Virus record (IMG/VR): IMGVR_UViG_3300026187_000042
Location: 1 to 35,668 of that record
Source of the DNA: a virus
Taxonomy: Duplodnaviria; Caudoviricetes
Length of the DNA: 35,668 bases
Strand: one strand, 5' to 3'
Part shown: positions 1-35,668 of the stretch, one piece after another
Layout of the letters: each line of letters opens with the position of its first letter
Numbering within the stretch: the first letter of the stretch is position 1
Position numbers and translations under genes: made by a program
Notes under the pieces: model-generated
The model's database searches: none
The model's input: the letters and a program-made list of their open reading frames with translations, nothing else
Told to the model about the DNA's origin: nothing

Positions 1-140
1 AAAAAAAAAAAAAATTTTGAACAATTATTGAAAGCACATATTTCAGGTGATAAAAAAAAGGTTGAAGAACTTGAAAAAAAATTAAAACAAGATGGCGAGT
101 AATTTTAGCGTAATAGAAAACAAATTTTACAACCAAATAA
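1..140. repeat. Terminal direct repeat / circular overlap, left copy
   Basis: 15-140 is identical to 35543-35668. The first 14 bases are pure A and differ from 35529-35542 at 3 positions, probably an end artefact. Confidence 0.95.
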
Positions 141-2461
141 AGAATGGAATTGCGTTTTCAAATAATTTAGGGCAATATACAACGAGCATAAAAAGTAATT
201 CAGGGGATGTTATCAAATTAGTTCAAACAATTGAATTGGCTGTTGCTGTCAACTTGGATGAAACTGAATTAATGACAATAAGTACATTACCATTTGATGC
301 AACAAATGCTGAAATAAAAGCTGATTCGACTGATTGGTTTGCGGAAGGCATTTATCCAACTGCATCAATAAGGGTTGAACGTGGAGGTTTATTTTATAAT
401 ATAACCGTTTTAAATATTACGGGAGTTGGAAACACAAAATTAGTCATTTCAGATGCAAATATGACAGGAATGATCGCTGCATTAGGGTTGACAGATTTAG
501 GGGAATATTCTGATTTAGTTTTTAAATTAACAACCGTTCCAACACATTGTATTTTTAAATACAAATTAAATCCATTAACATTGGCTGTTCCAAATTATGA
601 TAGCCCATTAGATGATAATGAGCAATCGTATTATGCAAAAGCAATACCAACAAGCCCAACATTTGAAACAATGGCATTTTTAGGTGGTGAAAATGGTTCA
701 AGTATGTCAGAAGTTGAAATTGCATATTTAACAACTTATGAGAATTACAGACATAGGCTTCAAATAAATCATATTTTCAAAAACCCTTATTACGTTTCCG
801 GCGAAATAATTAATATTCAAGATGCAATAAAACCGGCATTACTTTCAGGTTCAAACACATTAAGGTATGACAATTATTTTAGGATTGGCGTATCTGCTTA
901 TCAAAATTCTATATTTTATAATAATGGTTTAACGGGTGATTGTGGTTATTTTAACGAAAATTACAACGGGAATATTAATAATTATACAATTGAAAATGTT
1001 TTAATAACAAACGCAAGTGCAACGGGAAAGTTGGAGGCAACAGAAACAAACACATTAACATTTGATGTTGTTACAACGGGAACGTGGAATGCCGGTGTTG
1101 GGGGTGTTTTATCACACTCAAAATTGCCTCCATTAGCTGAATACCAAAACAAAACTGAAGCGTTTAACAGCATTTGGTTGTTTGATAACATTTTTAATAC
1201 TGAAAGCGGTGCGGCTGCTAGTAGTGGTATTTATACCAACTTTGAATTTTCAATAACAGCATCAGATACAATTTCAGTTAGTGTTGACATTGATTTTTCT
1301 GCATCTCAACAATTAAAAATTAGTGACACATCATATTATGCGTTATGGTTTGGGATAGCAAATGAAGATTTAACAGATGCTGATTTGATTGACAGGGTTA
1401 ATTTAATCATTGATGTTGATAGGTATTCAAAAAATACAGATGTTGCAAACCTTATTACAAATTACACACCTGAATTTCGTGAAGAATTTAGAGGGTTAAG
1501 TGGTGTAAGTTATACTAATTTTTCAGGTGGTGATGGTGATTTATGGAGTGCTATTTATGCGCTTGTAACAGATACCACAAAGCAAACAACGATAACAAAA
1601 GCGAGGTTTAAAATAGTGGCTGATAATGGAACGGAATCTTTTTTAATCGGAAAGCCTACTAACTTTCCTTTAGGGCTTCCAACTGTTATAACTGACGGTA
1701 GTTATATTTATCAAATAATAAATGTTAACACAGTAAATTCATTAAATGTTCCTGAAGATGTTCCTGTGAAAACATTACAAGCAATAGAAAATGTTCCGGC
1801 ATCATTGCCAAGCACAACACAAGATGTTGTTTTTAAAGTAGGGTTTCAAGTGCCTTGGAGAGATTGGATAGAAAATTTAAATGTTCCTTTACTTGCTTTT
1901 TACGATCCATCAGAACCTAACGATAATCGAAACGAAAAGACTTCTAATTATTCAAATGTTTCAAGTTATGATATTTACGGTGTTTTAGAATTAACCGTAT
2001 TGAATAATGTAGAAGATACGCCAACTATTTACGAATTATATTCAGATTCAAGTACAATAATTGATTTTGATTCATCGGGGTGGGTTGGTTTTTCAGGTGA
2101 TGCTAAACTATACGATGAAGATGGCATTGAAGTTAGTCAATTAGAAGATGGAAGGGATTTGATTATTAAAATTGAATGTACTCACGGTTCAGGTTTATTA
2201 TCCCTTCAATCATTGGGTGCGTTTGTTTGGATGGAAATAAATGGCGCAACAGCATCACCAAGTTATTTATCTTCATCATTTGACTACACTTCTGATGAAA
2301 ACAGATTGCAACCATCTGACGAATTAGGTACGGGGAATACACAATACGTTGAAATATTAAGCGAAACAAACAAAGTAACATTAATTTGCAAAACAAATTC
2401 TGATAATTTAGTTGCCGGATTAGATTATTACATCAGAGGGCGTTTATGGCATAAAATATAA
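92..2461 (+). CDS. Large putative virion (tail/baseplate region) protein
   Basis: 789-aa ORF rich in T/S/N/I and acidic residues; follows the tape measure and 602-aa tail genes across the circular junction. Confidence 0.6.
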   Translation: MASNFSVIENKFYNQIKNGIAFSNNLGQYTTSIKSNSGDVIKLVQTIELAVAVNLDETELMTISTLPFDATNAEIKADSTDWFAEGIYPTASIRVERGGLFYNITVLNITGVGNTKLVISDANMTGMIAALGLTDLGEYSDLVFKLTTVPTHCIFKYKLNPLTLAVPNYDSPLDDNEQSYYAKAIPTSPTFETMAFLGGENGSSMSEVEIAYLTTYENYRHRLQINHIFKNPYYVSGEIINIQDAIKPALLSGSNTLRYDNYFRIGVSAYQNSIFYNNGLTGDCGYFNENYNGNINNYTIENVLITNASATGKLEATETNTLTFDVVTTGTWNAGVGGVLSHSKLPPLAEYQNKTEAFNSIWLFDNIFNTESGAAASSGIYTNFEFSITASDTISVSVDIDFSASQQLKISDTSYYALWFGIANEDLTDADLIDRVNLIIDVDRYSKNTDVANLITNYTPEFREEFRGLSGVSYTNFSGGDGDLWSAIYALVTDTTKQTTITKARFKIVADNGTESFLIGKPTNFPLGLPTVITDGSYIYQIINVNTVNSLNVPEDVPVKTLQAIENVPASLPSTTQDVVFKVGFQVPWRDWIENLNVPLLAFYDPSEPNDNRNEKTSNYSNVSSYDIYGVLELTVLNNVEDTPTIYELYSDSSTIIDFDSSGWVGFSGDAKLYDEDGIEVSQLEDGRDLIIKIECTHGSGLLSLQSLGAFVWMEINGATASPSYLSSSFDYTSDENRLQPSDELGTGNTQYVEILSETNKVTLICKTNSDNLVAGLDYYIRGRLWHKI

Positions 2462-2464
2462 GAT

Positions 2465-3391
2465 ATGGCAATTAAATTAACACCAAGCTCATCAAATACA
2501 AATACAATTGAATATTTGCACACAGAAGAATTGTTTTCTTGCCGTAAAAGTTATGAAATACCACCTGATGTTTGTAGCGCATTATCTTGCAGACAACCAA
2601 TACCTGTTTTTGCTGATTTGGTAAACACCACATCAACACGAAATAATGATTTTACCAAATGGAGATATTCAGCCCCAATAGGTGGCTCAGTTGAATGTAT
2701 TTTAACAAGATGTGATACTAACACAACCTATACAATAAACGACACAACTTATGGTGCATTTATGGATGTTGGAGATTTAGCAACATATCCTAATGATTGG
2801 TCATTTGCAATTGAGTGGTTTCGTGTTGCAAATTTAATAGGCTTTGGAACTTATTCATTAGAATTTACTATAAAAGACACTTCATTAAATACGGTTTTTT
2901 CAGAATCAACACCATGTTATTTTTTACAACCGTATAGTTGTGATGATGCCAATGGAACTGTAAGATTTGAAGTTTTACAAAATGGTTATAATCAAAGCGG
3001 TTTTGATTGGAGTGGTTTTACAGGTTTGTTTAAATTATTTACAAAGCAACAAATTAGATTAAACGGTTATGTTAAAAAAACAGCCATTTCAGAAACTGAT
3101 TATGTTACAACGTCACAATATAAATCTGACCACGTTCAAACAAGGGTTTACCACGAATATGAAGTAACGTTAAGGAGTGTTGACGAATATGTTTATTTAA
3201 AATTGGTAAAAGGTTTGTTGTTAGAAATGCCGGTGATGTTAACCGTTTATGACACATCAAATGACACAAATTATGATAATTTTGAAGTTAAATTTTTAGA
3301 TGTTGAAATTGAAGAATTTGACAAAAACCGACAATCAAATGTGAAAATAAAATTTGATGATTATTCAAGAAATAACATAAAAAGATACTAA
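2465..3391 (+). CDS. Putative virion/tail protein
   Basis: 308-aa ORF tightly coupled in the late operon; no recognisable catalytic motif. Confidence 0.5.
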   Translation: MAIKLTPSSSNTNTIEYLHTEELFSCRKSYEIPPDVCSALSCRQPIPVFADLVNTTSTRNNDFTKWRYSAPIGGSVECILTRCDTNTTYTINDTTYGAFMDVGDLATYPNDWSFAIEWFRVANLIGFGTYSLEFTIKDTSLNTVFSESTPCYFLQPYSCDDANGTVRFEVLQNGYNQSGFDWSGFTGLFKLFTKQQIRLNGYVKKTAISETDYVTTSQYKSDHVQTRVYHEYEVTLRSVDEYVYLKLVKGLLLEMPVMLTVYDTSNDTNYDNFEVKFLDVEIEEFDKNRQSNVKIKFDDYSRNNIKRY

Positions 3392-3717
3392 TGACAAAAA
3401 CAGGTGAACAATATTTTTTGGTTTCAGGTTCTTTAATTGAACAATATTCAGGTGCATCAGATTTTAATACAGATTCATTGGAATTACCAAATAAGATTTT
3501 TATAATATACGCAGAAAGCACTCACACAAGTGGATCACCAAAAATTGACGTTGAATTTTCTAATGATGGAACAAATTGGTTTGTTTATAAAAGCCAACAA
3601 TCTGTAAGTTTACCACAAACAATTTGGGATGATGAATTTTTGCCAAGATATATGCGTTTAAAATATGCAGCAAATTCATCCAATGGAAATGTAACTTTTA
3701 CAATAGTTAATTTATGA
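3391..3717 (+). CDS. Small putative structural protein
   Basis: 108 aa; TAATG overlap with the upstream gene; beta-strand-like composition. Confidence 0.5.
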   Translation: MTKTGEQYFLVSGSLIEQYSGASDFNTDSLELPNKIFIIYAESTHTSGSPKIDVEFSNDGTNWFVYKSQQSVSLPQTIWDDEFLPRYMRLKYAANSSNGNVTFTIVNL

Positions 3718-4472
3718 TAGATTTAAGAGAAGATACGACCAAAGAATATCGTTATGAAGTTGCAATGGGTAACGTTTACGGTAGTTCAACGTGGAATAAA
3801 TTTGGTTATAATGCAGATATAAATGGGGTTGCTGAAGTTGTCGCATCATTTGGTGGAACGTTTAATATAATGACAACAGCTGACACATTAAATGTTGTTT
3901 CAACATCAAATAATGATAGGTCAGGAGGGCAAGCAGCAAGAACAATTCTATTGATTGGTATTGATTCAAACGGAGATTACCAAGAAGAAACCGTAACAAT
4001 GAATGGTCAAACACCTGTAACCACATCAAACACTTGGTTAGGTATCAATAGGGCGTATGTTGCATCAGTTGGAAATTCTAACTATAATCAAGGTGATATA
4101 ACAATTTCTGACACATCAGCTGTTTTTGGAACACAAGCGCAAATTCCATCAATGAAAGCTATAACGCAACAATCAATTTTTCACGTTGAATCAGGGTATA
4201 AATTTTTATCAGATTGGTTAGAAATAAATTCCTCAAGACAAGGTGCTACACCATTTATTCAGGTTTTTGGTTATGTTTACGACAGATCAACGAATGTAAG
4301 GCAACAAATATTCACAACAAGCACAGGTGATGGTCAGTCAAGCGAATTGCAATTAACACCATCACAACCTTTTATTATTGGTGAAGATAGTGTATTATAT
4401 TTTGAAGCAACATCAGACCATACAAATACATTTGTTTCATTAAGATTTTCAGGAATTCTAAGAAAGATATAA
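3714..4472 (+). CDS. Phage protein, probably virion-associated
   Basis: 252 aa; ATGA overlap; T/S/G-rich, with a KFGYN motif near the N-terminus. Confidence 0.5.
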   Translation: MIDLREDTTKEYRYEVAMGNVYGSSTWNKFGYNADINGVAEVVASFGGTFNIMTTADTLNVVSTSNNDRSGGQAARTILLIGIDSNGDYQEETVTMNGQTPVTTSNTWLGINRAYVASVGNSNYNQGDITISDTSAVFGTQAQIPSMKAITQQSIFHVESGYKFLSDWLEINSSRQGATPFIQVFGYVYDRSTNVRQQIFTTSTGDGQSSELQLTPSQPFIIGEDSVLYFEATSDHTNTFVSLRFSGILRKI

Positions 4473-4473
4473 A

Positions 4474-4887
4474 ATGAGAGATATAGAATACATAGTTATT
4501 CATTGTGCGGCAACAAAGCCATCAATGGATGTTCCAATTGAGCGAGTTAGAAAATGGCATTTAGATAGAGGTTGGTCAGACATTGGTTACCATTACTATA
4601 TTACAAGGGATGGAAAAATTCATAATGGTAGAGATTTAAGTATTGTTGGTGCGCACGTTAGCGGATATAATAAAAACAGTATTGGAATATGTTATGAAGG
4701 CGGCATAAATGAAAAAGGTGATCCGGAAGATAACAGAACAGATGAACAAAAGAAATCATTGCTTAAAGTTGTTAAGATTTTAAAATTTGTTTTTAAAAAT
4801 GCAGTTGTTCAAGGTCACAGAGATTTTCCAAATGTTAAAAAAGCGTGTCCATCATTTGATGCTAAAAACGAATACAAAAATATATGA
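4474..4887 (+). CDS. Endolysin, N-acetylmuramoyl-L-alanine amidase (Amidase_2, T7 lysozyme-like)
   Basis: Motifs IVIHCAAT, IGYHYYI, GAHV, SIGICYEGG, GHRD, KACPSF (Zn ligands H/H/C). Confidence 0.95.
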   Translation: MRDIEYIVIHCAATKPSMDVPIERVRKWHLDRGWSDIGYHYYITRDGKIHNGRDLSIVGAHVSGYNKNSIGICYEGGINEKGDPEDNRTDEQKKSLLKVVKILKFVFKNAVVQGHRDFPNVKKACPSFDAKNEYKNI

Positions 4888-5354
4888 GAGAAAAAGGAAG
4901 ATTAAAAAAGTGGCTAAAAGATAACGGAAAAAACGCATTAGGGAACGTTTTAGACACAATTGGCGAAAATACGTCTATACCTATTGCAAGTAAATTAATT
5001 GAGGGCATAGGCGAATCTTTGATGGATGATAAAAAAATAAGTGAGGAAGATAAAAAAGAGATTGCTAAAATGATAGAATTTGAATTAAGGGAATTAGAAA
5101 TTCTTGAATCAAATTTAACTGAACGCCACAAAAATGATATGCATAGTGATTCGTGGATGTCAAAAAATGTTAGACCAATAATACTATTGTTCAGTTGGTT
5201 TTTATTAGTCCTTATGATGGTTTTTGCTTGGTTTGACAAATCTTTACCATCAAATTATGTTTCGCTATTCGAAACACTTTCTTTGGCTGTTACAGGTGGT
5301 TATTTCGCATTAAGGACTGTTGAAAAAAGAAATTCAAAAAAATATAATAAATAA
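4884..5354 (+). CDS. Putative holin (GTA 3TM-holin-like)
   Basis: Next to the endolysin; DSWMSKNVRP motif, two hydrophobic segments and a basic C-terminal tail. Confidence 0.7.
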   Translation: MREKGRLKKWLKDNGKNALGNVLDTIGENTSIPIASKLIEGIGESLMDDKKISEEDKKEIAKMIEFELRELEILESNLTERHKNDMHSDSWMSKNVRPIILLFSWFLLVLMMVFAWFDKSLPSNYVSLFETLSLAVTGGYFALRTVEKRNSKKYNK

Positions 5355-5365
5355 CAATATTTGAT

Positions 5366-5373
5366 TATATTTG
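5366..5373 (+). promoter_or_regulatory. Bacteroidota-type -7 promoter element (TATATTTG)
   Basis: Matches TAnnTTTG; no + strand ORF lies between it and the terminator at 5434-5463. Confidence 0.55.
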
Positions 5374-5378
5374 AAATT

Positions 5379-5463
5379 AAATAAATTTATTCTGATTGTT
5401 TTTTAGTAAATTTATTTCTCTTTATCATAGCTTCCTCCATCCTTAATTGGGTGGAGGTTTTTT
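5379..5463 (+). ncRNA. Candidate small RNA antisense to early-gene start sites
   Basis: Promoter, 11-bp hairpin (5379-5389/5407-5417), linker containing TCATAGCTT (reverse complement of AAGCTATGA), then an intrinsic terminator. Confidence 0.45.
5434..5463 (+). terminator. Rho-independent terminator ending the late/lysis operon
   Basis: CCTCCATCC-ttaatt-GGGTGGAGG stem followed by T6. Confidence 0.85.
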
Positions 5464-5513
5464 GTTTATCTCAGGGCATAAATAAAAAAAAATAATTTTT
5501 TTTCATTTTTTTA

Positions 5514-5546
5514 GTTGTTTATTAATATATTATATATATATTTGTA
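5514..5546 (+). promoter_or_regulatory. Early promoter, TTG-N19-TATATTTG
   Basis: TTG 5515-5517 and TATATTTG 5537-5544; 30/33 identical to 11306-11338. Confidence 0.8.
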
Positions 5547-5580
5547 ATGGCAATAAAGCTAACAACTAAAAAAAAGCAAA

Positions 5581-5751
5581 ATGACAACTACAATGACACC
5601 AACAGGAGAACAAGTAAAATACGAAAACAAAAGAGTATTTAATATTTACTCAAAAATGACAAAAAGTGGAATGCGTTTTTATCGGTATTCAAGAGGGCGG
5701 TTTTTCCCAATATCAAAAACGGAAATAAACGAAAGAATATTTATTAAATAA
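5581..5751 (+). CDS. Small basic hypothetical protein (56 aa, MTTTMTPTGEQVKY...ERIFIK)
   Basis: Read by hand; first gene after the promoter; preceded by the conserved TAAAAAAAAGCAAAATG leader. Confidence 0.7.
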   Translation: MTTTMTPTGEQVKYENKRVFNIYSKMTKSGMRFYRYSRGRFFPISKTEINERIFIK

Positions 5752-5773
5752 TAAAACAAATAAAAATCAAAAA

Positions 5774-5798
5774 GGGGGGGTGCGCATCCATAACGCAC
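5774..5798 (+). promoter_or_regulatory. GC-rich leader hairpin / possible pseudoknot upstream of erf
   Basis: G7 run, then GTGCG-catccataa-CGCAC stem, in an otherwise very A-rich intergenic region. Confidence 0.5.
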
Positions 5799-5817
5799 AA
5801 AATTAAAAAAAAGCAAA

Positions 5818-6363
5818 ATGAAAAATTTATTCAAAAGTTTATCTGCATTTCAAACAGAAGTGCCAACAATCCACAAAGGAACAAAAGGTTATGGTTACAG
5901 TTATGCTTCATTGCCTGAAATCTTTACAGTAATCAACCCATTGTTAAAAAAACACGGTTTAGGGTTCACGCAATTATTAAATTCTGATGAATCAGGTGAT
6001 TGGATCAAAACAATAGTTTATCACGTTGATTCCGGAGAAAATATTGAATCATTAACACGAATTCCAAAGGCAGCATTAAAAGGTCAAAATGAATATCAAG
6101 CATTCGGTTCAGGTTGCACATATTATCGTAGGTATTCAATAAGCTGCATTTTGCGTTTGGTAACTGATATTGATAATGATGCAGCAGATATAAAGAAACA
6201 GCCAAATGTATCAACAAAAACTAATGTTGAAAAAAAGCCAATAAGCAATGAAAGGTTTTCAAAAGCATTGGAGCAAATTAAAAAGGGTAACGCATCAATT
6301 GAATTATTAATTGATACATTTAACTTAACAAATGAACAAAACAAACAAATTGAAAAGCTATGA
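5818..6363 (+). CDS. erf: ERF-family single-strand annealing recombinase
   Basis: GYGYSYASLPEI, PLLKKHGL, QAFGSGCTYYRRYS, DIDND motifs. Confidence 0.9.
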   Translation: MKNLFKSLSAFQTEVPTIHKGTKGYGYSYASLPEIFTVINPLLKKHGLGFTQLLNSDESGDWIKTIVYHVDSGENIESLTRIPKAALKGQNEYQAFGSGCTYYRRYSISCILRLVTDIDNDAADIKKQPNVSTKTNVEKKPISNERFSKALEQIKKGNASIELLIDTFNLTNEQNKQIEKL

Positions 6364-6992
6364 ATTTAATAATAAGATGTTCATCTCTTGGAAAGATAAT
6401 GACTAATTCAAGGTCAAAATCTGATCCATTGTCAAAAACTTGCAAATCTGAAATTAAAAATTTAGTGAAACAAGAATTGTTTGGTTATAAAACTTTTATT
6501 GACAATAAATATGTAAAGAAAGGAATACAAGTTGAGGATGATTCAATTAAACTTTATAATGAAGTATTTTTTACTAATTACAAAAAAAACACCGAGCGTT
6601 TGAATAATAATTGGATAACCGGTGAATGTGATATAAATACAGGTAAAAAAATAATTGACATTAAATCTCCGTGGTCAGCAGAAACATTTCCGTCAACAGA
6701 AGATGATATTGATGCAAGTGATTACGAATGGCAATTGCGTGGTTATATGATGCTATACAAAATGGAATTTTCTGAACTTGCTTATTGCCTTGTTGATACA
6801 CCTGATGAATTATTGGGCTACGAACAAAACCTAAACATTCACAAAGTAAGCCATATTGATCCTGATTATAGGGTGACAATAAAAATGTTTGAACGAGATT
6901 TGGAATTAGAAAACCAAATAATTGAACGGATTGAATTATGTAATGAATACGCAATAAAATATAAAAATAAAATAATAAACAAAAACAAATAA
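6360..6992 (+). CDS. YqaJ/lambda-exonuclease-like PD-(D/E)xK nuclease
   Basis: IRCSSLG, KGIQVE, GECD, IIDIKSPW, YEWQLRGYM; partner position after erf. Confidence 0.85.
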   Translation: MNLIIRCSSLGKIMTNSRSKSDPLSKTCKSEIKNLVKQELFGYKTFIDNKYVKKGIQVEDDSIKLYNEVFFTNYKKNTERLNNNWITGECDINTGKKIIDIKSPWSAETFPSTEDDIDASDYEWQLRGYMMLYKMEFSELAYCLVDTPDELLGYEQNLNIHKVSHIDPDYRVTIKMFERDLELENQIIERIELCNEYAIKYKNKIINKNK

Positions 6993-6993
6993 G

Positions 6994-7353
6994 ATGAAAA
7001 AAGTAAAAGATTTTAATGAATACATCCTTGTTAAGGATAATAAGATACCAAAAGTTGGGGATGTAGCATTTAAACAAGATGATTGGAGGGAGGAATATCC
7101 TTTTATTATTATTGAGGCATCAAAGAATGATGATAAATTTCTTTTAATTAATGATGTAAAAGAAAAACATAATGTATATAATGTGTTTGGTTTTAACGAA
7201 AAAGAAGGATTTAGGAAATTTACTTTTTCTGCAAACGCATTTTTAAAATCTATTAAAATAAGGAAGAATAGTAAAAAAGAAAAACAATTATTAGAGTCTA
7301 TAGATAAACAATTTTCAGAGTATATTTTAAACAAACAAAAACAAATAAAATGA
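6994..7353 (+). CDS. Hypothetical protein
   Basis: 119-aa ORF coupled to both neighbours. Confidence 0.6.
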   Translation: MKKVKDFNEYILVKDNKIPKVGDVAFKQDDWREEYPFIIIEASKNDDKFLLINDVKEKHNVYNVFGFNEKEGFRKFTFSANAFLKSIKIRKNSKKEKQLLESIDKQFSEYILNKQKQIK

Positions 7354-7697
7354 GTTACACAATTGAAGGTAAAATTATCTCAATAGGAGAGGTAAAAGAA
7401 TTTGATAATGGAGCAAAAGCTGTCAGTTATCAAGTTGAAACAAACGAACAATATAATAATTTATATTCGTTTGAAATGTATAAAGGTGCTGAATACGTTG
7501 AACACGTTGATAATTTTATTAAATACAATAAAGTAGGCGATTCACTTAGGGTTGAATGGAACGTTAGAACAAAGGAGTACAACGGTAGATTTTTTACAAG
7601 TTTATCATCTTGGAAAATTGAAAAATTAGGAACAGGTGAAAACAAAACTGAAAAATCTATTTTGGAAGAAGCGGTTGAAAATGATTTGCCATTTTAA
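7350..7697 (+). CDS. DUF3127-like OB-fold single-stranded DNA-binding protein
   Basis: IEGKIISI, KVGD, REY-like KEYNGRFFTSLSSWKIE, and the SSB-type acidic tail NDLPF. Confidence 0.8.
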   Translation: MSYTIEGKIISIGEVKEFDNGAKAVSYQVETNEQYNNLYSFEMYKGAEYVEHVDNFIKYNKVGDSLRVEWNVRTKEYNGRFFTSLSSWKIEKLGTGENKTEKSILEEAVENDLPF

Positions 7698-7707
7698 ATA
7701 AACAAAA

Positions 7708-7739
7708 AAAAGGAGTTCACTAATTAGTGAACTCCTTTT
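7708..7739. terminator. Bidirectional intrinsic terminator (perfect 32-bp palindrome)
   Basis: AAAAGGAGTTCACTAATTAGTGAACTCCTTTT. Confidence 0.85.
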
Positions 7740-7740
7740 A

Positions 7741-7763
7741 AATATAATTTTTATATATTTGTA
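7741..7763 (+). promoter_or_regulatory. Promoter of the replication operon
   Basis: TATATTTG at 7754-7761, just after the terminator and 21 nt before ATG 7783. Confidence 0.7.
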
Positions 7764-7782
7764 GAAAATAAAAACAGAAAAA

Positions 7783-7923
7783 ATGAAAACAATTAAAAGA
7801 AAATTAGTAGAAATGCCGGATGAATTGTTTAAAAATGTTCAAAGGGTTGCAAAAAAAAGTGAAAGAAGTGTCAATAAGCAGATAATCTTTATGCTAAGAG
7901 ATTTTTTTGATAAAAAAAATTAG
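7783..7923 (+). CDS. Arc-like ribbon-helix-helix transcription regulator (46 aa)
   Basis: Hand translation MKTIKRKLVEMPDELFKNVQRVAKKSERSVNKQIIFMLRDFFDKKN has the Arc pattern (MPDEL...A...RSVN.QI..L). Absent from the ORF track. Confidence 0.8.
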   Translation: MKTIKRKLVEMPDELFKNVQRVAKKSERSVNKQIIFMLRDFFDKKN

Positions 7924-7933
7924 ATAAAAAGTT

Positions 7934-8500
7934 TTGACATTAAACAAACGAAAATGCAAAGAATGTGGTGTGATATTCCAAAAAATCAGACCATTGCAAA
8001 GCGTTTGTTCTCCAAAATGTGCTTTTTTACAATCAAAAAAACAACGTGAAAAGCAGAGTAAAAAAGATTGGCGGAAAAGAAAAAAAGAAACAAAGGAGAA
8101 GTTAAAAACAAAAAAAGATTATGAAAAGGAATTGCAACAAGTGTTCAATGAGTTTATCAGGTTGCGAGATCAAGACCAAAATTGTATAAGTTGTGGAAGG
8201 CAAGTATACGGAAAATGTGATGCCGGTCATTTTTATCCTGTTGGAAGTTACAAGAACCTAAGATTTGATGAAGATAATGTTCACAAGCAATGCGTTCATT
8301 GCAACCAACATAAACACGGCAATTTAAATGAATATGCGTTAAATTTGCCACAAAGAATTGGTTTATGTAATTTTAAAAAGCTAAATGAAAACCGATTAAA
8401 AGAAAGGCACTATTCAATTCCTGAATTGATTGAGTTAAAAAAAACCTATAAAGAGAAAATAAAAAAACTAAAACAAAATGACAGAGGAATATTTGATTAA
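7934..8500 (+). CDS. ninG: NinG/Rap-family recombination endonuclease
   Basis: CKEC..CSPKC, FNEFIRLRD, CISCG, DAGHF, LRFDEDNVHKQCVHCNQHKHGN. Confidence 0.9.
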   Translation: MTLNKRKCKECGVIFQKIRPLQSVCSPKCAFLQSKKQREKQSKKDWRKRKKETKEKLKTKKDYEKELQQVFNEFIRLRDQDQNCISCGRQVYGKCDAGHFYPVGSYKNLRFDEDNVHKQCVHCNQHKHGNLNEYALNLPQRIGLCNFKKLNENRLKERHYSIPELIELKKTYKEKIKKLKQNDRGIFD

Positions 8501-8876
8501 AGTAGTCACTGAAAGCATATTAAACAAAGATTACGAAACAGCATTAAGGTTCATTGAATTAGAAATGCAGCCCAAAACATTGCCTAAAAACTTTGAAGAA
8601 AATGTAATCAATACGGTTTGTTCTTATTGCAAAATAACTAAGTTAGAATTGATAAAACCCACAAGAAAAAGAGAAAATGTGGATGCAAGAAAAATGGTGT
8701 CTAAAATTTTAAGAGATAAAAATTATACATTTTCTCAGATTGGTAAAAAATTAGGTAGAAAAGATCATTCATCAATTGTGTATTATTGTAAAAATGCAAA
8801 CAATTTAATTAAGACTGATAAGGTTTTTAGAACATCTTATGAAAATATTCTTGAAATTATAAACCAAAAAAACTAA
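8478..8876 (+). CDS. DnaA C-terminal HTH-like DNA-binding protein
   Basis: TRKRENVDARKM...TFSQIGKKLGRKDHSSIVY resembles DnaA domain IV. Confidence 0.75.
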   Translation: MTEEYLIKVVTESILNKDYETALRFIELEMQPKTLPKNFEENVINTVCSYCKITKLELIKPTRKRENVDARKMVSKILRDKNYTFSQIGKKLGRKDHSSIVYYCKNANNLIKTDKVFRTSYENILEIINQKN

Positions 8877-8880
8877 AGCT

Positions 8881-9486
8881 ATGGCACAGGGAAAAAAAAC
8901 ATTTATTTTTTATTCAGATTGGATTAATATGGTCCGTGAAATGCCTGATAAAGATGCCGGTGCATTGTTGAAACATATTTTAAGCTATGTTAATGACGAA
9001 AACCCACAAACAGACAATCTATTAGTTAAAATGGCTTTTGGACATATGAAACCATTGTTAAAATGCGATTTGGATAAATGGGAAGTTATTAGAAATAAAA
9101 GAAAAATTGCGGGTAAAAAAGGTGGTCAAGCAAATGCTAAGCAAAAGGAAGCAAATGCTAAGCAAACCGAAGCCGTAAATGATAATGTAAATGTAAATGA
9201 TAATGGTAATGTAAATGAAAATAATAATAAGGGTGTTCCAACCTTTGATTTATTCTTATCTCACGCAAAAGAAAAAGCACAAAGAAAAAATATTATTTTA
9301 GACGAAAAAAAGGTTAAACAAAAATTTGAAAGTTGGTTGGAGAATGGTTGGAAAGATTTAAATGAAAGACCAATAAAAAATTGGAAGGTAAAGATTACAT
9401 CTAATTTGCTATATTGGGAAAAAAATAAATCGGTTTTAACTGATGATGGATCAAAGAGAAATAACTATTTAAAAGATGTGCTATGA
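8881..9486 (+). CDS. Replication initiator-like protein (DUF6291-type N-terminus)
   Basis: KKTFIFYSDW N-terminus, AGKKGG, repeat linker, C-terminal NGWKD...IKNWK; directly upstream of the primase-helicase. Confidence 0.75.
   Translation: MAQGKKTFIFYSDWINMVREMPDKDAGALLKHILSYVNDENPQTDNLLVKMAFGHMKPLLKCDLDKWEVIRNKRKIAGKKGGQANAKQKEANAKQTEAVNDNVNVNDNGNVNENNNKGVPTFDLFLSHAKEKAQRKNIILDEKKVKQKFESWLENGWKDLNERPIKNWKVKITSNLLYWEKNKSVLTDDGSKRNNYLKDVL
9128..9230. repeat. Putative replication origin (iteron-like repeats plus AT-rich hexamer run) inside the initiator gene
   Basis: AAGCAAATGCTAAGCAAA at 9128-9145 and 9149-9166, then GAAGCCG and degenerate (TAAATG)n. Confidence 0.6.
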
Positions 9487-11279
9487 ACAAATTTATTGAT
9501 TGGGAGAAATTAGAATTTAAAAAAACATCGGGAAGGGAAAAATTAAGATGCCCAAATTGTGATGAAATTAGAACAGATAAAAAAGATAAGGCATTAGTCA
9601 TATATCACAATGATGGTGTTGGAAAATGTTTTTATTGCGAATCATTAACATTTCGTGATTCAGGTGAAACAGATTATTCACAAAAGCAATATAACATTCC
9701 ATCACAAAGTTGGAAAAATTACACACAGCTTTCAGATAAATTAATTAAATGGGTTGAGGAAAGCCGAAAGATTAGCCAAAGTGCATTGATTGATTTAGGG
9801 GTTACTGAAGAAGTATTTTACCAACCAAAACACAAGAAAGAAATTAACAATATTGTGTTTAATTATTTTGAGGGTGAAAAATTAGTGAACAAGAAATACC
9901 GGTCAGCTGATAAATCATTTACGCAAACGCAAGGTGGTAAACCAATATTCTATAACATAAATTCCGTTATTGGTCAGGATGAAGTTTATATTGTTGAAGG
10001 TGAATTTGATGTTTTGGCTTTGCGTTCACACGGGATCAAAAACGTAATAAGCGTTCCAAATGGCGCAAATGATAATGACGAATATTGGAAGAATTCGGAA
10101 AAGTATTTAAAGGATATTCAAAAATTTATAATTGCAGTTGATAATGATGAAAAAGGTAAAGCATTAAAAGAAAAAATTGCACAGCGTTTGGGAAGATGGC
10201 GTTGTGATTATATCAATTGGTCAGAAAAAGATGCCAATGGTTCACTAATTGCCAAAAAGATTGATTTTGATTTATCAAATAGAAAAAAATTTCCTGTAAG
10301 TGGTACGTTCACATCACTTGATTTAAAAGATGGAATATTTGATTTATACAATAACGGTTTACCGGAAACAATTTATCCAAAAAACAGTTGTTTTGGCAAT
10401 TTTAAGAAGATATTTTCAATTATGCGTGGTCAATTAACCGTTGTCACAGGAATACCATCACACGGTAAATCTTCATTTGCTGAATGGCTTTCTTTAAACT
10501 TGATTAATGATTATGATTCAAAACTTTCAATGTTTTCACCTGAACATTCACCAATGCCATTGCATCAAACAACTTTAATTCAAAAAGCCGTTGGTAAGCC
10601 ATTTTGGAAAGAAATAGATGGCAGAGCAAGAATAACACCAAACGACATTGAAAGATATATAAATTGGTCAAAGGAAAAGATTTATATTACATCACCTGAT
10701 AAAAATGATGCGCCAACGTGGGATTGGATATTTGAAAAATTTAAAGAACAGATGTTTGCTTTTGGGATTGATATTTTTATTATTGATGCGTTTAATAAGG
10801 TACTATTACCAAGTGGAAACAAAAAAGATAGTATTGATGAGGTTTTAACCCGTTTAACAGCTTTTGCACAGCAGAACAATGTAAGCGTTTGTTTAGTTGC
10901 ACATCCAACCAAAATGCAAAAGGATGAAAAAGGGAATACAAGAATCCCAAATTTATATGATGTAAGCGGCTCGGCAGATTTTAGAAATCAAACGCATAAT
11001 GGTTATGCAATCCACAGATTTTTTGAATCAGAAAACCAAGAACCATTCACAAGATTTGTAAACCTAAAAACTAAATTTCAATTTCAAGGTGAAATAGGTG
11101 GCAACATAGATTTTTTATATGATCTTCCAACCGGTAGATTTTACGCAAAAGGTCAACCAATACCAACATTTGATATGACATTATCAGATGAAGTTTTTGA
11201 ACAATCAGAAATTAAATCACTAAGCCCAAATGAAGATTTTGATTGGATAAATGAACCTTCCAACGAGATAAATTTTTAA
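9483..11279 (+). CDS. Primase-helicase (T7 gp4/Twinkle-like)
   Basis: Zn finger CPNC...CFYC, TOPRIM VEGEFD and DND, Walker A GIPSHGKS, IIDAFN, LVAHPTK, YDVSGSADF. Confidence 0.93.
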   Translation: MNKFIDWEKLEFKKTSGREKLRCPNCDEIRTDKKDKALVIYHNDGVGKCFYCESLTFRDSGETDYSQKQYNIPSQSWKNYTQLSDKLIKWVEESRKISQSALIDLGVTEEVFYQPKHKKEINNIVFNYFEGEKLVNKKYRSADKSFTQTQGGKPIFYNINSVIGQDEVYIVEGEFDVLALRSHGIKNVISVPNGANDNDEYWKNSEKYLKDIQKFIIAVDNDEKGKALKEKIAQRLGRWRCDYINWSEKDANGSLIAKKIDFDLSNRKKFPVSGTFTSLDLKDGIFDLYNNGLPETIYPKNSCFGNFKKIFSIMRGQLTVVTGIPSHGKSSFAEWLSLNLINDYDSKLSMFSPEHSPMPLHQTTLIQKAVGKPFWKEIDGRARITPNDIERYINWSKEKIYITSPDKNDAPTWDWIFEKFKEQMFAFGIDIFIIDAFNKVLLPSGNKKDSIDEVLTRLTAFAQQNNVSVCLVAHPTKMQKDEKGNTRIPNLYDVSGSADFRNQTHNGYAIHRFFESENQEPFTRFVNLKTKFQFQGEIGGNIDFLYDLPTGRFYAKGQPIPTFDMTLSDEVFEQSEIKSLSPNEDFDWINEPSNEINF

Positions 11280-11305
11280 AAAAATTAAAAAAAAATATTT
11301 TTTTT

Positions 11306-11338
11306 GCTGTTTATTAATATATTTTCTATATATTTGTA
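11306..11338 (+). promoter_or_regulatory. Early promoter
   Basis: TATATTTG at 11329-11336; near copy of 5514-5546. Confidence 0.8.
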
Positions 11339-11364
11339 TCAGTTAAACATTAAAAAAAAAACAA

Positions 11365-11634
11365 ATGGAACTTTTAAAAGCAATAGAAAAAACAGAAGTT
11401 AAAAAAGGTTGTGTAAATGCTTTAATAGAAGTATATAAAACAGTAAAAAGAAATGTAAAACATTCAAGCGCAGATAAAAGAGCAGGTAAGTGGGTTGCTG
11501 ATGTTTATTCTGATGTCGCTTTTATTACAGTTAATGGCAATACTGAATATTTCTGCCATATTTCAAACGGAATAAAAGAGGCTATCGACTTATTTAATGA
11601 TGGGGAGTTTAAAAAATATTTACCTAAACTATAA
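11365..11634 (+). CDS. Hypothetical protein
   Basis: 89 aa; first gene after the promoter; A-rich leader. Confidence 0.65.
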   Translation: MELLKAIEKTEVKKGCVNALIEVYKTVKRNVKHSSADKRAGKWVADVYSDVAFITVNGNTEYFCHISNGIKEAIDLFNDGEFKKYLPKL

Positions 11635-11636
11635 AA

Positions 11637-11699
11637 ATGAAAAGTAGACCAAAAGACGAATGGGATTTAATTTTAGATGAATTGAATAATAAAATTTAA
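11637..11699 (+). CDS. Possible 20-aa micro-ORF (MKSRPKDEWDLILDELNNKI)
   Basis: ATG 2 nt after the upstream stop; fills the gap; may be a remnant. Confidence 0.35.
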   Translation: MKSRPKDEWDLILDELNNKI

Positions 11700-11722
11700 C
11701 GGTCACAGATAAAAAAAAGATT

Positions 11723-11941
11723 ATGACACCGAAAGAAAAAGCAAATGAATTAGTAGGATCATTTATAGACTATGTTCCTGATGTTGAAAATTATAAAGAA
11801 ATTCAACAACATTGTGCATTGATTTGTATTAATGAGATACTAAGCGACACACGAAATCCTTTGGTTTATGAAGCTGAAAGTGATTTTTATAAATATTGGG
11901 AACAAGTAAAATATGAAGTTTCTGTATTGTATATAAAATAA
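11723..11941 (+). CDS. Hypothetical protein (MTPKEKANEL type)
   Basis: 72 aa; A-rich leader. Confidence 0.7.
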   Translation: MTPKEKANELVGSFIDYVPDVENYKEIQQHCALICINEILSDTRNPLVYEAESDFYKYWEQVKYEVSVLYIK

Positions 11942-11977
11942 ATGTGTTTTTAATAACGATTAACTAAAAACAAGATT

Positions 11978-12451
11978 ATGAAAACAATTATTGTAATGCT
12001 GATGACTATGGTTGTAAACTATAGCACAGTAAAAATTAAAAAATATCCATTCATTCAACTTGACAGAGCAACAACATATTATTGCAATGTCAGGCAATGT
12101 GATAATAATCCCTTCACAACAGCAGATGGATCAGTAATTGATCCGATCAAATTAAAAAACAAGGAAATCAGGTGGTGTGCTTTGAGTAGGGATTTAATAT
12201 GGAATGAATACCGGCAGACAATACATAAACAAGGTTTTAGGGGTTTATTTGAATTTGGTGACACAATAGTAGTTAAATCAAATTCAAAGCCGCAAATCAA
12301 CGGAAAATGGGTTGTTCACGATACAATGAACAAACGTTATACAAATTCAATTGATTTCTTAATTCATCCTGACAATAACAACCCAAAGTTAGGCGTTTGT
12401 GAGGATGTGAAAATATTGAAGCCTAATTATTCAGCTTATTATTGTAAATAA
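11978..12451 (+). CDS. 3D-domain (MltA/RlpA double-psi barrel-like) protein with hydrophobic N-terminus
   Basis: ATTYY...TADGS...CALSRD...FGDTIVV...VVHDTMNKRYTNSIDFL. Confidence 0.7.
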   Translation: MKTIIVMLMTMVVNYSTVKIKKYPFIQLDRATTYYCNVRQCDNNPFTTADGSVIDPIKLKNKEIRWCALSRDLIWNEYRQTIHKQGFRGLFEFGDTIVVKSNSKPQINGKWVVHDTMNKRYTNSIDFLIHPDNNNPKLGVCEDVKILKPNYSAYYCK

Positions 12452-12454
12452 AAG

Positions 12455-12514
12455 ATGAGTGATACTAAAACTGAATTTATAGAAAAGAGATTAAAACAAA
12501 ACAAAGATGAGTAA
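12455..12514 (+). CDS. Micro-ORF, 19 aa (MSDTKTEFIEKRLKQNKDE)
   Basis: Hand translation; ends in the conserved junction repeat. Confidence 0.4.
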   Translation: MSDTKTEFIEKRLKQNKDE

Positions 12515-12635
12515 AGATATACATTATGAATTTTGGCTATTAATGATTCCTTATTATTGTGAAAAATGGTTAAATGGGGTTGGTTATGATGAGTTAATGA
12601 AAGAATATAAACTAAACCAAAACAAAGATGAGTGA
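12507..12635 (+). CDS. Micro-ORF, 42 aa (MSKDIHYEFW...LNQNKDE)
   Basis: Hand translation; starts in one junction repeat and ends at the next. Confidence 0.6.
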   Translation: MSKDIHYEFWLLMIPYYCEKWLNGVGYDELMKEYKLNQNKDE

Positions 12636-12780
12636 CGATTACACCAAAGGACAGGAAGAACTGATACTACACATCAAACGCAAAATCAGTAAAATATTAG
12701 ACAACTCAGAAGGGTATGACATTTTATTTGACATAACTGACTTACTGAAAACGTTGAAACCAATACCAAAACAAAGATGA
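12628..12780 (+). CDS. Micro-ORF, 50 aa (MSDDYTKGQEELI...PIPKQR)
   Basis: Hand translation; starts and ends in junction repeats. Confidence 0.65.
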   Translation: MSDDYTKGQEELILHIKRKISKILDNSEGYDILFDITDLLKTLKPIPKQR

Positions 12781-12878
12781 AAAAGTGGTTTGAAATAAAT
12801 TTAGGTTGGTTCTTGATCAACGGAAGAAAGCAACAACAATGGAGTAAATATTTGAAAAAGAAATATAAAATAAAATAA
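12777..12878 (+). CDS. Micro-ORF, 33 aa (MKKWFEINLGWFLINGRKQQQWSKYLKKKYKIK)
   Basis: Hand translation; ATGA overlap with the previous ORF. Confidence 0.6.
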   Translation: MKKWFEINLGWFLINGRKQQQWSKYLKKKYKIK

Positions 12879-12885
12879 ATAAATT

Positions 12886-13116
12886 ATGTACACAATTAAC
12901 GATATTGAAAAAATCCTAAACTTTAAAACGTGGGATGATAAAAAGAAAATTGATGAATTGCTCAGAATAGATGCAAGAATTTACGCTCATCAAGGTATTG
13001 ATTCAACAAAAGCAGAAAAAGAGGAAAACAAAATAAACAGCCGGAAAATTTACAGAGCGATAAAAGAAATTGACAAACCTTTAGGTGATTCTTTTTTGCA
13101 ATTAATGGATAAATAA
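12886..13116 (+). CDS. Hypothetical protein
   Basis: 76-aa ORF. Confidence 0.7.
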   Translation: MYTINDIEKILNFKTWDDKKKIDELLRIDARIYAHQGIDSTKAEKEENKINSRKIYRAIKEIDKPLGDSFLQLMDK

Positions 13117-13149
13117 ATAATTTATATTATTTTTATACAAAATTAGCAA

Positions 13150-14310
13150 ATGAGAAATTCAAGGTATTATAAATATTTTGATAAAATCAAAGAAGGTCTG
13201 CAATTAGGCAAAACAAGTGGTGAAATTGTAAGAACTATTTTAGGGTTTAATGATGATTCATTTAGAAAATACATCTATAGAAATAAAGATGAAATATTAG
13301 GTTTAAACGAAGGAATAAGAAATGCAGCAGAAGGGTTTGATGTTGATTGGAAAGCAATAAAACACCTATGGGTAAAAGATAAAAATTCATCTGCATTTGT
13401 AAAAAACCCAAATTACGTTGAACCTGAATTAATTAGATTTGAGGAATTAAAAAATGAATTGCTTGAAGATTTAAAAAACTATTCCCCAACATTCCCAACA
13501 ATAAAAAGAATTCAAGACAATGATTCTTACTGTTTAGTTATTGATCCGGCAGACGTTCACATTGGTAAATTATGTTCATCTTTTGAAACAGGAACAGATT
13601 ATAATCAGCAAATTGCTGTTAAAAGGGTTTTAGATGGCGTTAATGGGATCATAAACAAATCAAGAGGGTTTACCATTGATAAGATTATTTTTATTGGTGG
13701 AAACGATATATTACACACAGATACACCAAAAAGAACAACAACAAGTGGAACACCACAAGACACGGATGGAATGTGGTATGAAAATTTCTTAATGGCTAAA
13801 CAACTTTATATTGATGTAATTGAATTATTGTTGTCAATTGCTGATGTACATTTTGTTTTTAACCCATCAAATCACGATTATACAAATGGGTTTTTCCTTG
13901 CCGATGTCATTGCTACATATTTTAGAAATTGTGAGAATATCACCTTTGATGTTAGTATTGCACACAGAAAATACACAATGTATGGAAACAGTTTAATTGG
14001 AACAACACACGGTGATGGTGCAAAGCAAATTGATTTAGGAATGTTGATGAGTGTGGAAGCCAAAGATATGTGGTCAAAAGCAAAACACAGGTATTTTTAT
14101 ACGCACCACGTTCACCATAAAACAGCAAAAGATTTAATAAATGTAACAGTTGAAAGTTTACGTTCACCATCTCCGGCAGATAGTTGGCATCACAGAAACG
14201 GTTATCAACATTCACCTGAAGCAATAGAAGGTTTTATCCATTCAAAAGAACACGGGCAAATCGCACGTTTAACACATATTTTTAGCTTATTATTTATTAT
14301 ATTCATATAA
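13150..14310 (+). CDS. Calcineurin-like metallophosphoesterase with N-terminal extension
   Basis: DVHIG, GNDILH, SNHD, HGD, HHVHH metal-binding motifs. Confidence 0.85.
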   Translation: MRNSRYYKYFDKIKEGLQLGKTSGEIVRTILGFNDDSFRKYIYRNKDEILGLNEGIRNAAEGFDVDWKAIKHLWVKDKNSSAFVKNPNYVEPELIRFEELKNELLEDLKNYSPTFPTIKRIQDNDSYCLVIDPADVHIGKLCSSFETGTDYNQQIAVKRVLDGVNGIINKSRGFTIDKIIFIGGNDILHTDTPKRTTTSGTPQDTDGMWYENFLMAKQLYIDVIELLLSIADVHFVFNPSNHDYTNGFFLADVIATYFRNCENITFDVSIAHRKYTMYGNSLIGTTHGDGAKQIDLGMLMSVEAKDMWSKAKHRYFYTHHVHHKTAKDLINVTVESLRSPSPADSWHHRNGYQHSPEAIEGFIHSKEHGQIARLTHIFSLLFIIFI

Positions 14311-14351
14311 TGATAGGTATTTATAAAATAACAAGTCCAAATAACGTTTAA
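14310..14351 (+). pseudogene. N-terminal stub of a GIY-YIG endonuclease (MIGIYKITSPNNV*)
   Basis: TAATG-coupled start; GIYKITSP is the typical start of phage GIY-YIG homing endonucleases; truncated before YIG. Confidence 0.7.
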
Positions 14352-14371
14352 CACACATATTTTAAAAAGCT

Positions 14372-14659
14372 ATGAAAGACGAAAAACTATTATTATTTAG
14401 TTTATTTTTAACATCTGCATTGGCAGATACATTAGATGATATTTCAAACCAAAATTATTTTGTTAAAGATTTTAAAAAAAAAACGAATCAATATAGAGAA
14501 TTTTTAAAAAATAAAACATTTAAATTGTTAAATGATTCATACGAAATTGATCCTGAATTTTTTGAATTAATTGATACATCTGTTACAAATGCAGCTATTG
14601 AATCAGCTAATGAAACATTTAAATGTCTTTTTGAATTAGATAATATTAAAAAAAAATAA
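14372..14659 (+). CDS. Hypothetical protein
   Basis: 95 aa; AAAAAGCTATG leader. Confidence 0.65.
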   Translation: MKDEKLLLFSLFLTSALADTLDDISNQNYFVKDFKKKTNQYREFLKNKTFKLLNDSYEIDPEFFELIDTSVTNAAIESANETFKCLFELDNIKKK

Positions 14660-14911
14660 ATGAATTGGATTGATGTAAAACAAATGATGCCTGACAACAA
14701 TGGCGTTTGTATTTGTTATCAACCAATAACAGCAGAAGATCAAATTAAAGCGATATTAAATGATGAAGAAATGTTTAATGAAAATGACGGTATAATGTGT
14801 TGTATTTATTTAAATGGATTGTTTATGATGCCATCATTAACATCAAATGAATTTATTGTTTGTGATAATGTGACTCATTGGATGCCAATGCCATTTCCTC
14901 CAAAAAATTAA
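14660..14911 (+). CDS. DUF551-like protein
   Basis: MNWIDVKQMMP ... VTHWMPMPFPP signature. Confidence 0.85.
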   Translation: MNWIDVKQMMPDNNGVCICYQPITAEDQIKAILNDEEMFNENDGIMCCIYLNGLFMMPSLTSNEFIVCDNVTHWMPMPFPPKN

Positions 14912-14913
14912 TT

Positions 14914-15108
14914 ATGGTAAAAGATACAATTGTTAAATCAGTTCTTGATAAATATAAACAACGGTCAGAGGTTGGAATAAAAAAATACAACCAAACAATG
15001 GATAGAGATGATTTAAATTTATTAGATTGGTTAACGCATCTTCAGGAAGAATTAATGGATGCAACATTGTATGTTGAGAAATTAAAACAAGAATTCAAAA
15101 AAAAATAA
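14914..15108 (+). CDS. Small all-alpha NTP-pyrophosphatase (MazG-like) fold protein
   Basis: RSEVGIKKY...WLTHLQEELMDATLY; start moved to ATG 14914, just after the upstream stop. Confidence 0.55.
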   Translation: MVKDTIVKSVLDKYKQRSEVGIKKYNQTMDRDDLNLLDWLTHLQEELMDATLYVEKLKQEFKKK

Positions 15109-15109
15109 T

Positions 15110-15117
15110 TATATTTG
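15110..15117 (+). promoter_or_regulatory. Promoter of the packaging operon
   Basis: TATATTTG ending 6 nt before ATG 15124. Confidence 0.6.
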
Positions 15118-15123
15118 CTTATT

Positions 15124-15270
15124 ATGAATAAAACAATGATTTTTATTTCCAAGTATTTTTTAACACCAATAGGTGTTGCAATAGGTATTCCTTTTGTTGT
15201 TGTAGGCTTTATTTCAGGTCTATTATTTAGCGCAGCAAAGCAAGGTTTCAAATTGACAAGTGAATTGTAA
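15124..15270 (+). CDS. Small membrane protein (48 aa)
   Basis: Hand translation MNKTMIFISKYFLTPIGVAIGIPFVVVGFISGLLFSAAKQGFKLTSEL; glycine-patterned hydrophobic stretch. Confidence 0.65.
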   Translation: MNKTMIFISKYFLTPIGVAIGIPFVVVGFISGLLFSAAKQGFKLTSEL

Positions 15271-15290
15271 AAATTAAAGTACCAACAAGA

Positions 15291-15578
15291 ATGGCTGATA
15301 AATCAAAAATGAAATGTAACCAACCTATGAAATCAGATAGGAAAGGGAAAAAAAGGATGGTAAAAGCCTGTTCAGGTGGTACTGAAAAATTAATACATTA
15401 CGGTTCAGAAGGTTATGGTCACAACTATTCTGATGCAGCAAGAAAATCATTCAGAGCAAGACATAACTGTGATCAAGCAAAAGATAAATTGACAGCAAGA
15501 TATTGGGCGTGTAAAGATTTATGGTCAGCAAGTAGTACAAAGAAAAGCAGCCCAAGAAGTGTTCAGGGTAAATATTAA
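15291..15578 (+). CDS. Basic phage protein (DUF6321-like)
   Basis: KLIHYG...RKSFRARHNC...ARYWACK motif. Confidence 0.6.
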   Translation: MADKSKMKCNQPMKSDRKGKKRMVKACSGGTEKLIHYGSEGYGHNYSDAARKSFRARHNCDQAKDKLTARYWACKDLWSASSTKKSSPRSVQGKY

Positions 15579-15581
15579 ATT

Positions 15582-15725
15582 ATGCCGTCAATAAAATGCG
15601 CAAACGGTAAGTGGAAATGGGGTGAGCGTGGGAAATGTATGTTTGACACAAAACAACAAGCAGATAAAGCCGGTGTTGCTATATCCATACAAAAAGCTAA
15701 GAAGTACAATAAAAAAATGCTATAA
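15582..15725 (+). CDS. Small basic protein (47 aa, MPSIKCANGKWKWGERGKCMFDTKQQA...)
   Basis: Hand translation; fills the gap with 3-nt spacers on both sides. Confidence 0.7.
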   Translation: MPSIKCANGKWKWGERGKCMFDTKQQADKAGVAISIQKAKKYNKKML

Positions 15726-15728
15726 ATT

Positions 15729-16955
15729 ATGAAAACCGAAATGCTTAAGATTACCGAGATTCAAAAGAATCCCGATAACCCACGATTGATTAAAGACAGT
15801 AAATTTGAAAAATTGGTTCAATCAATTAAAGAATTCCCTGAAATGCTTAATTTAAGACCAATTGTTGTGAACAATGAAATGATTGTTTTAGGTGGCAATA
15901 TGCGATTATCAGCTTGTAAAGAAGCCGGATTAAAAAAAGTGCCAATTATCAAAGCAGACGATTTAACGGAAAAACAACAAAAAGAATTTATTATTAAAGA
16001 TAATGTTTCATTCGGTGAATGGGATTGGGATATGTTGGCAAATGAATGGGAAGTAACAGAATTAGGTGATTGGGGATTAGAAGGGTTTCCTTTTGATGCA
16101 GAAATAGAACTTGAAGCGGAAGAAGATGATTTTGAAGTGACGGAGGGTGGAATTAAAACCAACATTGTATTAGGCGATTTAATAGAGATAGGAAAACATA
16201 GATTGCTTTGTGGAGACTCTACGGATAGTGATCAGGTGGCTAAGTTGATGAATGGGAAGAAGGCTGATATGGCTTTTACTTCTCCTCCATATAATGCAAA
16301 TACAAAATCAGGTCAAGGAGATATATTTAACAGAAAGAAGAGTGTTAAATTATACTCTGAGGGTTATTCAGATAATTTAGCTAGTTCAGATTATGTAGAT
16401 TTTGCTACAAGTGTATTAGACAACTGCTTTTTGTTTACTGATGGTTTCATATTTTGGAATGTAAGTTATAATGCTAATAGCAGATTTGAATACATTCAGC
16501 AGATTCAAAATCATTTACAATTCTTGATAGAGCAAATTTGTTGGAAGAAATCATCTACTATTCCATTTAAGGGATCATTGATGCGTGATTGGGAACCTAT
16601 ATATGTATTCTCAACAAATGGAAATATGTTAGGTTTAGATTCTGTAAGCAGTAATCATTGGGAAGTAAACAATACTAATTCTCAGCAAGAAAATCACAAG
16701 GCTTGTTTCCCTGTTGAATTGCCTTTCAAAGCCATTAACTTAAAAGAGGAATTCAAACTTATGTTTGAGCCATTCTTAGGCTCAGGCTCAACAATGATAG
16801 CAGCACATCAACTTAAACGTAAATGCTACGGTATGGAATTAGATCCTAAGTATTGTCAAGTAATAATAGATAGAATGATAAACCTAGAGCCACTTATAGA
16901 TGTTAAGATAAATGGAGAGCCGTATTATAATCACGACATAAACAAACAGGCGTAA
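15729..16955 (+). CDS. ParB-N domain fused to a beta-class N4-C/N6-A DNA methyltransferase
   Basis: NPDNPR...GGNMRL (ParB/Srx), HRLLCGDS, catalytic TSPPY, HKACFP, SAM-binding EPFLGSGST, GMELDPKY. Confidence 0.9.
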   Translation: MKTEMLKITEIQKNPDNPRLIKDSKFEKLVQSIKEFPEMLNLRPIVVNNEMIVLGGNMRLSACKEAGLKKVPIIKADDLTEKQQKEFIIKDNVSFGEWDWDMLANEWEVTELGDWGLEGFPFDAEIELEAEEDDFEVTEGGIKTNIVLGDLIEIGKHRLLCGDSTDSDQVAKLMNGKKADMAFTSPPYNANTKSGQGDIFNRKKSVKLYSEGYSDNLASSDYVDFATSVLDNCFLFTDGFIFWNVSYNANSRFEYIQQIQNHLQFLIEQICWKKSSTIPFKGSLMRDWEPIYVFSTNGNMLGLDSVSSNHWEVNNTNSQQENHKACFPVELPFKAINLKEEFKLMFEPFLGSGSTMIAAHQLKRKCYGMELDPKYCQVIIDRMINLEPLIDVKINGEPYYNHDINKQA

Positions 16956-16966
16956 AACATTGCAAA

Positions 16967-17326
16967 ATGGCACAGAAACGAACAAAAGTACAACAAGAAA
17001 GAGTTTTGAAGGCGTTAGAAAGTAGTTTGGGCGTTGTCACAACAGCTTTGCGTAATTCTGATGTCACAAGAACAACCTATTACAGATGGTTGCGTGAGGA
17101 TGAGGAATTTGCAAAAAAAGTTGATGAAATTGAAAATATGCAGCTTGATTTCATTAAGTCCAAATATTACGAATGTGTAAAAGATAAAGTGCCATCAGTA
17201 GTTATTCACGCAGCCAAAACAAGATTAGGTTGGAATGAAACAAATAATGTTGATATAACAACAAAAGGCGATAAAATTAATGATGACAGGGTTGTGATTA
17301 ATTTTAAAGGCAAAAGCGAAGATTAA
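16967..17326 (+). CDS. terS: Terminase small subunit (HTH type)
   Basis: GVVTTA...VTRTTYYRWLREDEEF HTH and DITTKGDKI tail; immediately before TerL. Confidence 0.8.
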   Translation: MAQKRTKVQQERVLKALESSLGVVTTALRNSDVTRTTYYRWLREDEEFAKKVDEIENMQLDFIKSKYYECVKDKVPSVVIHAAKTRLGWNETNNVDITTKGDKINDDRVVINFKGKSED

Positions 17327-17334
17327 CCATTGTT

Positions 17335-18663
17335 GTGGAAATAACTTTTTCCAAAACATATCAACCATTGTTTGACATTCTTGAATCGTGGAATGTTGTC
17401 AATTCAAAAGAATTTAAAAATTATTCTACTGATGATAAAAAATATTGGTCTGAATTGGCTGAAGTTGATACAATTTTAATTTCGGGAGGGCGTGATTCAG
17501 GTAAATCATTTGCTTTATCTTGTTGGAATCCAATTGCAGCCAAAGATTATAATCACAGAATTTTATATACAAGACAAACAATGTCAGCAACTGACAATTC
17601 AATTACTGAAGCATTGGAAGGTCGTATGCAAGATTTAGGTTATGAGCAATTTTTTAGTGCTGCAAATAAAACCTATTCTGTAATAGGTGGTGAGGGCAGA
17701 ATATCAATTACCGGTCAAAGAACATCAAAAGGAACGGAAACAGCGAAATTAAAATCATTAGAGAATTTTAGCGTATTCCAAACAGAAGAAGGTGAAGAAT
17801 TAGAATCTTACAACGAATGGAATAAGGTTAAAAGGTCAATGAGAGCAAAAGATGTTCAATGTTTAGCAATTATAGTTTTCAACCCTCCAACAAAAGAACA
17901 TTGGATTTATGAAGAATTTTATGATGCGATTGTTCCAAGTGGGTTTAATGGTGTTAAAAACAAAACTTTATATATCCATTCAACGTATAAAGATAATATT
18001 GATAATATGGCACAACACAACATTGAAGAATTTAAAATGTTGGAAGATGCTTACAATGAATATGAAAATTTATCAAAAGACCAAAAAGAAATAGCGGATG
18101 CAAAATTGCGAAAAAAATGGTCACAATATAAATTTGAAATATTAGGTGGTTTCAAAGATGTTGCTGAAGGTGTTATTTATGAAGATTGGGAAATTGGTGA
18201 TTTTGACGAAAGTTTAAATTATATTTATGGTTTAGATTTTGGTTTTGATGATCCTGATGCATTAATTAAAACAGCCATAAATCACAACACAAAAACAATT
18301 TATTTGAAAGAGGAATTATACAAAAATGGTTTAGGTTCAGATGAATTACACAAAGCATTGATTGAAATTTGTGGGAGTAGTAATTTAATCATTGCGGATG
18401 CTGCTGATAAAAGGTTGATAAACGATTTATGGCATAAAGGCTTAAACATTAGAAGGTGCAAAAAAGGTGCGGGATCAGTTAACAGAAGAATAAAAACAAT
18501 ACAAGACTATAAAATTATTGTTGACAAGAATTCGTTAAATGTTCAAAAATCGTTAAATAATTATGCGTGGCACGACAAAAGAAGCGGAACACCAAGACAC
18601 GAATGGTCGCACATTCCTGATGCTTTTGGTTATGCTGCTATGGAATTAATAGATTATCGATAA
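17335..18663 (+). CDS. terL: Terminase large subunit (PBSX-like)
   Basis: GGRDSGKS Walker A, TEEGEE Walker B region, FNPP, YGLDFGFDDP, HIPDAFGY. Confidence 0.93.
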   Translation: MEITFSKTYQPLFDILESWNVVNSKEFKNYSTDDKKYWSELAEVDTILISGGRDSGKSFALSCWNPIAAKDYNHRILYTRQTMSATDNSITEALEGRMQDLGYEQFFSAANKTYSVIGGEGRISITGQRTSKGTETAKLKSLENFSVFQTEEGEELESYNEWNKVKRSMRAKDVQCLAIIVFNPPTKEHWIYEEFYDAIVPSGFNGVKNKTLYIHSTYKDNIDNMAQHNIEEFKMLEDAYNEYENLSKDQKEIADAKLRKKWSQYKFEILGGFKDVAEGVIYEDWEIGDFDESLNYIYGLDFGFDDPDALIKTAINHNTKTIYLKEELYKNGLGSDELHKALIEICGSSNLIIADAADKRLINDLWHKGLNIRRCKKGAGSVNRRIKTIQDYKIIVDKNSLNVQKSLNNYAWHDKRSGTPRHEWSHIPDAFGYAAMELIDYR

Positions 18664-18669
18664 AATTTG

Positions 18670-18677
18670 TATATTTG
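18670..18677 (+). promoter_or_regulatory. Promoter element before the portal gene
   Basis: TATATTTG 13 nt upstream of ATG 18691. Confidence 0.55.
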
Positions 18678-18690
18678 TAATATTTTTACT

Positions 18691-20289
18691 ATGGAGTTCA
18701 CAGAACAAGAAATTATAGAAATCATACAATCCAATTTACAGCTTCCAAGATGGGTTGATGATTCAAGGCATCAGCATAAAATTTTAGATGCTTTAGTAAC
18801 CGGAAATAACTTTTCAGAAGTATTAATTGAAAAGATTGAAAAGATTGAAAGCAATGACCGTGCAATGGCACGAAAAAGGTATTCAAAAGATGTCAGAGAT
18901 TTATTTGATAGGGTGATGCAACCTTTGAATTCAATTTTTTCTGCATCAGGTGGCTCAATGCACATTGAAATTGAAAGCGAAGCAAAAAGGCAAAAAGTTT
19001 TTAAAGCATTAAACGATTTCAAAGGTCAAAAATCTATAAAACAATACCTTTCTGAAACCTATTTTAGGTTAGCAAATACTGATCCGAATGGCGTTATATT
19101 TTTAGAATATTACGAGGATAAGAAAATTTATCCAACGTATAAATCAATTTATGACATACGTTCATACAAATCAAATGGAAGTCTTTGTAAGTACATTATA
19201 TTTGAACCACATACAAGGGTTACAAATGGTTTATCTGTTAATATTTGGCGTGTAGTTGATAGCAAAACAGATTGGAGAATCATTCAAAATGGCAGCCAAT
19301 TTATTGTTGATTATGAACGAACATTTGAACATATGTTTGGAAGTGTACCGGCAGTAATATTGTCTGACATTCAAGAAATGGGAAGTGAATTCAGATATTC
19401 AGCATTAAATCCAATTATTGAATTAGCCAAAGATTATGCAAGGGATAAATCAATTAGAACAATTTATAAATTCCAACACGGTTTCCCAAGACATTGGAGA
19501 TATGTAAAAGAATGTAGAAGTTGTCAAGGAACAGGTAAAACGGGTGATGATTATTGTAGCCAATGTAATGGAAAGGGCGAAATCAGAATTAATGATGTAA
19601 CCGACATCACAACATTGCCAATGCCACGAGAAGATGATGCAATTGTTACTCCAAATTTAGAAGGTTATGTTTCTCCTGATTTGGAAACGTGGGCAAGATA
19701 TAATGATGATTTAAAAGATGCAGAAGAATTGATTGAATCAACAATGTGGGGAACAAGAAGAATGTCACAAACCCGTAACGAAACAGCAACAGGAAGGTTT
19801 ATTGATGTTCAGCCGGTTATGAATAAATTAGGTTGGTTTGCTGACAAAGTTGAATGGGCGCATAATACACTAGCGAATTGGGTTGTTGATTGGGTTGATA
19901 ATTCGCATAGTGAAGAAATTAAATATTATCATTCTTACGGCAGAAGATTTATAATTGAATCACCTGATGTTATTTTGAATAATTACACAGAAGCAAGAAC
20001 AAAAGGTGCAAATGTGACAGTTTTGGATAAATTACTTGATGAATACATTTTAAGTAAATACCAAAATGACCAAGTGATGTTGGGTTATATGCAAAAGAAA
20101 CGATTGTTAGAACCGTATGTTCACAATTCTGTCAAAGAAGTTAGTGACATATTTGGTGCTTCTGAATCGTATAAAAAAATATTATTTGTTAATTTTTGGA
20201 ATACAGCTGATAAGAATAAACCTGTTGAAGAATTAGCAAATGATTTTAATAGTTATGTAAACACAAATCAAATAAATACACAAATATGA
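18691..20289 (+). CDS. Portal protein with an inserted DnaJ-type zinc finger
   Basis: About 530 aa directly after TerL; CRSCQGTG...CSQCNGKG; ETATG motif. ATG 18691 is preferred over TTG 18667. Confidence 0.75.
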   Translation: MEFTEQEIIEIIQSNLQLPRWVDDSRHQHKILDALVTGNNFSEVLIEKIEKIESNDRAMARKRYSKDVRDLFDRVMQPLNSIFSASGGSMHIEIESEAKRQKVFKALNDFKGQKSIKQYLSETYFRLANTDPNGVIFLEYYEDKKIYPTYKSIYDIRSYKSNGSLCKYIIFEPHTRVTNGLSVNIWRVVDSKTDWRIIQNGSQFIVDYERTFEHMFGSVPAVILSDIQEMGSEFRYSALNPIIELAKDYARDKSIRTIYKFQHGFPRHWRYVKECRSCQGTGKTGDDYCSQCNGKGEIRINDVTDITTLPMPREDDAIVTPNLEGYVSPDLETWARYNDDLKDAEELIESTMWGTRRMSQTRNETATGRFIDVQPVMNKLGWFADKVEWAHNTLANWVVDWVDNSHSEEIKYYHSYGRRFIIESPDVILNNYTEARTKGANVTVLDKLLDEYILSKYQNDQVMLGYMQKKRLLEPYVHNSVKEVSDIFGASESYKKILFVNFWNTADKNKPVEELANDFNSYVNTNQINTQI

Positions 20290-20699
20290 GTAATATCGTA
20301 GTTGCTAACAAGTACAAATTGTTAACGAGAAGGGATGGAAAATATGATCCAACCGGAACAAAAGAAATGACACAATCAAGTAAAGTGTTAAAACGAAGTT
20401 ATGTTGAAGAACGTAATTTTCACGACAACAACGAGTGGTACGAAATTGACGAAGAAGCCACAAAAGAACTTTCAAAACAGCGTGAAATTAGCTTAAAAGA
20501 AAATGAATCAAAGCGGAAAAAGGAATCATTAGGTCAAGCTGATTTAATTGATGTGATGGCTGAAATGGCAAACACTTTGAAACAAACAAGAAAAACTGTA
20601 AAAGAAGAAATTACAGATGAATTGGATGAATTAGGTGTTAAATATGATAAGCGGTCAAGTGTAAAAAGTTTAAAAGAGTTGTTAAATAAAAACAAATAG
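20286..20699 (+). CDS. Hypothetical protein with C-terminal HeH/Rho-N-like helix pair
   Basis: EEITDELDELGVKYDKRSSVKSLKELL. Confidence 0.55.
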   Translation: MSNIVVANKYKLLTRRDGKYDPTGTKEMTQSSKVLKRSYVEERNFHDNNEWYEIDEEATKELSKQREISLKENESKRKKESLGQADLIDVMAEMANTLKQTRKTVKEEITDELDELGVKYDKRSSVKSLKELLNKNK

Positions 20700-20701
20700 A
20701 A

Positions 20702-21526
20702 ATGCAGTTAAACATCAACGGAAAGTCTTTTGAAATCAATTCAGAAGAATTAAAAAAAGCATTGGAAAGTGATGCACCGTCATTTGACGTTAAGTCAGAT
20801 TTGGTTATTAGAACAGGTGAGGAAGAAGAAACCTATACATCTAACTTGCGCAAAGAAGGAACAACAATTGGTGCTGAAATAGGCAGAAAAGAGTTGTTAA
20901 AATCTTTAGGCATTGAGGGAGAAGGTTTACACAAAAGTGATGAAAAAGCATTGGAAAGCATTAATGAATTAATTTCATCAAAAGTTAATTCAGAACTTGA
21001 AGGTGCAAAGATAGAACCAAACAAAAAGGTTGCCGAATTGAATAAAGATTTGGAACAAATGAAAAGCACATTGTTAGAAAAAGAATCATTGATTAAAAAT
21101 TTGTCAAATGATTTTTCTACTTACAAAAAAAATCAAACCATATCTTCAAAGGTTGCCGAATTGATTCCTGACAATACTGTTATTCCAAAAAAATCAATAA
21201 TGAAATTGATGTTGGATGATATTAAATTGGATGTCAATGAAAACAATATGATTTACGGAATTGGCGAAGATGGTCAACCATTAAAAGATGAACATTTGAA
21301 TTTATTGGGTGCTGATAAAATTGTTACAAGTTATTTTGATGCAAACCCACATTATTTAAAATCTGCAACAGGTGGTGCGGGTGGTTCTGATAGTTCAGGT
21401 GGATCATCAAAACAATCATTGGAAGCTTTCACAAAAGAAATGATGGATGCCGGCCATTCACCAAATAGTGAAGGATTTAATCAAATAATGACTGAAAGAA
21501 TCAATTCAGGAACATTAGATTTATAA
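20702..21526 (+). CDS. Putative capsid scaffolding protein
   Basis: Acidic coiled-coil, G/S-rich linker (GGAGGSDSSGG) and a short C-terminal domain; head-module position. Confidence 0.65.
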   Translation: MQLNINGKSFEINSEELKKALESDAPSFDVKSDLVIRTGEEEETYTSNLRKEGTTIGAEIGRKELLKSLGIEGEGLHKSDEKALESINELISSKVNSELEGAKIEPNKKVAELNKDLEQMKSTLLEKESLIKNLSNDFSTYKKNQTISSKVAELIPDNTVIPKKSIMKLMLDDIKLDVNENNMIYGIGEDGQPLKDEHLNLLGADKIVTSYFDANPHYLKSATGGAGGSDSSGGSSKQSLEAFTKEMMDAGHSPNSEGFNQIMTERINSGTLDL

Positions 21527-21547
21527 AAAAAACAAAAAATAAAAAGA

Positions 21548-21578
21548 AGCCCAACCCGTTGAAAAGGTTGGGTTTTTT
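21548..21578 (+). terminator. Rho-independent terminator after the scaffold gene
   Basis: AGCCCAACC-cgttgaaaa-GGTTGGGTT followed by a T run. Confidence 0.85.
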
Positions 21579-21619
21579 GCGTTCAAAGAAATTTTTTTTA
21601 ATTTTTTTTTACTTTTTTC

Positions 21620-21652
21620 ATTGTAGAACAATATATTTTATATATATTTGTA
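21620..21652 (+). promoter_or_regulatory. Early promoter, TTG-N19-TATATTTG
   Basis: TTG 21621-21623 and TATATTTG 21643-21650; T-tracts upstream. Confidence 0.8.
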
Positions 21653-21674
21653 GTGAACATTAAAAAAAAGCAAA

Positions 21675-21917
21675 ATGAAACTACAAGCGCAAGAAGTAAA
21701 GCAAGGAATGGAAGTAAAATTTGGATGGAATCAATGGCTTACTGTTGAATCAATAGAAATAGACCACCAAAAGAACGGCAAAGAGTTAAGAATTTTTAAG
21801 GGTAGTTCTAAACAAGAAAAACCAACAAGAAGAGGAGCAAGAAAATATCCAACAATAGTTCCTAATAAAAATGATTCTTATGTTTGTAAATCGACTACAA
21901 AATTAGATGTGAGATGA
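21675..21917 (+). CDS. Hypothetical basic protein
   Basis: 80 aa; conserved TAAAAAAAAGCAAAATG leader. Confidence 0.7.
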   Translation: MKLQAQEVKQGMEVKFGWNQWLTVESIEIDHQKNGKELRIFKGSSKQEKPTRRGARKYPTIVPNKNDSYVCKSTTKLDVR

Positions 21918-21944
21918 AAAAGAAGCTAACTAAAATTCACCATC

Positions 21945-21973
21945 GCCTCGAACCATAATCGGTTCGGGGTTTT
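21945..21973 (+). terminator. Intergenic hairpin (weak terminator or processing site)
   Basis: GCCTCGAACC-ataatc-GGTTCGGGGT followed by TTT. Confidence 0.6.
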
Positions 21974-22013
21974 GGTAGTAACAAACATTAAAAAAACAAA
22001 AAAAACAGAAGCT

Positions 22014-22229
22014 ATGAATATGAGTTATTGCAGATTCCGAAACACAAGTTTAGATTTACAAGATTGTATTGATGCGATCAACAATGGTGAAATAAATGAT
22101 TTATCAAGAGATGAGCAACAAGCGTTTGTTAACTTAATAATGCAATGCAAGGAAGTTGCAGAAAATTTTGAAGATTATGATGATTACGAATTAGAAGATT
22201 TTATCAAAGAACAACAAGAAGAAATTTAA
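22014..22229 (+). CDS. Small acidic protein (MNMSYCRFRNT...)
   Basis: Start moved to the AAGCTATG at 22014; about 19 D/E versus 5 K/R in 71 aa. Confidence 0.7.
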   Translation: MNMSYCRFRNTSLDLQDCIDAINNGEINDLSRDEQQAFVNLIMQCKEVAENFEDYDDYELEDFIKEQQEEI

Positions 22230-22252
22230 TTAAACAACTAAAAAAACAAGTT

Positions 22253-22579
22253 ATGAAAAATTCAGTAAGAGAAGAATTATTAGATTACGCAAAAGAACAA
22301 ATTTTAGATTTAGGTTTAGATTTAAATGATGATGATTTACACCATAAATTGTTCAACGAAGATTACTACATCATTGGGTATTATAACGCATCAGAATGGC
22401 TCAAAAAACATAATATCGGTGAATTTGAATCTGTTAATATGTTGGAAGAACTTCATTCTTGGCATTTTGGGGAAAATACAGAAGTTTACAAAGATGCTGA
22501 AAGAGTTGTCAATATGTTAGTTTACTTTTATGGGTTTGAAATTGTTGAAGAATTAAAAGAACTTTCAGGTGCGGTTTGA
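22253..22579 (+). CDS. Acidic protein, possible Ocr-like DNA mimic
   Basis: 108 aa; about 24 D/E versus 9 K/R; DDDLHH...YYIIGYY. Confidence 0.5.
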   Translation: MKNSVREELLDYAKEQILDLGLDLNDDDLHHKLFNEDYYIIGYYNASEWLKKHNIGEFESVNMLEELHSWHFGENTEVYKDAERVVNMLVYFYGFEIVEELKELSGAV

Positions 22580-23000
22580 AACAAATAAAGATTTACAAAA
22601 TGAATTGGATGCCATCACATTATATTGTGAGGTGTTCAATTCATCTTTTGAAAAGTTAGGTGAAAATGACATTGATTACAGGGTGACAAAACCAAACAGA
22701 ATTCAACACATTGAGGTGAAAGGTAGAAACCGGAAAATTGAAAACGCATTTCCATTACCAATTGCTGCAAGAAAGGTTGTCAAGTTGGTTGACAAAAAAA
22801 CAGAACCAATTGTTATTTGGAATTGTTTTGATGGGTTAATTATATGCGATCTAAGCAGCGTAAAATCATCCGGATATATTAGTGGGCGTAAACCAAGAGA
22901 AGGTTCTGCAAATGACGTAGAATATATGTTATACTTTGAAAAGCAAGATAATTTTTATTGCATCAAAAAGTATTCAAAAAAAATATTTAAACTTTTTTAA
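22569..23000 (+). CDS. PD-(D/E)xK nuclease-fold protein
   Basis: E...DIDY...HIEVKGR motif. Confidence 0.65.
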   Translation: MRFETNKDLQNELDAITLYCEVFNSSFEKLGENDIDYRVTKPNRIQHIEVKGRNRKIENAFPLPIAARKVVKLVDKKTEPIVIWNCFDGLIICDLSSVKSSGYISGRKPREGSANDVEYMLYFEKQDNFYCIKKYSKKIFKLF

Positions 23001-23007
23001 AAAAAAG

Positions 23008-23040
23008 CGATTTAGTAGTATATTTTATATATATTTACAT
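23008..23040 (+). promoter_or_regulatory. Variant early promoter (TATATTTA)
   Basis: GTATATTTTATATATATTTAC resembles 21630-21650; lies before ATG 23054. Confidence 0.5.
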
Positions 23041-23053
23041 AAAATTAAAAGCT

Positions 23054-23629
23054 ATGAAAAAGTATCAAACATACAGCGATTACAAAAACCAAGCGTTCAC
23101 ACCTGAAAAAATGCAATCTGATGCGGTTCTTTTTGTAAAGAAATTAATGCCAACATTTTGCGATTCTTGGATAAATCAAGTTGAAGAACAAAGTGATGAT
23201 TTAAAAGGTATTAAATTTCAATTCAATGTTAAGTCTGAAACAATTCACGTTATCAAATTAGGTGGGTTTTTAGGTGATTGGGATTTGTTTTTAAACAAGA
23301 AAAGAATCAACAAAAGTGATTTACAAAATTACCTTGAAAAAAAATATATGACAGGGTTGGAAATTTTCTGCAAATATGTAATGGGTTACAACTTTCATAT
23401 AAATATGTTAGAATACAAAGGTGATTATGCTAAGGCAAGTGAAAGAAATAAAAACATTGAGAGCATTTTTGCCGGTTTAAATGATCAAGATAAAGCAAAA
23501 GCGATTGATTTTATGAATAGCGTTTTTGGAGAAAAATTGACAAAAACAGTGTTTTCAAAAAATGGTGAAACAAGAGATCAATTATTAAAAGAATTAAATG
23601 AATTAAATAAAATATACAGCTATGAATAA
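23054..23629 (+). CDS. Hypothetical protein
   Basis: 191-aa ORF. Confidence 0.7.
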   Translation: MKKYQTYSDYKNQAFTPEKMQSDAVLFVKKLMPTFCDSWINQVEEQSDDLKGIKFQFNVKSETIHVIKLGGFLGDWDLFLNKKRINKSDLQNYLEKKYMTGLEIFCKYVMGYNFHINMLEYKGDYAKASERNKNIESIFAGLNDQDKAKAIDFMNSVFGEKLTKTVFSKNGETRDQLLKELNELNKIYSYE

Positions 23630-23804
23630 GGAAGAACAACTTCAACAAATGATTGACCAATGGAATGAAAAATTTGATTTAATGGTCAGAGAAAGAAACT
23701 ATTGGCGTGACAGATGTTTAAAAGCCACAAAGGAAACAAATGATATGCAAGATTCAATTGAACGGTTAAAAAATCAAGTTTACAACCTATCAAAAAGGGG
23801 TTAA
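23622..23804 (+). CDS. Small coiled-coil protein
   Basis: 60 aa, heptad-like; overlaps the upstream stop. Confidence 0.65.
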   Translation: MNKEEQLQQMIDQWNEKFDLMVRERNYWRDRCLKATKETNDMQDSIERLKNQVYNLSKRG

Positions 23805-23907
23805 GCATTTGCTTTATTTTGCTAAGCATTTGCTTCTATTTGCTAAGCAAGTGGAAGCCGTAAATGTAAATGTAAATGTTAATGTAAATGTAAATGTAAA
23901 TGTTAAT
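23802..23907. repeat. Non-coding origin-like element: 21-bp-period repeats plus (TAAATG)n
   Basis: TAAGCATTTGCTT at 23802 and 23823, TGCTAAGCA at 23820 and 23841, GAAGCCG, then about 8 TAAATG/TTAATG hexamers. Confidence 0.85.
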
Positions 23908-23946
23908 AAAAAATATTTGAAAAAAATTTAAATTGAAAAATTTTAT

Positions 23947-23994
23947 TATATTTGCATTCGGAACTGTGTTCCAAAGTCTCAGGAGTGGTACTCC
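23947..23994 (+). promoter_or_regulatory. Capsid-operon promoter and two small leader hairpins
   Basis: TATATTTG 23947-23954; GGAAC-tgt-GTTCC 23960-23972; GGAGT-ggt-ACTCC 23982-23994. Confidence 0.6.
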
Positions 23995-24028
23995 AAAAAA
24001 TCATAATTAACATTTAATACATTTAAAA

Positions 24029-25060
24029 ATGGCAAATTTCGCTACTGCTGCTTTAGTAAAAGCACAAGCCAAGTTGATTGGCAAATTCCAAGCGGGAGAA
24101 TTGCGTTACCGTGTTCCCGCTGTCCATAAATTGTTTCTTGAAAACACAAGCATAATGATTCCTGACTACGAATCATTAAAAACCCGTGATGATCGTGCGG
24201 TTGAAACTAATTTTTTCACACGAACAAGTCGTGCATTAGGTTCAGGGCGTTCACACAATCACACAGGTGCGCAAGGTGATTCAAGCACATTAACACCATC
24301 TTGGACCACTTACAATGATGATTTCGTTTCTTTAATCAAAGAAGCTGACAACAAATTGTATTCTTTTGAAGAATTGCATATGTCTAAAATGGAGAATGCA
24401 ATTGCTAACTTCATGGAAGGTCTTGAAACGGTTGCTCACGATTATTTATTTGCAAACCGTTCAGGTGTTAACGTTGCAACTGCTGACGGAACATTTGATG
24501 CAACAGATGATACATTTGAAATTACTGAAAGTGCAGCCGGTGACAATGCAATTGCAATCACTAAAATGGTAATGGATGTAAACAAATATCAAGGTACCGG
24601 ATTCGTTATTGTTGCCGATTCAATTGCTTATCGTAAGTTTTGGTCACAAATGAATCAAGGTGCGGGGAACGCAACTAACACTGAATTCCAATTTGGTGAC
24701 ATTAGAATTATCCACGATCCAAAATTAACTTCTGATGCAGCGGGATTGGCTTCTGCTTATTCAAAAGGGTATTGGATTGCTGTTCCTGAAGGTTCAGTTG
24801 CTGCATTACCTTGGATTCCTGTTCAAAACAGACAAGGTCGTGAATTCGGTCAAATTGCTAACTATGGTGCAATCATTAACCCTGTTGACAACGTTCAATA
24901 TGCTGTTCATACTTACATGGAAGGCGCAAATGGTTCTTCATTAGGTGGTTATACGCAAGACGTTAAGATTGAAACTGAAATTTCACTTGACATTGCATAC
25001 GAATATTCACCATTGTCAACAGCTTCTGAAACACCTTTATTGGCGTTCGCATTAGTTTAA
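24029..25060 (+). CDS. Major capsid protein
   Basis: 343 aa, A/G/T-rich, codon usage typical of high expression (ttc, aac, cgt, gct); first gene of the structural operon. Confidence 0.75.
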   Translation: MANFATAALVKAQAKLIGKFQAGELRYRVPAVHKLFLENTSIMIPDYESLKTRDDRAVETNFFTRTSRALGSGRSHNHTGAQGDSSTLTPSWTTYNDDFVSLIKEADNKLYSFEELHMSKMENAIANFMEGLETVAHDYLFANRSGVNVATADGTFDATDDTFEITESAAGDNAIAITKMVMDVNKYQGTGFVIVADSIAYRKFWSQMNQGAGNATNTEFQFGDIRIIHDPKLTSDAAGLASAYSKGYWIAVPEGSVAALPWIPVQNRQGREFGQIANYGAIINPVDNVQYAVHTYMEGANGSSLGGYTQDVKIETEISLDIAYEYSPLSTASETPLLAFALV

Positions 25061-25080
25061 TAATTTGATTTGTTTAGTTG

Positions 25081-26163
25081 ATGTTTAACGCAAATAAAAT
25101 AAAAACAAATCTTTATGGGGTTGTCGGTTTCCGGCAACCCTTTAACCCAACCTATGCAATATTGGATGCAAATAATTCATCATCAGCAAGTGATCAATGG
25201 GTTTCTGAAAATCCACATTGCAAGGTTGAGTTTTTATATGATACGCAAGACTATTCAAGTTTATCAGATGCAGAATTTAATGAGGCTTTAAAAAATCTTC
25301 AAGAAGATGCCATTGTTAATGTCTGCAATAGGGTTTTTAATAAACCTGATTACATTGATAGACAAGTTTTATACAAGAATGCTCAAAATCGGATTAATAC
25401 GGAAAATTTACCGGATGGTTTTGTTTGCTTTAAGATATGCGTATCAAATCAAAAAAATATAGCTTTCAAAATCAAAAGGGTTTTATTGGATTTTGAAGGT
25501 AGTGGTGATATTGAATTAATGTTGTTTAACACATCAAAAGATGCACCAATTAATTCAAAAGTTATTACCATAACGTCAACACATCAAGAAGAAGTTTTAG
25601 ATTGGGTTGTTGATAATTCAGGTGATACTTATAAGGGTGAATATTATTTAGGTTACCTTTCAAATTATTCAGGGATAGGTACTTTAAAGCCATTCAAACG
25701 TGATTATGAAAATAGTGATATAATGTCTTATATCTCTGAATTGTATATTGACAAATATTACTTTTCAGGTCACACAACCAACACATTGCCAAATTTAGAC
25801 AATGAAGATGGTATGGATGAAGCAATAGGTGTTAACCCTGACATAACGGTTTACAATGATTACACAGATTTAATCATCCAAAACAAATTTTTATTTGCAA
25901 CAGCAATTAAATTGGCTGTTCAGGTAAAATGTATTGAAATATATTTGGCATCATTAAGATCAAACCTAAACGAAAGAGAATCAAAAATGCAATCAGCAAG
26001 ATTGATTGAACTTTTGGAAGGCACAAATGATAATTTAAGCGTTTTAAAAGTAACCGGATTAATGCCGACATTGTTGGGTGAGGTAAACCACGTTAGAAAT
26101 GAAATGAATAAATTGATTCACGGTTACTTTGGTGAACGTGCAATGATAGACACACTTTTGTAA
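25081..26163 (+). CDS. Putative head-tail connector / structural protein
   Basis: About 360 aa immediately after the capsid gene; ATG 25081. Confidence 0.55.
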   Translation: MFNANKIKTNLYGVVGFRQPFNPTYAILDANNSSSASDQWVSENPHCKVEFLYDTQDYSSLSDAEFNEALKNLQEDAIVNVCNRVFNKPDYIDRQVLYKNAQNRINTENLPDGFVCFKICVSNQKNIAFKIKRVLLDFEGSGDIELMLFNTSKDAPINSKVITITSTHQEEVLDWVVDNSGDTYKGEYYLGYLSNYSGIGTLKPFKRDYENSDIMSYISELYIDKYYFSGHTTNTLPNLDNEDGMDEAIGVNPDITVYNDYTDLIIQNKFLFATAIKLAVQVKCIEIYLASLRSNLNERESKMQSARLIELLEGTNDNLSVLKVTGLMPTLLGEVNHVRNEMNKLIHGYFGERAMIDTLL

Positions 26164-26164
26164 T

Positions 26165-27742
26165 ATGGCAATTGTTGAGAAAACAAATAGGAAGGGCGTT
26201 GATAAAGCTATTCACGTTTTACAACAAAGAACATACGCAAATCTATTAGGGTTTTGGGCTGATGGTGTTGAATATACAATGTACCCAAGAGTTAACAAAA
26301 ACTTTAAAAACGATTCAACAATACCGGAAATCAGTTTAGACAGCAAAAACTACAAAGAAACATTTTATGATGATAAAGTTGCTGTTAATTCGTTTTTTTT
26401 AGTTGATGACCAAAGCACATACCAAAATGACAACAACCAAATTGTTCAGGATGTTTCAATTATCTTCCAAGCAGATTTGGTAAAATTATATGGTGATGCT
26501 GAAAGAGTTGATGAGGTATTCAATTCTGATGTGTTGCAAGTTTTCAAAGATGTTAAGCGGTTTATTTATAGCGATATTGAAAGAATAACGGGATTTGATT
26601 CTGTTTATTCAGATTTAAGTTTAAGCGCAGATTTGCGTGAAAAAATACAATTTTCAGACATTTCAAATAGACACATTTTAAGATTAGATTTTTCAATAAG
26701 ATATGATTTTAAATGTGATTCACCAATTGTTCCTTTATGTGTTCCGGTAACAATTATGGAAAATGGTGTTTTAGTTGCAAGACAAGCAGCCGGTACAACA
26801 TACAGCTATTCAACAGCGTGTACTGATGGGGATGTAACAGTAAACGGTTCTGAATTTGGAACTGTTGCAAGTGGTGGAACTTTAGATGTTCCGGTGCAAT
26901 ATGAAAATGGAACAGAAGTAGGGGTAAATGTTGGTGGGGTTATTGAAATACCAAACCCAATAACTTGCGCTGATGCAACGGTAAATCTAAACGGTGTATT
27001 CAATCAAACGGTTGCAAGTGGTGGAACGGCTGACGTAATTGTGGGCAACTCTGAAATTACGGTTAACGGTGCAGCATTTGATTCCTTAGTTCCTGAAGAA
27101 GCGTTAAATGTTCCCGTAGAATACGAAAATGGTTCACCTATCGGAACTATCACGGATGGGGTTGTTGTTGTTCCTGATCCTATCATAGCGAATAATTCTG
27201 CGAGTTTATTTAAGACGGGTGCTAACGTTTCTTATCAAGCACAAGATGACGGTGCATTGCAATTCGGTAACGGTGTAGATTTTTTTACGTTAAATGCGAA
27301 CAATCCATTTGGTAATTTAAACCGATTTACAGACAATTTAGGCACGCAAATTTATGCAAATGGAATAGTGATTGATTGGTCAACTTGGAACGTAGGAGGG
27401 GCAACCGTTCGTGGTTATTATAACACTTTGAACGCAGCGAATACGCTAACTAATCAATTATCCAATCAACCATATACTAAGGCAAGTTTTACGGGTTGGT
27501 ACGTTTGCAATTATAATCAATTGACAAACATTTTTAATTTGAGCATAACACGCAATTATATGAACTATGCGCCATTCAATCATTCAGTAGGTGCAACAAA
27601 TACACGGGTATGGGTAAGTACAAGAGAATCGGCAACTATTGGGATATTTTACAGTGGCGCAAGTGTTGGAGTTGGGAATCATAGCGGATCATATCAGGCT
27701 TTACTTACACGTGAATTTACATTAACAGAATTAGGCTTATAA
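26165..27742 (+). CDS. Neck/tail-completion-like domain fused to internal repeats and a DUF1566/Lcl-like C-terminal domain
   Basis: Three repeats of the V.VNG...VASGGT.DV type; KTG..SY...DDG..Q.G, NRFTDN, VIDW, GWYVCNYNQL, VWVST pattern. Confidence 0.55.
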   Translation: MAIVEKTNRKGVDKAIHVLQQRTYANLLGFWADGVEYTMYPRVNKNFKNDSTIPEISLDSKNYKETFYDDKVAVNSFFLVDDQSTYQNDNNQIVQDVSIIFQADLVKLYGDAERVDEVFNSDVLQVFKDVKRFIYSDIERITGFDSVYSDLSLSADLREKIQFSDISNRHILRLDFSIRYDFKCDSPIVPLCVPVTIMENGVLVARQAAGTTYSYSTACTDGDVTVNGSEFGTVASGGTLDVPVQYENGTEVGVNVGGVIEIPNPITCADATVNLNGVFNQTVASGGTADVIVGNSEITVNGAAFDSLVPEEALNVPVEYENGSPIGTITDGVVVVPDPIIANNSASLFKTGANVSYQAQDDGALQFGNGVDFFTLNANNPFGNLNRFTDNLGTQIYANGIVIDWSTWNVGGATVRGYYNTLNAANTLTNQLSNQPYTKASFTGWYVCNYNQLTNIFNLSITRNYMNYAPFNHSVGATNTRVWVSTRESATIGIFYSGASVGVGNHSGSYQALLTREFTLTELGL

Positions 27743-27743
27743 A

Positions 27744-28025
27744 ATGGACAAAGAACAAGTACAGGAGGTAGTCAAAATCATAAACGAAGCAAATAGTGGG
27801 AATTGGATTCCAATGGCTGTTGTTGGTTCTTTGTTCGGGATTATTGTAATTTTACTTTTATACATTTATAATCGAGATAGAAAAATAAGCGTTTACAAGC
27901 ATAGAGATATTGAAGAAATTCAATCAAGGTTGAGTTCTAACAATGAAAAGTTAACAATTTTAGTTAATAGACACGATGTTAAGTTAGAAGAACACGACAA
28001 AAGATTGGAAAAAGTTGAAAGATAA
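27744..28025 (+). CDS. Single-pass membrane protein with coiled-coil tail
   Basis: WIPMAVVGSLFGIIVILLLYIY transmembrane segment; HDKRLEKVER C-terminus. Confidence 0.65.
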   Translation: MDKEQVQEVVKIINEANSGNWIPMAVVGSLFGIIVILLLYIYNRDRKISVYKHRDIEEIQSRLSSNNEKLTILVNRHDVKLEEHDKRLEKVER

Positions 28026-28060
28026 CCGTTAAAGCATCCCAACGGTGAGAAAATGGGAGC
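28025..28060 (+). promoter_or_regulatory. Predicted H-type pseudoknot in the tail-tube leader
   Basis: ACCGTT(28025-30)/AACGGT(28041-46) interleaved with GC-A-TCCC(28034-40)/GGGAGC(28055-60). Confidence 0.55.
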
Positions 28061-28089
28061 AATTTTTTTATTAATTAAAATTTAAACAA

Positions 28090-29019
28090 ATGGCAAATTG
28101 TTTATGTGGCGTAATGCCAACATTTGGACAACCGGGATGCTACCAAACAATGGGTTATCCCGTAAAAATCGGTTTCCAAGATGTAAAGGATTCATCCGGA
28201 GCATCTAATGGAATCGCAGCAACAGATACGTTGAATGATGCTTTTATTAGCGCATTAATCAATAATTCTGACACATCAAAAAGATTGATGTTAACACCTT
28301 CTGTGGTGAATTTTACGGGCAACCGTGAAGAAATGTTAACTTACACAGCTAACAACGTAAATTACAAAGCGAGTGAAGGAAACAGACCTGTACAATTCGA
28401 AATTATCGAAGGTGCAACACCACAATTATTAGGTGAATTGAAAAAATTAGAATGCAGAAACATTATGTTTTATGGCATTACTGATGAATCACAATTAACC
28501 GGTAACGGTAAAGATGAAAACCTTTTAAGAGGTTACAAAATTGAAAAAGGTACTTTTGATGCAAGATTTGTTGGAAACCAACGTGAAGATACAGCAAGAA
28601 TTGTTGTTTCTTTTGTTATTTCAATTGTTGAAAAAGATGAAGATGCAGCATTCATTGCTTATGATCCTGATTCAACTGCTGATGGAATTTTAACAGTTGA
28701 TTTATTAAGTTATGTTGATTTGATTCCTGTGGTTATGGGTGCTCCTTCAAGCGTTACAACAGAAGGTTTTGTTTCTAAAATTGACACAATTTACGGTGCT
28801 AAATTTGATGCAGCGGTATTTTCAGGCGGTGTATTGGCTGATTTCACACTTTACAACGAAACAACAGCATCTTCTGTTACAATTACATCTGTAACTGAAG
28901 CACCTGATGGAACATACACTTTTGTAATTCCGGCACAAACACCAACGCATGTTTTAACATTAACATTTGCTAAAACCGGATTTTACGCAGCTTCAACACT
29001 TTCTATAACTATACCATAG
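28090..29019 (+). CDS. Major tail (tube) protein with C-terminal Ig-like extension
   Basis: 309 aa; Cys-containing N-terminus; T-rich C-terminus (DGTYTFV); upstream of the tape measure gene and followed by a terminator. Confidence 0.7.
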   Translation: MANCLCGVMPTFGQPGCYQTMGYPVKIGFQDVKDSSGASNGIAATDTLNDAFISALINNSDTSKRLMLTPSVVNFTGNREEMLTYTANNVNYKASEGNRPVQFEIIEGATPQLLGELKKLECRNIMFYGITDESQLTGNGKDENLLRGYKIEKGTFDARFVGNQREDTARIVVSFVISIVEKDEDAAFIAYDPDSTADGILTVDLLSYVDLIPVVMGAPSSVTTEGFVSKIDTIYGAKFDAAVFSGGVLADFTLYNETTASSVTITSVTEAPDGTYTFVIPAQTPTHVLTLTFAKTGFYAASTLSITIP

Positions 29020-29023
29020 TATT

Positions 29024-29203
29024 ATGATTATTGAATTAGGAAATAGAACAATGTACGTTAATTTAGAAGCGGTAAAAGGTTACACCTATGACGAACTTGA
29101 AAAAGTTTATAAAGGCGATACATTGCGAAAAATAGCAAAGGCAGCCGGTGTAAAAAAAGAAGTGGGGAAAAAACGTATTTCCAAAGCCAAAGTTGAAGAT
29201 TAA
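29024..29203 (+). CDS. Small basic protein (59 aa, MIIELGNRTMYVNLEAV...KVED)
   Basis: Hand translation; lies between the tail tube gene and the terminator. Confidence 0.7.
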   Translation: MIIELGNRTMYVNLEAVKGYTYDELEKVYKGDTLRKIAKAAGVKKEVGKKRISKAKVED

Positions 29204-29208
29204 ATTAT

Positions 29209-29256
29209 TTAATCCCCTCATTTCGCATTAAATTGTGAAATGGGGGGTTAATTTTC
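29209..29256 (+). terminator. Long hairpin / terminator attenuating downstream tail genes
   Basis: TTAATCCCCTCATTTCGCA-ttaaat-TGTGAAATGGGGGGTTAA followed by TTTT. Confidence 0.75.
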
Positions 29257-29267
29257 ATTAATTTAAG

Positions 29268-29735
29268 ATGTTTAAAGAAACCGTTTTATATAGCACAACA
29301 AAACGAATTGTTGACTTAAAAGGCAATGAAAGACGGATTTTTAAAGATGTTTTGGATAATGATATTGTTAAGTCTTTAATAATTGATTTAAACACACGAA
29401 AACAGCTTAAACAGCAACATATTGATTCGTTAGGCAATGAATTGTTTAATAGGTTCACACAGCGTTCTGTTTATGGTGTTTCTGATCCGTTAGGGCGTGG
29501 TGGTCAACCGTATGAAGTTTATCAAACGGGTGATTATTACGATTCGTTTCAAGTTTTTATTCGCGGCAATGCAATTGTGATTGATTCCAACCCTGAAAAG
29601 CCAAATGGAAGTTTATTTGAAATGTACAATGAAAACATTGAAGGGTTAACGGATGAAAGCAAAGAAAAATTAATAGCTTTAGTAAGAGATTTATACATTA
29701 ATTATGTCAGAAAATACATTGGAGGTTTGGGATAA
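29268..29735 (+). CDS. Putative tail/neck assembly protein
   Basis: 155 aa; TGDYYDSF motif reminiscent of morphogenesis proteins; position. Confidence 0.5.
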   Translation: MFKETVLYSTTKRIVDLKGNERRIFKDVLDNDIVKSLIIDLNTRKQLKQQHIDSLGNELFNRFTQRSVYGVSDPLGRGGQPYEVYQTGDYYDSFQVFIRGNAIVIDSNPEKPNGSLFEMYNENIEGLTDESKEKLIALVRDLYINYVRKYIGGLG

Positions 29736-30204
29736 TATTTACGAGATGCCACAATGGAATTGGCAACAGATACAAAACACAGGTGATTTAAAATATTTAT
29801 TTAAAAAATGTGAGGGGAAAATTTTAAAAGAACATTTTGAACTTTGGAATGATTTAGAAGAACAACATATCGCTGAATTTGGAATACCAAGTGAGGTGAA
29901 AATAAGAATAAGAAAACAAATAAAATTAATTCAATTAAATGCTAAATTTATTAAAACAAAAAATAGGGTTTTATTGAATTATATTAACATCATAGAAAAC
30001 GAATTGAACCAAAAGAAAAATGAACATTTTGGTTTTTATGATATTAAAGAAGTATTAGAAAAAAATAAAGGGTTTAGAATTATTTGCTCACCAAATAAAG
30101 GCAATGATCCAAACCAAATAACCGTTGTTGAATGGGGTTATGCCCTAAAAAATTTAATTAAAAATGGCGAAGCGAATAGAGGGCAACGAGATAATCAACG
30201 ATAG
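29704..30204 (+). CDS. Putative tail assembly chaperone
   Basis: 166 aa directly before the tape measure gene; start uncertain. Confidence 0.45.
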   Translation: MSENTLEVWDNIYEMPQWNWQQIQNTGDLKYLFKKCEGKILKEHFELWNDLEEQHIAEFGIPSEVKIRIRKQIKLIQLNAKFIKTKNRVLLNYINIIENELNQKKNEHFGFYDIKEVLEKNKGFRIICSPNKGNDPNQITVVEWGYALKNLIKNGEANRGQRDNQR

Positions 30205-33200
30205 TTGGGCAGCAAAAGCGGTCAAACAAGGTGAAGATTTATTGAAGGTTCTTGAAAAATTAGAAGAACAAGGAAAGCAAACAGCTGACCAATTAAGTAA
30301 AGTTGCCAAAACGCAAAGTGGTGCAACTGCAAAATCAATTCGTGACATCACACAGGCGGTTTCAAAATCAAATGCAGAAAGAAAAAAATCTATTGCAATT
30401 GATAATGAAAAAAAATCTTTGGAAGAAAAATTAACAAGATTACGTTCAAATAGAATTCAACAAAACGAAGAATTAAAGGTTTTAATTTCAGAGCAAAGAA
30501 AGGTTAATAAACAATTAGCGAGAGAAACAACAGGTTTAGCGGGTGCGTATGAAAAGGAATCAAAAACATTAATTAAATTAAGAAAGCAATTAAAAGATTT
30601 AATAATAACAGAGGGTGAAGGAAGTAAAAAAACGCAACAATTAAAAAGGAGGGTTACTGAATTAGACCAAAAACTAAAATCTGCTGATGCAGCAGCCGGA
30701 CAATTCCAACGGAATGTTGGGAATTATCCAAAAGCAATGGGTGGTGCTATTGCAAGTTTAAAGAAATTTGCGGGTGCATTGGGAATTGTTGGCGGTGTTC
30801 AATTGTTAAATAGGGGTTTAAGAAATACTTTTGACATCGTTAAAAATTTCGATCAAGCACAAGCAAATTTGGCTTCTGTTTTAGGGGTTACTCGTGATGA
30901 AATGAGCGGGTTAACTGAAATGGCAAAAGAATTAGGTGCAACAACAAAATTTACAGCGGCAGAGGTTTCAGAACTACAATTAGAATTTGCCAAATTAGGT
31001 TTTACACAAAAAGAAATTGAAGGTGTTACCGAAGCGACATTACAATTAGCAGCAGCAGCAGGAACGGATTTAGCAAACGCAGCATCAATTGTTGGCTCAA
31101 CTTTAAGAGGTTTTGGATTGGATGTTACAGAAACCCAAAGATTGGTTGATGTAATGGCTAAATCATTTAGCAGTTCATCATTGGATATAGATAAATTTAG
31201 TTCTGCAATGTCTAATGTTGCACCCGCAGCATCAGCAATAGGGTTGACCGTTGAAGAAACTACTGCTTTATTAGGTTCATTAACAGATGCGGGTATTGAT
31301 GCGAGTAGTGCGGGAACAGGTTTAAGAAATATGTTCCTACTTGCAAAGGAACAAGGCATAACATTTGATGAAGCATTAGATCAAATTGCTAATTCGTCTG
31401 ATCAATTAGGTACTTCTTTTGATTTATTCAAGAAAAAAGGCTCAACTTTAGGGGTTATTTTAGCAAATAGTAGGGATAAAACAAATGAGTTAACGCAAAG
31501 TTTGAAAGATTCCTCGGGAGCTGCTGAAGAAATGGCAGACAAACAATTAGACACATTGCAAGGTTCATTGGAATTATTGAATAGTGCGTGGGAAGGTTAC
31601 ATTTTAGGAGCAGATGGTGCGGGAGGTGTAAGTGATAAATTAAAAAATGTAGTTCAATTTTTGGCAGAAAATTTAGAAATAATTTTAGACACAATATATC
31701 AAGTTGGAAAAGCGTTTATTGTATATAAGGCTGCTGTAAAAGGTGCTAGTGTCGCTCAATCTTTAATGAACAAAAGAACTATTGTAGCAATAAGGAATAC
31801 TAAAGCATACGCATTTGTTCAAAATTTAGCAACTAAGGCTATGAAAGTTTTCAACATACAGATGAAATTAAATCCTTTCGGTTTAATTCTTTCCGCTTTA
31901 ACTCTTATAGTACCATTGCTTATTGACTTTACGTCCGAGCTTTTTGGTTCAAATGAAGAGGTTAAAAAATTAACTAGATCACAGGAGGCTTTTAATAACG
32001 TGGCTGAAAATACAAAAGGAAAGCTAGAAGATGAGAATGCAGAGTTATTAAAAGTTTTTGAAGCATTAAAAAAGACAAAAGCCGGTACTGACGATAGGCA
32101 AAAAGCATTAGATAATGTAAACTCAAAATACGGAACTACACTAAAGAACCTTTCAGATGAGGCTGAATTTGTTGAGCAGTTAAATGTAGCCTATAAAGAT
32201 TTAGTATCAACACTTGAAACAAGAATAAGAGCAGAAGCAATACAAGAAGAATTAACCCAATTAATAAAAGAAAGAATATCGGCTCAAAAAGCTTTAGCTG
32301 AAGCGCAAAAACAATCTTTAGAGTTTACCCCTACAAATATAGCTGATTTTGATCCAAACAAACAAATTCAAGTAACTGAATTAGAACAGGCATCAATTGA
32401 TAATATGGTTGATGTTGCTCAAAGAGCATTAGATGAAATAAACGCTGCCATAGCTAATTTAGAGAGCGATGTTGGTGATGAACCATTATTTGATGCTTTG
32501 TTTGGTGATGGTGGTGGTACTAGTTCAAGGGGAAAAAAAGAAGATCCTAGATTAGCAGCATTAAAAGAATATCAAAAAGAACGAGCGTTAGACTTGATTA
32601 AGTATGAGAATGAACTAAGACTACAAACAAATGACGAAGAAACCATTGCTTATTTTTTATCACAAAAGAAACTAGAAATAGCAAACGACACATCAAGAAA
32701 AATAAACGAATTAGGTTTATCAGACCACGAAATAGCAATAAAACAAGAAAACGAGCGTTTAAAGTTGGTTAACGCTAATTCGATGTCTAGAGTAAATTTC
32801 GAGTTAAAAGCCGAAGGGGATTTAGAGGCATTGAGAAAAGCGGGAAGAAAAGCGCAAAAAGATGCTGCTATTGAAAATACTAAGTTAACCGCAAAACAGA
32901 TTGATGAAATAAAAAAATTAACACAAGTCACCGTAGATTCATTAAAGAAAATAGCTGAGATAAGAGAAAAGGATTTAGACAAACAAATAGAAGCATCGGA
33001 AGAACAAATAGCAAAGTCTGAGTCAGAGGTTGAAAGGCTTCAAGAAATAGGTACAGCGCAAGCGATTAAATCCGCAGAAGCAGAAAAAAGACGTATAGAT
33101 AAAGAAACTGCTGAAATAGAAGATTTAGAAAAGAAAAAACGAAACCTTTTAATTGTTACAGCGGGATTAGAACGTGTAAATCAATTAATACAACAAGGTA

Positions 33201-33631
33201 ATTCAAACCCGTTTCAAACAACCGGTGGTGAAATTGGTAATTTTATTTCGCAATTAGCATCATTTTATGATGGTACAGAATTAACAGTTGCTGATTCGTT
33301 AGGCAAAACAGGAACAAAAGATGGTCACATTGTTAGGGTTCACGATAATGAACACATTGTAAGCGCAAAAGACAGCGATAGATTACACTCAAACGGTATC
33401 TATAAAACGTCTGACATTGTTGATTCGGCATTAAATTGGAAAAACTTAAACACATCCTCTTTAATAATGAATAAACGCAATAATGATGCTCAATTAATTA
33501 GTGAGATTAAAGAAATGCGCAAAGCGTTTAATTCAATTGATTTTCCTGAACAATATGTTTATTTAGATAGGGATGTTTTTAAAAAACAAAATTCAATTAA
33601 AACAGTAAACTATTCAAATAACAGAATATGA
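30164..33631 (+). CDS. Tail tape measure protein (TP901-family core)
   Basis: 1155 aa, helical; AKELGATTKFTAAEV...LAAAAGTDLANAA...AGIDASSAGTGLRN core; FQRNVGNY. Confidence 0.93.
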   Translation: MAKRIEGNEIINDSWAAKAVKQGEDLLKVLEKLEEQGKQTADQLSKVAKTQSGATAKSIRDITQAVSKSNAERKKSIAIDNEKKSLEEKLTRLRSNRIQQNEELKVLISEQRKVNKQLARETTGLAGAYEKESKTLIKLRKQLKDLIITEGEGSKKTQQLKRRVTELDQKLKSADAAAGQFQRNVGNYPKAMGGAIASLKKFAGALGIVGGVQLLNRGLRNTFDIVKNFDQAQANLASVLGVTRDEMSGLTEMAKELGATTKFTAAEVSELQLEFAKLGFTQKEIEGVTEATLQLAAAAGTDLANAASIVGSTLRGFGLDVTETQRLVDVMAKSFSSSSLDIDKFSSAMSNVAPAASAIGLTVEETTALLGSLTDAGIDASSAGTGLRNMFLLAKEQGITFDEALDQIANSSDQLGTSFDLFKKKGSTLGVILANSRDKTNELTQSLKDSSGAAEEMADKQLDTLQGSLELLNSAWEGYILGADGAGGVSDKLKNVVQFLAENLEIILDTIYQVGKAFIVYKAAVKGASVAQSLMNKRTIVAIRNTKAYAFVQNLATKAMKVFNIQMKLNPFGLILSALTLIVPLLIDFTSELFGSNEEVKKLTRSQEAFNNVAENTKGKLEDENAELLKVFEALKKTKAGTDDRQKALDNVNSKYGTTLKNLSDEAEFVEQLNVAYKDLVSTLETRIRAEAIQEELTQLIKERISAQKALAEAQKQSLEFTPTNIADFDPNKQIQVTELEQASIDNMVDVAQRALDEINAAIANLESDVGDEPLFDALFGDGGGTSSRGKKEDPRLAALKEYQKERALDLIKYENELRLQTNDEETIAYFLSQKKLEIANDTSRKINELGLSDHEIAIKQENERLKLVNANSMSRVNFELKAEGDLEALRKAGRKAQKDAAIENTKLTAKQIDEIKKLTQVTVDSLKKIAEIREKDLDKQIEASEEQIAKSESEVERLQEIGTAQAIKSAEAEKRRIDKETAEIEDLEKKKRNLLIVTAGLERVNQLIQQGNSNPFQTTGGEIGNFISQLASFYDGTELTVADSLGKTGTKDGHIVRVHDNEHIVSAKDSDRLHSNGIYKTSDIVDSALNWKNLNTSSLIMNKRNNDAQLISEIKEMRKAFNSIDFPEQYVYLDRDVFKKQNSIKTVNYSNNRI

Positions 33632-35436
33632 TAACGGTTATCAATATGACATTAAATGGTATTCCAATTTCAACGGTCAGGGGATTGGATGGTTTAGAAT
33701 TAAATGCTGTTTACGATATAAGCCCACGAGCATCAATAAATTTAGATTCAGTTGTTTTTTGCAATAGTGATAAATCAAAAAATAGTGATATTTTAAGGGC
33801 TGCTCATGATGCGTTACCAACAGAAGGTGCATTATTTGAATTTGAAGTTACTGATTTTGTAAATTCGTATCCGTTTAAATTTATCTGTGATTACAATAGG
33901 TATAAAATTTTGTCACCAAGTGAAACAGAAGTTGGTTTATTTTTAGAAGATTCAGATAATTCATTAATTCAATATAGGGGTGCTGATATTAATATGGCTT
34001 TTTTAGAAGATGCCGGTTATTTAAATTCAACACATTATGTTAATTTCCCTTATATCGTTAAAAACAGAAAAACAAATTTAGAAAAGATACAATTATTATC
34101 AATCACATTCACGACAACAAAAACACTTTTTGATGAAGTTTTTAAATTAATTGGCATTGCAACCGATATATCAACAGTACTTGGTTCAGCTTTAGGTCTG
34201 ATTAATTTAGCGCAAACATTGTTTGCTTTATCACTTACTGTTGTACAATTGATACAATTAATAAAAGAAGCGAGGGAAACATTTGTTCCCCCAATCAGGT
34301 ATCATTCAGCAATTTCATTAAAAAATTATTTAACACAAGCGTTTAATTATTTAGGGTATTCAGTTGATTTTGGAACGTGGGCTGAAAACCCAATATTAAT
34401 ACCATCAAAATCAGATGAAATTGGATTAACAACGCCTGAAACAACATTGGAACAAAGCGGTATATTAAAACCAAATAATTTTGGGTATAATTTATCAGAA
34501 GCGATTGAATTAGCTTTAAGGTTGTGCAACGGTGAAATAATGATAAAAGAATCAACCGTTCATTTAAGACCAAAAAGTGATCCATTTTGGATTTTAGATG
34601 CGGGTTATATTATGCCCGACACATTAATTGAACAAAGCGTTTTAGAAAATAATGGTGAAAGGCGTTTAAACCGTGAGGATGTTTATGCCGGTAAATCATT
34701 TTCATATGAAACTGATGATTCTGACAGGTGGACAATACAAGATGCGGCAGATGGCGCAAATGGGAACAGAAGGCACACAGTAATTGTTGAACCAATCACA
34801 ACAGTGAACACAAAAAGAGTTAATTTAAACGGGTTTAAGGAAATTAAAATACCATATTGCTTAGTTTCAAGGAAATATTTAGTTGATGAAATAATTGATA
34901 AAATTATTCCTGATCTTGAAATTGGGTTGTTTGATTTGCGTGAAACAGTTAAAGAAACATTTGAATTATACTCAGACGAATTAACAGAAACATTTCCAAT
35001 ACTTGAAACGTTAGGTTCTTATGTTTTATCTAGGGATGGCGCATTAAGAGTTGAAAATCATTTTTTTACAAAGCCTAAAATTGGCATTTTAGAGGGTGGA
35101 AGTTTTGGAAGGTATTTAATACCTGAAGATTTCAATGATAAAATAGGTGCAAAAGCCATTTACAACAAATATTACAGTTATGATTCGTTGGTTGAGGGTG
35201 TTAGAAATCCATTAGACACAAATGATACAAATGGAAAAGAAGTTTTTGAAAATGTAGAATTTCAATTTAATATAAAAGATTTTTCACTAATTTTGAATAA
35301 CGCATATTTTACAACTGAATCGGGTAAATTAGGAAGATATACAGCATTAAATTGGAAAGTTTTAAGTGATAAAGTCACAGCCAATTATTGGGTTCAAAAA
35401 AATTGGTTGATAAATTCTGAAGAAAAAGAGGTATGA
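33628..35436 (+). CDS. Putative tail/virion protein
   Basis: 602 aa; ATGA overlap with the tape measure gene; internal hydrophobic helical stretch. Confidence 0.6.
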   Translation: MITVINMTLNGIPISTVRGLDGLELNAVYDISPRASINLDSVVFCNSDKSKNSDILRAAHDALPTEGALFEFEVTDFVNSYPFKFICDYNRYKILSPSETEVGLFLEDSDNSLIQYRGADINMAFLEDAGYLNSTHYVNFPYIVKNRKTNLEKIQLLSITFTTTKTLFDEVFKLIGIATDISTVLGSALGLINLAQTLFALSLTVVQLIQLIKEARETFVPPIRYHSAISLKNYLTQAFNYLGYSVDFGTWAENPILIPSKSDEIGLTTPETTLEQSGILKPNNFGYNLSEAIELALRLCNGEIMIKESTVHLRPKSDPFWILDAGYIMPDTLIEQSVLENNGERRLNREDVYAGKSFSYETDDSDRWTIQDAADGANGNRRHTVIVEPITTVNTKRVNLNGFKEIKIPYCLVSRKYLVDEIIDKIIPDLEIGLFDLRETVKETFELYSDELTETFPILETLGSYVLSRDGALRVENHFFTKPKIGILEGGSFGRYLIPEDFNDKIGAKAIYNKYYSYDSLVEGVRNPLDTNDTNGKEVFENVEFQFNIKDFSLILNNAYFTTESGKLGRYTALNWKVLSDKVTANYWVQKNWLINSEEKEV

Positions 35437-35630
35437 TAGATAGATTATTGGAAATAAAAAATGAACTAATGGAAATGCAAAAAAATGCGTTGTCGACAAT
35501 ATTTAAAAATGTTAACGATTTACCACAAGAAAAAAAAGAAACTTTTGAACAATTATTGAAAGCACATATTTCAGGTGATAAAAAAAAGGTTGAAGAACTT
35601 GAAAAAAAATTAAAACAAGATGGCGAGTAA
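35433..35630 (+). CDS. Small helical hypothetical protein
   Basis: 65 aa; overlaps both neighbours (the next gene restarts at 35620 = 92). Confidence 0.65.
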   Translation: MIDRLLEIKNELMEMQKNALSTIFKNVNDLPQEKKETFEQLLKAHISGDKKKVEELEKKLKQDGE

Positions 35631-35668
35631 TTTTAGCGTAATAGAAAACAAATTTTACAACCAAATAA
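35529..35668. repeat. Terminal direct repeat / circular overlap, right copy
   Basis: Matches 1-140 (exact over the last 126 bp). Confidence 0.95.

Follow-up and report, generated by a model that had tools for sequence, protein, structure and literature searches.

Why does an entire phage genome hold not one copy of a short, asymmetric word that base composition should supply by the dozen? Our exact count over the whole stretch of DNA analysed (positions 1–35668; hereafter the window, 35,668 nt) gave zero CCAG and zero CTGG, bearing out the total absence on both strands that a preliminary description had reported. The reason, we propose with a probability of roughly four in five, is the phage's own small PD-(D/E)XK protein (22569–23000), a predicted CCAG/CTGG endonuclease. 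A 126-bp terminal repeat on the plus strand (15–140, with its second copy at 35543–35668) indicates that the assembly is circularly complete; the circular join creates no CCAG site, and gene order across it is as in the sister record G252. The gene set is of the siphovirus type, and no integrase was found in it. The phage is Bacteroidota-like, as described earlier, and the best cultured hits make a host among the Flavobacteriia likely. Searches with the terminase returned just two matches, one to a Dyadobacter prophage at 41% and one at 26%, the primase matched in 1 of 251 genomes (at 33%), and the amidase returned T7-like phages.

CCAG and CTGG are the sole tetramers without any occurrence in the window, and their absence lies far from either null model. 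A maximal-order Markov model predicts 107 sites over both strands (z about −12), and 300 synonymous-codon shuffles, which keep the proteins and codon usage, averaged 94.1 sites and never fell below 75. Each of the six codon-frame routes to the word is empty. CCA as a proline codon stands ahead of G in 0 of 68 cases versus 161 of 220 ahead of other bases, no NCT codon precedes glycine, and C-ending codons never precede TGG (0 of 134) or CAG; the dodging of the word through codon choice that had been noticed by eye is thus real. One detail needs amending: alanine before glycine does avoid GCT, but GCA, named among its replacements, is rare there (2 cases) because GCAGG is avoided too (2 versus 25 expected). 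CCGG, described as oddly common, is indeed enriched in coding DNA by the codon shuffle (47 versus 16.3 expected), though more weakly under the Markov model (100 versus 76). The loss of CCAG is mostly through silent changes; for example, at 10293–10296 on the plus strand a conserved Pro-Val of the primase is written CCT GT, where 12 related loci have CCA GT. Relatives at 93–97% identity, compared over 37.5 kb, hold no new CCAG sites versus 14.4 expected from synonymous divergence, and selection against the word is therefore ongoing.

The avoided word is CCAG itself. CCA is barely depleted (809 versus 880 expected), and words neighbouring CCAG are at or above expectation. Avoidance of the Dcm-type site CCWGG was rejected, in agreement with the earlier argument that it would not suffice, as CCTG is observed exactly as often as expected (127/127) and every CCAGN is absent. 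The degenerate words CYAG (CTAG retains 12 sites) and CCRG or CCDG (CCGG and CCTG are undepleted) were rejected as well. Several other words are avoided in the window, among them CATG (5 sites), GGCC (1) and CGCG (1), and GACCC, GACGC, GGATCC and GATATC are each at 0. In the sister genome G252, CCGG is absent, as a separate purge.

The gene at 22569–23000, on the plus strand, encodes a 143-aa protein that we propose as the CCAG cutter from its Pfam match, its AF2 fold and its association with the purge. It matches PF24579 (PDDEXK_14) over residues 2–125 at 30.7 bits, versus a curated cut-off of 25. The catalytic residues E12, D34, D36, E49 and K51 (E49-x-K51) are invariant in 94 sequences, and a C-terminal loop, GGRKPR..ND.E, is conserved. 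The AF2 model (pLDDT 91) has a core alpha/beta PD-(D/E)XK fold whose top VIA matches are Hjc, I-Ssp6803I, NhoI and DpnI. Hjc is the best (PDB 2wcw, 1gef; Z 11.2, rmsd 2.4, 106 residues aligned, 17% identity). Foldseek against the PDB gave no match at E ≤ 0.001, a sequence-profile search of PDB chains gave none for the nuclease, and no PADLOC model matches it. The fold match to I-Ssp6803I (Z 7.4) is within the range that the tool calls common, and the free-standing gene and 4-bp footprint argue against a homing endonuclease of that type.

No partner gene was found conserved beside the nuclease across lineages. In the neighbourhood comparison, a 108-aa open reading frame that overlaps its start (22253–22579, plus strand) was common to the sister phage only, among 105 neighbourhoods, and so is not a general immunity partner. 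There is no methyltransferase among the neighbours of the nuclease in the window. Two methyltransferase families were searched in 30 carrier records whose gene is intact and whose locus is CCAG-free: PF00145 occurred in 0 and PF01555 in 1. Scanning for promoters near the nuclease gave about what chance predicts (15 versus 13.8). Elsewhere in the window, a profile search identified a ParB plus N6/N4 DNA methyltransferase gene (15729–16955, plus strand). CCAG-free relatives either lack the catalytic half of this gene or have another in its place, and in two of them (L004 and L008) the match is confined to the N-terminal 118 residues; read depth falls at 16089–16922 in 4 of the 4 runs used, out of 20 listed, and one joint skips 16081–16954. 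On account of this variation we rejected the methyltransferase as the cause of the purge.

Across phages, loss of CCAG goes with the presence and catalytic state of the nuclease. From the homologue matches we took in 80 of 432 and 80 of 167, dropping L154 as a duplicate. The 99 carrier loci (1.12 Mb) contain 52 CCAG sites versus 3,172 expected, and 83 have none; these loci, which form 7–14 protein-sharing clusters, are not independent. G252, G477 and a 60-kb group share no proteins of at least 150 aa, yet all are CCAG-free. When genes were grouped at 90% identity, setting apart 3 truncated genes and dropping 2 of 110 groups whose expected count was under 10 sites, CCAG observed/expected (O/E) was below 0.1 in 82 of 91 groups with an intact motif, versus none of the 10 that had lost the catalytic lysine (0 of 7 groups with a dead gene and 0 of 3 with K51S/G; Fisher p 5e-9). 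Grouping at 70% gave 40 of 44 intact versus 0 of 6 lost groups (p 1e-5). Within one phage group of near-whole genomes (AAI 53–74%), CCAG observed/expected was 0/207, 0/282, 1/266, 1/269 and 14/259 with an intact gene, 142/344 and 107/244 with a decayed one, and 427/413, 269/275 and 356/407 where the gene is long dead. GATC is purged to 0 in the three long-dead genomes, so restriction pressure is not simply absent there. Dead alleles fall in at least three places of the nuclease tree, amid intact ones (a quick tree of 135 columns), and CCAG thus appears to come back after at least three separate losses of the motif. Among control loci of related phages, 0 of 53 were CCAG-free; the nuclease gene was absent from all 49 of these that were searched as whole records.

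Nine of the 91 intact groups were at or above 0.1 O/E. In L235 (O/E 1.39) the gene is cut by the contig start, and the first 1.85 kb is site-free versus about 26 sites expected; this locus may be a mosaic. L285 has lost the C-terminal loop, and CCAG is still at 5/74 (observed/expected). Other intact exceptions differ by the fifth base: L320 and L225 keep CCAGA only (11 of 11 and 8 of 8 sites), L148 and L323 keep CCAGG only (17 of 17 and 7 of 7), and 13 of 14 residual sites in G467 are CCAGT. Their sequences suggest that these exceptions behave as specificity variants would.

Distant members of the family occur in the cultured Pseudomonas phages PAK_P1, phiPsa374 and Amme-3 (hhalign probability 91.6, with the same motif in PAK_P100048). 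Pfam names PF24579 a "Phage putative PDDEXK endonuclease", with no substrate in its description, and its core members include PAK_P100048 of PAK_P1 and a phiPsa374 gene. This Pseudomonas core shares the motif and a C-terminal GGR..D.E.M loop (PAK_P100048) with the window's branch, and carriers of both lack a CCAG-core word; it differs in being about 20% identical and in going with CCAGG, where the window's branch goes with CCAG. In PAK_P1, phiPsa374 and Amme-3, each counted over 20–30 kb, CCAGG was at 0/45, 0/43 and 0/30 (observed/expected). Three P. aeruginosa phages that do not carry the family gave 188/160, 104/95 and 90/92. PAK_P3, which lacks the family and shares its host strain with PAK_P1, is not missing CCAGG. 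We rejected ORF48 of PaP1 (PMC4177049) as a member, since this gene is distinct and resembles a methyltransferase; neither CCAGG nor CCWGG appears in the text of that paper.

What we observed is the purge, the fold, the intact motif, the tie between the state of the motif and the purge, and that no partner is conserved across lineages; cleavage itself, whether as a nick or a double-strand break, its timing and its benefit we infer. The PD-(D/E)XK protein would cut DNA sequence-specifically at CCAG/CTGG and, as no protective methyltransferase was found to travel with it, a genome would count as self by having no CCAG. The enzyme would then cut host DNA (low-GC stretches of Bacteroidota have about 4.5 CCAG sites per kb) along with co-infecting elements, and a phage mutation that made a CCAG site would be counter-selected. 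The benefit would most likely be breakdown of the host chromosome for nucleotides together with shut-off, and possibly the exclusion of rivals. A search of 401 sampled Bacteroidota genomes, run without a positive control, gave no homologue, which fits an enzyme that cuts often and leaves its carrier unprotected. We consider it probable, though with less assurance than for the window itself, that PF24579 is a widespread family of restriction enzymes which phages carry for attack and which distinguish self from non-self by a purged 4–5-bp word rather than a chemical mark, with fifth-base drift in specificity (CCAG, CCAG minus one context, CCAGG); that they include a conserved gene of therapeutic Pakpunaviruses; and that partnerless bacterial CCAG methyltransferases may be a host shield.

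The preliminary description had attributed the purge to a host defence that recognizes an asymmetric CCAG site. Selection rather than mutation, and the asymmetry of the site, both stand; the host is most likely not the agent, because the purge tracks whether a phage gene is present and catalytically intact, both across unrelated phages and inside one phage group. We regard it as unlikely that restriction-modification or a similar host system reads CCAG and that the nuclease merely marks phages of such hosts. Bacterial CCAG modification does exist: M.Gel16401IV is an m5C CCAG methyltransferase and Exiguobacterium has an unassigned CCAG motif (both PMC4752239), hp0944 of H. pylori A45 is a CCAG methyltransferase confirmed by knock-out (PMC10689673), and Sporosarcina P32a has a CCAG motif (PMC5930826). 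The avoidance of many ordinary restriction-type words in the window also fits a host defence, as do the mild depletion of low-GC Bacteroidota stretches and two strongly depleted controls in which the gene is not visible (L024, 3/40, and L027, 4/40; absent from records that are 36% and 44% complete). Carriers are heavily purged phages in general (CATG in 73 of 99 and GATC in 64 of 99), and non-carriers are mostly mildly depleted in CCAG (median about 0.7). A host defence leaves unexplained, however, why CCAG repeatedly returns exactly where K51 or E49 is lost, within a phage group that purges GATC, and why CCAGG is missing from PAK_P1 but not from PAK_P3, which shares its host strain. CCAG O/E was 0.55–1.03 in seven cultured phages of Flavobacteriia, and the rows of Blow 2016 for CCAG methyltransferases list no cognate endonuclease. 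A phosphorothioate-type defence (Dnd, Ssp or BREX-4) with a CCAG-like motif is very improbable: asymmetric single-strand CCA and CAG motifs are known, also from Bacteroidota-rich samples (PMC11931770, PT-seq preprint), but the motifs reported (CCA, CAG, CCGG, NCTC, GAAG/GACG and others) include no 4-bp CCAG consensus, CCA is scarcely depleted here, and such a defence predicts no link to the state of a phage gene. BREX-4 of B. salyersiae was rejected as a modifier of CCAG, its published motif being NCTC.

That the enzyme is instead a junction resolvase, a replication or packaging nickase or another structure-processing enzyme with a preference for CCAG, the purge averting collateral self-cutting and the host not being the intended target, is quite unlikely. 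It would account for top folds that are Hjc/Hje resolvases (Z 8.3–11.2) rather than a restriction enzyme, for the position of the gene among replication genes in a large podovirus-like group, and for catalytically dead copies that persist as full open frames. A genome without the preferred site would, however, bring a resolvase no gain, and the gene set annotation already includes a NinG/Rap junction endonuclease (7934–8500, plus strand), which weakens a resolvase role for the 22569–23000 product. The nuclease gene is also missing from close relatives and differently placed in sister genomes, and CCAG-specific cutting is required under this reading too. Mutational or codon-context bias has next to no probability. 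Mild depletion is common among AT-rich relatives, but the window has no CCAG in any of the six frames or on either strand, and neighbouring words are at or above expectation. Depletion of the host chromosome by a mutational cause, raised as a possible refutation, was checked on Bacteroidota stretches: 55 (5 of 60, under 9 kb, were dropped) varied mildly, at O/E 0.47–1.23, and are not purged, which together with the codon shuffle refutes this bias. Low-GC chromosomes are often at 0.64–0.8, and some host-side or codon pressure on CCAG may act besides.

Avoidance of restriction sites in phages has been ascribed to host enzymes (Rusinov 2018, PMC6286503), and the halovirus Hardycor1 has CCAG at 0.11 (PMC7911831). 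The silent removal of a short word is alike in the window, and such avoidance accounts for CATG, GGCC, CGCG and others here; the CCAG purge differs in following a phage gene. CCAG methyltransferases (M.Gel16401IV, hp0944 and M.Phi15I of a lactococcal phage, assigned to CC6mAG from SMRT data) show that CCAG is a real recognition word, but they modify rather than cut, and no cognate endonuclease is named for them in the sources consulted. If our reading is right, it gives a substrate to an uncharacterized phage family that occurs in 154 records of cultured Pseudomonas phages and on at least 432 stretches of viral contigs, and some words missing from phages would mark the phage's own weapon rather than a host defence, which bears on host prediction from site avoidance. 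It further predicts nucleases of about 140 aa that recognize an asymmetric word of 4 bp and vary naturally in specificity, and the Pseudomonas members make it testable in a laboratory phage (PAK_P1 versus PAK_P3).

With type II restriction endonucleases, such as the CCWGG-cutting EcoRII and MvaI, the window nuclease shares the PD-(D/E)XK core and a short target; unlike them, it is borne by lytic phages, is only 143 aa long, was not found in the 401 Bacteroidota genomes, has no PADLOC match and has among its neighbours no linked cognate methyltransferase of the kind that marks type II restriction-modification. PacI, an HNH enzyme outside that shared core, also does without a methyltransferase, since the genome of its host contains no PacI site, but its 8-bp site is rare, whereas here a 4-bp asymmetric word is purged genome-wide. 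The archaeal enzyme Hjc is alike in fold, but it is a structure-specific Holliday-junction resolvase, and no missing word would be expected from specificity of that kind. Viruses that turn sequence-selective enzymes of their own on host DNA are familiar: T4 has EndoII, and chloroviruses have R.CviAII and Nt.CviPII, the chlorovirus nickases reading short asymmetric words. T4 and the chloroviruses shield their own DNA chemically, by hydroxymethylcytosine and by methylation, whereas the window phage apparently protects itself by purging the sequence.

CCAG and its complement CTGG are the only tetramers missing from the window: an exact count gave 0 for each in 35,668 nt, against a Markov expectation of 107 for CCAG over both strands, and so bears out the total absence claimed in the preliminary description. 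The codon-shuffled null called for there, built from 45 ORFs (92% of the window), yielded a mean of 94.1 sites and a minimum of 75 over 300 shuffles; all codon-frame routes to CCAG/CTGG are empty. The assembly is circularly complete, since its ends carry a 126-bp terminal repeat, and gene order over the join agrees with that of a sister genome. Where relatives have CCAG/CTGG sites, the window mostly has one-base variants (CCTG 24, TTGG 22, CCAA 13, CCGG 9, and CAGG 9 locus-site pairs). Six relatives 93–97% identical to the window contain no CCAG site in the 37.5 kb examined, against ~14.4 predicted by 211 synonymous one-step opportunities. Two of their substitutions are site-creating in the window's context and not in the relative's own. 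In this set, control words lie near expectation, and CATG shows a pattern like that of CCAG. The purge is real, extreme, and maintained.

The gene set is that of a tailed phage (terminase, portal, tape measure, Erf, primase/helicase, NinG, amidase, holin, and ParB-methyltransferase), with no integrase found in it. The host is probably a member of the Flavobacteriia, because the closest cultured proteins come from phages of Cellulophaga, Flavobacterium, Riemerella, and Nonlabens. Close variants occur in four sequencing runs labeled estuary, seawater, marine, and sediment, covering 29–30 of 30 bins of the region examined. Upstream of the replication genes, 8478–8876 encodes a protein of 132 aa that contains the C-terminal helix-turn-helix of DnaA (PF08299). 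The window also purges CATG (5 sites), GGCC, CGCG, CCCGG, the asymmetric word GCAGG (2 observed, 25 expected), GACCC, GACGC, GAAGAC, GGATCC, GATATC, CTGCAG, and GGCACC; the shortage of CATG, GGCC, CGCG, GCAGG, GACCC, GACGC, GGATCC, and GATATC looks like ordinary host-enzyme avoidance. CCGG is spared here and absent from the sister phage G252 (0/62).

A Pfam scan placed a PF24579 nuclease at 22569–23000 (+). Its fold is predicted confidently (pLDDT 91) as an Hjc-like PD-(D/E)XK domain (Z 11.2, rmsd 2.4, 106 aligned), and across 94 sequences residues E12, D34, D36, E49, and K51 are invariant, as are G106, R107, R110, D116, and E118 of the C-terminal loop. The gene lies in a variable small-ORF block (21675–23804) between the scaffold and major capsid genes; in G252, it and its upstream ORF adjoin the holin, not scaffold/capsid.

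Carriers of this gene (99 loci, 1.12 Mb, with 80 of 432 matches kept in one search) form 7–14 clusters by protein sharing. They hold 52 CCAG sites versus 3,172 expected, with none in 83 of 99 loci and at most one in 91; the observed/expected ratio (O/E) is under 0.1 in 91 of 97. Other words under 0.1 vary among them (CATG 73/99, GATC 64/99, CCGG 45/82, CTAG 32/99). Among 53 control loci of related phages, reached through the terminase, the primase, or cultured records, none is CCAG-free and two (L024 and L027) are at or below 0.1. A family-profile search of whole records detected the gene in one of 53, the CCAG-free G252, and in none of six IMG/VR records at least 90% complete or seven cultured phages. 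Three close relatives that lack CCAG gave no match; they are 13–28% fragments. The nearer relatives L005, L009, L010, L012, and L014, in which CCAG persists, have no nuclease between scaffold and capsid genes, nor was one found in their partial records, and no homologue appeared in the 401 Bacteroidota genomes searched.

Natural knock-outs tie the purge to the state of the nuclease motif. Searching 1.84 billion proteins with a profile revealed a branch without the E-x-K motif and C-terminal loop. We collected loci for this branch and two distant intact ones (80 of 167 matches kept in one search), classed alleles by motif, and grouped them at 90% identity. CCAG O/E is under 0.1 in 82 of 91 intact groups, 0 of 7 dead groups (median 0.90), and 0 of 3 K51S/G groups (0.31–0.52); four groups with the catalytic motif intact and the loop changed span 0.01–0.48. 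Within a 60-kb phage group, near-whole genomes with an intact nuclease have observed/expected counts of 0/207, 0/282, 1/266, 1/269, and 14/259, those with a decayed one 142/344 and 107/244, and those with a long-dead one 427/413, 269/275, and 356/407, GATC remaining at 0 in all three long-dead genomes. Dead or decayed alleles fall at three separate places amid intact ones in a quick tree of 135 columns (support, by SH-aLRT only, 95, 99, and 82). We infer that the intermediate values of less-changed alleles fit the gradual return of sites expected after loss. Many genomes retain full open frames for a clade of catalytically dead homologues (L248, L252, L254, L256, L258, L259, L263, L267, L269, L290, L291, L293, and L295), and this retention suggests an additional role other than cutting.

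Nine intact groups lie at or above 0.1. All sites are CCAGA in loci L320 and L225 and CCAGG in L148 and L323; records G489 and G467 are skewed to CCAGA (23 of 27) and CCAGT (13 of 14), and L299 retains CCAGC and CCAGT almost exclusively. These one-fifth-base exceptions fit specificity variants, or methylation shielding one context. In L276, 8 of 10 sites are clustered within 2 kb; in L235, the 1.85 kb next to its truncated nuclease gene hold no site and the sequence beyond is normal. The nuclease does not readily account for L285, which has lost the loop yet has CCAG at 5/74, or for the distant, CCAG-depleted phages L024 (3/40) and L027 (4/40), whose partial records hold no nuclease gene.

No neighbour gene common to the window's clade and other nuclease lineages was found. 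Of the two methyltransferase classes covered in 44 records, PF00145 occurs in 3, each of which has a changed nuclease allele and retains CCAG; PF01555 occurs in 1. The methyltransferase domain encoded by the window itself is exchangeable. A ParB domain holds a fixed position upstream of the small terminase gene, and the module behind it is swapped (window 15729–16955; L004, L008; L148:4344–5584): an N6/N4 methyltransferase in the window, other content in sister genomes, and a Mom-family gene in L148.

Core PF24579 genes are also present in the cultured Pseudomonas phages PAK_P1 (L380), phiPsa374 (L381), and Amme-3 (L385); PAK_P100048 aligns with the window's family with an identical motif (probability 91.6). 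In 20–30-kb stretches of these phages, interrelated and so one or two independent points, overall CCAG is normal and CCAGG/CCTGG stands at 0/45, 0/43, and 0/30, no 5-mer being more depleted than CCAGG (GGACC equals it in phiPsa374). PAK_P3, PB1, and LUZ24, without the family, give 188/160, 104/95, and 90/92. Host EcoRII-type systems against CCWGG are an alternative source of this absence.

We read the purge as, most likely, the footprint of an unshielded, sequence-specific nuclease that the phage itself encodes (probability roughly 0.8). The predicted enzyme would cut or nick duplex DNA at CCAG/CTGG and therefore be carriable only in a site-free phage genome, the gain being breakdown of host DNA or rival elements. 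The preliminary description had favored a host defence recognizing CCAG. Published work describes methyltransferases with this specificity (PMC4752239, PMC10689673, PMC4190342, PMC5930826), surveys site avoidance (PMC4687349, PMC6286503), and tabulates CCAG depletion in halovirus Hardycor1, attributed to host defences (PMC7911831); given the tie to motif state, we rank that reading well below the phage nuclease, as unlikely. Marginally less likely still is a structure-processing enzyme, of this Hjc-like fold, with a CCAG preference. Phosphorothioate defence, whose motifs are given in PMC12914056 and its preprint, PMC11931770, and a PT-seq preprint, is very improbable.

Least probable of all is mutation. 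Equal depletion in host chromosomes, which the preliminary description said would count against selection, is not seen: O/E is 0.47–1.23 in 55 Bacteroidota genome stretches of at least 9 kb (of 60 retrieved), with ~4.5 sites per kb in low-GC ones, and 0.55–1.03 in seven cultured Flavobacteriia phages. The purge is not a bias of the whole phylum, nor is it general among Flavobacteriia phages. Among the Bacteroidota stretches (L065–L124), several low-GC chromosomes show mild CCAG depletion, often 0.64–0.8 and as low as 0.47 (L109), with CCTG and CCGG in excess; this may stem from codon context or from a response on the host's side.

In full-text searches of literature mostly outside subscription journals, we found no description of a phage CCAG endonuclease or of a PF24579-family substrate; such an endonuclease of this family may already be described somewhere. 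The enzymes with which it invites comparison are T4 EndoII, the chlorovirus enzymes, PacI, MvaI, and EcoRII.

Follow-up and report, generated by a model that had tools for sequence, protein, structure and literature searches.

A conserved promoter-terminator unit in a flavobacterial-type phage and its possible role as a late RNA directed at tagged start codons of early genes

What could be the function of a short unit that lies between the lysis genes and the recombination and replication genes of a phage, carries its own promoter and terminator, and mirrors the translation starts of genes up to 18 kb away? This question is raised by the 35,668-nt stretch of DNA analyzed here in its entirety (hereafter, the window), a complete circular phage genome of ~35.5 kb of the Flavobacteriia type with a 139-nt terminal repeat, ~31% GC and nearly all genes on the + strand. 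The amidase and holin genes (4474-5354, + strand, PHROGs) close the late operon, and its last gene, the holin (4884-5354, phrog_3427), ends 11 nt from the promoter box of the unit. They are followed, according to PHROGs, by genes for ERF, exonuclease, SSB, an Arc-like protein, NinG and primase-helicase, with DnaA-C (8478) and DUF6291 (8881) recognized in addition by Pfam; terminase, portal, capsid and tail genes lie downstream of this block. Among the 52 proteins of the genome, PHROGs matched no integrase or CI-type repressor, only the Arc-like gene. Because the best relatives of the primase among cultured phages infect Cellulophaga and Flavobacterium, and because operons are preceded by TAnnTTTG boxes, the host is probably a flavobacterium.

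The preliminary description of this locus read positions 5366-5463 as a promoter box, a hairpin, a linker and a terminator, and all these coordinates held upon re-analysis. The Bacteroidota sigma-A -7 box TATATTTG (5366-5373, + strand) is found in a late-type context, i.e., with an A-tract upstream and without the early AATATA..TA extension. Given the reported position of this box in flavobacteria (-12 to -5; PMC9723704) and the location of the U run, an RNA of ~86 nt (5378-5463) is predicted. It would start with a 13-bp hairpin with a U-rich loop (5379-5417; arms 5379-5391 and 5405-5417, with 11 Watson-Crick pairs, then one G-U and one further pair), continue with a 16-nt linker (5418-5433), predicted to be unpaired with a probability of ~0.9 or more from 5419 on, and end with an intrinsic terminator (5434-5463; stem 5434-5457, U run 5458-5463) that is likely common to the unit and the lysis (amidase-holin) mRNA. 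The fold has a z-score of -4.6 and was matched by none of 200 shuffles. The earlier statement that the + strand contains no open reading frame here is correct for ATG starts but not beyond, since there is a TTG-started frame of 16 codons (5396-5446). A scan of 5300-5600 against Rfam yielded four weak matches, all far below the gathering score and none of them to C4. The CUUCCUCC stretch, which resembles an anti-Shine-Dalgarno sequence, was rejected as such because it belongs to the terminator stem and is not conserved in homologs. Contigs from four DNA runs differ at 0-1 positions across the holin end and the unit, compared with 2-4% in the ERF gene; because the holin end is equally invariant, this constancy is weak evidence with regard to the unit itself.

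The linker contains a seed (5425-5433) that is the reverse complement of AAGCTATGA, and this is the single such complement in the 35.7-kb genome. AAGCTATGA itself is present in four copies on the + strand, every one at a gene start (6355, 14367, 22009, 23049), so that the mirror relationship between one linker and four starts claimed previously is exact. A 9-nt perfect duplex over the AUG is predicted for the exonuclease (tag 6355-6363, start 6360), and perfect duplexes of the same length for a 95-aa gene (tag 14367-14375, start 14372) and a 191-aa gene (tag 23049-23057, start 23054). The 10-nt match that had been described at a 71-aa gene (start 22014) is real as well, with its position corrected from 22009-22017 to 22008-22017. 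The shorter matches also stand, namely, 8 nt at the DUF6291 replication-initiator-like gene (tag 8876-8883, start 8881), 8 nt at a 60-aa gene (tag 23618-23625, start 23622) and 7 nt at the primase-helicase (tag 9480-9486, start 9483), all perfect duplexes. A wobble version, AAGTTATGA, is found at a 108-aa gene (22248-22256; 9-nt duplex including one G-U). All these tags are on the + strand, and the 60-, 71-, 95- and 191-aa genes have no assigned function. Three of the seven perfectly tagged genes lie between the scaffold and major capsid genes, in a group of early-type genes (21643-23804) that has two promoters of the early class; the equivalent place in the syntenic phage G001 is occupied by other genes.

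The core of the tag, GCT directly before the ATG, is present at 7 of the 27 early starts and at 0 of the 26 late starts (Fisher p = 0.006), the two classes having been assigned by position and function after the tags had been seen. Thus, the observation that structural genes are devoid of this start context is borne out, and 20 of the 27 early genes are untagged as well. In the window, GCT precedes only 3 of the 793 ATGs that are not starts. The GCT-ATG combination is found in 7 of the 49 called genes of the window, compared with 5 of 315 called in a single Flavobacteriaceae genome that is not known as the host of this phage (20 stretches, together 400 kb of its 4.5 Mb), and with 7 of the 1070 genes of 42 further phage loci of the Bacteroidota-like type, where two of the seven come from a close relative. 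The tags are unaltered in the close relatives L001 and L002. Efficiency of initiation is unlikely to account for the tag because, in Flavobacterium johnsoniae, A is favored at -3 and an A-to-G change at this position reduced the expression of one reporter by 70% (PMC6847099).

With accessibility taken into account, the energy of pairing with the unit RNA averages -5.8 kcal/mol for early starts and -3.5 kcal/mol for late starts (p = 0.0035), a contrast that was matched by 0 of 28 shuffled RNAs. The seven tagged starts range from -9.3 to -12.4 kcal/mol, and one late gene, at 35433, pairs well too, via G-U (-11.1 kcal/mol). The -9 kcal/mol level is reached by 7 of the 27 early starts versus 1 of 157 starts in the same Flavobacteriaceae genome. 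Three non-coding terminators were found in the window, and only the sequence preceding that of the unit matches starts: 9 of 49 genes are matched at 7 nt or more, compared with 0 and 0 for the other two. The early-late contrast in energy appears to be partly generic because most of the tested U-rich unit RNAs favor early over late starts, in foreign genomes included. The perfect duplexes are short, 7-10 nt. The proposal that the hairpin loop is a second seed is not upheld: both leaders invoked (near 11963 and 22237) are off by one A, the pairing amounts to only -3 to -6 kcal/mol, and the loop is not conserved, the hairpin sequence and loop size being variable among homologs (4 nt in G001). Separately, a strong hairpin at 21945-21970 has in its loop region the sequence CATAATC (21954-21960), a mirror of the GATTATG present at two starts, 11723 and 11978; this match may be due to chance or may represent a second seed.

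The promoters of the window and of G001 fall into two classes that have a common -7 box and different upstream sequences. Early-class promoters (5537, 7754, 11329, 21643 and 23030 in the window) carry the AATATA..TA extension and, in most cases, TTG near -33; the one at 5537-5544 (+ strand) opens the recombination and replication region. In contrast, the packaging, portal and capsid promoters have an A-tract and no TA, and the window promoters of this other class are found at 5366, 15110, 18670 and 23947. The TA before the box is present in 9 of 9 early promoters, in 0 of 6 late ones and in 0 of 12 unit promoters (that of the window and 11 others). The late class may require a phage-encoded activator. 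Because the promoter of the unit is of the portal/capsid type and the unit is placed at the end of the lysis operon, this arrangement suggests that its RNA is expressed late in infection.

On the strength of these observations, we propose, with a probability of about two in three, that the unit encodes a late trans-acting RNA that masks the tagged start codons of early genes. Under this proposal, a small RNA is made from its own promoter, probably late, and the same RNA end may additionally arise as the 3' end of the lysis mRNA, through the common terminator. The linker, predicted to be single-stranded, would anneal in trans over the AUG of the tagged early mRNAs, and this cover is predicted to block translation of the exonuclease, the initiator-like protein, the primase-helicase and the four genes without assigned function. 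The likely purpose would be to halt new initiation of replication and recombination once packaging begins. In the absence of Shine-Dalgarno sequences that could be masked, the start codons themselves would carry a short tag, presumably at the cost of a G at -3, which is disfavored by flavobacterial ribosomes. Transcription, late timing, pairing in the cell and repression are all features that we infer from the sequence.

Units with the same organization are not confined to this genome. A unit comprising a promoter, a short body and a terminator follows the holin in six of the eight closest metagenome loci (L122, L123, L126-L129), the remaining two having the amidase next to the holin. It is also present 3' of the holin in G001, and L242 has the seed and the terminator after the holin without a promoter box of its own. 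Most homologs retain the promoter box just upstream, and their seeds are CATAGC, CATAAT, CATAAC, CGTAAT or CATAGT, L126 being seedless. The unit at 5366-5463 is therefore a real, conserved feature, even though its proposed function is putative. Further units were recovered in an ERF-based survey covering 80 loci and ten near-complete genomes, and the site of the unit is the late-to-early boundary in most genomes checked, unrelated phages included. In 4 of the 10 near-complete genomes, a second anti-start copy is found 3' of a virion gene of 186-187 aa, and in G066 the stretch after this gene is the sole seeded unit; these stretches in the 3' UTR (G065 13242, G066 10941, G068 4977, G070 11982, G071 15769) are followed by a terminator and have no promoter box. 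In the cultured Cellulophaga phage phi19:1 (KC821607, L327), a promoter-terminator unit on the minus strand near 20943 is antisense to the early region, and the body of this unit is a mirror of AAC-rich leaders, with matches at 10 of 87 starts compared with 3.9% in foreign genomes. In OP947161 (L320), a two-seed unit (~2391-2470) matches 28 of 73 starts at 7 nt or more. This record is deposited as a Rhodobacteraceae phage, yet it has 29% GC, Bacteroidota-type promoter boxes and AT-rich start contexts, so the host label may be wrong.

Blastn against cultured phages did not match the unit; single-protein viral scans returned no loci for the holin and two for the exonuclease, neither of which reaches the unit; and a scan of bacterial genomes with the holin gave six weak loci only. 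The promoter-gap-seed pattern was found in 119 loci, chiefly by chance, with a clear terminator in L003 and L043, and a scan with the linker pattern (37 loci) recovered only the L043 record again; the same pattern has 5 matches in 4 of 61 Flavobacteriaceae-family genomes. Genes were called by a simple ORF rule that missed two of the three GCT starts on the L003 minus strand. A seeded unit was looked for and not found in tooticki6-1, Arctus_1 and MW202710, and P12024L and tant8-1 have units without CAT after the lysis genes and no clear match in their own leaders. A further family (L139, L261, L265, L270) combines a TATATTTA box, the seed TTTTCATGTTAG and a terminator, with AAC-ATG at 3-4 of 19-37 genes versus 3.5% in foreign genomes. 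L367 (near 6958), L420 (near 75) and L422 (near 276) have an additional, longer promoter-terminator unit that shows no anti-start match, possibly representing another family of small RNAs.

If the seed recognizes the tag, seeds should follow tags across lineages, as the preliminary description suggested, and in some lineages they do. L242 has a CATAGTT seed, and AACT-ATG is its top start context (6 of 32 genes). In the clade of G065, G070 and G071, the seed is (C/T)ATAGCG, and CGCT-ATG is present at 3 of 47, 6 of 52 (four distinct) and 6 of 46 genes, respectively, compared with 1 of 728 genes in other clades; one leader in this clade is matched perfectly over 15 nt. In the clade of G067, G073 and G074, CATAAT seeds co-occur with AGTT-ATG tags, with pairing via G-U. 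The RNAs of the window, L242 and L320 each fit their own genome best, and the window RNA reaches -8 kcal/mol or better at 7 of 27 early starts of its own versus 0 of 18, 2 of 17 and 1 of 61 foreign ones. Conversely, the complement of the tag plus AT was found in the terminator-proximal region of the same genome in 5 of 11 tagged genomes versus 12 of 183 foreign comparisons (p ~0.001), although these five represent only three of nine clades, the window being one of them, or four of nine if G-U is allowed.

There are also exceptions. The seed is retained in G001, the closest of the diverged relatives, but GCT-ATG is present at 0 of 42 starts in its record, which is of 70% completeness, the initiator and primase genes being among those missing; the G001 RNA reaches -8 kcal/mol or better at 9 of 27 starts of the window versus 2 of 18 of its own, where the matches, including that at the exonuclease start (G-U), require G-U or bulges. 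G072 has CGCT tags and a mismatched seed, and five tagged clades show no correspondence. A strict permutation based on architecture only, with the window left out, gave p = 0.048 (n = 10 units); a control permutation on regions without a promoter gave p = 0.09 (n = 31, some missed units among them); and a value of p = 0.001 was obtained with units added after their match had been seen. A junction-match statistic was dropped because ordinary terminators exceed the foreign rate as well. Given the clade exceptions and the borderline permutations, co-variation appears to be genuine in certain lineages but is not established as a general rule. The original idea that one seed RNA addresses many early starts is supported by the enrichment of the tag, the conservation of the unit, the matching of seeds to tags and the failure of the mini-gene alternative (see below), and is weakened by these exceptions, by the shortness of the duplexes, by the 20 untagged early genes and by the well-pairing late gene at 35433, repression itself being deduced. 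The broader generalization, that the early-to-late switch in phages of Flavobacteria is widely operated by a late anti-start RNA, with a lineage-specific barcode on the early start codons and a matching seed at the end of the late operon that evolve by paired changes, as a self-addressed translational regulon in place of Shine-Dalgarno masking, is in our judgment a matter of even odds.

Several other explanations have to be weighed against a late RNA that masks early starts. The unit could be a mere terminator or 3' UTR of the late operon, with the tag read otherwise and the mirror produced by chance or as a by-product of U-richness. RegA of phage T4 is a phage RNA-binding protein, and a protein of this kind could read such a tag. 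A terminator is expected after a holin gene anyway, U-rich stretches generically pair with A-rich leaders, several tagged genomes have no matching unit, and G001 has no tag. We nevertheless consider this explanation unlikely given that the only reverse complement of the 9-mer falls within the 16 unpaired nucleotides of the linker, that the correspondence between seeds and tags, both of them rare, recurs in independent clades and that the promoter box is kept upstream in most homologs. Action in cis, whereby late read-through transcripts would fold the seed onto downstream starts and so insulate the early genes, would fit the late-to-early boundary and the frequent tagging of the next gene (L123, G065, G070, G071). 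It is made very unlikely by the weak pairing of the next two genes of the window (-4.7 and -3.7 kcal/mol), by tagged genes up to 18 kb off, beyond other promoters and terminators, and by L003 and phi19:1, where the unit and the tagged genes are on opposite strands. The CATAATT seeds of some homologs match the commonest context in the Flavobacteriaceae genome, AATT-ATG (20 of 315 genes), which might point to shut-off of host translation through common start contexts. However, with GCT starts and strongly pairing starts as rare as they are in that genome (5/315 and 1/157, respectively), such a function of the window RNA is hardly probable at all.

The RNA, produced in an infected or carrier cell, might instead be aimed chiefly at superinfecting related phages, whose early mRNAs it would silence, with self-targeting being secondary; the fit of the G001 RNA to the early starts of the window and of L242, better than to its own, agrees with such exclusion, and the C4 RNA of P1 serves immunity (PMC5320573). 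Yet the window retains seven perfect tags despite their cost in start strength, with no sign of escape, the tags are unaltered in L001 and L002, and no integrase or CI-type repressor was recognized by PHROGs, all of which renders exclusion as the main role quite unlikely. Finally, the preliminary description itself named the case that would explain the motif trivially, a translated mini-gene on the minus strand for which the motif is the start context. A 13-codon frame does begin at 5428 on that strand, behind GGAGG. This explanation fails because the frame is not conserved: homologous frames have 13, 10, 35, 35, 4, 11, 7 and 6 codons, with no relatedness among the encoded peptides, the frame is shifted in G001 although the DNA is kept, and the start is ACG in L127. 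The CAT-to-CGT change seen in L127, L420 and L422 destroys the minus-strand start and keeps G-U pairing to the AUG. Furthermore, the nearest minus-strand promoter box is at 5805, and Shine-Dalgarno pairing is reported not to operate in these hosts (PMC6847099), so that we regard the mini-gene as extremely unlikely.

Small regulatory RNAs are familiar in phages, the antisense RNA sar of P22 being an example, and the candidate late masking RNA shares features with several described systems. Its mode of action would resemble that of GibS, a trans-encoded seed sRNA of Bacteroides thetaiotaomicron, which is reported to form its own transcription unit and to place a single-stranded seed over the start codon of the target, with repression in a phylum that does not use Shine-Dalgarno sequences (PMC7366714); for the phage unit, the same is proposed from sequence. 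At this level, the unit has its own promoter and terminator, no ATG coding frame and a seed, predicted to be single-stranded, that is the complement of start regions far away in the genome. GibS differs in being bacterial, with two start-region targets shown and a long 5' seed in that account (PMC7366714), whereas the seed of the phage unit is 7-10 nt long, precedes the terminator and finds its tag in many starts of the same genome. No Hfq is known in the Bacteroidota according to the same source (PMC7366714), which counts against the proposal. The C4 antisense RNA of P1 and P7 is likewise a phage RNA of ~77-86 nt that acts in trans near translation starts, but it is described as having three stem-loops, a cut by RNase P, pairing through loops and a role in lysogenic immunity (PMC5320573). 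The phage unit, by contrast, has two hairpins, a seed in the linker and many targets in the replication region; with this different structure and no C4 match in Rfam, identity with C4 was rejected.

The lambda RNA PreS (LPR1) is described as a multi-target phage small RNA with an unpaired seed but, unlike the putative RNA studied here, acts mainly on host mRNAs and depends on Hfq, and OOP of lambda is antisense to a single mRNA; in this account neither reads a start-codon tag common to the early genes of the phage itself (bioRxiv 10.1101/2024.10.31.621285). An OOP-type cis-antisense action was rejected for the unit, which is on the same strand as all its targets, 0.9-18 kb away from them, and would form duplexes of 7-10 nt. 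The closest parallel to the tag is provided by the start-associated sequences of Cluster K mycobacteriophages, which also mark starts of non-structural genes in one orientation, the reader, RNA or protein, having been left open by the authors (PMC3203893). Those are 13-bp, Shine-Dalgarno-like sequences located 3-7 nt before the ATG, with no partner RNA in the available description (PMC3203893); the window tag has no such 13-bp repeat or core, consists of 3-6 nt, abuts the ATG and has its mirror within a promoter-terminator unit. In the literature searched, mostly non-subscription articles, we found no description of a phage RNA that reads start-codon tags on early genes of the same phage. A related motif could be contained in the motif tables of RNA surveys (e.g., PMC2864571). 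The unit would thus represent a kind of trans-acting sRNA with features unreported in that literature, its function being assigned from sequence features.

To our knowledge, the shut-off of early genes in Bacteroidota phages is poorly described. If real, the mechanism proposed here would be simple, a short RNA covering the tagged starts of a whole class of genes, in hosts without Shine-Dalgarno initiation or an obvious Hfq. RNA, in place of a repressor or an anti-sigma factor, would then operate a temporal switch of the phage, and programmable silencing of Bacteroidota genes could be modeled on this natural arrangement. Deposited phage genomes, that of phi19:1 among them, already contain candidate units.

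Two observations on repeats were made in passing. A viral contig of 460 kb (L023) contains tandem 40-nt repeats with internal inverted symmetry at ~9900-10150. In the window, iteron-like repeats located within the initiator-like gene (9128-9227) recur at 23804-23912 (82% over 72 nt, plus inverted copies), in an intergenic region directly before the capsid promoter at 23947, where they might serve as another origin or as an initiator site coupling replication to late transcription.
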